This document shows positions 1 through 32,000 of a stretch of DNA of 32,000 bases, piece after piece. The position numbers and the translations under genes were made by a program. This DNA comes from Patescibacteria group bacterium (lineage in GTDB: Bacteria; Patescibacteriota; Patescibacteriia; 2-01-FULL-39-33). How positions within the stretch are numbered: the first letter of the stretch is position 1; each line of letters starts with the position of its first letter. Under the pieces are notes generated by a model. The model worked only from the letters and a program-made list of their open reading frames with translations. It made no database searches and had not been told where the DNA came from. The stretch spans positions 30,001 through 62,000 of the forward strand of contig JBAZMW010000005.1 in assembly GCA_041649575.1 (NCBI GenBank), given 5' to 3'.

Positions 1-767
1 TGTCATTAATTTATTATTTAGGAGAACAAAAATACGGCCTGCAAAGTTATGGTATTAATAGCTATGAAGATTTATTAAAACATCCCCTTGGTGAATGGTT
101 GGATATTTTGCCAACAGCTAAAAAACAGGGTTACTTTAAGGGGATAGCAGAAAAAAGTTTAACTAATTTTTATAATCGGGCTTTGGTTTATATTAGTGGG
201 AAAGAGGTAATCTATAATAAGATAGATTTTCCATCGGGAAGCAAGGAAATACATTTTGATATTGAAGATGACCCAACGCAAGATATAGTTTATATGTTTG
301 GATTTTGGATTATAGATAATGGCAAGGGTTATTATCATGCTATTGTAGCTGAAAACATAAACGGAGAAGAAAAAGCCACTCGGGAATTGTGGGAGTTTTT
401 AAAAATAAACCAAGGTATTCCGATGTATCACTACTCCCATCATGAAAAAAGCACGTTGAGACGGTTGCAGGAAAAATATAGTTTAGACCCGTCTGTTTAT
501 GAGCAATTTTTAAATGACGCCTTTGATTTATATAGCGCAGTAACAAAAAATACCGATTTTCCTTTGACCAGCTATGGTCTCAAGGCAATTTGTAAACATC
601 TTGGATTTCATTGGAGTGCTGAGGACGCTGGCGGAGCCAATTCTATTGAGTGGTATTCAAAATACTTGGCGGGAGATAAATCAATGATGGATAAAATTTT
701 AAAATACAATGAGGAGGACTGTAAGGCGACCGCTTATTTAAAGGATTATTTAATTTATGCAAAGTAG
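1..767 (+). CDS. RecB-family / RNase H-fold nuclease, C-terminal part (5'-truncated by the window edge)
   Basis: Frame 3 is open from nt 3 to the TAG at 765-767, so the Met at 99 in the track is internal. It contains HFDIEDDP...VYMFGF (DxE exonuclease-like motif), YHYSHHEKS and a C-terminal KYNEEDCKATAYL. This matches the RNase_H_2/YprB-type domain at the C-terminus of TM0106-type RecB-like nucleases. Confidence 0.6.
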   Translation, partial: SLIYYLGEQKYGLQSYGINSYEDLLKHPLGEWLDILPTAKKQGYFKGIAEKSLTNFYNRALVYISGKEVIYNKIDFPSGSKEIHFDIEDDPTQDIVYMFGFWIIDNGKGYYHAIVAENINGEEKATRELWEFLKINQGIPMYHYSHHEKSTLRRLQEKYSLDPSVYEQFLNDAFDLYSAVTKNTDFPLTSYGLKAICKHLGFHWSAEDAGGANSIEWYSKYLAGDKSMMDKILKYNEEDCKATAYLKDYLIYAK

Positions 768-1044
768 ATTATCAAAAATTGAAAAAAGATTACTCGAAAT
801 TGATGAGGAAAAAGAGTTTGGAGTTTATAACTATGGCGAGAATTTAACTGGAAATTTTGATGATGAAATTGAGAAAAGCCGTATTTTACATTTTGATATA
901 GAGAAAAATAAGCTACAAATGGAAAGGCAATTTATACTTGACGGGAGGAACGGTTGGTGGTTTAGAATCGTCTGGGATATGGTAGTCCCTATAATTATTA
1001 CCCTTATAACAATATTTTGTTATTTAAAGTTTGGGATAAAATAA
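757..1044 (+). CDS. small hypothetical protein with a C-terminal transmembrane helix
   Basis: ATG at 757 overlaps the upstream stop by 11 nt (ATGCAAAGTAG), suggesting translational coupling. The N-terminus is an acidic coiled region and the C-terminus is hydrophobic (VWDMVVPIIITLITIFCYL). No recognisable domain. Confidence 0.45.
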   Translation: MQSRLSKIEKRLLEIDEEKEFGVYNYGENLTGNFDDEIEKSRILHFDIEKNKLQMERQFILDGRNGWWFRIVWDMVVPIIITLITIFCYLKFGIK

Positions 1045-1147
1045 TTTTTTTCCAAATTAAATTTTGCCATAGCCAATTAGGCCAAGATATTCAAACCATT
1101 TCTTAATATCATAAATAATCGGGTTTAAATTCTCAATACAGTAGTGT

Positions 1148-1193
1148 ACCAGTAAAACAAAAGCACCATAAGTCTGGTGTTTTTGTTTTTTTT
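1148..1193 (+). terminator. weak intrinsic terminator candidate after the 95-aa gene
   Basis: Short stem ACCAG(1148-1152)/CTGGT(1174-1178) followed by GTTTTTGTTTTTTTT. The stem is weak. Confidence 0.3.
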
Positions 1194-1213
1194 ATGTAAA
1201 AATTTTTATAGAA

Positions 1214-1250
1214 TAAAAAAAGAAAGTCCACGCGTGCTCATCGCGTGGAC
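1214..1250 (-). terminator. intrinsic terminator ending cassette 1
   Basis: Perfect 9-bp stem GTCCACGCG(1226-1234)/CGCGTGGAC(1242-1250) with a 7-nt loop. On the minus strand it is followed by TTTCTTTTTTTA and lies 23 nt past the stop at 1273. Confidence 0.7.
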
Positions 1251-1272
1251 CGGGTTGTTGTACATTCGGGGA

Positions 1273-1866
1273 TCAGGTCGGGATCTGAAAGCCTCCTCGC
1301 TGATTCCGTTTGATCCTTTTCGACCCAAGGAGCCTCTTTATGGCCGCCCTTATCTGCCGGTTGACCTTGACCGTCGACAGGCTTCTGTCGAACAGCCAAT
1401 GGGTGGTTCCCAGTTCGGCCAGATTGTCCAGCAGGTACTTGTCGTCGACAGGCAGATCAGTATCAACCGCCAAGGCCTCATTGATCGCCTCGATCACAGC
1501 CGCGTCGCAGTCCGCCTCGGTCTCAATGAATCGTCTCGATGGCGGTTTGGAGTCTGACGGCGGATTGGGCTCGGATTTCCTTGGTGGCTTGGACTTTCTC
1601 GGCGGCTTGGGATCTGACGGCGGATCGGGATCGGGCTCTGGCTCGGGATCGGGCTTGGCCCTTTTTCCTTTCTTGATCACGCCGTTTTCCAGATGCATCT
1701 CGCCGGCCGGCTCCATAAAACTGAAAAGAACCTGCCGTACTTGGTTTTCGACAATCGTCGATCCTATCGTGGACACGTCGTAGCCGTATGTTGCCGCGTT
1801 CTTGGATATTGCTTCAAGCAATTCCTCGAACGTCAGGTTCCAAACAAACTGCTCCTCGACAGCCAA
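1273..1866 (-). CDS. hypothetical protein with a central P/D/K/S-rich repetitive linker
   Basis: 197-aa ORF starting at TTG, preceded by GGAGAAGG 6 nt upstream. Two globular ends are joined by PDPEPEPDPDPPSDPKPPRKSKPPRKSEPNPPSDSKPP, encoded by imperfect 18-nt tandem repeats at about 1549-1660. No recognisable domain. Confidence 0.55.
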   Translation of the reverse strand: MAVEEQFVWNLTFEELLEAISKNAATYGYDVSTIGSTIVENQVRQVLFSFMEPAGEMHLENGVIKKGKRAKPDPEPEPDPDPPSDPKPPRKSKPPRKSEPNPPSDSKPPSRRFIETEADCDAAVIEAINEALAVDTDLPVDDKYLLDNLAELGTTHWLFDRSLSTVKVNRQIRAAIKRLLGSKRIKRNQRGGFQIPT

Positions 1867-1957
1867 GACCAGCCTTCTCCAGTCATCGGAGACTTTCCCT
1901 GGATCAGTGGAATTCCTCGGCGTTTTCAGCCGGATGCTCCTGTCTCTCTCGCCCTTT

Positions 1958-2491
1958 TTAGGGGCGGCTACGAAAGGGGCGAGCGATTCCTCCTTCGACC
2001 ATGATTTTCATGGTCTCGCTCTTCTTAAGAGCTGTCAGGGCCGCGTCGAGACGACTCATGCACTTCGAAAATACCGCATCGTCGTCGTTCATTGCTGCGT
2101 TCTTGTGCCACCACTTGGCCAGGGCCTGACGGGTGTTCGTCGTGTCGTTGCCGCCGCAGATATGCTCGTAGAGCAGCCTGGACTTCTTTCCGTATTCGCT
2201 CTTTCCGCCCCCGGCCGTTGCAGCCTTCACCGACTTGGCCGGCCGACCGCGCTCACGCGGCGCTTTGGCCGCGGCTGCCTTCTGCGCCGGCCGTCCGTTT
2301 CTGAGGCCATGCAAGGAGTCAAGCAACTCTTGCAGCCGCTGATCCAGAAAGTCAAGAAGCCTACTCTTCCAATCATCCACGAGTTTCGAAGCCTCTTCGT
2401 CGGAAAGCAGCCTCTCGAGCAGACGAGCAGATCCCTCTATGTCAGCATCAGGATCGCCTGCCAGAATCCCCAACAACAGATTTCGCGCCAT
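1958..2491 (-). CDS. hypothetical protein (A/K/R-rich middle region)
   Basis: The track starts at GTG 2500, but GAGGAGG abuts that GTG directly and lies about 9 nt before the ATG at 2491 (MARNLLL...). I therefore take ATG 2491 as the start. No recognisable domain. Confidence 0.55.
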   Translation of the reverse strand: MARNLLLGILAGDPDADIEGSARLLERLLSDEEASKLVDDWKSRLLDFLDQRLQELLDSLHGLRNGRPAQKAAAAKAPRERGRPAKSVKAATAGGGKSEYGKKSRLLYEHICGGNDTTNTRQALAKWWHKNAAMNDDDAVFSKCMSRLDAALTALKKSETMKIMVEGGIARPFRSRP

Positions 2492-2565
2492 GGTTTTCAC
2501 CCTCCTCGCTAAATGTTCCGATATTTGTCTGTCTCACAGGGTGGCCGCTTAGCCATCCATGCCTT

Positions 2566-2596
2566 ATTCTTACACCAGATCATACATTTTAGTCAA
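2566..2596 (-). promoter_or_regulatory. candidate promoter for the 1958-2491 / 1273-1866 unit
   Basis: Minus strand reads TTGACT (2591-2596), 18 nt, TAAGAA(T) (2566-2572). The -10 is weak. Confidence 0.3.
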
Positions 2597-2672
2597 CAAA
2601 CCAGTTTTTGGCGGTTTTTACAAAAGTAGCCGGTAATTGCGATAAAATAATATAAGCCGGCTAGCGGCGGCG

Positions 2673-2714
2673 AAAAAATAGAATAAAAACAGAGCACGTC
2701 TCGCGACATGCTCT
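2673..2714 (-). terminator. intrinsic terminator after the 357-aa gene
   Basis: Hairpin AGAGCAcGTC-TCGC-GACaTGCTCT (2691-2714). On the minus strand it is followed by a GTTTTTATTCTATTTTTT run and lies 38 nt past the stop at 2752. Confidence 0.6.
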
Positions 2715-2751
2715 ATAGAATACAGAACGCTGAATGTACGACCAGCCCTTC

Positions 2752-3825
2752 TCACTGGATTGGTTGCACTGGTGGTGTCGGTGTTGGCGTCTCCTTGGCC
2801 TCCTTTGTTTCCCTGGTTACCCTCGGAATGAACAGGGGCATCACCGCTTCCCCTGCCGTTGACGAGACTCTGTCCTCGGAGACTTCTGCGCCGTACTGGC
2901 CGACAGACCCGTACTTCAGGCACTTACTGCTGTAGAGCGGGTTCTCGCAACGATAGGCGCCGATTTCCATGGGAGAACCGCCAGTAGCCAGCCGCATACA
3001 CAGATCGATGAACATCAGTTCGGGGAGCGTGGCGAATCTCACCGTCAAGTCTCGATGCAAGCGTTGCAGGTGCAGGAGTTCGAGCTGCTGTTCCTGCCAG
3101 GTGAGGCCTTCCAGCCAAAGGCTCTTGCCCTCATGACAAGCAGCCCAGGTGGGTATGGGCGCGAAGGCGTAGAAGTCTTCCAGCGGCCACTTATTACATG
3201 CCTCGGCGAATAATGTCGGAATGTCGGGGTTCTGCGGGTCGAACTGACGTAGCGCTGGCTGGAAGCCGAAGAATTGCTGGTTCAGTTCACTCTTGGAGAA
3301 GTCCGCTCCCCGTAAGAAGGCCACGGGCACCAGACCAGGGTGGATCCCGAGATATCTGCCGTCCGCCCAGCTTCCCTCCAGTTTACCTAGGCGCTTCGCC
3401 CAATAAATGGCACAATTGGGAAGGTCGTGGTTGTGACGAATCTTGCGTCTCACTCTGACCATCAGGGCCAGGGCCCCCAGAACCACGTGTGACCGGCTGA
3501 ATGGTTCGGGCAGAAAGGTCGCCGCGGTCATTTGACTCCGATACATGTGCAGCATGTGCTGCAACATTCGGAAACTCAAGGCGTCGGTGGTGGTGAGCTC
3601 GATCATTTGGGCAAAGAGGCCGGTGATCCAGTTGAGGTGCTCGAGTTCTTTCTTGTCCGGTTCTGGGTGTTCCTCGGCAAACTTCCCTAGGCTCTTCAGG
3701 ACAGGAGCTACCATCCTGATTTGCCCGTCCGTAAGCGACAGAAAGTTCAGCAGCAATTGCGCTAGCTGTCCTTGATCGCGAACGGCAGTTAATGCCGTCT
3801 TTAGCTCGTTTCTGACTTCTGTCAT
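2752..3825 (-). CDS. hypothetical protein, 357 aa, no recognisable domain
   Basis: ATG at 3825 with GGAGGAG 7 nt upstream. AAG-preferring codon usage. C-terminal T/P/E/K-rich tail. Confidence 0.65.
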   Translation of the reverse strand: MTEVRNELKTALTAVRDQGQLAQLLLNFLSLTDGQIRMVAPVLKSLGKFAEEHPEPDKKELEHLNWITGLFAQMIELTTTDALSFRMLQHMLHMYRSQMTAATFLPEPFSRSHVVLGALALMVRVRRKIRHNHDLPNCAIYWAKRLGKLEGSWADGRYLGIHPGLVPVAFLRGADFSKSELNQQFFGFQPALRQFDPQNPDIPTLFAEACNKWPLEDFYAFAPIPTWAACHEGKSLWLEGLTWQEQQLELLHLQRLHRDLTVRFATLPELMFIDLCMRLATGGSPMEIGAYRCENPLYSSKCLKYGSVGQYGAEVSEDRVSSTAGEAVMPLFIPRVTRETKEAKETPTPTPPVQPIQ

Positions 3826-3872
3826 TGATCCGCTCCTCCATTGTTGGCGGCTCCATCAAAGGTACTTAATTG

Positions 3873-3902
3873 ATTTTTAGCACGTTATTATTTAAAGGTC
3901 AA
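3873..3902 (-). promoter_or_regulatory. candidate promoter of the 357-aa gene
   Basis: Minus strand reads TTGACC (3897-3902), 17 nt, TAAAAA (3874-3879), about 45 nt upstream of the ATG. Confidence 0.4.
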
Positions 3903-3950
3903 ACAGGATTAAAAATAAGTCATCGGTTGGGTAGTAAAAAGTTATTCCCA

Positions 3951-3985
3951 AAAAATCGCCTTTCTTGGAGAGGGCGATTTTTTGG
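3951..3985. terminator. A/T-flanked hairpin, bidirectional terminator-like insulator
   Basis: AAAAATCGCC(3951-3960)...GGCGATTTTT(3973-3982) with a 12-nt loop. It sits between the cassette 1 promoter and the 4066 gene. No obvious gene ends here. Confidence 0.35.
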
Positions 3986-4065
3986 TTTGGGCGATTATAG
4001 GTTATTTCTAATAATATTCAAAAATAGACTTTATTAAAATTGATTTTTTGTTATACTAAAGGCAG

Positions 4066-6348
4066 ATGAAAAATTCAATATTTAAATCATTTTTAATTCA
4101 ATTATCAAAAAATATGAAAAAAAACGGCTCAAAAATTCTCTTTTTCACCCTGATTTTTTTGGCTTTGATTGTCTCTGGCTGCGGCGCCAAAAAATCAGCC
4201 GACCAATCAGAGAAGATAAATGTAAATGAGATTAAGGATCAGCAAGTCAAAGAAATGGTGCAAGCTTTCAAGCCGGAGGAACCTTATCAGGAAACCAGCG
4301 CGGATAAAATCCAAGCCGCTTTAAGCCAGGGAAAAATTACCGAAGAGCAAAGTATAATTTATCAAGTAATTGTCCTAAGCGATCAGACCAAGCTGCCCCA
4401 AGAATTCCAAGGCGCTTCGGTTTCCGGCGATGACGCGTATCTTTTTGGTTTGATAAACGAAAAATGGGATTCATTTTCCCAAAGTACTAAAGACGCTTTG
4501 CTGCCATATCTCTTGCCGCCGGACGACCCGAAAAGTTTTTACAACCCGAGCTTAAATACTGATGAGGAAAAAAATATCTGGGATAAGATTCTTTCAATCA
4601 AACCGGCCGGCGCAGCAACGCCGACTGTTTGGGTTGAGTCCAAGCCTTTGCCGCAAGTCAGCGTTTACTACGATAAATCGCGCGAACAGCAGGATTACCA
4701 AAATAATGTCTGGGCCCAAACCGCGGCTGTTGACTCGGTGCCAAAATTTTCCGACTTGCTGGGCATTGATCTGACTGATAAAAAAATCAACATTTATCTA
4801 AACAGCCGCGGCCTTTCTGGCTACGGCCAAGCCTCTTTAAATCCGGTTTCCAACAAGATTTGCGTAGTGAGAGTCAAAACCGGGCTGAACGAAAAAATGA
4901 CCAAAGCCACTGTGGCCCACGAAGCTTTCCATTGTTATCAATTTTTTTACGGCTTCAAATATGAATTGGATATGAAATGGCTGATGGAAGCCACCGCCAC
5001 CTGGGCCGAAGACTTTGTTTATCATAACTACAACACCGAGCATGAATATGACTCTGATTTTTTTAATCATACCAACTGGGACCTGACCAGCACCAAAGGC
5101 GCTCACGAATACGGCTCCTATCTTTGGTTTTATTATCTGACCGAAAAAGCCGGCGGTGGCGCCCAGGATATTGCTTTGGCGCTGGCCAAGGCCAAACAAA
5201 CCAATGCCGCCCGCCAGGCCCTAAAATCTCGGCCGGCTTTCAACGATGAATTCAAAGAATTTTCTTTTTGGAACTGGAATCAGGTGCCATTTATCAATCA
5301 CACCGATTCGCCGCAATTTCCGGCCATTACTCCCGGCGGCAATTCTATCAAGACGATACCCTTGCAATCAGCGGGCGACAAAACCGAGCCGGTCAGCCTG
5401 GAAAGAGGCGGGGCCAAATATTATTTTTACTATCTGGCCAATGACAACATTAAAAAATTGACTTTTGATGTTAAGGCTTTTGAGCCTAACGAAAACGGCC
5501 CCAAAGGCTTGCAAGCTCTGGTTAAGATTGGCGACAACTGGTATTACGAAGACTGGTCAAATTTGCAAGAGCGGACTTTCTGCCGCGATCTTGATGATGA
5601 AAACATCACGGCCGCGGTTTTGATTACTACCAACTCGGATATTATTAATACGGCGAGTGGCAATCTAAAAGTTAAGGCGGAGAAAAAATGCGGCCCGGGC
5701 TGGATTGGCACGGTGCGGGTCAGCTGGCAAGGGGAGTACCAGGATTATGGCAAGGCCAGCGGTAATGTAAAAACCGGCGGTTCTTATTCTATTCACGAAG
5801 AACTGGAATATGACCCGGAAGATGACGAGCTACTGGTAAAAAAACACAATTTTACCTTTAACGAAAAATACAACAAAACCTATCAAGGCGGCCGGGGCGG
5901 CTGTGGCGTGATTTTTGACAACTCGCGCAGCACTGCCAGCGGCAACGGCAATTATGTTTATGATCTGAAGAACGAGGAGCAGCAGAGCGCCAGAATTTAC
6001 GGCAAGACTCACGCCGAAGACCTGACCGGCAAAATCGGCGGTCAATATGAAATCGGTTTTGATATTAAGCCCGATCCCAATCCGGCGACAGCCGAAAGAC
6101 AATTCAAGACCACCAGCTACTGGCAGTATTTGGAAAAAAATTGTTCGTTTATTCTGCCGCTACAAAACGCTTGGGGCGGCTATCAGGAAAGCAGTGAAAC
6201 CAAATATTCTGCCAGCCATCCTTACGCTCCAAACTCGATTGAAATTATCATCAAGCCCGATGACCGGACAATAAAAGGCCAGGCGACTTATCAGCCGGGA
6301 GATAATATTAAAGGTACGATTGATTGGGAATATAGGAAGATGGATTGA
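4066..6348 (+). CDS. secreted lipoprotein, putative gluzincin-type zinc metallopeptidase (peptidase MA-like)
   Basis: Signal/lipobox LALIVSGC after a KK n-region; an alternative start is Met17 at 4114. HEAFH (HExxH) is followed by WLMEATATWAED, a candidate third-ligand Glu. It is a clear paralog of 8297-10486, with shared blocks in the same order. Confidence 0.75.
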   Translation: MKNSIFKSFLIQLSKNMKKNGSKILFFTLIFLALIVSGCGAKKSADQSEKINVNEIKDQQVKEMVQAFKPEEPYQETSADKIQAALSQGKITEEQSIIYQVIVLSDQTKLPQEFQGASVSGDDAYLFGLINEKWDSFSQSTKDALLPYLLPPDDPKSFYNPSLNTDEEKNIWDKILSIKPAGAATPTVWVESKPLPQVSVYYDKSREQQDYQNNVWAQTAAVDSVPKFSDLLGIDLTDKKINIYLNSRGLSGYGQASLNPVSNKICVVRVKTGLNEKMTKATVAHEAFHCYQFFYGFKYELDMKWLMEATATWAEDFVYHNYNTEHEYDSDFFNHTNWDLTSTKGAHEYGSYLWFYYLTEKAGGGAQDIALALAKAKQTNAARQALKSRPAFNDEFKEFSFWNWNQVPFINHTDSPQFPAITPGGNSIKTIPLQSAGDKTEPVSLERGGAKYYFYYLANDNIKKLTFDVKAFEPNENGPKGLQALVKIGDNWYYEDWSNLQERTFCRDLDDENITAAVLITTNSDIINTASGNLKVKAEKKCGPGWIGTVRVSWQGEYQDYGKASGNVKTGGSYSIHEELEYDPEDDELLVKKHNFTFNEKYNKTYQGGRGGCGVIFDNSRSTASGNGNYVYDLKNEEQQSARIYGKTHAEDLTGKIGGQYEIGFDIKPDPNPATAERQFKTTSYWQYLEKNCSFILPLQNAWGGYQESSETKYSASHPYAPNSIEIIIKPDDRTIKGQATYQPGDNIKGTIDWEYRKMD

Positions 6349-6396
6349 TAAAAAAATAACATAGCATTTTTTAGCGCTTAAGTTAAATTCAGAACC

Positions 6397-7935
6397 ATGA
6401 ATGGAAACCAAACAATTATCATAAGTTATTTCGACCCTTCTTTGAAAGAAGAAGTGGATTCATTTGAGCAAAGATTAAAGAAACGTAAGATTTCTCTAAT
6501 CAAAACAAACCAAGGTATCCTGGAATCTAAAATTTTTTCTGGTGCGCCCTTACAACCTAAGGAAATTTTTGACCACACCCAGTATGCTGCTACTTTTGTG
6601 TTAGAATTCATTAAACTGTGTTTTAGTATTGGCGGTTTCTTGTCACTAACTTCTCAACTTATTAAGTTTATAAAGGGAATAAAACTTAAATCCAATAAAG
6701 ACGTTTTATTAATGAGTGAAATTGAAAGGGAAAAAAATTTCCCACTTAACATTTATTTTGCAATAAATAATAAAATAGCTGATAACAAAATTTTAGATGC
6801 TTTAAAAAAAATCCCCCTAACAATCAGTTTATTTAAAAATAATTTAAGTCGTTACAAAGATAGTGAAATTTTGGTTGTCTCTTATAATGAAAACCAAAAG
6901 TGCTGGGATTTAGAGAATCTAAAAGGATATAAACACAACCGCGGGCTATCTTGTTGGCGAGCGAATAGAACGATAAAAGGCCATGGGTTGGCAAGTAAAA
7001 AAGATGTTCCTGACAAACAATATCAAAATTTGTGGGAAATGCTTAATGATCCAATATCAGAAAAAGCCAAAACTAATGCCTTGAAATTTAAGGCTTCATA
7101 TTATCAGAGATTGTATACAATTCAGGACATTAAAATGGCTTTATCTGTTTGTCCTGTTACGATTAGTGTTGACATATTTAAAAGTTTTATGAATGCAAAA
7201 AATGGTATAGTGACTTTACCAAATATAAATGAAAAGAGAATCAGTGGCCATTCGGTGTTAATATGTGGATTTAATGATGATAAAAAAGTTTTTATTATTA
7301 ACAATGGTAGTTGGGGTAGAAAATGGGGTAATAATGGGCTTGGGTGTCTCCCGTTTTCTTATATTGAAAAGTATCTTATTGAAGCTTGGGGAATGCAATT
7401 ATTATTGGCTAACTTGATTAAACTTTCAATAAAAAATTTCTTTAAACTAAAATTTTTGAAAAGTTGTTTTGCCGACAGAAAAAATAAAGGAATATTAGAA
7501 AATGGTTTTATTAAAGATAAAAGGAATCTTACTATCAAGTATGAGGTTAAAAATGTTCAACCAATCGCTTTTTCAAGGGGTTCTTTTTTTATAATTAATA
7601 TATTTGATAACAAGGTAAAAGAAAAATATGGTGGATGGTCTCATTTCAGTTATGACTCCCAAAAAAGAATAATTGAGATCGAGGAATTACTAATTTCAGA
7701 AGAAAATAGAGGCTACGGCTGGGGCTCTGAAGCTATAAAAATAGTAGAAGAATATGCTAAAAAATGGCAAGTGGAAAAAATTATTGGCTGGGTGTCTATT
7801 GAAGATGCCTATAATGAAATTCAAAAAAATCTAATAGAAAAATTTTTTAAGCAAAATAATTATAGTTGCATTGATGATAACTTAAAATTTAGAGGTTGTC
7901 TTTTTAGATTTGAAAAATATTTATTAATCCAATAG
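6397..7935 (+). CDS. papain-like (C1) cysteine peptidase domain fused to a C-terminal GNAT acetyltransferase-like domain
   Basis: GLSCWRAN (catalytic Cys context like CGSCW), SGHSVLICGF (His) and NNGSWGRKWGNNGLG (NSWGxxWGxxG). The C-terminal ENRGYGWGSEAIKIVEEYAKK resembles GNAT motif A. The N-terminal 170 aa are unknown and include one hydrophobic helix. The gene is very AT-rich: two hand-counted 60-nt lines gave 19/60 and 13/60 G+C. Confidence 0.7.
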   Translation: MNGNQTIIISYFDPSLKEEVDSFEQRLKKRKISLIKTNQGILESKIFSGAPLQPKEIFDHTQYAATFVLEFIKLCFSIGGFLSLTSQLIKFIKGIKLKSNKDVLLMSEIEREKNFPLNIYFAINNKIADNKILDALKKIPLTISLFKNNLSRYKDSEILVVSYNENQKCWDLENLKGYKHNRGLSCWRANRTIKGHGLASKKDVPDKQYQNLWEMLNDPISEKAKTNALKFKASYYQRLYTIQDIKMALSVCPVTISVDIFKSFMNAKNGIVTLPNINEKRISGHSVLICGFNDDKKVFIINNGSWGRKWGNNGLGCLPFSYIEKYLIEAWGMQLLLANLIKLSIKNFFKLKFLKSCFADRKNKGILENGFIKDKRNLTIKYEVKNVQPIAFSRGSFFIINIFDNKVKEKYGGWSHFSYDSQKRIIEIEELLISEENRGYGWGSEAIKIVEEYAKKWQVEKIIGWVSIEDAYNEIQKNLIEKFFKQNNYSCIDDNLKFRGCLFRFEKYLLIQ

Positions 7936-8119
7936 TTTGTTCTAATATAATTACCAACCGTTAAATTAGGCGGCAGTTCGACTTTAGTCGGCTTTCAATG
8001 CCCACTAAAGTGCGATTACTAAATTTTTTTATCGTCCAACCCCGCCTCTTCAACGCCGCTTGGGGCGGGGCAAGAAGGCGGCATGTCCGGCAGATATCGT
8101 TCTGGCGGTTTTTATTAAT

Positions 8120-8218
8120 GTCATTGCGAGGAGTTCCGTCGTTTATAAACGACGGAACGACGAAGCAATCCAGTAGCCTGAAGAGATTGCTTCGCTCCCT
8201 TTGGTCGCTCGCAATGAC
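8120..8218. repeat. nested palindromic intergenic repeat element
   Basis: Outer inverted repeat GTCATTGCGAG(8120-8130)/CTCGCAATGAC(8208-8218) encloses two hairpins. These are GTTCCGTCGTTTATAAACGACGGAAC (8133-8158) and GAAGCAATC...GATTGCTTC (8162-8193). Confidence 0.7.
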
Positions 8219-8296
8219 AAAAGAAAAGAATGGTCAATCATAATGACATTGGTAATAAGTTTTGCTATAATAAGGCCATAATAAATAAGACAAAAT

Positions 8297-10486
8297 ATGA
8301 ACAAAAAACTCATTTTAGTCATCGTCATTATTGTCATTGTTGCCGCCGCCGGAGTCGGGCTTTATTTTTTTCTGTCCAAAGGCCAGAAAGCGGAAGTGGC
8401 AAAGAGTGAATTTACCGACCCGCGTTACAGCACCGAGCCGACCGGCCTTGATTTTATTCAGAAAGATTTGGATGAGGGAAAAATCAACCTAGACACGGCG
8501 TTGATTTACAAAGTCAAATTTTTATTCAATGACCCAACTTTGCCCAAAGAATATGCCAGTGCTAATGGGCCATTTGAAGATGGTGGAACTTTCGGTGAAA
8601 TTACCGAAAACTGGGACAAACTAACTGCCGAAACTAAAAAGACTTTGGCGCCATATTTTCTCCGGCCCGATAATCCGGAAAGCGCCATGAGTAAAATCAT
8701 GAACGGCGAAATTCAGGCGCCTCAAACCGGCTGGCTAAAATTGATTAATCAGGCCAAGGCTTTTGATAGGCCGCTTTCCTATAAATCCGATGACACTTTG
8801 GTGACGGCTGACGGCAAGATCAAGGTTTGGTATCTGGAAAAAAAGGAAATGGTTAACGGCGAAGAAAAAATCACCAAACTTTATTATAATGTGGCTCAAA
8901 AAATTGTCTCAAACTTGAACACTGACGGCGCCTACGCTCAGTTCGTCGGACTACTGGGCAAGACTCCGCCATCAGACGGCACTTTGGGCGGCGACAATAA
9001 AACCGATATTTTTATCGCCACCGGCGCTCATGTTCATCTGGCTGATTCTAAAGGCGGCTCGCCTTCCCAGGGCGTGAATGTGCCGGATAATGGCACAGGC
9101 AAAAGCAGCTATATCATCCTGCGAGAAAATTTAAATGACAAATACTTGAGGACCACAACCGTTCATGAATTATTTCATGCTTTCCAGCGGGCGTTTGATT
9201 GCGTACTAACAGTTAAAAATTGGTGGTGGATTGAAGGCACGGCCACTTGGTCAGAAGATATGATTTATCCAAACGACAATACTGAACAAGGTTATCTTGA
9301 AAGTTATATTAAAAACCCGGAGTTAAGCTTATTTAGCAATGGTAAAAATTTTGAATATGGCGCTTATGTTTTCCCTTTTTTCTTGTCAAACACTTATGAC
9401 CGGATGATCGTCACCAAAATCTTTGAAGGCTGCACTGGCGGCAAAAATCCGCTGGCTTCGGTGGATAAAACCATTGATGGCGGCTTCAAAAAAAATTGGA
9501 AAGAATTTACCCTTTTAAATTTCAATAAAAAACCAGTGGAAAAATACAAGGATTTTGACAAAAGCAAAAAATTCCCCAAAGACTCTACTCAAAGCGGTGC
9601 TAATGCCGACATGGCATTTTTATCTCCGGGAGAAACTTCAGTCCCCAGTAAAGAGTTGCCGGCCTTGACTTCGCAAGTAATGGAAACTTATTTTGCGGAA
9701 AGAGCCGGAGTACGAAAAGCGGTCTTTAAAGATCTTAAAAATTTCACCGGCAAAAACCCAAACGCCGCGATTAAAGCCATAATTTATCCAAGAAACAACG
9801 GCCAACCCTACACTGAGGATTGGACCGAAAAAGAAAGCCGCAGCTTTTGTTTTGACAAAGCCGATGAGGATTTTGATAGAATTATTCTGATATTCAGTAA
9901 TGCCGACATGAAAAATAAAATAACCGAAAGCCAGATTAAGGTCAAAACCCAAGAATCGTGCTTTGAAATCAACCAAAGTGAAACCATGACTTCCAAACCG
10001 ATATTTAGTGTTAATCCCGAATATAGAGGCACGGTAAAATACCAGGCCGAGGGCGAATTGGTCAAAGATTCGGTGCCGGCTAATGCCAAATATGCCTATT
10101 TAGGCAAATGGAAAGTCAAAGTGATTTATCGCGAAGATTGGCCGGGCCAAACTGCAATGTTCATCACCTCAAGTGCAATGTATTTTTCTTATGATCATTA
10201 CCTGGAATTTGATTTAAGCGGGCAATCGGTCATGAAAGACGGCACGTTTGAAGCCGTGACCAAGGAAGGCAAATTTGAATCTCCGGGCTGGACGATTCAT
10301 AATGAAATTTCCGGTGACAGCGTCACTGTCCCGAAAAATGACACTTCTTGGGACGTGCCCAAAAAAGGCGTGATTTCGGAAATGACGGAAAACGGCGCAA
10401 AAATCAGTCTGCCCGATTTTGTCTTATACAACTCCGGCGGCTACCGCGAGTTGCCGCACCCGATTATTTTTGAGATCAAGAAATAA
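8297..10486 (+). CDS. membrane-anchored/secreted putative gluzincin-type zinc metallopeptidase, paralog of 4066-6348
   Basis: N-terminal TM/signal anchor LILVIVIIVIVAAAGVGLYFF. HELFH followed by WWIEGTATWSED. Shared N-terminal blocks with the 760-aa protein (LIYKV/IIYQV, LPKEY/LPQEF, WDKL..TKK.LAPYFL.PDNP). Confidence 0.75.
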   Translation: MNKKLILVIVIIVIVAAAGVGLYFFLSKGQKAEVAKSEFTDPRYSTEPTGLDFIQKDLDEGKINLDTALIYKVKFLFNDPTLPKEYASANGPFEDGGTFGEITENWDKLTAETKKTLAPYFLRPDNPESAMSKIMNGEIQAPQTGWLKLINQAKAFDRPLSYKSDDTLVTADGKIKVWYLEKKEMVNGEEKITKLYYNVAQKIVSNLNTDGAYAQFVGLLGKTPPSDGTLGGDNKTDIFIATGAHVHLADSKGGSPSQGVNVPDNGTGKSSYIILRENLNDKYLRTTTVHELFHAFQRAFDCVLTVKNWWWIEGTATWSEDMIYPNDNTEQGYLESYIKNPELSLFSNGKNFEYGAYVFPFFLSNTYDRMIVTKIFEGCTGGKNPLASVDKTIDGGFKKNWKEFTLLNFNKKPVEKYKDFDKSKKFPKDSTQSGANADMAFLSPGETSVPSKELPALTSQVMETYFAERAGVRKAVFKDLKNFTGKNPNAAIKAIIYPRNNGQPYTEDWTEKESRSFCFDKADEDFDRIILIFSNADMKNKITESQIKVKTQESCFEINQSETMTSKPIFSVNPEYRGTVKYQAEGELVKDSVPANAKYAYLGKWKVKVIYREDWPGQTAMFITSSAMYFSYDHYLEFDLSGQSVMKDGTFEAVTKEGKFESPGWTIHNEISGDSVTVPKNDTSWDVPKKGVISEMTENGAKISLPDFVLYNSGGYRELPHPIIFEIKK

Positions 10487-10500
10487 ATAAACCATTTTTT

Positions 10501-10707
10501 ATGCCGATTAAAATCGATTATCAAAAGTGTTGTTTTAAAGACGGCAAGTGTGTTTCTTGCTGTGGCAGCAGTTGCAGCGGCTGCGTGGAGGCTTGTCCTG
10601 GTGGCGCCTTGTCCAGGGGTAAGCTGGTGGAATATGCGGAAGATAAGTGCAATAATTGCGGCAGCTGTATCAGCGCCTGTAAATATCAAGCCATCACCTT
10701 TTGTTAA
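10501..10707 (+). CDS. small 4Fe-4S ferredoxin-type protein
   Basis: 68 aa with 15 Cys, including CSGCVEACP and CNNCGSCISAC cluster-binding motifs. Its stop lies 2 nt before the tsaD ATG. Confidence 0.6.
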   Translation: MPIKIDYQKCCFKDGKCVSCCGSSCSGCVEACPGGALSRGKLVEYAEDKCNNCGSCISACKYQAITFC

Positions 10708-10709
10708 TT

Positions 10710-11741
10710 ATGAAAATTTTAGCCATTGAGACCTCATGCGATGAGACATCAGCCAGTGTTTTGTCTGGCCAGAAAAACAAGCTGGAAATTTTATCTAATG
10801 TCGTTTCCTCGCAAATTGATATTCACAAAAAATATGGCGGCGTGGTACCGGAGGTGGCCGCGCGCCATCATGTGCAAAATATTTTGCCGGTGGTGGACGA
10901 GAGTTTGGCGTTAGCCAAAGCGGGGCCAAAAGAGATTGATCTACTGGTGACGACGGCCGGGCCGGGGCTGGTCACTTCTCTGATCATCGGTGTGGAAGCG
11001 GCCAAGACACTAAGCTTCGCTTGGCAGAAGCCGCTACTGGCTATTAATCATATGTACGGCCACATCGCCGGCAATTTTTTGAACGACAAAATAACTTTTC
11101 CGGCTGTTTGTCTGGTGGTTTCTGGCGGCCACACGGAGATCGTTTATTTAAAAAATTATTGGCAATTCAAAAAAATTGGTCAGACAGTCGACGACGCGGC
11201 CGGCGAGGCCTTTGACAAAGTGGCCAAGCTTTTGGGCCTGGGTTATCCCGGGGGGCCGATTGTTTCATCCAAGGCCGAGGAATTTAAAAACATTAACTTG
11301 CAGAGCAAACTAAAACTGCCGCGGCCGATGCTTAAAAGCGCGGATTTTAATTTTTCCTTTTCCGGGCTCAAGACGGCGGTTTTGTATTTGGTTCAGAAGA
11401 TGTCTGAAGCTGAAAAAAGGGAAAGAATTCCCGAGATTTGTTTTGAGTTTCAGCAGGCGGTGATTGATGTTTTGGTGACTAAGACCGTCAGAGCCGCCAG
11501 GGAATATAGGGTAAAAACGGTGATGCTGGCCGGCGGCGTGGCGGCTAATAAAAAATTAAGAGAAAGTTTGCGGCTGGCAGCCGAAAGAGGTGGCTATAAG
11601 TTTCTGGTGCCGGAATTTAAGTTGTGCACCGATAACGCGGCGATGGTCGCTTTGGCTGGTTATTATCTGGCGCGAAAGAAAAAGATTAAGCTGGATAATT
11701 GGAAAAGAGTTAAAGTCGATCCGAATTGGGAGTTGAAGTGA
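10710..11741 (+). CDS. tsaD: tRNA N6-adenosine threonylcarbamoyltransferase TsaD
   Basis: MKILAIETSCDETS N-terminus, HH..H metal motif region (AARHHVQNI, INHMYGHI), GGPxxS and GGVAANKKLR. The TTG at 10701 in the track is replaced by the ATG at 10710, which gives the canonical N-terminus. Confidence 0.93.
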   Translation: MKILAIETSCDETSASVLSGQKNKLEILSNVVSSQIDIHKKYGGVVPEVAARHHVQNILPVVDESLALAKAGPKEIDLLVTTAGPGLVTSLIIGVEAAKTLSFAWQKPLLAINHMYGHIAGNFLNDKITFPAVCLVVSGGHTEIVYLKNYWQFKKIGQTVDDAAGEAFDKVAKLLGLGYPGGPIVSSKAEEFKNINLQSKLKLPRPMLKSADFNFSFSGLKTAVLYLVQKMSEAEKRERIPEICFEFQQAVIDVLVTKTVRAAREYRVKTVMLAGGVAANKKLRESLRLAAERGGYKFLVPEFKLCTDNAAMVALAGYYLARKKKIKLDNWKRVKVDPNWELK

Positions 11742-11748
11742 TTTGTCA

Positions 11749-11797
11749 CTTTTCTTTTTTTAGAAAAAAGAAAAGCTGACGCAAAAGAAAAAAGCGC
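11749..11797. repeat. leader repeat, copy A (polypyrimidine/polypurine hairpin plus A-rich tail)
   Basis: CTTTTCTTTTTT-TAG-AAAAAAGAAAAG perfect 12-bp hairpin followed by CTGACGCAAAAGAAAAAAGCGC. It is about 85 percent identical by eye to 23220-23266. Confidence 0.6.
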
Positions 11798-11930
11798 GAG
11801 CTAGATGAAAATTTGGCGCTTTAAGGCAAAATTCTAACAAAATTTTTAAACTCCCCCGCCAAAGGCGGGGTCAAACAATAAAAATTTAGTAACGAATTTT
11901 ACCTTACGCTTATTCCAAATTTTCATAGGC
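11798..11930. mobile_element. MITE-like 133-bp long-hairpin insertion
   Basis: Imperfect terminal inverted repeats GAGCTAGATGAAAATTTGG...GGCAAAATTC / GAATTTTACC...CCAAATTTTCATAGGCTC around a central CCCCGCCAAAGGCGGGG hairpin. The flanks (AAAAAAGCGC | TCGCAG) are contiguous in the paralogous copy at 23257-23272. No coding capacity. Confidence 0.5.
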
Positions 11931-11958
11931 TCGCAGTGAAGAATCTTTAAAAAATGTT

Positions 11959-12429
11959 ATGAGGTTTATTTCCAAGTCCGAAAAAGAAACCTATAATCTT
12001 GCCAAAAAATTTGCCGCCAAGTTGAAAGGCGGAGAGGTCTTGTGTTTGATTGGCGATTTGGGTGCCGGCAAGACGGCTTTTACCAAAGGTCTGGCTAAGG
12101 GCTTGGGCGTAAAAGATATTATTACCAGCCCGACTTTTGTGTTGATGAAAAATTATCCAATAATCAATAACCGGAAACAGTCAGCCGCAAAAACGGTTGG
12201 CGGTAAAGGGTCAGCGGTAGACATGTTAGCGCATATTGACGCCTATCGTTTGGATAGCGGCGCGCAGTTGCAGTATATTGGCGTGGAGGAATATTTCAAG
12301 GATAAAAATTGCGTGACAGTGATAGAGTGGGCGGACCGGGTTCGTGACATTTGGCCCAAGAAGGTGATTAAAATTAAATTTAAGATTCTTAGCGAAAATA
12401 AAAGGGAAATAAAAATCACCACGGATTAA
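11959..12429 (+). CDS. tsaE: tRNA threonylcarbamoyladenosine biosynthesis ATPase TsaE
   Basis: GDLGAGKTAFTKGLAKGLG P-loop, SPTFVLMKNY, HIDAYRL and IEWADR blocks typical of TsaE/YjeE, with a small internal insertion. Confidence 0.85.
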   Translation: MRFISKSEKETYNLAKKFAAKLKGGEVLCLIGDLGAGKTAFTKGLAKGLGVKDIITSPTFVLMKNYPIINNRKQSAAKTVGGKGSAVDMLAHIDAYRLDSGAQLQYIGVEEYFKDKNCVTVIEWADRVRDIWPKKVIKIKFKILSENKREIKITTD

Positions 12430-12438
12430 TGTGGTGAT
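12415..12438. terminator. bidirectional terminator shared by convergent tsaE and the pilB-like gene
   Basis: ATCACCAC(12415-12422)/GTGGTGAT(12431-12438) 8-bp stem spanning the tsaE stop codon, with T-runs on both strands. Confidence 0.5.
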
Positions 12439-12457
12439 TTTAAAAATTTTTATATTT

Positions 12458-15400
12458 TTATTTAGCTACCCGAAAGACTTCTTCCACGGTCGTCTCGCCG
12501 TCGACGGCTTTGAGAATGCCATCTTGGAGGACCAGGATAGCGCCATTTTTGACCGCCGCTTTTTCGATGTCGGTATTGGTGACGTCTTCCAGCTGAATTA
12601 ATTTTTGCAACTCCGGCGTCATTTCCAAAACCTCATAAAGCCCGAGTCGGCCCTTGTAGCCGATATTGCCGCACTTAGAGCAACCCTTGGCCTGATAGAA
12701 TTCCAGCGGCTGGGGAATTTTTATGTTGGCTTTGGGGCTGATTTGGGAGAGGATTTCTTCTACCTCTTTGAGTACTGCCGGCTCCAGTTTGGTCTTGACT
12801 TTGCAATAGGGGCAGATTTTTCTAACCAATCTTTGGCCAATAGAGCATTCGATGGAATTGGCCAGCATCTGGCGGTCGATGCCCAGGCCGACAAAACGGG
12901 GAATGGCGCCGGCGGCGCTATTGGTATGAATGGTAGAGAGAACCAGGTGGCCGGTCATGGCCGCCTCAATAGCGACTTTGGCAGTCTCCGGATCGCGGAT
13001 TTCACCAATCATCATGATGTTGGGATTTTGCCGCAGGAGCGAACGCATGGCGCTGGCAAAAGTATAGCCCTGCTCGGTGTTTATCTGGGTCTGCATGATG
13101 CCCTCCAGGTGGTATTCGATCGGGTCTTCCACGGTAATAATTTTGATATCCGGACGGTTGAGTTTGTTTAAAATACTGTAGAGCGTGGTGGTTTTGCCGC
13201 TGCCAGTGGGGCCGGTGGTAATGATAATGCCCTTGGTTTTGGCCATGGATTTTTCCAATGAGGACAGGGAGTACGGCCGCATGCCCAAATCTTTAATATC
13301 CAAGGCGCTGGCCTGGCTGGAAAGCAGGCGGATAACCACGGTCTCGCCATAGCCGCCGGAAATAATGGAAACGCGAGAATCCATTTTGGCGTCTTTTAGA
13401 AAAATAGCAAAGCGCCCGTCCCAGGCGGCTTTTTTGACGTTGGTGGGGAAGCCGGCCAGGATTTTAATATTGGAGAGCAGCGGCAAATACTGTTCTTTGG
13501 GCAAGTCGACAATATCGTGCAAGATGCCATCGATGCGAAAACGAATTTTGACGTCGGTGTCGGTGGGCTCAATATGGATGTCGCCCGCCTCGCTCTTTAG
13601 AGCGGCGGCAATTACCAAATTGATCATCTCTTTGGTGGGGGTGTCGGCGATGGCTCTGGTGACACTGGTCAGATCTTTGGATAGTTCGGCGCCGCGGGCC
13701 AGTTCTGCCTCGCTGATTTTGATGCCACGGCCGATGGTTTGCGAGATAACAATATCGTACAAAGCGTCGACGTAATCTAGTTTGCCGATAACACGATAAA
13801 CTTCCTCTAGAGAAGTGATGCCGGACAGACATTTCAAGACGCCATCTTGCAGCATGGTGATCATGCCGCTCTCAATGGCCTGTTCCAGGATTTTGAAAGT
13901 GGGAGCGCCTTCGGAAGTCAGCTGCTTGATCTCTTCGTTCATGACAAAAATCTCATAAATGCCGACGCGGCCTTGGTAGCCGATACCGTTACAATAATCA
14001 CAGCCGTCAGGTTTGGCCTGGTAGACCCTGGACAAAACGGTGGGAATATCAACTCCTGATTTAGGGGAGATGACCGCCAAAATTTTTTCTACGGTTTCTT
14101 TTTCTGCTTCGCCAAGCTGATGCTCGATTTTGCACCGGGGGCAGAGTTTGCGCACCAGACGCTGGCCGATAATCGCATTAATAGAGGGAACAATAAAAAA
14201 AGGTTTGACGCCCATATCTACCAACCTGGGAATAACGCCGGCGGCATCATTGGTGTGGACGGTAGAGAGAACCAAGTGCCCGGTCAGACTGGATTGAATG
14301 GAGATTTCGGCGGTTTCCAAATCGCGGATTTCGCCAACCATAATAATATCGGGGTCTTGCCTTAGAACTGAACGCAAACCATTGGCAAAAGTATAACCTT
14401 TTTTAACATCGACTTGGCTCTGATTGATGCCTTTGAGCTGGTATTCGATGGGATCTTCCAGGGTAATTATTTTGACATCGGGCTGGTTGAGTTTGTTTAA
14501 GATGGCATAAAGCGTGGTGGTTTTGCCGCTGCCCGTGGGGCCGGCAGTCAGGAGCAGGCCGTTGGGCTTTTTAATTTCCTGTTCCAGGATTTTGTAGGCC
14601 TGGGGCATCAGCCCTAGATCCTCAAAGGACAGGACGACCGAAGCAGACTTTAAGAGGCGCATGACCACGCTCTCGCCGTAAGCGGTGGGCAGAAAAGAAC
14701 AGCGGACTTCGATTTTTTCTTTGGTCAGGAAGATGGAAAAACGGCCGTCCTGAGGCCTGCCCTCGATGTTGATTTTTACTTTGGCCATTATTTTCAGGCG
14801 GGAGATGATTTTTTTCCAATTCTCTTTGTTGACTGTCGCCGCTTCTTGCAAAACGCCATCGACTCGGAAGCGAACGGTCACGCCAAACTCCTCGGCTTCG
14901 ATGTGGATGTCGGAAGCGTCGATTTTGATGGCGGTGGCGACAATCAGAGTGACGGTATCGCTGATATTGACTTGATTGATTTTTTCGTTGAGTTCGCGGA
15001 AATCTTTCAGCTCATTCTCAAAACGCTCCAAGTCCGCTTGTTTTATTTCGATGCCGGGGACAAATTTTCTGATTTTTGGCAGAGAGTCGTAGAGCCTGAC
15101 GGCAGTTTCAAGGCTGTGTTGGGAAACCAGATAGGTAGAAACGTTGGTGTGGAATTTATCTCTCAACTCGTTTTCCAATTGTTTTATCTCGTCGTTGTAG
15201 CCGACGGCAGCCAGGCGAATATCCGAGCCATTGTTTAGAAAACAAACGACCTGCAGCTTGAGGCTGGTTTCTTTGGGCAGAGTGGTCAGGGTATCGGGAG
15301 AAATACCAAAGCCTATCAAATTAATGTAAGGCAGGCCGATGATGGCGGCTTTGTTTTCGACTTCCCGCTCTTTTTCTTTGAGAGTGATTTCCTGAATCTT

Positions 15401-15490
15401 TTTTTGCAACTGTCCTTGGGTGGAATCGTCGTCGCTAGCCGATGGTTGCTTACTGGGAAGCAGGTCTTCCAGTGAAGGGCCGATAGTCAT
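12458..15490 (-). CDS. tandem-fused double GspE/PilB-type secretion ATPase (type IV pilus assembly ATPase-like)
   Basis: 1010 aa with an N-terminal T2SSE_N-like region and then two complete ATPase units. Each unit has Walker A GPTGSGKTTTLY, Walker B (IMVGEIRD / MMIGEIRD), His box (GHLVLSTVHTN / GHLVLSTIHTN) and a tetracysteine motif (CPRCK...CDYCNGIGYQGR / CPYCK...CSKCGNIGYKGR). The DNA-level repeat is visible at 13188-13215 versus 14517-14545. Confidence 0.9.
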   Translation of the reverse strand: MTIGPSLEDLLPSKQPSASDDDSTQGQLQKKIQEITLKEKEREVENKAAIIGLPYINLIGFGISPDTLTTLPKETSLKLQVVCFLNNGSDIRLAAVGYNDEIKQLENELRDKFHTNVSTYLVSQHSLETAVRLYDSLPKIRKFVPGIEIKQADLERFENELKDFRELNEKINQVNISDTVTLIVATAIKIDASDIHIEAEEFGVTVRFRVDGVLQEAATVNKENWKKIISRLKIMAKVKINIEGRPQDGRFSIFLTKEKIEVRCSFLPTAYGESVVMRLLKSASVVLSFEDLGLMPQAYKILEQEIKKPNGLLLTAGPTGSGKTTTLYAILNKLNQPDVKIITLEDPIEYQLKGINQSQVDVKKGYTFANGLRSVLRQDPDIIMVGEIRDLETAEISIQSSLTGHLVLSTVHTNDAAGVIPRLVDMGVKPFFIVPSINAIIGQRLVRKLCPRCKIEHQLGEAEKETVEKILAVISPKSGVDIPTVLSRVYQAKPDGCDYCNGIGYQGRVGIYEIFVMNEEIKQLTSEGAPTFKILEQAIESGMITMLQDGVLKCLSGITSLEEVYRVIGKLDYVDALYDIVISQTIGRGIKISEAELARGAELSKDLTSVTRAIADTPTKEMINLVIAAALKSEAGDIHIEPTDTDVKIRFRIDGILHDIVDLPKEQYLPLLSNIKILAGFPTNVKKAAWDGRFAIFLKDAKMDSRVSIISGGYGETVVIRLLSSQASALDIKDLGMRPYSLSSLEKSMAKTKGIIITTGPTGSGKTTTLYSILNKLNRPDIKIITVEDPIEYHLEGIMQTQINTEQGYTFASAMRSLLRQNPNIMMIGEIRDPETAKVAIEAAMTGHLVLSTIHTNSAAGAIPRFVGLGIDRQMLANSIECSIGQRLVRKICPYCKVKTKLEPAVLKEVEEILSQISPKANIKIPQPLEFYQAKGCSKCGNIGYKGRLGLYEVLEMTPELQKLIQLEDVTNTDIEKAAVKNGAILVLQDGILKAVDGETTVEEVFRVAK

Positions 15491-15523
15491 GGGAAAAAGT
15501 TAAAGTTTATTGAAGCTACTATA

Positions 15524-15552
15524 ATTATAGTTTTTATGGAGGTTTATTTCAA
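15524..15552 (-). promoter_or_regulatory. candidate promoter of the double-ATPase gene
   Basis: Minus strand reads TTGAAA (15547-15552), 17 nt, TATAAT (15524-15529), about 34 nt upstream of the ATG. Confidence 0.45.
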
Positions 15553-15609
15553 GCAACAAAAACTCGCCGAACTGACAGGCGGGCCAAGTTCAGCGAGTTC
15601 TGTGATTGT

Positions 15610-16635
15610 TTATTTTTTCGAAAAGAGACTAGGCAGCTTGAGATTCTGCGAGCTGCGGATAATTCTGCTAAGGCCTTCGCCGGAGCTGAGGCGGTTGAAG
15701 AGCAGTGTCCAACTAGACCACTGAAAAGCGGAGAGGAAAGCAGTGATAAAAAAGGTAATGGCCAGCAGTAGCAGAAACAGGATCAGGCCGAAAATACCGG
15801 CCAGCCACAGGGGCGCCGCGTAGCCGTAGAAAACCAGGAACAAGAGGGCCAAAAACAGTTCGCCGATCAGCCCGGTAATGATAGCGGCCACCAGGTAAAT
15901 GATAAAGATTATCAGAGCCATTTCCAGCGATACCAGCCAGTTGGCCAAAAATAATTTTTTGGCGGAAAAAAAGGATTCGCCCAGGCGCTGTTTTTTAAGA
16001 ATTAAATAAAAAATTTGATAGCGTAACAGGAAAGAGACAGAAAAAATAATGATTATGAAAACAATAAACGACAGGTAATAGATTGTTCTGCCAAAAATTC
16101 CCTGGTCGGTCAGGGCCAGCAGCTCGGCGCCAAGAATCATAAAGAGCAGAAAGAGGACAACCTTAAGGATGAAATTAATCAAAAGTACCGGCCAGAATTT
16201 GCCCAGGGCAAAATCGATGCCTTCGTTGATGGTGGCAACTTTGTTCTTATTGGCCAGGTCGATGTTTCTGATCAGGCCGACTTGGGAGACAATGGCCAGC
16301 CAGATGATGAAGATAATAATAGCGACGGCGATGATGACAACCACAATGGCAAACAACAGTCCTTGCGGATAATGGATAATGGCCGACCAAATATTAAGCC
16401 AGAGATTGCCGCCGGCCTTAAGGCCATCGGCCAGGCCGTTTTGAAAACTGTTTAGCGTGTCAGCCAGGATACCGCGGCTGTTGAAAGGATTGATAAGGGC
16501 GCGGCCTAGAATTTCGTATTCGCCGCCAGTGCCCAACAGCGCGGCGAAGAGACCAAAAAACCACAGGCCTTTCTTTTTTCTGACTAATTGCCAAGATTTT
16601 TTCAGAATTGGCCGATAAAGAGCGGAGTCCTCCAT
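15610..16635 (-). CDS. polytopic integral membrane protein, unknown function
   Basis: 341 aa with about 7 long hydrophobic segments, an ATG start and backbone-type codon usage. No catalytic motif recognised. Confidence 0.7.
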   Translation of the reverse strand: MEDSALYRPILKKSWQLVRKKKGLWFFGLFAALLGTGGEYEILGRALINPFNSRGILADTLNSFQNGLADGLKAGGNLWLNIWSAIIHYPQGLLFAIVVVIIAVAIIIFIIWLAIVSQVGLIRNIDLANKNKVATINEGIDFALGKFWPVLLINFILKVVLFLLFMILGAELLALTDQGIFGRTIYYLSFIVFIIIIFSVSFLLRYQIFYLILKKQRLGESFFSAKKLFLANWLVSLEMALIIFIIYLVAAIITGLIGELFLALLFLVFYGYAAPLWLAGIFGLILFLLLLAITFFITAFLSAFQWSSWTLLFNRLSSGEGLSRIIRSSQNLKLPSLFSKK

Positions 16636-16764
16636 ATATTTTGATTTATTTTATAATTGTCGGTTATGATTATTATAACATAATTATAACACAAGATAAA
16701 AATAACTGAAACTCGTCGGCGAGAGTTGCCGGGTTTTGAAATTAATAAAATTTTCTGCTGATAT

Positions 16765-16796
16765 CAAAAAGTCAGCCCAAGCGGGCTGACTTTTTG
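16765..16796 (-). terminator. intrinsic (bidirectional) terminator after ftsH
   Basis: AGTCAGCCC(16770-16778)/GGGCTGACT(16783-16791) 9-bp stem with an AAGC loop, flanked by an A-run and a T-run. It lies 30 nt past the ftsH stop. Confidence 0.7.
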
Positions 16797-16825
16797 GCTA
16801 TTGATTTGGCAGGCGCTGGAAATTT

Positions 16826-18634
16826 TTAAGCTTTAAAGATGGCGGCAAATTCCTCGCTTTCAAGAGTTTCTTTTTCCAAAAGCTGGGTGACTATCTTTTC
16901 TAAATAATCTCTTTTTGCAATAATTATGCTTTCGGCCAGTTTGGCCGCTTCCTCGGTGAGGCGATGAATTTCTTTGTCGATTTCTTCGGCGCTTTTTTCC
17001 GAATAGTCGCGTTGCTCATGGAGCTCGCGTCCCAAAAAGATCAGCTCTTCTTTTTCGCCAAAAGTCCTTAGTCCTAATTTGTCGCTCATGCCATATTCGG
17101 CGATAAGTTTCTTGGCCAGCCGAGTGGCTTCATGCAAATCGCTTTGGGCGCCGGTAGTGACTTCGCTGAAAACAATTTTTTCGGCAATCCGGCCGGCCAA
17201 AAGTACGGCCAGCTCTTCCAAAAATTCGGATTTGGAATGGAGTTTTCGGTCTTCGGAAGGCAGCTTCAGAGTGAAACCGGCGGCCAGGCCGCGGGCAATG
17301 ATAGAAACTTTTCGAACCGGATCGGTGTGCGGCAATTCGTGAGCCACCAAAGCGTGGCCAGCTTCGTGGTAGGCGGTGATTTTTTTCTCGTTTTCGTTGA
17401 GGATGTGGCTTCTTCTTTCCGGGCCCAAGATAATTTTGTCGATACTTTTTAAAATATTGTCAGAATTGATTTCTTTTTTGTTTTGCAGCGCAGTGAGAAT
17501 GGCCGCTTCATTGAGCAGGTTGGACAAATCGGCGCCGGAAAAACCGGGAGTGCGTTCGGCCATCTTTCTTAGTTCTACTTCTTTGGCCAGCGGTTTTTCT
17601 CTGGCGTGGACTTTCAGAATCGCCTCGCGGTCGTTGATGTCGGGCATATCCAGAGTGACGCGGCGGTCAAAGCGGCCGGGGCGCAACAGGGCGGCGTCCA
17701 AGACATCGGGACGGTTGGTGGCGGCCATAATGATAACGTTGGTGGCCGGGTCAAAGCCGTCCATTTCCACCAGTATTTGATTGAGGGTTTGCTCGCGTTC
17801 ATCATGAGACCCGCCCAGCCCCGCTCCGCGCTGGCGGCCGACGGCGTCTATTTCATCGATAAAGATAATGCAAGGGGCGCTCTTTTTGGCGCGGCGGAAC
17901 AAATCGCGGACACGAGAAGCGCCTACGCCGACAAACATCTCCACAAATTCGGAGCCGGAAATGCTGAAAAAAGGCACATTGGCTTCGCCGGCGACGGCGC
18001 GTGCTAGTAGGGTTTTACCGGTGCCGGGAGCGCCCAAAAGCAAAACTCCTTTGGGAATGCGCGCGCCTAGCGCTAGAAACTTTTTGGGATTTTTCAGAAA
18101 ATCGACTACTTCCAGCAGTTCTTGCTTGGCCTCTTTGACTCCGGCCACGTCGACAAAAGTGATTTTATTCTTGTCGGGATTGAACTCCCGAGCGCCGCTT
18201 TGGCCGAAGCTCATGGCTTTGTTGTTGGCGCCCTGGGCCTGACGCATCATAAACCAGATAAAACCGACAAAGAAAATCAGAGGAATAATAAAAGGCAAAG
18301 TGGCCGACAACCAAAATTTCAGGCTGGTATCGCTTTTTATTTCAACAGAAACTTTTTCTAATTTTTTGGTGTCAATGTTGTAGTTTTTCAGCAGGGTGCT
18401 CAAACTGTCCAGGCTTTCTTTCTGCAGCGTTTCTTTTTGTTCGTCGGTGGTGACTATTTCCAGCTGGTTTTCTTTGACCACCACGGACTTGATTTGTTCC
18501 TGGTTGATTTGGTTGATAAATTCGCTGATATTGATTTTTTTGGTTTTTTCGGTCGGCAGGCTGTACAAACTAAGCAGAGCCAACAGCGCCAGAAAGATCA
18601 GGGCGGCGATCAGTATTTGTTTGGTTATTTTCAT
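16826..18634 (-). CDS. ftsH: ATP-dependent zinc metalloprotease FtsH
   Basis: N-terminal TM pair, AAA module [34 protein letters not shown], second region of homology [19 protein letters not shown] and zinc site HEAGHALV. Confidence 0.95.
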
Positions 18635-18740
18635 TTGTTTAATTTAAGTTTTTAGTTAAGGCCAAGGATCGGGCCTTTCCGATCAATTGGGCAAACTGTT
18701 ATAATTTATATTATAAATAGGATAATGATTTTTTTTGAAA

Positions 18741-19331
18741 ATGTCAAACCGACAGATAAAAATAGTCGATGTCATTTGGCAAAAAACTTTATTTAGAATT
18801 TTGCCAGAAAAAATTACGCCTAATTTTTTCACAGTGGTTCGTTTACTGTTGATACCGACGATACTGGTGTTTCTGGCTTTGGAAAATTTCATTTTAGCTT
18901 TGGTTTTTTTTGTTTTGGCCGCCGTCGTTGACACGATCGACGGCGCTCTGGCCAGATACCGAAAACAGACTTCTTTTTGGGGAACCTGGCTCGATCCTTT
19001 GGCCGACAAACTGCTGGTCGTTTTGGTGGTTTTGTTTTTGTTTTATTATTACCCTTATCCCGCTCTGCTAGTGGGAGCGATATTTTTTGATTTGCTTTTG
19101 GGCTTGGGCGCCCTGGCTTTTCTGGTAGTGTTTAGAAACAAAGAAGCGATACCGGCCAATTGGCTGGGCAAAAGCAAAATGGTTTTGGCGGTGGCCGGCG
19201 TTTTACTGGTTTTTGTTTATTTGATTTCTGGCCAATTAATTTTTTTATGGTTGTCGGTTGTTATTTTATTCTTGGCCATTATTTTTGGCGCTTTAAGCTT
19301 CATAGTCTACGGCTTGAAGGCCATGGTTTAA
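18741..19331 (+). CDS. CDP-alcohol phosphatidyltransferase (PgsA-like)
   Basis: Exact signature DTIDGALARYRKQTSFWGTWLDPLAD (DGx2ARx8Gx3Dx3D) in a multi-pass membrane protein. The TTG at 18735 in the track is replaced by the ATG at 18741. Confidence 0.8.
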   Translation: MSNRQIKIVDVIWQKTLFRILPEKITPNFFTVVRLLLIPTILVFLALENFILALVFFVLAAVVDTIDGALARYRKQTSFWGTWLDPLADKLLVVLVVLFLFYYYPYPALLVGAIFFDLLLGLGALAFLVVFRNKEAIPANWLGKSKMVLAVAGVLLVFVYLISGQLIFLWLSVVILFLAIIFGALSFIVYGLKAMV

Positions 19332-19346
19332 TTTTTGATTTTTAAT

Positions 19347-19382
19347 AGTCCCGACCAAGCGCGTTAACGCTCGGTCGGGACT
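19347..19382. terminator. strong GC hairpin between convergent genes (left edge of cassette 2)
   Basis: AGTCCCGACC(19347-19356)/GGTCGGGACT(19373-19382) perfect 10-bp stem plus an inner AGCG/CGCT. No clean U-run on either strand. Confidence 0.5.
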
Positions 19383-19402
19383 AGTTGTAACTGGTTGGCG
19401 GA

Positions 19403-20284
19403 TCAGAATTCGAACCGGAGTCCGAGTCCTGCCACCAACTTATTGCCGTCGACATAGTCCTTGTCGCCGTCGGTTTGACCCGGTCCGGCGATTTGGTACA
19501 TCAGAGACGGCACGAGGAACAGCCCTTCGTGCAGACGGAAGTCGGTGCTGACCACTATCCTGGTGTAGACATAGCCGCCGTCCTTGCCAAGGAACCCGGT
19601 GGTTAGGGCGCTTCTGACGCCCAAATCCAGCTTTTGTTCCTTGCCCAGCGGCAGGTGGAAATTGACACCGGGAAACAGATACCAACCTCCTTGGGGACTG
19701 TGGTGGCCAACCTCGCCGTAGTAGGTCAGCTTCAGGTAAGGTTCGACCCACTTGGCCTTGGTGACCGTGGCTTGGACTTGAGCTCCCCACTGGTCGTCGT
19801 CGAGCTTTTCCAGCTCGTTGAAGCCGTAGTAGGACAGGTTCAGGTCGAGCTTGAGCCAATCTCTTAGCTGGCATTCACGACCAAGGTAGAGGTCGATCTC
19901 GCCCTCAAACGGCGGAGCTGGTTCGGGCGGGGGGTTGAGCAGCAACTGCAGCTTGCCGACAGCGTCAGCCAGTTTGTCCAGATCGGGATTTTCCGGCACT
20001 TGACTGGTCGTCGCCGCTGTTTCGGCGTCGGGTTCGGCCGCTTCCTGCCGTTCGAACGGGAAGGAAGACCAGATGCCAGCATACCAACCAGACTCACCAA
20101 ACCTCAAGGTCAGTTCGTTCTCCCAGACCGGCTGGTCGTGAACTAAGATGCCGGCCTCGGCGATGTAGGCGCCCTTTATTTCGCTGCGCCAGCTACCTTT
20201 CAGTTGAAGCTTGCCCGCTTCGTCCGCGCTGGCGGCGAAGACGATCGAGGTGATGACCAATATTGTACCCATGATTTTCTTCAT
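19403..20284 (-). CDS. secreted beta-barrel-like outer-membrane-type protein
   Basis: Signal peptide MKKIMGTILVITSIVFAASA, alternating hydrophobic/aromatic strands and a C-terminal LGLRFEF ending in Phe (the OMP sorting signature). AAGGAG lies 7 nt upstream of the ATG. Confidence 0.6.
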   Translation of the reverse strand: MKKIMGTILVITSIVFAASADEAGKLQLKGSWRSEIKGAYIAEAGILVHDQPVWENELTLRFGESGWYAGIWSSFPFERQEAAEPDAETAATTSQVPENPDLDKLADAVGKLQLLLNPPPEPAPPFEGEIDLYLGRECQLRDWLKLDLNLSYYGFNELEKLDDDQWGAQVQATVTKAKWVEPYLKLTYYGEVGHHSPQGGWYLFPGVNFHLPLGKEQKLDLGVRSALTTGFLGKDGGYVYTRIVVSTDFRLHEGLFLVPSLMYQIAGPGQTDGDKDYVDGNKLVAGLGLRFEF

Positions 20285-20353
20285 GCTAGTGCTCCTTAGT
20301 TGCGGGAACGATTTGCGTGTTCCCTGACAGTCAATTGATCCAGTTCATCCGGT

Positions 20354-21685
20354 TCAGGCCATCAGGGATTTGGGCACATGATCTATCCTCTCGAACGCCC
20401 CCAGGCTTAGATGTGAAACCGTCACGACCATTAATTGCTCGACTACTTCTATTACCGCCAGCAGAACTCTCTCTGGCAGAAGCGTCGGATTGCTGGTCGG
20501 CCCGTCTCTAGCGCAGTGCACCAGCGTTTCAGTACTGGAGACGGAACAAACCATGGTCGGCTGTCGTTCTTCCAGCGCTTGCGCTCGGGCCAGGGCAGAA
20601 CAAATCAGCCCGAAGAGCATCAGCAGGCCCACCGTCGCCAACGCTTTGCGCCTGGCCAAGTCTTGCTCGGCTTGGATTAGCGCCAGGAGTTGGTGGAGCT
20701 GGAAGCGTGGCTGACTGGCCAATTCGGCGAGGTAGGCTTTCTCGGCCGCGGACAACTGATAGCCGCTCGGTTTGTCGCGCAGGTATTCCGCCTTGAGACG
20801 CAGGCGTCTCAGCTCGGTGGCCGCCGTGGTTTCGTGCGGGTAGAGCCAGACATACACCGGCCAACCAACCAGCATTTTGGCGAAACGTAACGGCGCCAAA
20901 CCTATTTCGCTACGCAACCCTAGGGTGTCGTCAGCCCAAAGGCGAACGAGGTAGAGGATAAAACAGACCACTATTCCCTTAAGGTAGGTAGTGAGAAGCC
21001 ACCGGGCGATGGCCAGCCAGTCGATCTTGGGGTCGGCAATTGCTGTCGCCCTCGAATACCAGTTGCTGTATTGCTCCTCTCTCTTCATCTGTGCCAGACT
21101 GTCGAAGTCCTCTTCATTCTTCTTGTCTCGCCAGCCGTTTTTCATGGCTAGCTGCTGGGCGTCGTCCATACCACTTCCCCAGGCATCAACGTCGAAAGAG
21201 TAGCGCAGGGGCATGAGGTTGGCCTTACAAAGATCCAGTTGCTTCTGGAGATCTGCAAAGTAGTCTTCGAGGAAGTACTGTTCTTCTTTGGCCAACCCTT
21301 GTTGCCAGAGGTTCTTGACTGTGGTCGAGTAGAACTTAGCCGTCTCTTCTGGAGACGGCCTGGTCGGCCTGATCTCCGGCAGGATGACACAGTTGTTCAT
21401 CCGACCGATGATTTGCCACTGTTTTTCGATTTCTTCGGCCGTCGGGTGATGCACGAAGCAGGCGCCCTTGAAGACAAAGAAGCGGTCTCCTTGCGGATTC
21501 CAGGGGATGACTATTCCCTGAATAGCCCAGACTACCCCGAGCAGACACAGGATGGCCGTGATTCGGTTCAGCCAGCTGGCTGGTCTCCAAGGCCACCTTG
21601 TTTCTGATGGTGGATGGTCGATGTTGCAGTCGTCGACCAACACTCGCACCGAACCAGCTGGTCCGTCGTGATATCGCCAAGCCAT
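20354..21685 (-). CDS. hypothetical membrane protein, 443 aa
   Basis: ATG at 21685 with GGAAGGAGGTG upstream. At least three hydrophobic helices and W/R-rich. No recognisable domain. Confidence 0.6.
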   Translation of the reverse strand: MAWRYHDGPAGSVRVLVDDCNIDHPPSETRWPWRPASWLNRITAILCLLGVVWAIQGIVIPWNPQGDRFFVFKGACFVHHPTAEEIEKQWQIIGRMNNCVILPEIRPTRPSPEETAKFYSTTVKNLWQQGLAKEEQYFLEDYFADLQKQLDLCKANLMPLRYSFDVDAWGSGMDDAQQLAMKNGWRDKKNEEDFDSLAQMKREEQYSNWYSRATAIADPKIDWLAIARWLLTTYLKGIVVCFILYLVRLWADDTLGLRSEIGLAPLRFAKMLVGWPVYVWLYPHETTAATELRRLRLKAEYLRDKPSGYQLSAAEKAYLAELASQPRFQLHQLLALIQAEQDLARRKALATVGLLMLFGLICSALARAQALEERQPTMVCSVSSTETLVHCARDGPTSNPTLLPERVLLAVIEVVEQLMVVTVSHLSLGAFERIDHVPKSLMA

Positions 21686-21751
21686 GGCTTTTGTTCACCT
21701 CCTTCCGTATAGATTGTAGAGTGCATTGTTCAGCGGAATGCTAAACATTAT

Positions 21752-21780
21752 ATTTTATACTAATTTCTAGTTTTTGTCAA
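21752..21780 (-). promoter_or_regulatory. promoter of cassette 2
   Basis: Minus strand reads TTGACA (21775-21780), 17 nt, TAAAAT (21752-21757). Confidence 0.5.
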
Positions 21781-21790
21781 GTTTGAATTT

Positions 21791-21824
21791 GAAAAAACAA
21801 AATCCCCGACTTTAGTCGGGGATT
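21791..21824 (-). terminator. intrinsic terminator after the S1 gene
   Basis: AATCCCCGAC-TTTA-GTCGGGGATT (21801-21824), followed on the minus strand by TTGTTTTTTC. It lies 14 nt past the stop at 21838. Confidence 0.7.
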
Positions 21825-21837
21825 GGGTAGTTAATTT

Positions 21838-23055
21838 TTATTCTTCTTCTTTTTCTTCTTCCGTCTTTGGTGCTGGCGCTGCTTTTGGCTCTTCGGTTTT
21901 TTCCGGTTCAATTTTTTCTTTGGGTTCCGCTGTTTTTTTGGCTTCTTCGGCCGGCTTTTCTTTTGGCTTGGTCAAACTAAGTCCCAGCCGATGATTTTTG
22001 GAATCCATGGAAACAATATAAAAATCCATTTGGTCGCCGGCCTTGGCGATTTCTTCGATATTATTTATCGGCTTGTCGCTTAATTGGGAAATATGGGCCA
22101 AGCCCTGGATGTCTTTGTCTATTTCCACAAACAAGCCAAAAGGGTTGGCTTTGATTACGGTGCCAGAGATTTTTTGGCCGATCTGAAAGCGATTTTCCAA
22201 GCCTTCCCAAGGATCTTTCTGCAGCTTTTTGGTTGATAAAAATATTTTGGAATTTTCAATGGAGATAATTTCCGCTTTGATTCGCTGGCCCACTTTGACA
22301 AAATCATTGGGATCGTCGATTCTTTGCCAGGCGATTTCCGAAATGTGAATCAGCCCTTCCAGCTTGTCGAATTCCACAAAAATGCCGAAGTCGGTGACGG
22401 CGGTGACCAAGCCATCAACCACCTCGCCCACTTTATATTTATTGATAATGTCTTGCTGGGTTTCTTCCCAAGCGGCTTTTTCGGAAACTATTAATTTGTC
22501 TTCGCCCTCATTGGCGTCAATCACTTTGACTTCGAATTTTTTGCCGATATAGGATTTGAGAATTTCCAGAATTCGATTTTTGTCGCCGCCAGGCACGCGC
22601 GGGTAATGCTCGGGAGACAACTGGGAAACCGGCAGAAAGCCCACCGTGCTTTCCAGCTTGACCATTAGGCCGCCTTTGTTGGCGTCGGTGACCGTCACCT
22701 CGATAATGGAGGCCCCTTTCTCGTATTGTTTGATGCTTTGCCAGGCCCTTTGGCGGCCGGCATAGCGGAAAGACAATTCTACTTCGCCGTTTTCGTTTTC
22801 CAATTCCAAAACAGTGGCTTCGACTTCGTCGCCAGGTTTGAGGTTGCGGTATTCATCGGCTTCGCTGTAGCGTTCTTTGCCGCGCACCAAACCGGTGGCG
22901 ATGCCGTTTAAATCCAGATGCGCTTCGTTTTTGTTGGCGCTAATAACCGTGCCTCTGACCAAATCGCCGATTTTTGGCAAATTAAAATACTGCTTATCTT
23001 CAAGCAGTTTGGCCATAGGTGAATCTTTCTTTTCTTTCTTTTCCTTAGTTTTCAT
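21838..23055 (-). CDS. rpsA: 30S ribosomal protein S1-like, four S1 domains with a K/E/P-rich tail
   Basis: Four repeats of the S1 OB-fold pattern (GDLVRGTVI.., GASIIEVTVTD.., GEVVDGLVTAVTDFGIFVEF, GQKISGTVIKANPFGLFVEI). 405 aa. Confidence 0.85.
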   Translation of the reverse strand: MKTKEKKEKKDSPMAKLLEDKQYFNLPKIGDLVRGTVISANKNEAHLDLNGIATGLVRGKERYSEADEYRNLKPGDEVEATVLELENENGEVELSFRYAGRQRAWQSIKQYEKGASIIEVTVTDANKGGLMVKLESTVGFLPVSQLSPEHYPRVPGGDKNRILEILKSYIGKKFEVKVIDANEGEDKLIVSEKAAWEETQQDIINKYKVGEVVDGLVTAVTDFGIFVEFDKLEGLIHISEIAWQRIDDPNDFVKVGQRIKAEIISIENSKIFLSTKKLQKDPWEGLENRFQIGQKISGTVIKANPFGLFVEIDKDIQGLAHISQLSDKPINNIEEIAKAGDQMDFYIVSMDSKNHRLGLSLTKPKEKPAEEAKKTAEPKEKIEPEKTEEPKAAPAPKTEEEKEEE

Positions 23056-23158
23056 AAAAATTTATTTAGCCCTCGTCTTGAATAGCGACAGAGCCCCGCT
23101 TTTTAATAATTAAATTAGTGGTTGCGGGTATTAATTAGCTAAGCATTAGCATAGCAGA

Positions 23159-23187
23159 TTGACGAGAGAATGTCAATGGAGTATATT
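23159..23187 (+). promoter_or_regulatory. candidate promoter of the RNHCP-domain gene
   Basis: TTGACG (23159-23164), 17 nt, TATATT (23182-23187). The leader repeat copy B lies in the predicted 5'-UTR. Confidence 0.4.
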
Positions 23188-23219
23188 TAGAATAATTTAT
23201 TTTATGTAAATATGTTTTA

Positions 23220-23272
23220 CTTTTTCTTTTCTAGAAAAGAAAAAGCTAACAAAAAGAAAAAAGCGCTCGCAG
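23220..23272. repeat. leader repeat, copy B (empty site relative to the 11798-11930 insertion)
   Basis: CTTTTTCTTTTC-TA-GAAAAGAAAAAG perfect 12-bp hairpin followed by CTAACAAAAAGAAAAAAGCGCTCGCAG, collinear with 11749-11797 plus 11931-11936. Confidence 0.6.
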
Positions 23273-23289
23273 AATAATGTTTATAAATC

Positions 23290-23604
23290 ATGTCATTTAC
23301 TAGAAAAAAAGAGGATTTTGTCTGCGGTAACTGCGGACACGAAGTTGAGGGCGACGGTTATACCAATCACTGTCCGAAGTGTTTATGGTCTAAGCATGTG
23401 GACAAGAATCCCGGCGATCGGCAAGAGGAATGCGGCGGGCTGATGAAGCCAGTTGATATATATCTGGAGCATCAAAATTGGATTATTGTGCATCAGTGTC
23501 AGACTTGCAGCGCCCAGAAGCGCAATCGAGTGAATGACGGCGATGATTTTGAAGAGGTGATCAGATTGGAAAAAGAAATAAATGACAAAAAAATAAAGGG
23601 CTAA
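23290..23604 (+). CDS. RNHCP domain-containing zinc-ribbon protein
   Basis: CGNCGHEV...GYTNHCPKCLWSKHVD...ECGGLM...HQCQTCS, which matches the RNHCP-domain pattern. Confidence 0.7.
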   Translation: MSFTRKKEDFVCGNCGHEVEGDGYTNHCPKCLWSKHVDKNPGDRQEECGGLMKPVDIYLEHQNWIIVHQCQTCSAQKRNRVNDGDDFEEVIRLEKEINDKKIKG

Positions 23605-23628
23605 AAATAATTGGATTGCTATTAAAAG

Positions 23629-23659
23629 TAGCGTTTTAGGCGCTATTTTTTATTTTTTT
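23629..23659 (+). terminator. intrinsic terminator after the RNHCP gene
   Basis: TAGCG(23629-23633)/CGCTA(23641-23645) short stem followed by a long T-run TTTTTTATTTTTTT. Confidence 0.45.
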
Positions 23660-23660
23660 A

Positions 23661-23712
23661 AGTTATCCACAGAAAAGCTATTGACCATAAATATTAAAAG
23701 AGTTAGTATAAT
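23661..23712 (+). promoter_or_regulatory. promoter module P1 (DnaA-box 9-mer plus TTGACC-17-TAGTATAAT)
   Basis: AGTTATCCACAG (23661-23672, containing the consensus DnaA box TTATCCACA), CTATTGACC (-35 at 23681-23686), a 17-nt spacer, then TAGTATAAT (23704-23712). It is paralogous to 28820-28881. Confidence 0.6.
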
Positions 23713-23715
23713 TAT

Positions 23716-23972
23716 ACGAACATTGGAAGGCCTAGTGAGAGAATCTAGGGAGTAGAAACTCTCACAGAAAAGGCGAGTGCCCTCTATGTACTCAACACCG
23801 CGGAACTTTCCAGGGTTCCAACCATCACGCATTGTACTGGACGAGAGGAGTACACAGGGTAACTCAACGTTGCAAACCGCTAGCTCACGACCCGAGCGCG
23901 CATCCGAAGCGTTTAGCAACGCACATCACTCCCATCGCCGAGACCATCGCAAGACGGTCTCTTCCTTTTTTT
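23716..23972 (+). ncRNA. candidate structured RNA 1 (unclassified, about 255 nt); sRNA or orphan riboswitch-like leader
   Basis: It lies between promoter P1 and a terminator. It is GC-rich relative to its flanks and has several self-complementary segments: GTGAGAG/CTCTCAC, TGTACT/AGTACA and GTTGCAAACCGCT/AGCGTTTAGCAAC. Only implausible ORFs overlap it. Ends are approximate (plus or minus 5 nt). Confidence 0.5.
23940..23972 (+). terminator. intrinsic terminator of candidate RNA 1
   Basis: GAGACC(23940-23945)/GGTCTC(23956-23961) with a 10-nt loop, followed by TTCCTTTTTTT. Confidence 0.65.
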
Positions 23973-24056
23973 ATGAAAAATTTTTGATTTTAATTTTTTA
24001 AAGGTAGTAAGGGATTATATTAGAGACATGAATTTATTAAGTCATTTTTTAGATAC

Positions 24057-24102
24057 AAAAAAAGACGGGCATGGAGAGTGAGATTCAACTCTCCGCCCGT
24101 CT
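24057..24102 (-). terminator. intrinsic terminator ending the cassette 3 operon
   Basis: Long hairpin AGACGGGCaTGGAGAGT / ACTCTCC-GCCCGTCT (24063-24102), followed on the minus strand by a TTTTTTT run. It lies 26 nt past the stop at 24128. Confidence 0.7.
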
Positions 24103-24127
24103 TCGTGAGGTGCAAAGGCCACTATCG

Positions 24128-25336
24128 TCAGAATTTCCACGCCGTTTCGGCGAAACAGCGTGGATTTTCTCGATATTGACCCATGAAGGTGTCCTTTTCT
24201 CCCAAAGGCACACCCAGGCCAGCCTTAACCTCGAAGTCGTCCTTCCTCCAAGTCAGGGACGGTTCAAAGTAGGCGTCGCCGTGTTCAAGGTTCAGAGAGC
24301 CGCTGAGCTCCACCGACCAACGACCCGTGTCATTGGGAGTATACTTTATCCGGTAGAGCAGGGCTCCGTCGAGGCCTCGACGAAAGTCTTTCGCCCGGAA
24401 CAAATCCGGGGTTTCTTTCCGAGTCTCGACTTCGAAAGCGTACTGCAGCAGGACAGACAAGCTGTCTGTTTTCCTGAATGGCTTGTTCCATTCGTGATCC
24501 ACTCCCACGACACACTGGAGGAAATCGTCGGCGTTCTTCTGTCTGAAGTAGCCGGCTTCGGCGCGCAGGTTGTAGCCGCTAGAGATTTCCGTCGCCAGGG
24601 AGATGGCGATGACTTGTTCTTCGCGGTAGGTGGGAATAATCTGTTTCGGTAGCTTCAGCTCAAACGACGGAGTGTAGCTCAAGCCGTCGTAGAAGCTTGC
24701 GCCCAGGTCCCAGCCCTTTATTGTACAACCAGCACGAAGCGCGAGTTGGCCGTGGCCGTTTTCTGGTTCGCCTAGCTCCAGATTGTTTGGGAGCGCTTGT
24801 CCCCAACGTTCACTGGCAGGGAGTCTTGACGGGGTGAACCACGGAACGTAGACCAGTTCCAGGTACTTGTCATAGCCTAGGCGGATATCAACGGCTGGCA
24901 CTCCCATTCTCTCCCAGTCAATAACATCTGTCAGGTCGCGGGGACAGATATTGTCGTTTGGCGAGACGGTGTCGGTCACCGACCAGTCGAATACCTGTTT
25001 GCCAAGACGTAGCCGAAGCCACTTCCAAGAGGTTTCTGCGTACAGTTCCCTCGCGCCGACTATCGGTCGGTGTCCAGTCGAGTCGTCGAACACGCCTTGG
25101 GCAAATCCGGCGCTGTCCAAGCGAAGGTCGCCTTCGGCATGAATTAGGAAATGCTTTGAGAATACGGCCGTCACCTTTGGCTTAAGCCGCATTTCTGCAA
25201 AAGCATCTTCCGCTTCACTGGACTTGTGGCTGAAATAGCCATCTCCCCGCAACTCGAGCTGCCCGCCGGTTTTCCATTCCAACCCTTGGGCGACTAGCGA
25301 CAGGGAGATCAGGAGCAGGATAGTAGTACCTTTCAT
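24128..25336 (-). CDS. beta-barrel outer-membrane-type protein (porin-like), third gene of the exporter operon
   Basis: Signal peptide MKGTTILLLISLSLVAQG, amphipathic strand pattern rich in Y/W/F/G, and a C-terminal ETAWKF ending in Phe. AAGGAG lies 7 nt upstream, and the start is 4 nt from the upstream stop. Confidence 0.65.
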   Translation of the reverse strand: MKGTTILLLISLSLVAQGLEWKTGGQLELRGDGYFSHKSSEAEDAFAEMRLKPKVTAVFSKHFLIHAEGDLRLDSAGFAQGVFDDSTGHRPIVGARELYAETSWKWLRLRLGKQVFDWSVTDTVSPNDNICPRDLTDVIDWERMGVPAVDIRLGYDKYLELVYVPWFTPSRLPASERWGQALPNNLELGEPENGHGQLALRAGCTIKGWDLGASFYDGLSYTPSFELKLPKQIIPTYREEQVIAISLATEISSGYNLRAEAGYFRQKNADDFLQCVVGVDHEWNKPFRKTDSLSVLLQYAFEVETRKETPDLFRAKDFRRGLDGALLYRIKYTPNDTGRWSVELSGSLNLEHGDAYFEPSLTWRKDDFEVKAGLGVPLGEKDTFMGQYRENPRCFAETAWKF

Positions 25337-25340
25337 CGCG

Positions 25341-26117
25341 TTACTCCTTTGTCAGGTGAGCGGTTGTGAAGATGGAAGGCTCAATAGAGTCAGGAAACTC
25401 TCTCTTCACGACTCGCAACACAGTCGTCCTTCCTAGCGCGACATTCTCAATCGCGGTAGCGCCAGCTCGCCATAGCCCGCCTTCTTTTGCTTCGACGTCT
25501 TTGTTGACAAGCGTTTTGACTAGCCTGTCGGCTTGGTCGTAGAAGCGAATCTCCCTGGTGATGAAGCTTCTATCTATCAGAAAGACCCTCTTTCCGTAGC
25601 CGGATTTGATTCCAGGCTTGGATCGCGCTTCAACCGCCCAGACGCCCTCCTTGCACTCCAGTGTCTGGTAATCGAAGTCATCGAGGCGTTCGCCGGTGAG
25701 TTGCCTGGCGTCCTCGTAGCTGAAATCAGTCCCGGCGAAATACTTACTCTCGTCACCGACAGAGATTCGTCGAACCTTGTCGAACGATGGCAGCTTGAGC
25801 CATAGGTCGTCAGCATTTCCCGGATGACGGTTGACCAGCAGGCCTAACCCGCGATCCATGGCTGGTTCGCCAAAGATCATGCACGTCTTGTCCTCGCCAT
25901 TTGGCTCGAACAAGATCCAGCGAGTATAGGCCTTTTCCGTCTTCCGGCCGCTGTATCCCGTCACGACGACTTGCACGTTCTCGATTTCGTAGACTGACTG
26001 GCGATACAGCTGCCAGCTTTTGCCTACGATTTCTCGGCCGTTGTCGGTGGTGGTTTGCGCCGAAGCGACAACTGTCGACAACATGGCCGCTATTACTATT
26101 AGCATGGTTTTCTTCAT
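25341..26117 (-). CDS. LolA-like outer membrane lipoprotein-sorting protein family
   Basis: The true start is the ATG at 26117 (GGGAGA 6 nt upstream), giving signal peptide MKKTMLIVIAAMLSTVVASAQ. The block LWLKLPSFDKVRRISVGDESKYFAGTDFSYEDA matches the LolA_like family signature (LPxxxxVRRISxxxxxxxFxGSDFxYED). The 71-codon N-terminal extension in the track overlaps the MMPL gene and is rejected. Confidence 0.8.
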   Translation of the reverse strand: MKKTMLIVIAAMLSTVVASAQTTTDNGREIVGKSWQLYRQSVYEIENVQVVVTGYSGRKTEKAYTRWILFEPNGEDKTCMIFGEPAMDRGLGLLVNRHPGNADDLWLKLPSFDKVRRISVGDESKYFAGTDFSYEDARQLTGERLDDFDYQTLECKEGVWAVEARSKPGIKSGYGKRVFLIDRSFITREIRFYDQADRLVKTLVNKDVEAKEGGLWRAGATAIENVALGRTTVLRVVKREFPDSIEPSIFTTAHLTKE

Positions 26118-26179
26118 GTTGTGTCTCCCGATGTGGTTGAGCCGGGCAAGCAACCAAAGGTTGCCGCCCGGCTTGTTTC

Positions 26180-28627
26180 TCATTTCTTTTCTCGCCCTAC
26201 CACGCAGAGTGGCAGAGCGGCCAGCATGGCCACCATGGCGCCGAAGCCGCAAGCGATTAGCATGGCAATCATCACCCATCCCAGCCGTGCGACCGGAATG
26301 AAATTTGATGCCGTAAGAGGCAAGAAACAAAAGCAGTTCAGCGTAATGTCAACCAAAACCGCTCGTCCCTTGTCTCTCATACTGCCTCGCAGCGCTTCAA
26401 GTCGGCCTGTGGTCTGGATGATCGGTTGATACGCAGCTACCAAGTACAAGCCGAAGTCCATGGCCGCGTTTATCGCCATGGCGGTAACGCAGGCAGTGGC
26501 TTGGTCTAGCGGTATTCTTAGTACCATCATTAATACAGCGATGACCGCAGTAGCGAAGATAAACGGCACGTTCATGACCAGTCCGGTGCGCCAGCTGCTA
26601 AGGCACGTCGTACCTCCTCTTATTCCGCGGTTGCGCCAGAAGATCCAGAGCCCGCAGATAATAGCGACAATCCATTGCGAAGTCAGCAGGTTTAGCGGCT
26701 TGCCTTCACGGATGTATTTGTCGTTACGAGGATAGATCGGTACTTTGCCAAACGGCAAGATTTGCAGTCCGGGAAATTGCTCTCCCAGTTCTCTTATCTC
26801 GTCGCAGAGCTGGCCCAGGACATTGGAGTCTTCCATGGCTGTAGAGGCAAAGATCACGACCCCTTGGTCGAACCACAGTTGTTGCTGCACTGGTGGTCCT
26901 ACGTCCCAGGAGATGATCTCCCAGATGTCGTGAGCTTGCTGAGTGGTTGTTGGCCACTTTACGCCATATGACTCTCGCGATACCACGCCGACCGTGTCTA
27001 GAGCGGATTTGACTTCTCGGACATTGGCCAGCCTGGCGATCGCGTTTTGGAACTCGACCGCTTTTTGGATGAAGGCGGGGTCGTCCACCGTTGTCGCTCT
27101 TGAGGGCATAACCAGGACTGACACGCGGTCGAAACCGTACCTGTCGTTCTCGTTGAGGAATTTGCTGGCGCGATATACTATCGTGCCAGGGATATATTCC
27201 AAGGGTCTGGTCCGGACTTCTATGAAGTCAAAGTCCTTGCTAACCCCAGGGATATAATCCAAACTGATCATGCCGATCGTGGCAACAACCAGCGCCCCAA
27301 CCAGAGACAGTGACAGCCAGCCAATCTTTCGGTAGGCAAAGCGCCCTTTCTTGTTTCGGCCGATGACAGCGGTGATCAGACGGACGATGCCACAGAGGAA
27401 TCTGTCCCAGATCGCCGCCGCCCAGGCTATACGACTCAGACTGTTTTTCACAGATACCGCTTCGCCACCCACCAACGAGTGGAGGGCTGGCAAAAACAGT
27501 AGTGATAACAGGATGAGATACGCGATGCCGAGACTGGCGAAAATCCCTACCTCCATAATTCCTCTGACGCCGATCTGGTAGAGGGTCAGGAAGTTGAGGA
27601 TGGCAATCAGCGCTGTCACGCCTATCACGCCATTGATGGATCGGGATCGGCGCCAGACAGCAGCCATCGTGGCCTGGTTGTCGGCTAGTCGGTTTTCGTT
27701 GTAGGCACAGAACTTGTGCACTGCGAACGAAATGCCGGCTACGATGATGGCGGTGTCAACCAGCAGGAAATACACCCGTTCGTAAACAGGCAGTCCTGCT
27801 ATTTGTGCCAGCCCGATTGATCCCCGCGCCCAGATAAAGCAGATCAAAACCACGAGAGTGGCAATCACTGCCTGTCTTAGCGATCTTAGAGACACCCAGG
27901 CGATGAGGCAGACAAGACCCAGTCCGATCGTAGACAGCCTCATGACGTCGGCTGTAAGCGAAGAGAAGATCAGGCCTCGGCCAATCACCCAGCCAGCCGG
28001 CATGACTCTTTCGAATCTGCCTGTCGGCTTAATGTCTGACTTGAAAAACCACTCCCATTCGGGGATCTCCCTCTGCTCCAGCATATTCGCCACGTTTCGA
28101 AACGTCTTCATCTCCTCGTAGCCGACCGGTAGCAGCAGGATTATTTGGGAGTAATCAAATTCTTTCCCAATCAGCAGGCCGTATACCCCGGAATCCCGGC
28201 GAACATCAGCTTTCCATCTTTCGATGTCAAACCGAGGATCGTCCAGGAGTTTCTGGGATATGTAGGGGTCACTGGAGAGAGCGTCACCAGTGTCTTGGTA
28301 GTGGGCCGCTTTGGACAAACTCAGAATTCCAAAACCCGGAAAGCTTTTTTCCAGCGTTTCCGTGAACCAAGAGACGTACTCCATGTCTTCTTTGGTGATG
28401 GCTTTTGGAAACTGAACTACGAAAGAAATGGCATCTCCGGTTTTCAGGCCTTGAGAAGCCAGTCCTTTCACTCGTTCATCTAGGAGGCGGTAGGGGTCTT
28501 GCTTGTTAAGCAGGGCGTCGTCGAGATCTCCCGCTTTTTTGACGTAGAGATTGCCATACAACATCGGTACGGTCAATACCAATACGGCGATCACTACAAC
28601 CAGAGCAAAACGCTTGTCGTGCTTCAT
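26180..28627 (-). CDS. RND-superfamily exporter, MMPL/HAE3-like
   Basis: 815 aa with the two-fold architecture TM1, large extracytoplasmic loop, TM2-6, repeated once. The hydrophobic bundles are typical of MMPL-type transporters. GGGAGGA lies 7 nt upstream of the ATG. Confidence 0.8.
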   Translation of the reverse strand: MKHDKRFALVVVIAVLVLTVPMLYGNLYVKKAGDLDDALLNKQDPYRLLDERVKGLASQGLKTGDAISFVVQFPKAITKEDMEYVSWFTETLEKSFPGFGILSLSKAAHYQDTGDALSSDPYISQKLLDDPRFDIERWKADVRRDSGVYGLLIGKEFDYSQIILLLPVGYEEMKTFRNVANMLEQREIPEWEWFFKSDIKPTGRFERVMPAGWVIGRGLIFSSLTADVMRLSTIGLGLVCLIAWVSLRSLRQAVIATLVVLICFIWARGSIGLAQIAGLPVYERVYFLLVDTAIIVAGISFAVHKFCAYNENRLADNQATMAAVWRRSRSINGVIGVTALIAILNFLTLYQIGVRGIMEVGIFASLGIAYLILLSLLFLPALHSLVGGEAVSVKNSLSRIAWAAAIWDRFLCGIVRLITAVIGRNKKGRFAYRKIGWLSLSLVGALVVATIGMISLDYIPGVSKDFDFIEVRTRPLEYIPGTIVYRASKFLNENDRYGFDRVSVLVMPSRATTVDDPAFIQKAVEFQNAIARLANVREVKSALDTVGVVSRESYGVKWPTTTQQAHDIWEIISWDVGPPVQQQLWFDQGVVIFASTAMEDSNVLGQLCDEIRELGEQFPGLQILPFGKVPIYPRNDKYIREGKPLNLLTSQWIVAIICGLWIFWRNRGIRGGTTCLSSWRTGLVMNVPFIFATAVIAVLMMVLRIPLDQATACVTAMAINAAMDFGLYLVAAYQPIIQTTGRLEALRGSMRDKGRAVLVDITLNCFCFLPLTASNFIPVARLGWVMIAMLIACGFGAMVAMLAALPLCVVGREKK

Positions 28628-28720
28628 GTTCTATATCCTCCCGAAGCCATTTCAGGCCCCGTAGTTTAGGTCTTAATTGTCAACGTTCTTGGCTTTAAGT
28701 TGCTTTTTAAGCAACTATTA

Positions 28721-28749
28721 ATATTAACATATTTATTTTTTTATGTCAA
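28721..28749 (-). promoter_or_regulatory. promoter of the cassette 3 exporter operon
   Basis: Minus strand reads TTGACA (28744-28749), 17 nt, TAATAT (28721-28726). The predicted 5'-UTR of about 85 nt starts in the AGTTGCTTTTTAAGCAACT hairpin. Confidence 0.55.
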
Positions 28750-28819
28750 GTATTATTAAAGTAATATTATCTTTAAAATGCTGTTATAAATATTTTATTT
28801 TGTTAATATTTTATTTTTG

Positions 28820-28881
28820 AGTTATCCACAGCTATTGATTTTATTGCTATTGACAAACTTATATTTTTTTGCTAGTATAAT
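28820..28881 (+). promoter_or_regulatory. promoter module P2 (DnaA-box 9-mer plus TTGACA-17-TAGTATAAT)
   Basis: AGTTATCCACAG (28820-28831), a duplicated CTATTGA, -35 TTGACA (28850-28855), a 17-nt spacer, then TAGTATAAT (28873-28881). It is divergent from the exporter promoter. Confidence 0.6.
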
Positions 28882-28884
28882 CAT

Positions 28885-29066
28885 ACTAAGTAGTGTACCT
28901 TGGCTTCATCTTTGGGCAGCTCTCTATAGTAGGGGTAGAGGGCAAGTAGTTGTGAGGCCGATTGCTGCGGCGATCGCGACCAAAATCGACAGGGCGGACC
29001 TAGTTCGCCCATCCCCTCATTCTGAAGTGGCTGGCACAGGTATGTGTTCAGCCCCTTTTTTGTTTA
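28885..29066 (+). ncRNA. candidate structured RNA 2 (unclassified, about 180 nt)
   Basis: It lies between promoter P2 and a terminator. Local hairpins are GCTCTCTA/TAGAGGGC, GCCG/CGGC and GGGCG/CGCCC. Only an implausible ORF (28817-29101) overlaps it. Ends are approximate. Confidence 0.45.
29029..29066 (+). terminator. intrinsic terminator of candidate RNA 2
   Basis: GGCTGgCACA / TGTGttCAGCC hairpin (29029-29053) followed by CCTTTTTTGTTT. Confidence 0.55.
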
Positions 29067-29078
29067 AGTGGTTAGATG

Positions 29079-29107
29079 TTGACAAAATTTTATACTTGTG
29101 ATACAAT
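29079..29107 (+). promoter_or_regulatory. promoter of the methyltransferase cassette
   Basis: TTGACA (29079-29084), 17 nt, TACAAT (29102-29107). Confidence 0.55.
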
Positions 29108-29176
29108 AATATGAAACCCTCTTGGTTTCGTTTGGCACATTGAAAGCCGAATTATTCGGCAACAAGGAGACGGGAC

Positions 29177-30145
29177 ATGTCGCACAGAGGAAGTCTAGGA
29201 AGACTTTTGCGACGCCATCCCGCGTCGCCAAAAGTAGCAGCCGAGATGATTCGTCGTCGCACCAGGATTCACTTCGCGCAAGTCACTGACGATTTGATTC
29301 CGGATGCCTTCGAGATATACGAAGGGGATTGTTTCAAGACCGCGATCAAGAAGCATCCCAGGGTGAAAGGGTTCATAAAGGATTTCTGGCGGTGGAATGA
29401 ATACGCCTTGTCGCTTATGAACCAGAACTCATTCCCCTACATCAGCATGCAGCAGCTTCTGGCCAAGATGATCGCTCCCTTTACCGGGGAAGTTCTGGCC
29501 GACATCGGCTGTGGCGCTGGTGATTTCTGTGCTCGTTTGCTTCAGCAAGACGGACACTGGATCCGGAAGATCTTCGCTGTCGATATTGATGCTTGGGGCT
29601 CACTCGCCAGGGTGCCGCAGACTCTCAAGGATGCTGGGTACAGGGGGAAAGTGGCCTTGGCTCAAGACTCGACGATGTCCAGACTGCCAATCTGGGACGA
29701 AACCGTGGACTGTGTTGTTTCCAGTCTGGGCGGTGTCACCTATGCGGGTTGGTGGTTCGAAGACGGCGAGCTGGTTTGTGAAGGAAGGGAGGCACTGCGG
29801 AGAAGCCTGAAAGACATCCGTCGCATTCTGAAGCCGGGTGGGTATCTAGGATTTTCAGGTTTGATGCCGAATCCCGACTTCATGATGATCTTCAAGTATT
29901 CGCTGTGGGAGCCGCTACGTCACTGTCGCCTCAAGCCGTTGTGGATGACTCTTAAGCACGGCTTGCGGATCAAGAAGATCTCCGCTTTCATGCACGAGTG
30001 TGAGTGCAAGCAGACCGCGCACTACCTCACCCTGGAGGAGTGGGCTGCTTATCTAAAGGAAGCGGGATTCGAAGTTGTCGACGCTAGCGTCGGCGAGTCG
30101 TACGCTAAGCAGGGCATCGTAGTAGTCGCACGTAAGGTCAGTTGA
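29177..30145 (+). CDS. class I SAM-dependent methyltransferase
   Basis: Motif I LADIGCGAGDF, acidic residue after beta-2 (FAVDID) and post-II/III LKPGGYLGFSG. AAGGAGA lies 7 nt upstream. AAG/TTC/ATC codon preference. The roughly 110-aa N-terminal extension is of unknown function. Confidence 0.8.
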   Translation: MSHRGSLGRLLRRHPASPKVAAEMIRRRTRIHFAQVTDDLIPDAFEIYEGDCFKTAIKKHPRVKGFIKDFWRWNEYALSLMNQNSFPYISMQQLLAKMIAPFTGEVLADIGCGAGDFCARLLQQDGHWIRKIFAVDIDAWGSLARVPQTLKDAGYRGKVALAQDSTMSRLPIWDETVDCVVSSLGGVTYAGWWFEDGELVCEGREALRRSLKDIRRILKPGGYLGFSGLMPNPDFMMIFKYSLWEPLRHCRLKPLWMTLKHGLRIKKISAFMHECECKQTAHYLTLEEWAAYLKEAGFEVVDASVGESYAKQGIVVVARKVS

Positions 30146-30152
30146 CTTCGAT

Positions 30153-30197
30153 CCTCTCAAGATCGCGAGATTGAGAGGGGGTCGGAGTTTTATTTTT
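30153..30197 (+). terminator. terminator-like hairpin ending cassette 4
   Basis: CCTCTCAA(30153-30160)/TTGAGAGG(30171-30178) followed, after 9 nt, by TTTTATTTTT. Confidence 0.4.
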
Positions 30198-30240
30198 CCA
30201 TAAATAATGATAAAATATTTATATAAAGACGGGAAGAATT

Positions 30241-31884
30241 ATGGATATAAGAAACATAATTTTATTTATTGTATCGGTTTTGGATATAATCGTAGCGCTG
30301 GTTATATTTATTCATAACCCCAAAAAGGTTATGAATATAGCTTATTCTCTGACTGCTGTCTGGGCTGGCTTGTGGGGTTTTGGCATTGCAATGTTTAGGA
30401 TGTCCACTATTCACTTAGAACAATTGGTTTGGAACCAGTTTTTTATTTTTGTAGCGGCGTTGGTCGGCAGCGGTTTTTTACACTTCTCTTTGGTTTTCGG
30501 CGACAAGGCCGCAAAGTTGGATTTGAGAAGGTTTATATTGGTATACGCCCCTAATCTGATAGTTTTATGGGCAGTTTTGACTCCGGGAGTCATGATTAAG
30601 GATATCGTTGTCAGGAGCTGGGGCAACGAGAGTATTTTGGGTTGGGGCTATATTTATTACGGCTTGTATTTTGCCTTGTTGTGGCTGTGGGCGACTTTCA
30701 ACTTGTTTAAAAAATATGCTAAAGGCGAACCATCCCTAAGACAACAAATACTTTTTATCTATATTGGCATTGGCGTATCAATAGTTTTTGGCGCCACCTT
30801 TAACCTGATTTTTATTTTACTGGGCAATTATCAATACATTTGGCTGGGGCCATATGCCATGTTTTGCTTTGTTATCGCCACTTCTTATGCGGTGGCCAAA
30901 CATCAGCTATTGGATATAAAGGTGGTGACAACAGAAATTTTTGCTATCTTTTTGAGTCTGTTGACCTTTTCCGATCTGTTCAGGACTAGTGGTGGTTGGG
31001 AGTTTTCCGGAAAATTAGCTTTATTTTTATTAACTTTATTTTTTTCCATCCTTCTCATCCGCTCTGTCCTAAATGAAGTTCGCCGCCGCGAAGAAATGGA
31101 AAAACTCACCGAAGAATTAAAAAAGACCACCAAGAAGTTGGCTTCTGCCAACAAGGAACTGGAAAGGCTGGACGAAGCCAAGTCGGAATTTTTGTCCATC
31201 GCCAGCCACCAGCTGCGCACTCCCTCCACCATTATCAAAGGCTATATTTCCATGATGCTCGAGGGCAGTTTTGGCAAGGTGCCAAAAATAATCAAAGAGA
31301 ATTTAGATAAGGTCTATATTTCCAACGAGCGCTTGTTAAATTTGATAGAAACATTATTAAATATTTCCCGCATTGAATCTGGCCGACTAGAATTCAACAC
31401 CCAGCCGGTGGATTTGGTGAAGACCATCGAGCCGATTGTGGCCGACTTTCAGAAGAAGGCCAAGGAGAAGGGCTTGAAACTGGAATTTAGAGCCGAAAAA
31501 GATATCCCACAGGCCAAGGCCGACCCGCAGAAAGTCAAGGAAGTGATTTCCAACCTGATAGACAACTCTGTCAAATATACCAAGGAGGGTGAGGTGATTA
31601 TCGGTTTGCATCAGGAGGGCCAGTCGGTGGTTTTTACCTGCCAGGACACGGGTATTGGCATTGATCCAGAAGATGTGCCGCGGCTGTTTAATAAGTTTGT
31701 GCGCGGCAAGGGCATGATGCAGGTGTATACCGAAGGCACGGGCTTGGGACTATACTTCGCGCGGATGGTGATAGAAAATATGGGCGGCCGTATTTGGGCG
31801 GAATCGCCAGGCAAAGGCAAGGGCAGCAAATTTTCTTTTTCTCTGACGATGGCCGATAAAAATAAGGCTAAGAAAGTGAGCTAG
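30241..31884 (+). CDS. sensor histidine kinase with an N-terminal 7TM-type membrane domain
   Basis: About 7 N-terminal TM helices, a coiled coil, H-box SIASHQLRTP, N-box ISNLIDNSVKYT, G1 DTGIGI and G2 GTGLGL. Confidence 0.9.
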   Translation: MDIRNIILFIVSVLDIIVALVIFIHNPKKVMNIAYSLTAVWAGLWGFGIAMFRMSTIHLEQLVWNQFFIFVAALVGSGFLHFSLVFGDKAAKLDLRRFILVYAPNLIVLWAVLTPGVMIKDIVVRSWGNESILGWGYIYYGLYFALLWLWATFNLFKKYAKGEPSLRQQILFIYIGIGVSIVFGATFNLIFILLGNYQYIWLGPYAMFCFVIATSYAVAKHQLLDIKVVTTEIFAIFLSLLTFSDLFRTSGGWEFSGKLALFLLTLFFSILLIRSVLNEVRRREEMEKLTEELKKTTKKLASANKELERLDEAKSEFLSIASHQLRTPSTIIKGYISMMLEGSFGKVPKIIKENLDKVYISNERLLNLIETLLNISRIESGRLEFNTQPVDLVKTIEPIVADFQKKAKEKGLKLEFRAEKDIPQAKADPQKVKEVISNLIDNSVKYTKEGEVIIGLHQEGQSVVFTCQDTGIGIDPEDVPRLFNKFVRGKGMMQVYTEGTGLGLYFARMVIENMGGRIWAESPGKGKGSKFSFSLTMADKNKAKKVS

Positions 31885-31933
31885 CTTATGCCAGCAAAAC
31901 AATTTTTGCTAAAAGGTTGTCTTTTACCATAAC

Positions 31934-31953
31934 TATGGTATAATTATACCATA
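31934..31953. promoter_or_regulatory. perfect 20-bp palindrome overlapping a TATAAT -10 (operator candidate)
   Basis: TATGGTATAATTATACCATA is its own reverse complement. TTGTCT lies 16 nt upstream of the embedded TATAAT, and AAGGTGA plus an ATG at 31973 follow. Confidence 0.5.
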
Positions 31954-31972
31954 ATCAAGGTGATAATAACTT

Positions 31973-32000
31973 ATGGTTTTCAAGGGTAAAGCAGAGAATA
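31973..32000 (+). CDS. start of an unidentified gene (3'-truncated by the window edge)
   Basis: ATG at 31973 downstream of the palindrome/promoter and an AAGGTGA motif. Only 9 codons are visible (MVFKGKAEN). Confidence 0.3.

Follow-up and report, generated by a model that had tools for sequence, protein, structure and literature searches.

The window, by which we mean the whole stretch of 32,000 nucleotides analyzed here, is a genuine chromosome piece of a member of Candidatus Buchananbacteria (Patescibacteria/CPR), a small groundwater bacterium. Its S1 gene product is 74%–81% identical to the S1 of Buchananbacteria MAGs whose core genes stand in the same order, and no relatives nearer than ~81% S1 identity were found. 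Separately assembled Logan contigs (run SRR8542065) match the window at 100% identity over 1-4704, 17828-22996, and from ~23231 to past its end; they cover all eight cassette junctions, and their breaks fall within backbone genes. A core without Shine-Dalgarno (SD) sites alternates with four SD-led cassettes, whose nine ORFs, first listed in an earlier note on this DNA, are all present. The features are listed below (a dot in place of the strand means that none is specified; duplex energies, dG, are in kcal/mol).

99..1044 (+): end of an AT-rich defence/mobile island, with a PDDEXK/RNaseH nuclease (C-terminal part) plus a 95-aa gene; GC 0.30-0.35, four-fold-site GC 0.31
1225..1251 (-): cassette 1 intrinsic terminator, 10-bp stem with 7 GC pairs, then TTCTTTTTTT
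1273..1866 (-): c1_197, TTG start, Pro/Asp/Ser-rich repeat linker; GC 0.56, GC3 0.68; SD GGAGAAGG, dG -6.9
1958..2491 (-): c1_177; GC 0.58; SD GAGGAGG, dG -12.3
2689-2716 (-): second cassette 1 terminator, 3' of c1_357
2752..3825 (-): c1_357; SD GGAGGAG, dG -9.4
3873..3902 (-): c1_357 promoter-like site, TTGACC-18-AAAAAT, 9/12, a poorer match than in the other cassettes
3994-4021: TTGAAT-16-TATAAT, further upstream of c1_357, followed by a hairpin at ~3947-3985
10710..19331 (.): syntenic core block with tsaD, tsaE, a tandem-fused T2SSE ATPase, a 341-aa membrane protein, ftsH, and pgsA (Pfam); dG +1.7 to -0.6
19350..19379 (.): cassette 2 left-junction hairpin, CCCGACCAAGCG/CGCTCGGTCGGG, where the c2_293 and pgsA ends face each other; neither strand has a T-run
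19403..20284 (-): c2_293, secreted, porin-like candidate with signal peptide and C-terminal ...RFEF; SD AAGGAG, dG -8.3
20354..21685 (-): c2_443, all-alpha membrane protein of a rare family; SD GGAAGGAGGTG, dG -16.0
21752..21780 (-): cassette 2 promoter, TTGACA-17-TAAAAT, 11/12, just 3' of the S1 terminator; leader ~60 nt
21801..21824 (-): S1 terminator hairpin, bidirectional and ancestral in the S1|pgsA spacer; right junction of cassette 2
21838..23604 (.): S1 (-) and RNHCP (+), an SD-less core pair with divergent promoters of TTGACA type; cassette 2 lies to one side of it, a variable island to the other
24054..24101 (-): cassette 3 terminator, GACGGGC...GCCCGTC, then a T-run on the - strand; read by eye, missed by a simple scan
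24128..25336 (-): c3_402, third gene of a triad, with signal peptide and C-terminal ...AWKF
25341..26117 (-): LolA-like/TP_0789-like carrier protein (PF17131, E=5.6e-37); SD GGGAGA, dG -7.4
26180..28627 (-): MMPL/RND (HAE3-like) transporter (PF03176, E=6.7e-6); SD GGGAGGA, dG -10.3
28721..28749 (-): cassette 3 promoter, TTGACA-17-TAATAT, with TG extension
29079..29107 (+): cassette 4 promoter, TTGACA-17-TACAAT, with TG extension, 11/12
29177..30145 (+): cassette 4, class I SAM methyltransferase (PF08241, PF13649); SD AAGGAGA, dG -8.5
30153..30197 (+): cassette 4 terminator-like hairpin, CCTCTCA...TTGAGAGG, then TTTTATTTTT; read from the sequence

Cargo, insertion sites, and expression signals

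Relatives have in common the SD-less order RNHCP-S1-pgsA-ftsH-341aa-T2SSE-tsaE-tsaD, and the core block is likewise SD-less and in the same order in L004, L005, L006, L011, L012, and L053. The leaders of its genes have a very high A/U content and only weak structure. Cassette 2 interrupts this order at the S1|pgsA spacer, which is empty in seven relatives (about 250–320 nt, with one bidirectional terminator) and in seven other loci spans 0.5–5 kb, with differing and mostly SD-led cargo. A hairpin homologous to the S1 terminator is the sole feature of the spacer in L004, L011, L012, and L053; L080 has CCCCGACTAAAATCGGGG. The outer stem of the hairpin at 19350..19379 resembles the S1 terminator stem. 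Of the two cassette 2 proteins, c2_293 has a weak TorF-family porin match (TIGR02001, E=2.9e-5, under the family cut-off) and shares 55% identity with the partner gene of L070. For the other, c2_443, a set of 1.84 billion representative proteins yielded only 67 relatives, and its AF2 model (pLDDT 77.7) found no fold match in the PDB; the SD and spacer of this gene are nearly invariant in L070 and L073 at 46%–53% protein identity.

Cassettes 3 and 4 lie within a variable island flanked by the conserved RNHCP and HK genes. Together with the spacer that is empty in relatives, this supports the earlier suggestion that self-contained units were inserted repeatedly. In L005, L012, and L053 the same interval holds FadL (PF03349, E=6e-42), 3HCDH, and a methyltransferase, and the syntenic orthologues of the cassette 4 methyltransferase adjoin the HK gene (L012, 55% identity; L005, 51%; L053, 43%), with an SD in all of them. 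The cassette 3 triad also occurs in Nitrospirae and Desulfuromonadales. Its third protein, c3_402, is 46%–50% identical to the corresponding one in L064, L067, and Nitrospirae L068; it has no match in Pfam or the PDB and is probably an outer-membrane-type beta-barrel. The MMPL/RND transporter has a sub-threshold match to TIGR00921 (E=1.9e-15) and best non-self matches of 46%–52% identity, and in the MMPL tree the Patescibacteria sequences form one clade. The start of the LolA-like gene is ambiguous (26117 or 26183). Much of this cargo looks like envelope or lipid handling, with Pfam matches for a few genes only: the transporter, LolA-like carrier, and barrel-like protein; the porin-like protein and its membrane partner; and, at the same place in relatives, FadL and 3-hydroxyacyl-CoA dehydrogenase.

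Cassette 1 adjoins the defence island. For c1_197, codon-position GC (0.57/0.42/0.68) favours the - strand over the + strand ORF 1234-1557 chosen by automated callers. For c1_177 no family matched in Pfam, NCBIfam, or PADLOC, and the start of this gene is ambiguous, with an alternative GTG at 2500. Protein search placed the matches of c1_357 in Patescibacteria only: P0053 (Patescibacteria, 52%), P0054 (42%), and P0055 (Portnoybacteria, 39%). Its SD is kept in L074 and L076, where the GC offset is absent.

The earlier note read each cassette as a complete expression unit. TTGACA-17-TAnAAT promoters (10-11/12) precede cassettes 2, 3, and 4, and terminators follow 1, 3, and 4, but the promoter match of cassette 1 is weaker and the hairpin after cassette 2 has no T-run. 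TTGACA-17 promoters are common to cassette and core genes, and the region around the cassette 3 promoter (28715-28884) is 16% GC. As stated earlier, no tRNA or flanking repeats occur in the window, nor does any Rfam match. The reported absence of an integrase is true of the window itself, but a large serine recombinase lies ~8.9 kb upstream, attached to the AT-rich defence island rather than to the GC-rich cassettes; the upstream side, as seen in L140, has the large serine recombinase, an N6_Mtase/Methylase_S gene, and DUF4268.

Shine-Dalgarno sites and composition

All SD strings quoted for the cassettes were found, 5–10 nt upstream of the starts. Duplex energies against CACCUCCUUA run from -6.9 to -16.0 kcal/mol in the nine CDSs of the cassettes and from +1.7 to -6.4 kcal/mol in 14 backbone CDSs (> -2 in nine of them). 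At a cut-off of -6.9, SDs thus mark 9/9 cassette and 0/14 backbone genes (Fisher p=1.2e-6), and the division into SD-bearing cassettes and an SD-less backbone stands. With the window included, SDs are kept in 25/30 members of cassette (accessory) families versus 1/52 of core families; outside it, the counts are 17/22 cassette-family orthologues versus 1/44 (p=1.7e-10). As judged from these sequence comparisons, SD state is a trait of the gene family. Across 62 related loci, with crude gene calls (longest ORFs, first-ATG rule), 13% of 826 ORFs have an SD versus a 4.5% background, and the frequency climbs from 4%–10% to 25%–41% once gene GC exceeds the locus median. Start regions of SD-led genes are also more stable (-7.9 vs. 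-5.0 kcal/mol).

Cassettes have a GC of 0.53–0.58 versus 0.29–0.50 in the backbone, and a GC3 of 0.63–0.72 versus 0.25–0.61. The codon preference read earlier from individual genes is confirmed for AAG (0.66 vs. 0.23 in the conserved core), TTC (0.70 vs. 0.27), and ATC (0.60 vs. 0.44), and GAC is also preferred (0.74 vs. 0.51). Yet there are three compositional tiers rather than two gene populations, the RNaseH, 95-aa, and C1/GNAT genes making up a separate AT-rich one. This trio alone is an outlier in four-fold-site GC (0.31), which is 0.67 in cassettes, 0.73 in the core, and 0.65 in the 760-aa, 729-aa, and HK genes. At four-fold sites C and G are near equal in cassettes (0.35/0.32), whereas the core is C-dominated (0.48/0.25), and codon bias there is weaker in cassettes (GGC 0.45 vs. 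0.75; GCC 0.42 vs. 0.61). Among two-fold Y codons, the fraction ending in C is 0.31–0.36 in tsaD, tsaE, and pgsA, 0.47–0.55 in S1, ftsH, and T2SSE, and 0.58–0.77 in cassettes; on the first codon-usage axis T2SSE falls within the cassette range. GC1 and GC2 are raised in cassettes too, and amino-acid composition differs from that of the backbone. The tetranucleotide correlation of cassettes with backbone (0.65) exceeds that between two cassette halves (0.37), and no shared tetranucleotide signature or common donor was found among the cassettes.

Non-coding spacers inside the cassettes are GC-rich (0.44–0.60), although the promoters are not GC-raised. No GC3 decay was seen in the codon-position GC of the cassettes, which fits a genome of ~56%–58% GC. 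In relatives, 33 paired loci show a mean AAG difference of only +0.06 and a TTC difference that is not significant; the AAG/TTC contrast is far stronger in the window (0.66 vs. 0.24). In 10/12 hosts the GC3 of the modules lies above that of the host core, and the two are correlated (r=0.66; by Spearman the relation is weak, 0.39, and not significant).

Origin of the two gene classes

Contiguity, the insertion sites, the conservation of SD state by family, and a backbone-like composition at neutral sites are direct observations. SD state follows gene families between hosts, and the core is SD-less. We therefore favour, at a probability of about 0.55, the view that two initiation classes persist side by side, one an SD-independent core, the other made up of portable SD-led accessory units that stem from a flexible gene pool of old standing. 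The conserved core would begin translation without an SD site, its families being SD-less across hosts (with an SD in the one of 44 given above). Self-contained units would be inserted at intergenic hot spots of the core: in the terminator spacer between S1 and pgsA, between RNHCP and HK, and at the defence-island edge. Each would bring an AT-rich host-type sigma-70 promoter, a GC-richer leader of 50–90 nt, strong SDs 5–10 nt before its starts, and a 3' hairpin. The cargo may come from the flexible gene pool of Patescibacteria, part of it common to diderm phyla, and SDs, G/C-ending two-fold codons (AAG, TTC, GAC, TAC), and R/A/P/W-richer proteins would move with cassette families between hosts. 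Such a pool would be “plug-and-play” and SD-led, rather than a fresh import from a single GC-rich donor.

The earlier note had proposed foreign-gene capture, and insertion of self-contained units is the part that survives. That the captures were recent, from SD-using donors of ~55%–60% GC whose SDs, codons, and GC persist unameliorated, we consider unlikely. GC-rich spacers and undecayed GC3 are the expected look of such imports, and the AAG and TTC usage distant from the backbone, the non-core C/G balance at four-fold sites, the seven relatives without cassette 2 at the same site, and the triad in Nitrospirae and Desulfuromonadales would fit as well. However, a collection of 5.8 billion proteins, in which this very sample is represented by assemblies, gave best non-self matches of only 46%–55% identity for cassette proteins. 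Relatives have the methyltransferase in synteny, the matches to c1_357 came from Patescibacteria only, and the MMPL sequences of Patescibacteria group together. Modules in other Patescibacteria mostly keep both the SD and the GC3 excess, total four-fold-site GC is not above that of the backbone, and the cassettes lack a common tetranucleotide signature. The insertions cannot be dated because the closest relative found is only ~81% identical in S1.

TTC, TAC, AAC, GAC, and ATC are usually favoured in highly expressed bacterial genes. The cassettes prefer matching codons, their promoters are close to consensus, and the two-fold C fraction rises stepwise from tsaD/tsaE/pgsA through S1/ftsH/T2SSE to the cassettes, all as expected if they were native, very highly expressed genes with strong SDs and C-ending codons under translational selection. 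This is rather improbable, given that four-fold bias is weaker than in the core, not stronger, that S1 and ftsH, expected to be abundant, have no SD in any host, that amino-acid composition also differs, and that a methyltransferase and function-unassigned proteins are unlikely to be top-expressed.

Still less probable is GC-biased gene conversion in often-exchanged flexible genes, raising the GC of whole units with SDs kept for unrelated reasons. It would account for GC-raised transcribed units, spacers included and promoters not, for the recurrence of the offset in 10/12 hosts, and for hot spots whose cargo differs by genome, but four-fold-site GC does not exceed that of the core, the offset is missing from c1_357 in both L074 and L076, recombination tracts are without direct evidence, and the SD link is left unexplained. 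An assembly or binning chimera, in which pieces from a GC-richer organism would be interleaved with a CPR genome, can be dismissed despite abrupt GC steps at CDS ends and outer-membrane-type proteins in a lineage thought monoderm: it would need eight junctions inside 32 kb, all reproduced at 100% identity by Logan contigs that break inside backbone genes, and the cassettes have promoter regions of host-like AT content and core promoter type, a methyltransferase syntenic in relatives, and the same mosaic in other samples. The SD/SD-less split is present in related genomes; it thus belongs to the lineage and stems neither from faulty assembly nor from a fresh import of foreign genes.

For the two persistent initiation classes that we favour, SDs may aid initiation at GC-richer, more structured 5' ends, and portability may select for them. 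The suggestion that this genome might not use SDs fits its core genes and the modest SD frequency in related loci, but cassette families conserve their SDs from host to host at ~50% protein divergence, which implies that the host ribosome would read them. Counting against the favoured reading, about half of the 16S sequences of Parcubacteria are reportedly without CCTCCT (PMC9297842).

Two gene classes and their composition

The GC content of the window runs from 0.29 to 0.60 along its length, and an earlier note, made from the sequence alone, had divided its genes into an SD-less backbone and nine Shine-Dalgarno (SD)-bearing coding sequences in four cassettes. That description is accurate, and all nine ORFs are present:

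1273-1866 (-): 197-aa gene, cassette 1
1958-2491: 177-aa gene, cassette 1
2752-3825: 357-aa gene (c1_357), cassette 1
19403-20284: 293-aa gene (c2_293), cassette 2
20354-21685: 443-aa gene (c2_443), cassette 2
24128-25336: 402-aa gene (c3_402), cassette 3
25341-26117: LolA-like gene, cassette 3
26180-28627: MMPL gene, cassette 3
29177-30145 (+): methyltransferase gene, cassette 4

The Pfam set of the backbone is CPR-like (TsaD, TsaE, a tandem-fused T2SSE ATPase, FtsH, a CDP-alcohol phosphatidyltransferase, a four-domain S1, RNHCP, and a 7TM histidine kinase). In a scan of GTDB species genomes, the closest matches to S1 were in Candidatus Buchananbacteria MAGs (74-81% identity), and the gene order RNHCP-S1-pgsA-ftsH-341aa-T2SSE-tsaE-tsaD is common to these and the window. 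No relative nearer than ~81% S1 identity, as would serve for strain-level empty sites or the dating of insertions, was found in GTDB genomes or JGI metagenomes. The 1010-aa ATPase at 12458-15490 (-) consists of two T2SSE units in tandem, with internal repeats 1329 nt apart and 72-80% identical; close relatives have a single 566-aa gene, and the double form is matched over its full length only in one other locus (L041).

Table. Cassette and backbone genes compared. Duplex energy (dG) is against the anti-SD, over 20 nt upstream; backbone codon fractions are those of conserved core genes.
Measure; cassettes; backbone
GC of CDSs; 0.53-0.58; 0.29-0.50
GC3 of CDSs; 0.63-0.72; 0.25-0.61
dG, kcal/mol; -6.9 to -16.0; +1.7 to -6.4 (9/14 above -2)
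AAG share of Lys codons; 0.66; 0.23
TTC share of Phe codons; 0.70; 0.27
ATC share of Ile codons; 0.60; 0.44
GAC share of Asp codons; 0.74; 0.51

With a cut-off of -6.9 kcal/mol, the SD split proposed in the note holds for 9/9 cassette CDSs versus 0/14 backbone CDSs (Fisher p=1.2e-6). The further suggestion that every cassette is a complete expression unit is borne out in part. Cassettes 2, 3, and 4 have near-consensus promoters (TTGACA-17-TAnAAT), but cassette 1 has only a weaker site; hairpin terminators lie 3' of cassettes 1, 3, and 4, but the hairpin of cassette 2 lacks a T-run.

It is important to note where the compositional contrast resides. GC at four-fold sites is 0.67 in cassettes, 0.73 in the core, 0.65 in the genes for the 760-aa and 729-aa proteases and the histidine kinase (HK), and 0.31 in a trio comprising RNaseH, the 95-aa gene, and the C1/GNAT gene. 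Cassettes and backbone are alike at the sites nearest to neutrality, where this AT-rich trio is the outlier. The cassette-core contrasts are located in two-fold codons (C fraction of Y-ending codons 0.68 in cassettes vs 0.46; G fraction of R-ending codons 0.56 vs 0.39), in amino-acid usage, and in the C:G balance at four-fold sites. Tetranucleotide z-scores correlate at 0.65 between cassettes and backbone, 0.37 between cassette halves, and 0.57 between backbone halves, and within the window they show no common donor signature among the cassettes. Three points do look foreign: the GC-rich spacers inside cassettes, a cassette GC3 that has not decayed with respect to GC1 and GC2, and an AAG/TTC contrast far stronger in the window than in relatives. 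The idea that cassettes form one discrete codon-usage cluster was rejected, because the first principal component of RSCU is continuous and the T2SSE gene overlaps the cassettes. Core four-fold sites strongly prefer C (GGC 0.75, GCC 0.61, ACC 0.57; A-ending codons 0.08), at odds with the A/T-ending two-fold codons of the same genes (AAA 0.77, TTT 0.73).

Cassette 1 adjoins an AT-rich island (GC 0.27-0.34) that reaches upstream of the window. The island (375-10288 of the adjoining locus L140 plus 99-1044 of the window) encodes a large serine recombinase, a fused N6_Mtase/Methylase_S, DUF4268, and a PDDEXK/RNaseH nuclease, and probably represents an integrated defence element. By four-fold-site GC (0.31), the real compositional outlier is this island along with the C1/GNAT gene (6397-7935).

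Initiation signals across hosts

In these genomes, whether a gene starts with or without an SD is a conserved property of its family, and this property divides flexible from core genes. In Patescibacteria hosts, orthologous cassette modules are SD-bearing and the adjacent core genes are SD-less, in some cases without any offset in GC.

Table. SD state of cassette modules and their neighbors in other hosts (GC in brackets).
Locus; SD-less genes; SD-led genes
L067; TyrRS, ArgRS (0.37-0.41); MMPL triad (0.48-0.51)
L070; PolA (0.40); eight genes (0.51-0.60)
L073; SMC (0.40); flanking genes
L074, L076; neighboring genes; c1_357 homologue, without GC offset

Counted by family, an SD precedes 25 of 30 accessory genes and one of 52 core genes, or 17/22 versus 1/44 (p=1.7e-10) if the window is excluded. 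The SD and spacer of c2_443 (GGAAAGGAGGTGAAAAAACC-ATG) are nearly invariant across 46-53% protein identity. In 62 Patescibacteria loci, a survey of the surroundings of S1 and not of whole genomes, SDs were found for 13% of 826 ORFs against a background of 4.5%, and their frequency climbed from 4-10% to 25-41% with gene GC rising over the locus median. Module GC3 exceeds host core GC3 in 10/12 hosts (Wilcoxon p=0.0017), and the two are correlated (Pearson 0.66, Spearman only 0.39). The class is not confined to accessory genes. HisRS, located just outside the window, has cassette-class composition (GC 0.58, GC3 0.73) and a weak SD-like site (dG -6.5), and its SD is clear in two relatives (L085, dG -10.3; L006) and weak in a third (L012); therefore, the cassette-type class takes in at least one housekeeping gene.

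The start regions differ accordingly in structure. SD-less starts have 24% GC upstream and a fold of -5.0 kcal/mol (-30..+30), and SD-led starts have 41% GC upstream and a more stable fold of -7.9 kcal/mol over the same span; the promoter type is the same for both classes. The 62 loci around S1 thus combine low SD use with A/U-rich, weakly structured starts, which constitutes an SD-poor regime. Because SDs are kept across ~50% protein divergence, we infer that the host ribosome still reads them. An SD would aid initiation at GC-richer, more structured 5' ends, and autonomous units moving among sites and hosts might gain from a portable initiation signal. General leaderless initiation was rejected as the cause of the absent SDs, given that no -10 signal lies at a fixed distance upstream of SD-less starts, although a few SD-less genes may be nearly leaderless. 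SD-less starts in the 62 loci have T at -1 in 66% and A at -5/-6 in ~57%, a context that is absent from SD-led genes and could be partly an artefact of the start-codon rule used. No 16S rRNA was found in 1.8 Mb of related loci.

Insertion sites, origin, and cargo

The spacer between S1 and pgsA is an insertion hot spot, and its cargo is mostly SD-led. In seven loci (L004, L010, L011, L012, L078, L110, L121) the site is empty: the genes converge over ~250-320 nt that contain one bidirectional terminator. This terminator persists in the window (21801-21824), with cassette 2 coming after it, and seven further loci carry 0.5-5 kb of differing cargo. Across the inserts of L080, L084, L085, and L132, 6/9 ORFs reach dG <= -7 at their SD and one more has a weaker site (-6.7); examples are a 221-aa gene in L080 (dG -8.7), a 225-aa gene in L084 (-8.5), and HisRS (-10.3), a 288-aa gene (-8.7), and a 336-aa gene (-8.2) in L085.

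Two palindromes have counterparts at this site. The tsaD-tsaE spacer (11742-11958) is a long imperfect palindrome with a hairpin of ~150 nt (fold z -8.1). The S1|pgsA hot spot of the Buchananbacteria contig L080 contains a copy of 77% identity (11372-11528), which suggests a MITE-like mobile element, and a related 46-nt stretch recurs at 23221-23266. The other palindromic element, GTCATTGCGAG...CTCGCAATGAC at 8117-8222, occupies the spacer ahead of the 729-aa gene, where a spurious 81-aa ORF (7998-8243) runs through it; a similar element occurs in the S1|pgsA spacer of L006, at about 11375-11508, and a further locus for it is L054.

Cassettes 3 and 4 are located between RNHCP and the histidine kinase gene, an interval that varies among relatives. 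In L005, L012, and L053 it contains a FadL-family gene, a 3-hydroxyacyl-CoA dehydrogenase (3HCDH) gene, and a methyltransferase gene. The FadL match is above the family cut-off (8106-9287 of L011 matches PF03349 with E=6e-42 and 144 bits against 29.7), and FadL orthologues adjoin RNHCP in six cases. FadL and 3HCDH were not found in the window, where the MMPL/LolA-like/402-aa triad holds their place, and the methyltransferase is the syntenic orthologue of those in relatives (43-55% identity). At the sites that relatives cover (those of cassettes 2, 3, and 4), absence from the syntenic site holds for cassettes 2 and 3, but not for cassette 4.

This interval also contains two GC-rich non-coding candidates. 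One is a transcript candidate of ~250 nt between RNHCP and cassette 3 (23716-23975, +), with a TTGACC-17-TAGTAT promoter (23681-23709), an intrinsic terminator (~23941-23975), and a fold z of -3.0 (0/200 shuffles as good); Rfam gave no match for it, and related loci do not conserve it. The other (28885-29065, +; promoter 28850-28878; fold z -1.6) lies between the MMPL and methyltransferase promoters. Both are preceded by the 12-mer AGTTATCCACAG, which holds the only two perfect DnaA-box 9-mers of the window (TTATCCACA, at 23663 and 28822).

The earlier note read the cassettes as repeated capture of foreign genes or as an assembly chimera. Repeated capture stands in the form of insertions at hot spots, but not in the form of recent imports from a distant donor. 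No close donor homologue was found: the best non-self matches of cassette genes are 46-55% identical, and by this measure nothing appears to resemble a recent donor. The MMPL protein has best non-self matches at 46-52% identity, including Patescibacteria, Falkowbacteria, Nitrospirae, and Desulfuromonadales, and a rough NJ tree groups the named Patescibacteria sequences apart from two diderm sequences (Nitrospirae and Desulfuromonadales). The MMPL/LolA-like/third-gene order is kept in L064, L067, and the Nitrospirae locus L068, with third genes 46-50% identical. For c2_443, a word-indexed search returned two homologues and a full HMMER scan of 1.84 billion representatives returned 67, and c2_293 accompanies it in L070. 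The four matches to c1_357 are from Patescibacteria wherever they are named.

On the evidence of independent assemblies, the chimera can be rejected. Logan contigs from run SRR8542065, separately assembled and found by exact-protein look-ups, are all 100% identical to the window: L141 covers 1-4704, L001 covers 17828-22996, and a 25.8-kb contig (the source of L002 and L003) extends from ~23231 to beyond the window end. Jointly, these cross 8/8 junctions, and their breaks are located within backbone genes. An ENA MEGAHIT k141 contig (114,430 bp) is likewise identical.

The absence of mobility hallmarks at the cassette borders, also remarked on in the note, was confirmed: there is no tRNA, Rfam family (at gathering thresholds or at E<=1), or meaningful flanking repeat at the borders and no integrase within the window, and the only recombinase is that of the AT-rich defence island, ~8.9 kb upstream of the window. 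An integron cassette array was rejected because the units have their own promoters and lack attC-like repeats or repeated imperfect palindromes at their ends, in addition to the missing integrase. A prophage or viral origin was dismissed since c1_357 and the c2_443 family have no relatives in 2.9 million viral contigs, and a defence system since PADLOC gave nothing beyond a match of the methyltransferase (29177-30145, +) to mad2 of the methylation-associated defence system (E=2.9e-12), which is probably generic SAM-methyltransferase similarity.

As to cargo function, cassette 3 encodes MMPL (HAE3/HpnN-like, PF03176) and LolA_like (PF17131, TP_0789-like) domains. Its third product, c3_402, has a signal peptide and a C terminus ending in WKF, and no Pfam match. 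The c2_293 product has a signal peptide, a C terminus ending in RFEF, and a weak TorF-family porin match below the model cut-off. PDB profile searches with both gave no matches. Either protein as a FadL remnant or distant homologue was rejected: tblastn gave nothing convincing and hhalign probabilities were 1.5-2.3% (1.5% for c3_402 against FadL). A single-sequence AF2 model of c3_402 was unusable at pLDDT 31. The c2_443 product is predicted to be an all-alpha membrane protein (model pLDDT 77.7); its fold has no counterpart in the PDB, and none of 32 family members matches Pfam. Patescibacteria are described as monoderm (PMC8871954). Judged from their sequences, cassette 3, c2_293, and the relatives' FadL would be outer-membrane-type parts, with candidate barrels among them, and we offer a role of the cargo in lipid handling or scavenging as a hypothesis only.

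Meaning and comparison with known systems

Gene finders, detectors of horizontal transfer, and binning tools handle SD motifs, GC, and codon usage at the level of the whole genome. Here, all three differ between gene classes inside one CPR genome, and other hosts conserve the division. A conspicuous mosaic of composition in a metagenomic contig need be neither a chimera nor a recent transfer. Cassette 1 illustrates the consequence for annotation. Automated calls on the ENA and Logan contigs took a 107-aa ORF at 1234-1557 (+), whereas codon-position GC (0.57/0.42/0.68) and the SD favor the 197-aa gene at 1273-1866 (-); the automated call appears wrong-stranded. The Logan contig also lacks a call for c1_357, in place of which a 157-aa ORF in a different frame was annotated. 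Should the SD-led class prove real, it would mark the flexible gene pool of Patescibacteria by a simple sequence feature, connect testably with reports of anti-SD absence in many Parcubacteria, and supply a defined set of envelope and lipid-handling candidates (FadL, MMPL/LolA-like triads, porin-like proteins) for the dealings of lipid-auxotrophic episymbionts with host membranes.

A broader joint reading, which we regard as improbable, is that two channels of translation initiation may operate within one cell of ABY1-type Patescibacteria: an SD-independent one for the conserved core and an SD-dependent, switchable one for a lipid-scavenging flexible regulon with outer-membrane-type parts. Such a regulon would include FadL, TorF-like, LolA-like, and Phe-ending barrel candidates in a group held to be monoderm. 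By analogy with Bacteroidia ribosomes that lack bS21 and gain SD reading, the SD channel could be conditionally switched, and a use for the barrel and lipid-carrier modules could be to scavenge lipids from a diderm host.

Lateral transfer shapes CPR gene content, and the cassettes resemble CPR genomic islands in a composition that is atypical by some measures, sites that are empty in relatives, patchy spread, and cargo common to other phyla. However, their borders lack an integrase, tRNA, or direct repeat, their families are old members of the Patescibacteria pool with host-like neutral-site GC and tetranucleotides, and their cleanest marker is SD-led initiation rather than GC. Like integron cassettes, they are compact mobile gene units at a recurrent site, but integron cassettes are promoterless, carry attC, and need IntI, whereas the units in the window have their own promoters. 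Diderm MMPL/LolA-like/third-gene triads offer the same three-gene order (in Nitrospirae L068) and both domains; the differences are the host, here a Patescibacterium, and a third gene without a recognised family. FadL/TodX channels are comparable in that FadL (PF03349) occupies the equivalent position in relatives, but c3_402 is unrelated to it by profile comparison.

In the CPR literature, the only related statement found was the absence of the anti-SD motif from part of the Parcubacteria 16S rRNA sequences: 48% of sequences carry CCTCCT, and the motif is absent from about half (Tsurumaki et al. 2022, PMC9297842; the main text does not name Buchananbacteria). Both that study and ours indicate that this part of the CPR makes less use of SDs, but theirs concerned 16S rRNA only and described no conserved SD-led class or link to accessory genes. 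The closest experimental parallel is found in Bacteroidia, by analogy: in F. johnsoniae most genes are SD-less, the anti-SD is sequestered, and a few genes keep an SD (PMC6847099, PMC7797042, PMC9976891, PMC13000453). Common to both are an SD-less majority with A-rich, unstructured starts and a minority with a strong SD. Bacteroidia, however, have only a handful of genes with an SD (rpsU, the prfB frameshift site), and their upstream context is A at -3; here, SD-led ORFs make up ~10-15%, mainly flexible accessory genes, and the context is T at -1 and A at -5/-6. Genomic islands and SD-poor lineages are both known things, and the present case is a variant of both.

Follow-up and report, generated by a model that had tools for sequence, protein, structure and literature searches.

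In E. coli, the small-RNA gene micF adjoins ompC and is divergent from this outer-membrane-protein gene. DnaA is known to control transcription from promoters that have a box upstream, such as those of E. coli nrdAB, dnaA and uvrB and of P. aeruginosa gidA, and three papers describe its regulation of promoters through such boxes (PMC13438810, PMC6015884, PMC5835720). A riboswitch-terminated transcript that acts in trans is exemplified by a SAM-I case described in a preprint (bioRxiv 10.1101/803072). Our literature search found no report of DnaA-regulated promoters in Patescibacteria.

The stretch of DNA analysed here (32,000 nt; hereafter the window) belongs to a MAG of an uncultivated member of the Patescibacteria (CPR); proteins of the window show 100% identity to NCBI entries named 'Patescibacteria group bacterium'.

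We consider it moderately probable that this locus carries two stand-alone small-RNA genes, one of which (RNA2) would represent a new family of its clade under a promoter with a DnaA box, and the other (RNA1) would be served by a copy of that promoter. For both units we infer transcription, start sites and RNA ends from the sequence.

Two promoter modules and the exporter cassette between them

The modules are direct repeats on the + strand, module 1 at 23661-23712 and module 2 at 28820-28881. Each has the layout that the first-pass annotation had ascribed to it, namely a T-run, AGTTATCCACAG, the -35 element GCTATTGAC, a 17-nt spacer and TAGTATAAT. The 12-mer AGTTATCCACAG occupies 23661-23672 and 28820-28831 (both +), with no further exact copy in the window. 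Within it lies the exact 9-mer TTATCCACA, the DnaA-box consensus, at 23663-23671 and 28822-28830, its only two occurrences in the window; the T-run precedes it in both modules, and its reported place upstream of the -35 was thus borne out. The core promoter of module 1 (23681..23712, +) consists of TTGACC at 23681, a 17-nt spacer and TAGTAT(AAT), and that of module 2 (28832..28881, +) of two copies of GCTATTGA, TTGACA at 28850, a 17-nt spacer and TGC-TAGTAT(AAT). TAGTAT, which is part of TAGTATAAT, stands 17 nt past the -35 in each, and (T/C)ATAC is read downstream of both -10 elements. Both modules show the -35 and -10 hexamers of sigma-70-type promoters, at a spacing within the 16-18 nt of this class and with an additional TG in module 2, and the orthologous RNA promoters in relatives read TTGACA, 17 nt, TATAAT. 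The box of module 1 lies 9 nt 5' of the -35 (centre ~-49) and that of module 2 lies 19 nt 5' of it (centre ~-59), because GCTATTGA is duplicated inside module 2 with a period of 15 nt, a feature that the first-pass annotation had not described.

The likeness of the modules had been judged to exceed chance, and this was upheld by a local promoter alignment score of 36, compared to 19.8 +/- 3.1 for shuffled sequences (maximum 32 in 300 shuffles). We therefore regard modules 1 and 2 as true paralogues. Their similarity stops ~20 nt inside the transcript, and no alignment could be obtained between the transcribed parts of RNA1 and RNA2.

The exporter cassette faces module 1 with its 3' end, in convergent orientation, and module 2 is divergent from the cassette and ~70 bp from its promoter, as had been described. 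The cassette (24128..28627, -) comprises genes for an MMPL/RND-like exporter (26180-28627, -), a LolA-like protein (25341-26183, -) and a 402-aa protein (24128-25336, -). Its promoter (28721..28749, -; TTGACA, 17 nt, TAATAT, TG) diverges from module 2, and its intrinsic terminator (24043..24117, -) is a hairpin with a T-run. In relatives this position is held by a Toluene_X outer-membrane-protein gene that adjoins the RNA gene, and we conclude from the comparison that the cassette replaced it. The proposal that the modules mark the boundaries of acquired DNA is only partly sustained: the cassette did replace another gene, but module 2 and RNA2 also occur in relatives without it, and are therefore ancestral and do not form a boundary of the acquired DNA. 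Module 1 and RNA1 alone are specific to the genome of the window.

RNA2 and its family

Both modules are followed by GC-rich, structured regions that end in intrinsic terminators and hold no plausible ORF, in agreement with the first-pass annotation; the ORFs inside RNA1 and RNA2 are short, extend across a promoter or terminator and gave no Pfam hit even with the cutoff relaxed to E<=1. These regions have the appearance of independent non-coding transcription units. RNA2 is a predicted non-coding transcript of ~178 nt (~28885..29062, +; MFE z-score -1.85) and probably belongs to a conserved family of structured small RNAs. It ends at an intrinsic terminator (29029..29061, +) made of a GC-rich hairpin and then a U-run, and an intrinsic terminator is present in all RNA2 orthologues. 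On its 3' side lie a separate methyltransferase promoter (29079..29107, +; TTGACA, 17 nt, TACAAT, TG) and the conserved downstream neighbours (29177..31884, +), a methyltransferase (29177-30145) and a HisKA_7TM histidine kinase (30241-31884), through which the relatives were located.

Homologues of RNA2 occupy the syntenic gap beside the outer-membrane-protein gene in contigs L057 (two tandem copies), L058, L059, L091 and L092, and L093 carries a distant member, recognised by architecture. A covariance model built from the relatives' copies found only those copies in 471 kb (E = 1e-16 to 1e-23). RNA2 of the window scored 13.6 bits against this model (E = 1.9), a low value that is due to its P3 insert and short P2; its assignment to the family is based on a 27-nt blast match (E = 6e-6), synteny and manual alignment. 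The family core measures ~95-125 nt and in the window spans 28915..29022 (+). Two conserved strands, GGGGCAAGYAGUCGUGAGG and UUGACCAAAGCGAYA, are modelled to form a short helix, P1b (28949-52 with 28987-90), and a 3x4 internal loop. In the same model, the loop of the 5' hairpin Pa (28919-25 with 28937-43) pairs with the 3' tail to give an H-type pseudoknot, P1 (28930-36 with 29012-18). GG/CC pairs join 28956-57 with 28980-81, and the family also has a variable hairpin P2 (28958-76), an optional hairpin P3 (28992-29010) and then the intrinsic terminator (all +).

The family sample comprised 8 motif copies from 7 contigs, two of which are near-identical. RNAalifold, run on a MAFFT alignment, independently gave Pa, P1b, the GG/CC pairs and P2. 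In the hand alignment, 94.6% of the cells assigned to pairs were paired, compared to 85.6 +/- 1.4 in shuffles (0/500 reached the observed value) and 34-52% in slid controls, and 8 of 20 pairs had changed on both sides, with 3.6 expected. For the P1 pseudoknot, both-sided change was seen in 5 of its 7 pairs, in a hand alignment that was itself fitted to the structure. Among the DNA searched (471 kb), no member of the family turned up beyond a narrow Patescibacteria clade, and we regard RNA2 as a member of a small-RNA family that is restricted to this clade and new to Rfam.

Two other identities for these RNAs were weighed. RNAs of CPR are often divergent and the ~180 nt length of RNA2 resembles that of 6S RNA, so that RNA1 and RNA2 might be diverged housekeeping RNAs (6S, SRP, RNase P or tmRNA) missed by Rfam in CPR, or else small-protein genes. 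We consider this very improbable. A search of both downstream regions, as the first-pass annotation had advised, matched no Rfam family, RNase P, SRP, 6S and tmRNA included: Rfam 15 at the gathering threshold over the whole window gave no match, short slices of RNA1, RNA2 and the L057 tandem copy yielded nothing meaningful even at E<=10, and ARAGORN found no tRNA or tmRNA at either unit. Rfam does detect RNase P, rRNA and tRNAs at other CPR loci; the pseudoknotted multi-helix fold differs from the 6S rod; the RNA2 family is confined to a narrow clade in the DNA searched; and the nature of the ORFs, as given above, argues against small proteins. Unlikely, in our judgement, is that the family consists of cis-acting riboswitch-like leaders, in which a metabolite aptamer and terminator would attenuate read-through into the methyltransferase, 3-hydroxyacyl-CoA dehydrogenase and kinase genes, and whose terminated transcripts may also act in trans. 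Conserved nucleotides at junctions and in the internal loop, combined with helices that covary and a pseudoknot, are typical of riboswitches, the paired motifs of L057 lie in one transcript, the terminator follows immediately 3' of the P1 3' strand, and in most loci the RNA precedes one and the same cluster of genes with the methyltransferase. A riboswitch would be a 5' UTR aptamer with no intervening promoter, but at 8 of the 9 RNA-bearing loci (window, L052, L053, L057, L059, L091, L092 and L093) a strong, near-consensus, separate promoter stands between the RNA terminator and the next gene. The exception is L058, where no second promoter was seen after the first RNA and before the next gene. 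In addition, the identity of the next gene is not constant (methyltransferase, 3HCDH or a 207-aa protein), two contigs have a methyltransferase homologue without the RNA, no obvious antiterminator alternative was found, and Rfam riboswitch classes were unmatched. Duplexfold, applied to neighbouring gene starts only, gave long, non-specific duplexes with no consistent target; neither target nor ligand was identified for the RNA2 family, and no convincing complementarity to neighbouring mRNA was seen.

The RNA1 unit and the DnaA box

Upstream of module 1, the RNHCP gene (23290-23604; Pfam RNHCP) ends in an intrinsic terminator (23624..23650, +; 12-bp stem and T-run), the T-run of which merges with the A/T-rich stretch 5' of the module. 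RNA1 is a predicted non-coding transcript of ~257 nt (~23716..23972, +), GC-rich, with an MFE z of -2.99 and an intrinsic terminator at 23940..23972 (+) formed by GAGACCATCGCAAGACGGTCTC and then a T-run. Its promoter, from ~-75 to +20, looks like the product of a recent duplication of the RNA2 promoter within this genome. Positions 23840..23913 (+) weakly resemble the RNA2 core (GACG-AGA-GG, 55 nt, CC-GAAG-CGUU). The match to the RNA2-family model was 1.8 bits (E = 1.5 on 351 nt), below significance with an unbiased model, and a relaxed descriptor, designed after the RNA1 hit, picked up RNA1 together with 3 background hits over 1.64 Mb. The MFE fold of RNA1 pairs the core-like bases 23840-23913 differently. 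The body of RNA1 is either a strongly diverged RNA2 paralogue or an unrelated structured sequence. The idea of a repeated RNA-expression module survives in that the modules are true paralogues, both with an apparent stand-alone transcript, but not in the sense of one repeated RNA, as RNA1 and RNA2 are not demonstrably of the same kind.

At RNA promoters orthologous to that of RNA2, the DnaA box was present in 4 other contigs from 3 lineages, exact in L091, L092 and L052 and with one mismatch in L059, where the gap to the -35 is 9 nt. Across the clade this gap is 8, 9 or 19 nt, and the orientation is constant. Exact TTATCCACA occurs five times in 166 kb of clade DNA, each time upstream of an RNA2-family -35 and in one orientation (5/5), with ~1.9 occurrences expected anywhere. 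In other CPR genomes the pattern of box plus promoter also precedes genes with dnaA-like and nrdR-like N-termini; it is not used there as a generic promoter of known RNAs, a use that, according to the first-pass annotation, would have refuted the original proposal. We conclude that the box at the RNA promoter is unlikely to be incidental, and both small-RNA genes are probably under DnaA control. That the site is kept at the RNA2-family promoter in related genomes hints at a link to DNA replication.

An origin of replication was considered and rejected, as the two single boxes lie 5.2 kb apart without a cluster and the dnaA gene is absent from the window. The cumulative GC skew climbs over most of the window and does not switch sign around the modules.

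The preferred reading has to be set against two others that concern its separate parts. RNA1 may be functionless, that is, a copy of the RNA2 promoter beside residual DNA bordering the cassette replacement, giving a fortuitously structured and terminated transcript. We regard this as possible but doubtful. No RNA1 homologue was detected in any relative, where the gap between RNHCP and the outer-membrane-protein gene is only ~40-50 nt, and both the non-significant family-model match and the end of module similarity ~20 nt into the transcript point the same way. RNA1 nevertheless has a strong terminator of its own, is GC-rich within A/T-rich intergenic surroundings, folds better than 200/200 shuffles, is not a remnant of the outer-membrane-protein gene and carries the weak core-like motif; the closest relatives also have two RNA units (L057 with its tandem pair, L058 with a second small RNA). 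As for the box, this putative DnaA site occurs once per promoter without clustering, and the orthologous promoters of L057, L058, L053 and L093 lack it, even though these contigs retain the RNA. The 9-mer might be the site of another factor or simply part of an A/T-rich upstream element that belongs to a strong constitutive promoter, and the modules no more than a duplicated promoter. This we think distinctly unlikely, as the 9-mer is exact in 4 independent promoters and has one mismatch in a fifth (L091 and L092 counted as one, the window modules as two), with position and orientation kept while the flanks diverged. No exact box lies elsewhere in the 166 kb, CPR origin and dnaA regions share the identical consensus TTATCCACA, and the arrangement before dnaA-like and nrdR-like genes also speaks for DnaA.

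Proposed mechanism and comparison with known systems

In the mechanism we propose, RNA2 would be driven by a strong sigma-70-type promoter with a single consensus DnaA box just 5' of the -35. DnaA would bind this box at ~-49 or ~-59 and modulate RNA polymerase, and this control would tie the amount of the RNA to replication or growth status. In trans, the RNA would act via its conserved internal loop and junctions, by protein or small-ligand binding and not by long antisense pairing. The two-module arrangement would have arisen when the MMPL/LolA-like cassette replaced the outer-membrane-protein gene beside the RNA gene.

The arrangement in five relatives, where the RNA gene and a Toluene_X/FadL-type outer-membrane-protein gene stand back to back, resembles that of micF and ompC; in L059, the divergent -35 hexamers of these two genes flank a DnaA-like box. 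The window differs in having the MMPL exporter cassette as neighbour, and the conserved parts of the RNA2 family, unlike micF, are structured with no exposed seed. With 6S and CsrB-type protein-binding RNAs the family shares a strong promoter of its own, a terminator and a conserved structured core, and like stand-alone structured small RNAs it has a motif that is tandemly duplicated in the L057 transcript and lacks a long ORF. It differs from 6S and CsrB in having no sequence or structural match to them and in being clade-restricted in the DNA available. The H-type pseudoknot, conserved junctions, covarying helices and terminator directly after the core recall pseudoknotted riboswitch aptamers, as do the tandem arrangement and the location 5' of a methyltransferase gene; unlike in riboswitches, the downstream gene has a separate promoter at 8/9 loci, and no known class and no antiterminator were seen. 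Compared to DnaA-regulated protein genes, the product in the window is a predicted small structured RNA, and compared to the E. coli and P. aeruginosa cases, putative DnaA binding would occur at a single box at ~-49 or ~-59 in a Patescibacterium host. In common with DnaA-regulated promoters, the locus has the consensus TTATCCACA beside a sigma-70-type promoter at a non-origin location.

Paired promoter modules and their predicted transcripts

Two promoter modules lie on the plus strand of the window, at 23661-23712 (module 1) and 28820-28881 (module 2), where the first-pass annotation had placed them. The window contains just two exact copies of the 12-mer AGTTATCCACAG, starting at 23661 and 28820 and both on the plus strand, and the exact DnaA-box 9-mer TTATCCACA is likewise confined there to these two modules. 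Each 12-mer is preceded by a T-run and followed by GCTATTGAC (-35), a 17-nt spacer, TAGTAT(AAT) and (T/C)ATAC. When the two promoter regions were aligned locally, the score was 36, compared with 19.8 ± 3.1 (maximum 32) for shuffled sequences. At the level of sequence, the modules are shown to be paralogous predicted promoters with a conserved DnaA box. The gap from box to -35 is 9 nt in module 1 and 19 nt in module 2, one helical turn apart, because of an internal 15-nt duplication of GCTATTGA in module 2 (28832-28854, with GCTATTGA present twice at a 15-nt period). As the two modules are more alike than either is to the orthologous promoters, over approximately -75 to +20, module 1 is most readily explained as a recent within-genome copy of the module 2 promoter.

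Both modules had been proposed to drive non-coding transcripts, and the sequence agrees with this prediction. The predicted transcripts RNA1 (approximately 23716-23972, behind module 1) and RNA2 (approximately 28885-29062, behind module 2) are GC-rich amid A/T-rich intergenic DNA, and both have good intrinsic terminators. Both are predicted to fold better than shuffled sequence, with z-scores of -2.99 (RNA1) and -1.85 (RNA2). Small proteins were rejected as products, as the ORFs were short, overlapped promoter or terminator and had no Pfam match at E ≤ 1. No family in Rfam 15 matched the window at the gathering threshold, and searches at E ≤ 10 returned nothing meaningful for RNA1 or RNA2 and nothing for a tandem RNA2-type copy in the related contig L057. 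ARAGORN found no tRNA or tmRNA, and known RNA families were rejected on these results. When the conserved strands of the RNA2 family were set against consensus sequences of SRP domain IV, the c-di-GMP-I and Mn2+ riboswitches, ZTP and k-turns, no fit in register was obtained, and Rfam supported none of these resemblances. Literature searches on the RNA2 motif strings and on Patescibacteria small RNAs found nothing relevant. At the level of sequence, both predicted transcripts are shown to be stand-alone units with terminators. Their transcribed parts could not be aligned, which ruled out RNA1 and RNA2 as full-length paralogues. A short tandem duplication (CCUUGGCUUC and CUUUGGGCAGCUC) was also seen in the RNA2 5' leader, at 28897-28925.

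Homologues and predicted fold of RNA2

The main new result is that RNA2 appears to be a member of a conserved structured RNA family not in Rfam 15, and the family is a candidate addition to RNA family databases. Related contigs were fetched through homologues of the window methyltransferase. In L057, L058, L059, L091 and L092, the gap divergent from an outer-membrane-protein gene holds a sigma-70-type promoter, an RNA2-like RNA and a terminator, and the RNAs share GGGGCAAG(C/U)AGU(C/U)GUGAGG, a variable hairpin and (U)UGACCAAAGCGA(C/U)A. The closest relative is L057, with a methyltransferase 64% identical, and there two RNA2-type motifs stand in tandem in a single transcript (2520-2840).

A covariance model built from five copies was run over 471 kb. 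Beyond a weak local match to window RNA2 (13.6 bits), it found only the six copies of L057 (two), L058, L059, L091 and L092, with E-values of 1e-16 to 1e-23 except for the second L057 copy (2e-4). The model found nothing in 37 other CPR loci or in L052, L053 and L093-L099; by hand alignment L093 agrees with the architecture described below, and no convincing fit was obtained by hand for L052 or L053. A metagenome scan with the methyltransferase alignment returned three loci, namely L052 and L053, already among the relatives, and L056, a fragment of 1 kb that the model did not match. Phage origin was rejected: scanning viral contigs for the conserved 16-mer GCAAGYAGTYGTGAGG gave 31 matches, all attributed to chance because none had the partner strand. 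In these more distant relatives, L052:4476-4745, L053:14784-14975 and L093:800-1020 each hold a promoter, a structured RNA (approximately 160-215 nt) and a terminator immediately ahead of the methyltransferase promoter, but the sequences are very different.

For the family core (28915-29022 in the window), RNAalifold on a plain MAFFT alignment predicted a 5' hairpin (Pa), a P1b helix (GUCG/CGAY), a GG/CC pair step and a P2 hairpin. By inspection, a further helix (P1) forms between the Pa loop and the 3' tail, immediately ahead of the terminator, and Pa and P1 together make an H-type pseudoknot. The sequence of P1 varies by genome (GCAGAG/CUCUGC, GGGGA/UCCCC, GAGAGA/UCUCUC, AGGGG/CCCCU and GGAAGA/UCUUCC). 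An extra hairpin, P3, occupies the same junction in three copies (window RNA2, the second L057 motif and L093), with a different sequence in each. Pairing was assessed on a hand alignment of eight copies, two of them nearly identical, that was fitted to the structure, checked row by row against the real sequences and passed through MAFFT with N as padding. In this structure-fitted alignment 94.6% of cells were paired, compared with 85.6 ± 1.4 for column shuffles, none of which (0/500) reached that value, and changes on both sides were seen in 8 of 20 pairs (3.6 expected), including five of the seven P1 pairs. Slid controls gave 34-52% paired, and a separate script yielded the same picture. These comparisons show a predicted RNA2 core that is conserved, covarying and pseudoknotted.

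No RNA1-like sequence was found in the relatives, where the gap between the RNHCP and outer-membrane-protein genes is only about 40-50 nt. Tblastn with five outer-membrane proteins found nothing, and RNA1 was rejected as a remnant of a replaced gene of this type. RNA1 does contain GACG-AGA-GG ... CC-GAAG-CGUU, mimicking the family core with the P1b U-A flipped to A-U. Its match to the family model is only 1.8 bits (E = 1.5), the descriptor that singles it out was designed after this match was seen, and in the MFE fold the core-like bases are engaged in another helix. Two RNA units are likewise present in the nearest relatives (in L057 as the tandem pair, in L058 through a further small RNA of another kind ahead of the methyltransferase), which makes it plausible that RNA1 is a diverged second copy.

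The second L058 unit (9724-9895) lies directly upstream of the methyltransferase promoter and has its own promoter (TTGACA, 17 nt, TACAAT), the spacer of which includes TTTCCACA. In its transcript of approximately 135 nt there are four (C/U)AGUCG(U/C) repeats, including one presented in a hairpin loop, with an MFE z-score of -3.84 and no match to the RNA2-family model. Upstream of it, L058:9150-9700 is GC-rich over about 550 nt with no called gene, and may be a decayed gene.

The DnaA box in relatives and other bacteria

The second part of the main result is that a DnaA box persists at the putative RNA2-family promoter in several Patescibacteria genomes. Five exact TTATCCACA boxes occur in 166 kb of DNA made up of the window plus ten related contigs, with about 1.9 expected anywhere by chance, and all five lie, in one orientation, upstream of the -35 of an RNA2-type or module promoter. 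Besides the two window modules, the gap to the -35 is 19 nt in L052 and 8 nt in both L091 and L092; L059 has a box with one mismatch at 9 nt. The box is absent from the L057, L058, L053 and L093 promoters. In L059 (8818-8860) the one-mismatch box sits between divergent -35s, with the outer-membrane-protein TTGACA 3 nt to its left and the RNA TTGACA 9 nt to its right, so that a single protein bound there could act on both promoters.

Scanning one genome per bacterial species with the pattern AGTTATCCACAG-N25-50-TAGTATAAT gave 50 loci, approximately 35 of them from Patescibacteria. Some were origin or dnaA regions with several boxes, which shows that the usual consensus also holds for DnaA boxes in CPR. 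In others the box adjoins a promoter before genes with N-termini resembling dnaA, nrdR, mraZ and rnpA, and box-plus-promoter arrangements also precede many membrane-protein genes. The first-pass annotation had allowed that the module might be a generic promoter of housekeeping RNAs. Rfam searches of 36 CPR scan loci detected RNase P, rRNA and tRNAs but in no case immediately after the module, and most downstream features were protein genes, so this explanation was rejected. The scan suggests that the box behaves like a DnaA operator at many CPR promoters and that such operators may be a common regulatory device in Patescibacteria; we found no paper describing them as one. The window was also rejected as a replication origin, as its single boxes are 5.2 kb apart, it has no dnaA gene and no GC-skew switch occurs near the modules.

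Genomic setting and proposed function

Gene order in this part of the window is S1 (-), RNHCP (+), module 1 with RNA1 (+), the genes for a 402-aa protein, a LolA-like protein and an MMPL exporter (all -), module 2 with RNA2 (+), the methyltransferase (+) and a HisKA_7TM kinase (+). The MMPL exporter and the methyltransferase match NCBI proteins of a 'Patescibacteria group bacterium', carried on a 113,686-bp contig, at 100% identity. The backbone of FtsH, S1, RNHCP, methyltransferase and kinase is common to L059, L091 and L092 and partly to L057 and L058. In these contigs (again partly in L057 and L058), the three-gene cassette is absent and a Toluene_X/FadL-type outer-membrane-protein gene (-) lies between RNHCP and the methyltransferase (L057:1187-2380, L059:7557-8756, L091:5396-6577 and L092:7886-9067). 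The 402-aa protein has 45% identity to the third gene of the L053 cassette and no relationship to the Toluene_X proteins. The earlier view that the cassette (24128-28627) replaced another gene was thus borne out.

Toluene_X/FadL barrels and MMPL with LolA-like proteins are normally tied to an outer membrane or to lipid trafficking, and Patescibacteria are usually described as lacking an outer membrane; either gene set is unexpected in Patescibacteria contigs. The mechanical LolA-like ORF (25341-26330) overlaps the MMPL gene (26180-28627) by 150 nt, and the gene calls of the source contig start it at the equivalent of 26183 (280 aa). Base composition of the window is strongly mosaic, at 33% GC over 1-1000, 56-58% over 1500-3500 and 29% over 7000-8000.

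The RNA2 family might be a classical riboswitch leader or an independent gene. Its pattern of conservation, its pseudoknot and the tandem copy in L057 are compatible with a ligand-binding role. Against a leader, the RNA terminator is followed by another near-consensus promoter, serving the next gene, in eight of the nine RNA-bearing loci examined (the exception being the first RNA of L058), the identity of that gene is not constant (methyltransferase, 3-hydroxyacyl-CoA dehydrogenase or a 207-aa protein), and two contigs have the methyltransferase with no RNA upstream. These features favour an independent small-RNA gene. Acting as such, the RNA would bind a protein or ligand via its conserved internal loop and junctions; duplex prediction (duplexfold) against neighbouring gene starts identified no target.

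The earlier observation is thus confirmed, and its interpretation is supported in part. Overall, we consider it reasonably probable that the window holds two small-RNA genes, with RNA2 in a new family under a DnaA-box promoter and RNA1 behind a copy of that promoter. A wider reading, which we regard as rather unlikely, is that the family is a new ligand- or protein-binding class of pseudoknotted RNA whose synthesis is set by DnaA, passing an initiator signal to envelope or lipid-transport and to methyltransferase and kinase functions, with RNA1 a rapidly diverging second copy. Patescibacteria have tiny genomes and their regulation is poorly known; to our knowledge, only a few of their regulators are known and hardly any of their non-coding RNAs have been characterised. 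A small structured RNA that keeps its genomic position, is pseudoknotted and has a DnaA box conserved at its promoter may offer a way into the coupling of replication status to other functions in this group. DnaA would bind at approximately -49 or -59 and modulate transcription of the RNA; at E. coli nrdAB, boxes just upstream of the -35 can activate as well as repress.

Follow-up and report, generated by a model that had tools for sequence, protein, structure and literature searches.

A three-gene operon for an RND pump, a LolA_like carrier and an outer-membrane-type beta-barrel, a probable acquired conveyor of lipid-like cargo in a Buchananbacteria-like Patescibacteria chromosome

What purpose could an export operon ending in an outer-membrane-type barrel serve in a cell thought to have a single membrane? 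For Patescibacteria the absence of an outer membrane has been proposed (PMC12102498, PMC8871954), and the T4SS they carry is a monoderm-type one (PMC12102498). The window analysed here, a stretch of 32,000 nucleotides from the contig JBAZMW010000005.1 of a Patescibacteria group bacterium, nevertheless carries genes for an RND pump, a LolA_like carrier and such a barrel. We lean towards reading these as an intact, self-contained and horizontally acquired three-gene conveyor of hydrophobic or amphiphilic (lipid-like) cargo, seated in a genuine Buchananbacteria-like Patescibacteria chromosome.

The operon occupies 28749..24057 of the minus strand as a single promoter-to-terminator unit for the three proteins (Table 1). 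A sequence-only reading of this DNA had described one such unit with an 815-aa RND-superfamily exporter, a LolA_like protein and a 402-aa protein of beta-barrel character ending in ...AWKF, the last two genes being 4 nt apart, and each of these features is found where that reading had placed it, the 4-nt gap lying between the LolA_like stop and the barrel ATG. The promoter-like site, known here from its consensus match (10 of 12 positions in a consensus scan), stands in AT-rich intergenic DNA, with the RND ATG ~90 nt further downstream. All three genes have a Shine-Dalgarno (SD) site of GGAGG type 6-8 nt before the ATG, namely GGGAGGA (RND pump), GGGAGA (carrier) and AAGGAG (barrel). That of the carrier backs its start at 26117, and an alternative start at 26183 (280 aa), given by one gene caller, overlaps the RND stop. 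The stem-loop in the gap that follows the RND gene comes without a U-run, and its role may lie in mRNA processing or stability.

Table 1. Positions in the window of the operon's features and of its upstream neighbours
Feature	Coordinates	Strand	Details
Promoter-like site	28721..28749	−	TTGACA-17 nt-TAATAT, upstream TG (TG-extended)
RND-superfamily transporter gene, MMPL / HAE3-like	26180..28627	−	815 aa
Intercistronic stem-loop, RND/LolA_like gap	26140..26174	−	−27.6 kcal/mol, z −5.9 vs shuffles
LolA_like carrier gene	25341..26117	−	258 aa
Outer-membrane-type beta-barrel gene	24128..25336	−	402 aa
Intrinsic terminator	24057..24101	−	hairpin −27.9 kcal/mol, z −6.8, then U7; end at 24057
Class I SAM methyltransferase gene	29177..30145	+	Pfam Methyltransf_11/25; divergent from operon
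HisKA_7TM sensor kinase gene	30241..31884	+	Pfam; backbone-type composition

The pump matches Pfam MMPL (PF03176) above the cutoff over residues 225-402 (25.7 bits against 20.5), and is annotated by NCBI as an MMPL family transporter. Its best-scoring RND subfamily is HAE3, and the closest solved structures by sequence are those of the hopanoid transporter HpnN (5khn and 6wu0, E 4e-7), but the TIGR00921 HAE3 model (TC 2.A.6.7), with its cutoff of 351.9, gives it just 56 bits, and it stays far under the cutoffs of the NCBIfam MMPL and HpnN models too, and so is called 'HAE3-like' here. A Kyte-Doolittle scan places TM1 at 7-25, a cluster at 224-378, a further TM at 438-456 and a second cluster at 645-803, which fits a 1+5+1+5 layout of 12 TM helices with two loops of ~200 aa, not every helix being resolved singly. 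The likeness to HpnN lies in a membrane domain of the same type and is confined to the TM2-6 region, and the TM4 position equivalent to D344 of HpnN is a Ser here (GISF). Instead an Asp in TM10 (A-x-D-F), invariant in 12 of 12 aligned family members, is kept and may serve in proton coupling. HpnN moves its lipid outwards, from the inner membrane in the direction of the outer one, and operates without a co-encoded carrier or barrel (PMC6394551).

The carrier matches PF17131 over profile positions 1-183 of 184 at 127.6 bits, far over the cutoff of 30 (E 5.6e-37), and DUF1329 weakly as well, and the stretch quoted earlier, LPSFDKVRRISVGDESKYFAGTDFSYEDA, is present in its ORF. Judged by eye its N-terminus, MKKTMLIVIAAMLSTVVASAQ, is Sec-signal-like and has no lipobox Cys. 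With LolA, LolB and its uncharacterised PDB relatives 9tp6, 3bk5 and 4z48 (E 1e-18 to 1e-13) it shares the LolA_like domain in a secreted soluble protein, and it differs from LolA/LolB in that its partner is not a LolCDE ABC transporter but an RND pump, which makes a lipid or hydrophobe a likelier cargo than a lipoprotein. In TOL_3187 of Thalassolituus oleivorans, which is induced 42-fold on C28 alkane (PMC6304351), a LolA_like domain likewise works jointly with an MMPL/RND pump, although there the two are fused whereas here they are separate genes followed by that of the barrel. Since the RND and LolA_like pair is a known functional unit (PMC6304351), the barrel alone is the diderm-specific part.

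For the 402-aa protein a structure prediction could have spoken against a barrel, but the AlphaFold2 model (mean pLDDT 80.8, pTM 0.79) came out barrel-folded, of the outer-membrane type, and its top Foldseek matches are the outer-membrane barrels MOMP, OmpM1, AlgE and OmpF (probability 1.0, E ~1e-12, TM 0.5-0.58). A closed antiparallel barrel resembling solved outer-membrane proteins is thereby predicted. DSSP lists ~20 strand segments for the model, a count of segments overall and not of strands in the barrel wall. The N-terminus is signal-peptide-like, and the C-terminus ...ETAWKF is of the aromatic beta-signal type, its F also ending the family consensus. No Pfam or NCBIfam family is matched at E <= 0.01, DUF1302 (PF06980) reaching 12.1 bits (E 0.096) under a cutoff of 23.2. 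However, hhalign gives 99.5% to the PF06980-bearing P0028, and of 10 distant matches sampled with the family profile 4 score above the DUF1302 cutoff; by these comparisons the protein is a compact, remote DUF1302 relative.

Precedents for encoding an HAE3-type RND pump beside a DUF1302-type outer-membrane barrel and a periplasmic protein of the LolA superfamily exist in AmeABCD of Castellaniella defragrans, which confers monoterpene tolerance (PMC6394551), and in a Shewanella and Pseudomonas cluster whose DUF1302, DUF1329, BNR (COG4447) and RND (COG1033) genes cofit (10.1101/072470). These systems have been linked with envelope phenotypes and with the way cells tolerate or handle very hydrophobic compounds. 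The present operon differs from them in being in a Patescibacteria genome, in a barrel of ~400 aa that stays below the DUF1302 cutoff (against ~600 aa), in a carrier that is a 258-aa PF17131 protein (against ~450-aa DUF1329), and in a gene order of RND-carrier-barrel as opposed to barrel-carrier-BNR-RND. A BNR/Ycf48-like (COG4447) gene, part of the AmeABCD-type four-gene cassette, was not found between promoter and terminator, in the flanks or among the scanned window ORFs, and other three-gene loci, unlike that cassette, also run from RND to carrier to barrel directly.

By homology, the HAE3-like pump in the cytoplasmic membrane would draw on the proton gradient to raise cargo out of the bilayer and into the two large loops that it exposes outside, the secreted LolA_like protein would then shield the cargo inside a hydrophobic half-barrel, and at an outer lipid layer the DUF1302-related barrel would receive it or hand it over. 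We infer the cargo class, the direction of transport and the expression of the operon. A hydrophobic cargo accords with the AmeABCD and cofit systems, with the alkane-induced fusion and with a PlsC-type acyltransferase gene beside the barrel in the locus L017. The site of the barrel could be the cell's own outer layer, that of a diderm host's outer membrane where the two cells touch, or nowhere should the operon be unused. Outer-membrane barrels normally require the BAM machine and an outer membrane. Given that need, and the proposed absence of the outer membrane (PMC12102498, PMC8871954), the barrel may be non-functional in Patescibacteria.

The chromosomal backbone around the operon is genuine Patescibacteria and Buchananbacteria-like. 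Its S1 is 70-80% identical to proteins of Buchananbacteria, Falkowbacteria and Patescibacteria (the best matches), its FtsH is 78-79% identical to that of Buchananbacteria-like relatives, and the gene order S1-CDP-OH-transferase-FtsH-x-PilB-TsaE-TsaD is syntenic with three relatives (L004, L006 and L007). The exact 402-aa protein has the NCBI tag WC518_04285, its 114-kb contig being filed under 'Patescibacteria group bacterium'. The Patescibacteria-like backbone of the sequence-only reading is thus upheld, and its remark on SD-less genes holds for the backbone (0 of 13 genes with an SD) and not for the operon.

A chimeric or misbinned contig, with an operon that comes from a diderm genome, would fit the operon's GC and SD usage, sharply unlike those of the flanks, and the fact that every record of the exact proteins may stem from one sample. 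It is nonetheless extremely improbable, as the operon junctions recur on a separately assembled Logan contig, possibly of the same sample, and the foreign-type islands are gene-sized and intergenic with backbone synteny picking up again on either side, a second island falling exactly within a gene pair that stands side by side in relatives. Relatives sampled elsewhere (L004, L022) show the same mosaic pattern, and a full operon is also present on a 1.3-Mb single contig labelled Moraniibacteriota. An assembly artefact at the junctions, a way in which the earlier proposal might have failed, is therefore unlikely.

Within this backbone the operon looks foreign, because its best homologs lie outside (48-49% identity, in Nitrospirae and Syntrophobacteraceae), its GC of 0.53-0.55 is above that of the backbone (mostly 0.41-0.50), and it has the SD sites that backbone genes lack and that all 7 high-GC island genes possess, features pointing to horizontal acquisition. 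It is one of several higher-GC, SD-bearing islands of foreign type in what is a mosaic genome. The divergent methyltransferase gene (GC 0.54, GC3 0.65, SD AAGGAGA) is of the operon's compositional class and its membership in the module is uncertain; a methyltransferase stands beside the module in the locus L017 too, but is non-homologous. The association with 7TM kinases, which adjoin the module in L014, L017 and the Curvibacter locus L019, is suggestive. Another high-GC island of the window, 4 kb from the operon, encodes a second outer-membrane-type barrel (293 aa, OmpG/NanC-like), at whose slot the closest relative has a FadL/Toluene_X (FadL-like) barrel.

The order RND-LolA-barrel recurs in 10 other loci, with Nitrospirae, Syntrophobacteraceae and the cultured diderms Curvibacter gracilis and Roseateles among the carriers, in keeping with the earlier view of the arrangement as a module of diderm lineages. 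The Moraniibacteriota-labelled operon has a sister copy in L014, the GC of which equals that of its low-GC neighbours, and between the two the proteins are 41-55% conserved. The matched low GC together with this conservation indicates that the module has long been kept in low-GC genomes, where L014 ('Bdellovibrionales') and L015 are classified by their depositors' labels. In rough NJ trees the Patescibacteria-labelled copies fail to cluster together, and two of the other loci so labelled, on short contigs (3.9 and 13 kb), could be misbinned.

Might the operon then be passenger DNA, recently taken from a diderm neighbour or host, unused and bound to decay, with a barrel that has no destination? 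Its GC and SD sites are donor-like and unlike the backbone, the mosaic genome has many such islands, and an outer membrane is proposed to be absent (PMC12102498); the window copy could indeed be a recent acquisition that keeps its donor-like GC, with purging still to come. Against this, the three ORFs are intact within an operon that has its own promoter-like site and terminator, and conserved residues are kept as well as in the diderm members (58/59 in the barrel, 89/97 in the RND protein, and further counts of 40/40 and 33/38). Because these family-conserved residues and the TM10 Asp are retained, the operon appears not to be decaying. The high-GC, SD-bearing class moreover includes HisRS, presumably essential, in two related genomes, so that the class need not be junk, and the module is in other Patescibacteria-labelled genomes with the GC-matched, protein-level conserved copy among them. 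Unused passenger DNA seems unlikely on this balance, and an intact acquired conveyor remains the preferred reading.

Where such a conveyor would deliver is a matter on which two further proposals bear. The lineage, or some Patescibacteria, might possess an unrecognised outer lipid layer in which outer-membrane-type barrels assemble, and the clade does have three distinct barrels with C-terminal aromatic signals (the 402-aa barrel, the 293-aa OmpG/NanC-like one and FadL/Toluene_X). All three, however, lie in foreign-type islands and none in the conserved backbone, the ~42 kb of the window and L021, a small part of the genome, contain no gene for BamA/Omp85, Lpt, Lol or LPS, and published work proposes the outer membrane to be absent and has a monoderm-type T4SS (PMC12102498), all of which makes an outer layer of the cell's own quite improbable. 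We likewise place little credence in a host interface, where one or more secreted barrels and the LolA_like carrier would act at the contact with a diderm host and exchange lipids or hydrophobes with its outer membrane on behalf of a lipid-auxotrophic epibiont. Patescibacteria do rely on hosts for lipids, the apparent donors (Nitrospirae and Syntrophobacteraceae) look like plausible hosts, the barrels found alongside belong to types that transport lipids or hydrophobes (FadL-like, DUF1302-like), and a PlsC-type acyltransferase adjoins the barrel of the module in L017. But RND pumps of this type export and do not import, and we know of no mechanism by which a barrel that depends on BAM could enter another cell's outer membrane from the outside.

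If the operon is the acquired conveyor that we favour, a bacterium from a group thought to be single-membraned carries a machine whose normal task is to bring greasy molecules to a second membrane.

The three-gene unit reads as an export operon of the kind found in diderms, and the sequence-only reading drew it accurately in its ORFs, domains, promoter-like site, 4-nt gap between the LolA_like and barrel genes and terminator. The LolA_like peptide it quoted is present in the second ORF, and the ...AWKF end it claimed for the barrel is part of a terminal ...ETAWKF. Each operon ATG is preceded at 6-8 nt by a Shine-Dalgarno (SD) sequence (GGGAGGA, GGGAGA and AAGGAG in turn). NCBI places the start of the pump 21 codons further downstream (794 aa), at which part of TM1 would be lost, and the 815-aa start is more likely because it is the upstream ATG that carries the GGGAGGA site. 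The stem-loop between the RND and LolA_like genes lacks a U-run and may act as an mRNA processing or stability element.

Features of the operon, its flanks and the other high-GC stretches
Feature	Coordinates	Strand	Details
Promoter-like site	28749..28721	minus	TTGACA-17-TAATAT, TG-extended
RND gene	28627..26180	minus	ORF of 815 aa, first of three head-to-tail ORFs
Stem-loop	26140-26174	minus	-27.6 kcal/mol, z -5.9
LolA_like gene	26117..25341	minus	ORF of 258 aa, second
Barrel gene	25336..24128	minus	ORF of 402 aa, third
Terminator hairpin and U7	ends exactly at 24057	minus	-27.9 kcal/mol, z -6.8
23-nt direct repeat	23650-23672 and 28809-28831		brackets the operon; AGTTATCCACAG
GC-rich noncoding stretches	23712-23975 and 28884-29075	plus	190-265 nt, 3' of the repeats; end in hairpin and T-run
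Second high-GC island	19403..21685	minus	443-aa and 293-aa genes
Third high-GC stretch	~1000-3825		GC 0.49-0.57
SD-bearing ORF in third stretch	2752-3825	minus	357 aa, no Pfam match

The 402-aa protein matches no Pfam family at E <= 0.01, and its DUF1302 score of 12.1 bits is below the cutoff of 23.2. The structure prediction bears out the beta-barrel character claimed for it: an AlphaFold2 model from an alignment of 22 homologs (mean pLDDT 80.8, pTM 0.79) has about 20 strand segments in its DSSP listing, and a Foldseek search of the PDB brings up nothing but outer-membrane barrels (MOMP, OmpM1, AlgE and OmpF, probability 1.0, TM 0.5-0.58), so that an outer-membrane-type fold is predicted. The family profile, which matches 4581 representative clusters, aligns with a DUF1302-bearing protein at an hhalign probability of 99.5%, and 4/10 sampled distant clusters of the family do pass the DUF1302 cutoff. 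Taken with the sub-threshold score, this places the protein in the DUF1302 barrel superfamily, as a branch both compact (~400 aa) and divergent. A search of 5.8 billion proteins yields only 30 relatives of the barrel, the best besides itself being <= 48% identical, and those with names come from Nitrospirae, Syntrophus and Syntrophobacteraceae. A search of plasmids with the barrel protein gave only three distant (24%) matches, all of them Acinetobacter records of 3.7-4.1 Mb, and there is no sign of the module travelling on known plasmids.

The pump scores 25.7 bits against Pfam MMPL, over the cutoff; among NCBIfam models HAE3, MMPL and HpnN rank top, each far under its own cutoff. Its hydropathy fits the 1+5+1+5 arrangement classical for RND proteins, with two ~200-aa loops, and its sole PDB relatives by sequence are structures of the hopanoid transporter HpnN (5khn and 6wu0). 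Whereas HpnN has an Asp in TM4 the operon pump has a Ser at that position; the TM10 Asp is invariant in all aligned members of the pump family. The carrier matches Pfam LolA_like (PF17131) over its full length (E 5.6e-37), its structural matches are the uncharacterised LolA-like structures 9tp6, 3bk5 and 4z48, and its N-terminus resembles an ordinary Sec signal. By homology the three proteins would probably form a relay for very hydrophobic cargo, which the RND pump would pull from the cytoplasmic membrane and the LolA_like protein would ferry, with the DUF1302-type barrel as its recipient.

Systems of this general type are known. AmeABCD confers monoterpene tolerance and dye efflux (PMC6394551), a cofit DUF1302/DUF1329/BNR/RND cluster has been put forward as an exporter of some envelope component (10.1101/072470), and an MMPL-LolA fusion is induced 42-fold on a C28 alkane (PMC6304351). 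Unlike these the operon is without a BNR gene, has a short PF17131 carrier and a 400-aa barrel, and runs in the order RND-carrier-barrel. No paper was found on this compact variant (RND, PF17131 carrier, ~400-aa DUF1302-like barrel, often near a 7TM sensor kinase), which appears uncharacterised even in diderms, nor did the literature yield any earlier description of outer-membrane proteins, LolA or RND in Patescibacteria or Moranbacteria. The operon is a variant of a known system type, in an unexpected host.

The backbone of the window is patescibacterial. The exact 402-aa protein is NCBI WC518_04285, on a 114-kb contig of a 'Patescibacteria group bacterium', and the S1 gene beside the operon has hundreds of relatives at 70-80% identity, the named ones being Buchananbacteria, Falkowbacteria or Patescibacteria. 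The order S1, CDP-alcohol transferase, FtsH, hypothetical, PilB-type ATPase, TsaE, TsaD is kept in the closest syntenic relative (L004) and in two Buchananbacteria contigs (L006, L007), with tblastn identities to relatives of 78-79% for FtsH and 81-83% for S1. The ~10 kb downstream of the kinase encode HisRS, ThrRS and small hypothetical proteins, and contain no genes for envelope biogenesis. The window encodes a 1010-aa protein with two tandem T2SSE (PilB-type ATPase) domains (12458-15490, minus strand); the tandem fusion is kept in L004 (1007 aa), but its counterpart in the Buchananbacteria contigs L006 and L007 has a single domain (432 and 566 aa).

Against this backbone, mostly of GC 0.41-0.50, the operon stands at 0.53-0.55 (GC3 0.63-0.65). 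In the window GGAGG-type SD sites precede 7/7 genes in the high-GC class (the RND, LolA_like and barrel genes, that of the methyltransferase, and the 293-aa, 443-aa and 357-aa genes) and 0/13 backbone genes. The same two classes, low-GC genes with an AT-rich leader and no SD and genes of GC 0.53-0.60 with one, are interleaved in L004, in a relative from another sample (L022) and downstream of the window in the same genome (L021). The gene at 6397-7935 (plus strand, GC 0.29), for a fusion of papain-like C1 peptidase and GNAT acetyltransferase, deviates in composition the other way from the high-GC islands. The third high-GC stretch also has overlapping, possibly coding ORFs on both strands. HisRS is of the high-GC class in both the window genome and L004 (61% identical), and so a gene of this class need not be a recent arrival or without use.

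Such a mosaic might be put down to misassembly, which would make the placement of the operon an artefact; this we regard as highly improbable. The junctions RNHCP-operon-methyltransferase-kinase recur on a separately assembled Logan contig (possibly from the same sample), the second island is inserted precisely between the genes for CDP-alcohol transferase and S1, which are neighbours in relatives, and the interleaving in L004 and L022, from other samples, and its continuation in L021 agree.

The operon barrel is not alone in the clade. The second island carries, both with SD sites, a 443-aa membrane protein with no Pfam match and a 293-aa protein with a signal peptide and a C-terminus ...GLGLRFEF, which models (AlphaFold2, pLDDT 74; Foldseek matches OmpG, NanC, FapF and PcoB) as an outer-membrane-type barrel of roughly 12-14 strands. 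The two-gene cassette recurs in L022 (454 and 297 aa, 46% and about 55% identical), in a family that is tiny at 5 proteins. In L004 the slot beside the RNHCP gene that the RND operon takes in the window is held by a FadL/Toluene_X barrel of 398 aa (L004:8170-9366, plus strand, PF03349 E 4e-32, ending ...GGSYRF; ENA ERZ27250193 k141_333617), of GC 0.56 and with an SD. The clade has at least three outer-membrane-type barrels with aromatic C-terminal ends, all in foreign-type islands.

Scanning one genome per species gave 13 loci. The order RND-carrier-barrel holds in every locus reaching far enough, including the cultured diderms Curvibacter gracilis and Roseateles, save for L012, with a barrel only, and the MAG143 contig, where the barrel is upstream of the RND gene and no carrier was detected. 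MAG143 (L003/L013) was set aside as backbone evidence, being a 3.9-kb 'Patescibacteria' contig with only the barrel and RND genes. A 1,308,268-bp contig labelled Candidatus Moraniibacteriota (L015; JAXHLG010000002.1) has the full operon in the same order, with SD sites only on its three genes. That restriction is seen also in L014 (labelled Bdellovibrionales) and the Moraniibacteriota-labelled L017 (AS08sgBPME_209), the L017 methyltransferase excepted, and it holds even where operon GC equals that of the neighbours. In L017 the barrel is followed by a PlsC-type acyltransferase (L017:1509-2291, plus strand, PF01553, E 2e-19), a methyltransferase and a HisKA_7TM kinase, and the directly adjoining PlsC hints at a lipid link.

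Phylogenies that might point to a donor are rough NJ trees: in pump and barrel trees the window copy lies with or near Nitrospirae/Syntrophobacteraceae, the 1.3-Mb copy and L014 group together in all three trees (pump, carrier, barrel), and the Patescibacteria-labelled copies do not form one group. In both L014 and L015 a TrmB regulator (43% identical between the two) lies upstream, their module proteins are 41-55% identical, and the L014 operon has a GC of 0.33-0.37, the level of its low-GC neighbours. This conservation and low GC indicate that the module has been kept long under selection in low-GC genomes, the taxonomy of L014 and L015 being that of the depositors' labels. As for the window copy, residues >= 90% conserved in the family are retained at 58/59 and 40/40 in the barrel, 89/97 in the pump and 33/38 in the carrier, within the range of diderm members, and the operon appears foreign-type yet intact, free of decay. 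That it is unused passenger DNA seems rather unlikely to us; with moderate confidence it is read as a functional, acquired hydrophobe/lipid conveyor.

7TM sensor kinases adjoin the module in Curvibacter (7TMR-DISM), L014 (HisKA_7TM-GAF), L017 and the window, which hints at regulation by a membrane signal. A conserved protein of ~390-420 aa, with no confident Pfam match, precedes the pump in proteobacterial loci and L014 (L014, 2634-3902, L018, L019 and L020; 31-32% identity between loci), and is absent from the window. A conserved module methyltransferase was ruled out, since the window and L017 enzymes are not homologous.

The bracketing 23-nt repeats contain a DnaA-box-like TTATCCACA, and GCTATTGAC(C/A)-N17-TAGTATAAT comes after each of them on the plus strand. 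They were not taken as att sites, since they leave out the methyltransferase, which is just as foreign in type, and since each is just upstream of this promoter-like element; a promoter module present twice is the better description. No tRNA or tmRNA was found as a possible integration site, and Rfam gave nothing credible over the whole window at gathering thresholds or, searched permissively, in both operon flanks. The GC-rich noncoding stretches, without Rfam match and not found in the relatives compared, could be small RNAs or gene remnants.

Overall the sequence-only reading was right about the identity of the genes and their genomic context, and its interpretation is partly supported. Patescibacteria have been proposed to be without an outer membrane (PMC12102498; PMC8871954), and they are taken as single-membrane cells in models of envelope evolution and of epibiont feeding. 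An intact and conserved conveyor directed to an outer membrane is hard to place in a cell with one membrane, an oddity sharpened by the two further barrels of the clade and by the operon on the 1.3-Mb Moraniibacteriota-labelled contig. Use of the operon barrel in an outer layer of the cell's own, or its use at the outer membrane of a host, would each give it a place; we consider either one improbable. The wider proposal, put forward tentatively and at low confidence, is that some Patescibacteria (the Buchananbacteria-like clade of the window, and one Moraniibacteriota genome or more) have on repeated occasions gained and kept outer-membrane-type barrels, DUF1302-like with the RND/LolA conveyor, FadL-like and OmpG/NanC-like, and deploy them in an unrecognised outer envelope of their own or, where they attach to a diderm host, in its outer membrane. 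If so, a lipid-dependent epibiont would have a dedicated route for lipid and hydrophobe traffic. Should the barrels be used, the envelope model fails for some lineages or else the barrels act at the host interface, in which case they would offer a concrete and testable way into lipid exchange with hosts. Should they be unused, the locus still documents how heavily a streamlined genome has taken in diderm-type genes, in gene-sized pieces, and these genes retain their own translation-initiation signals.
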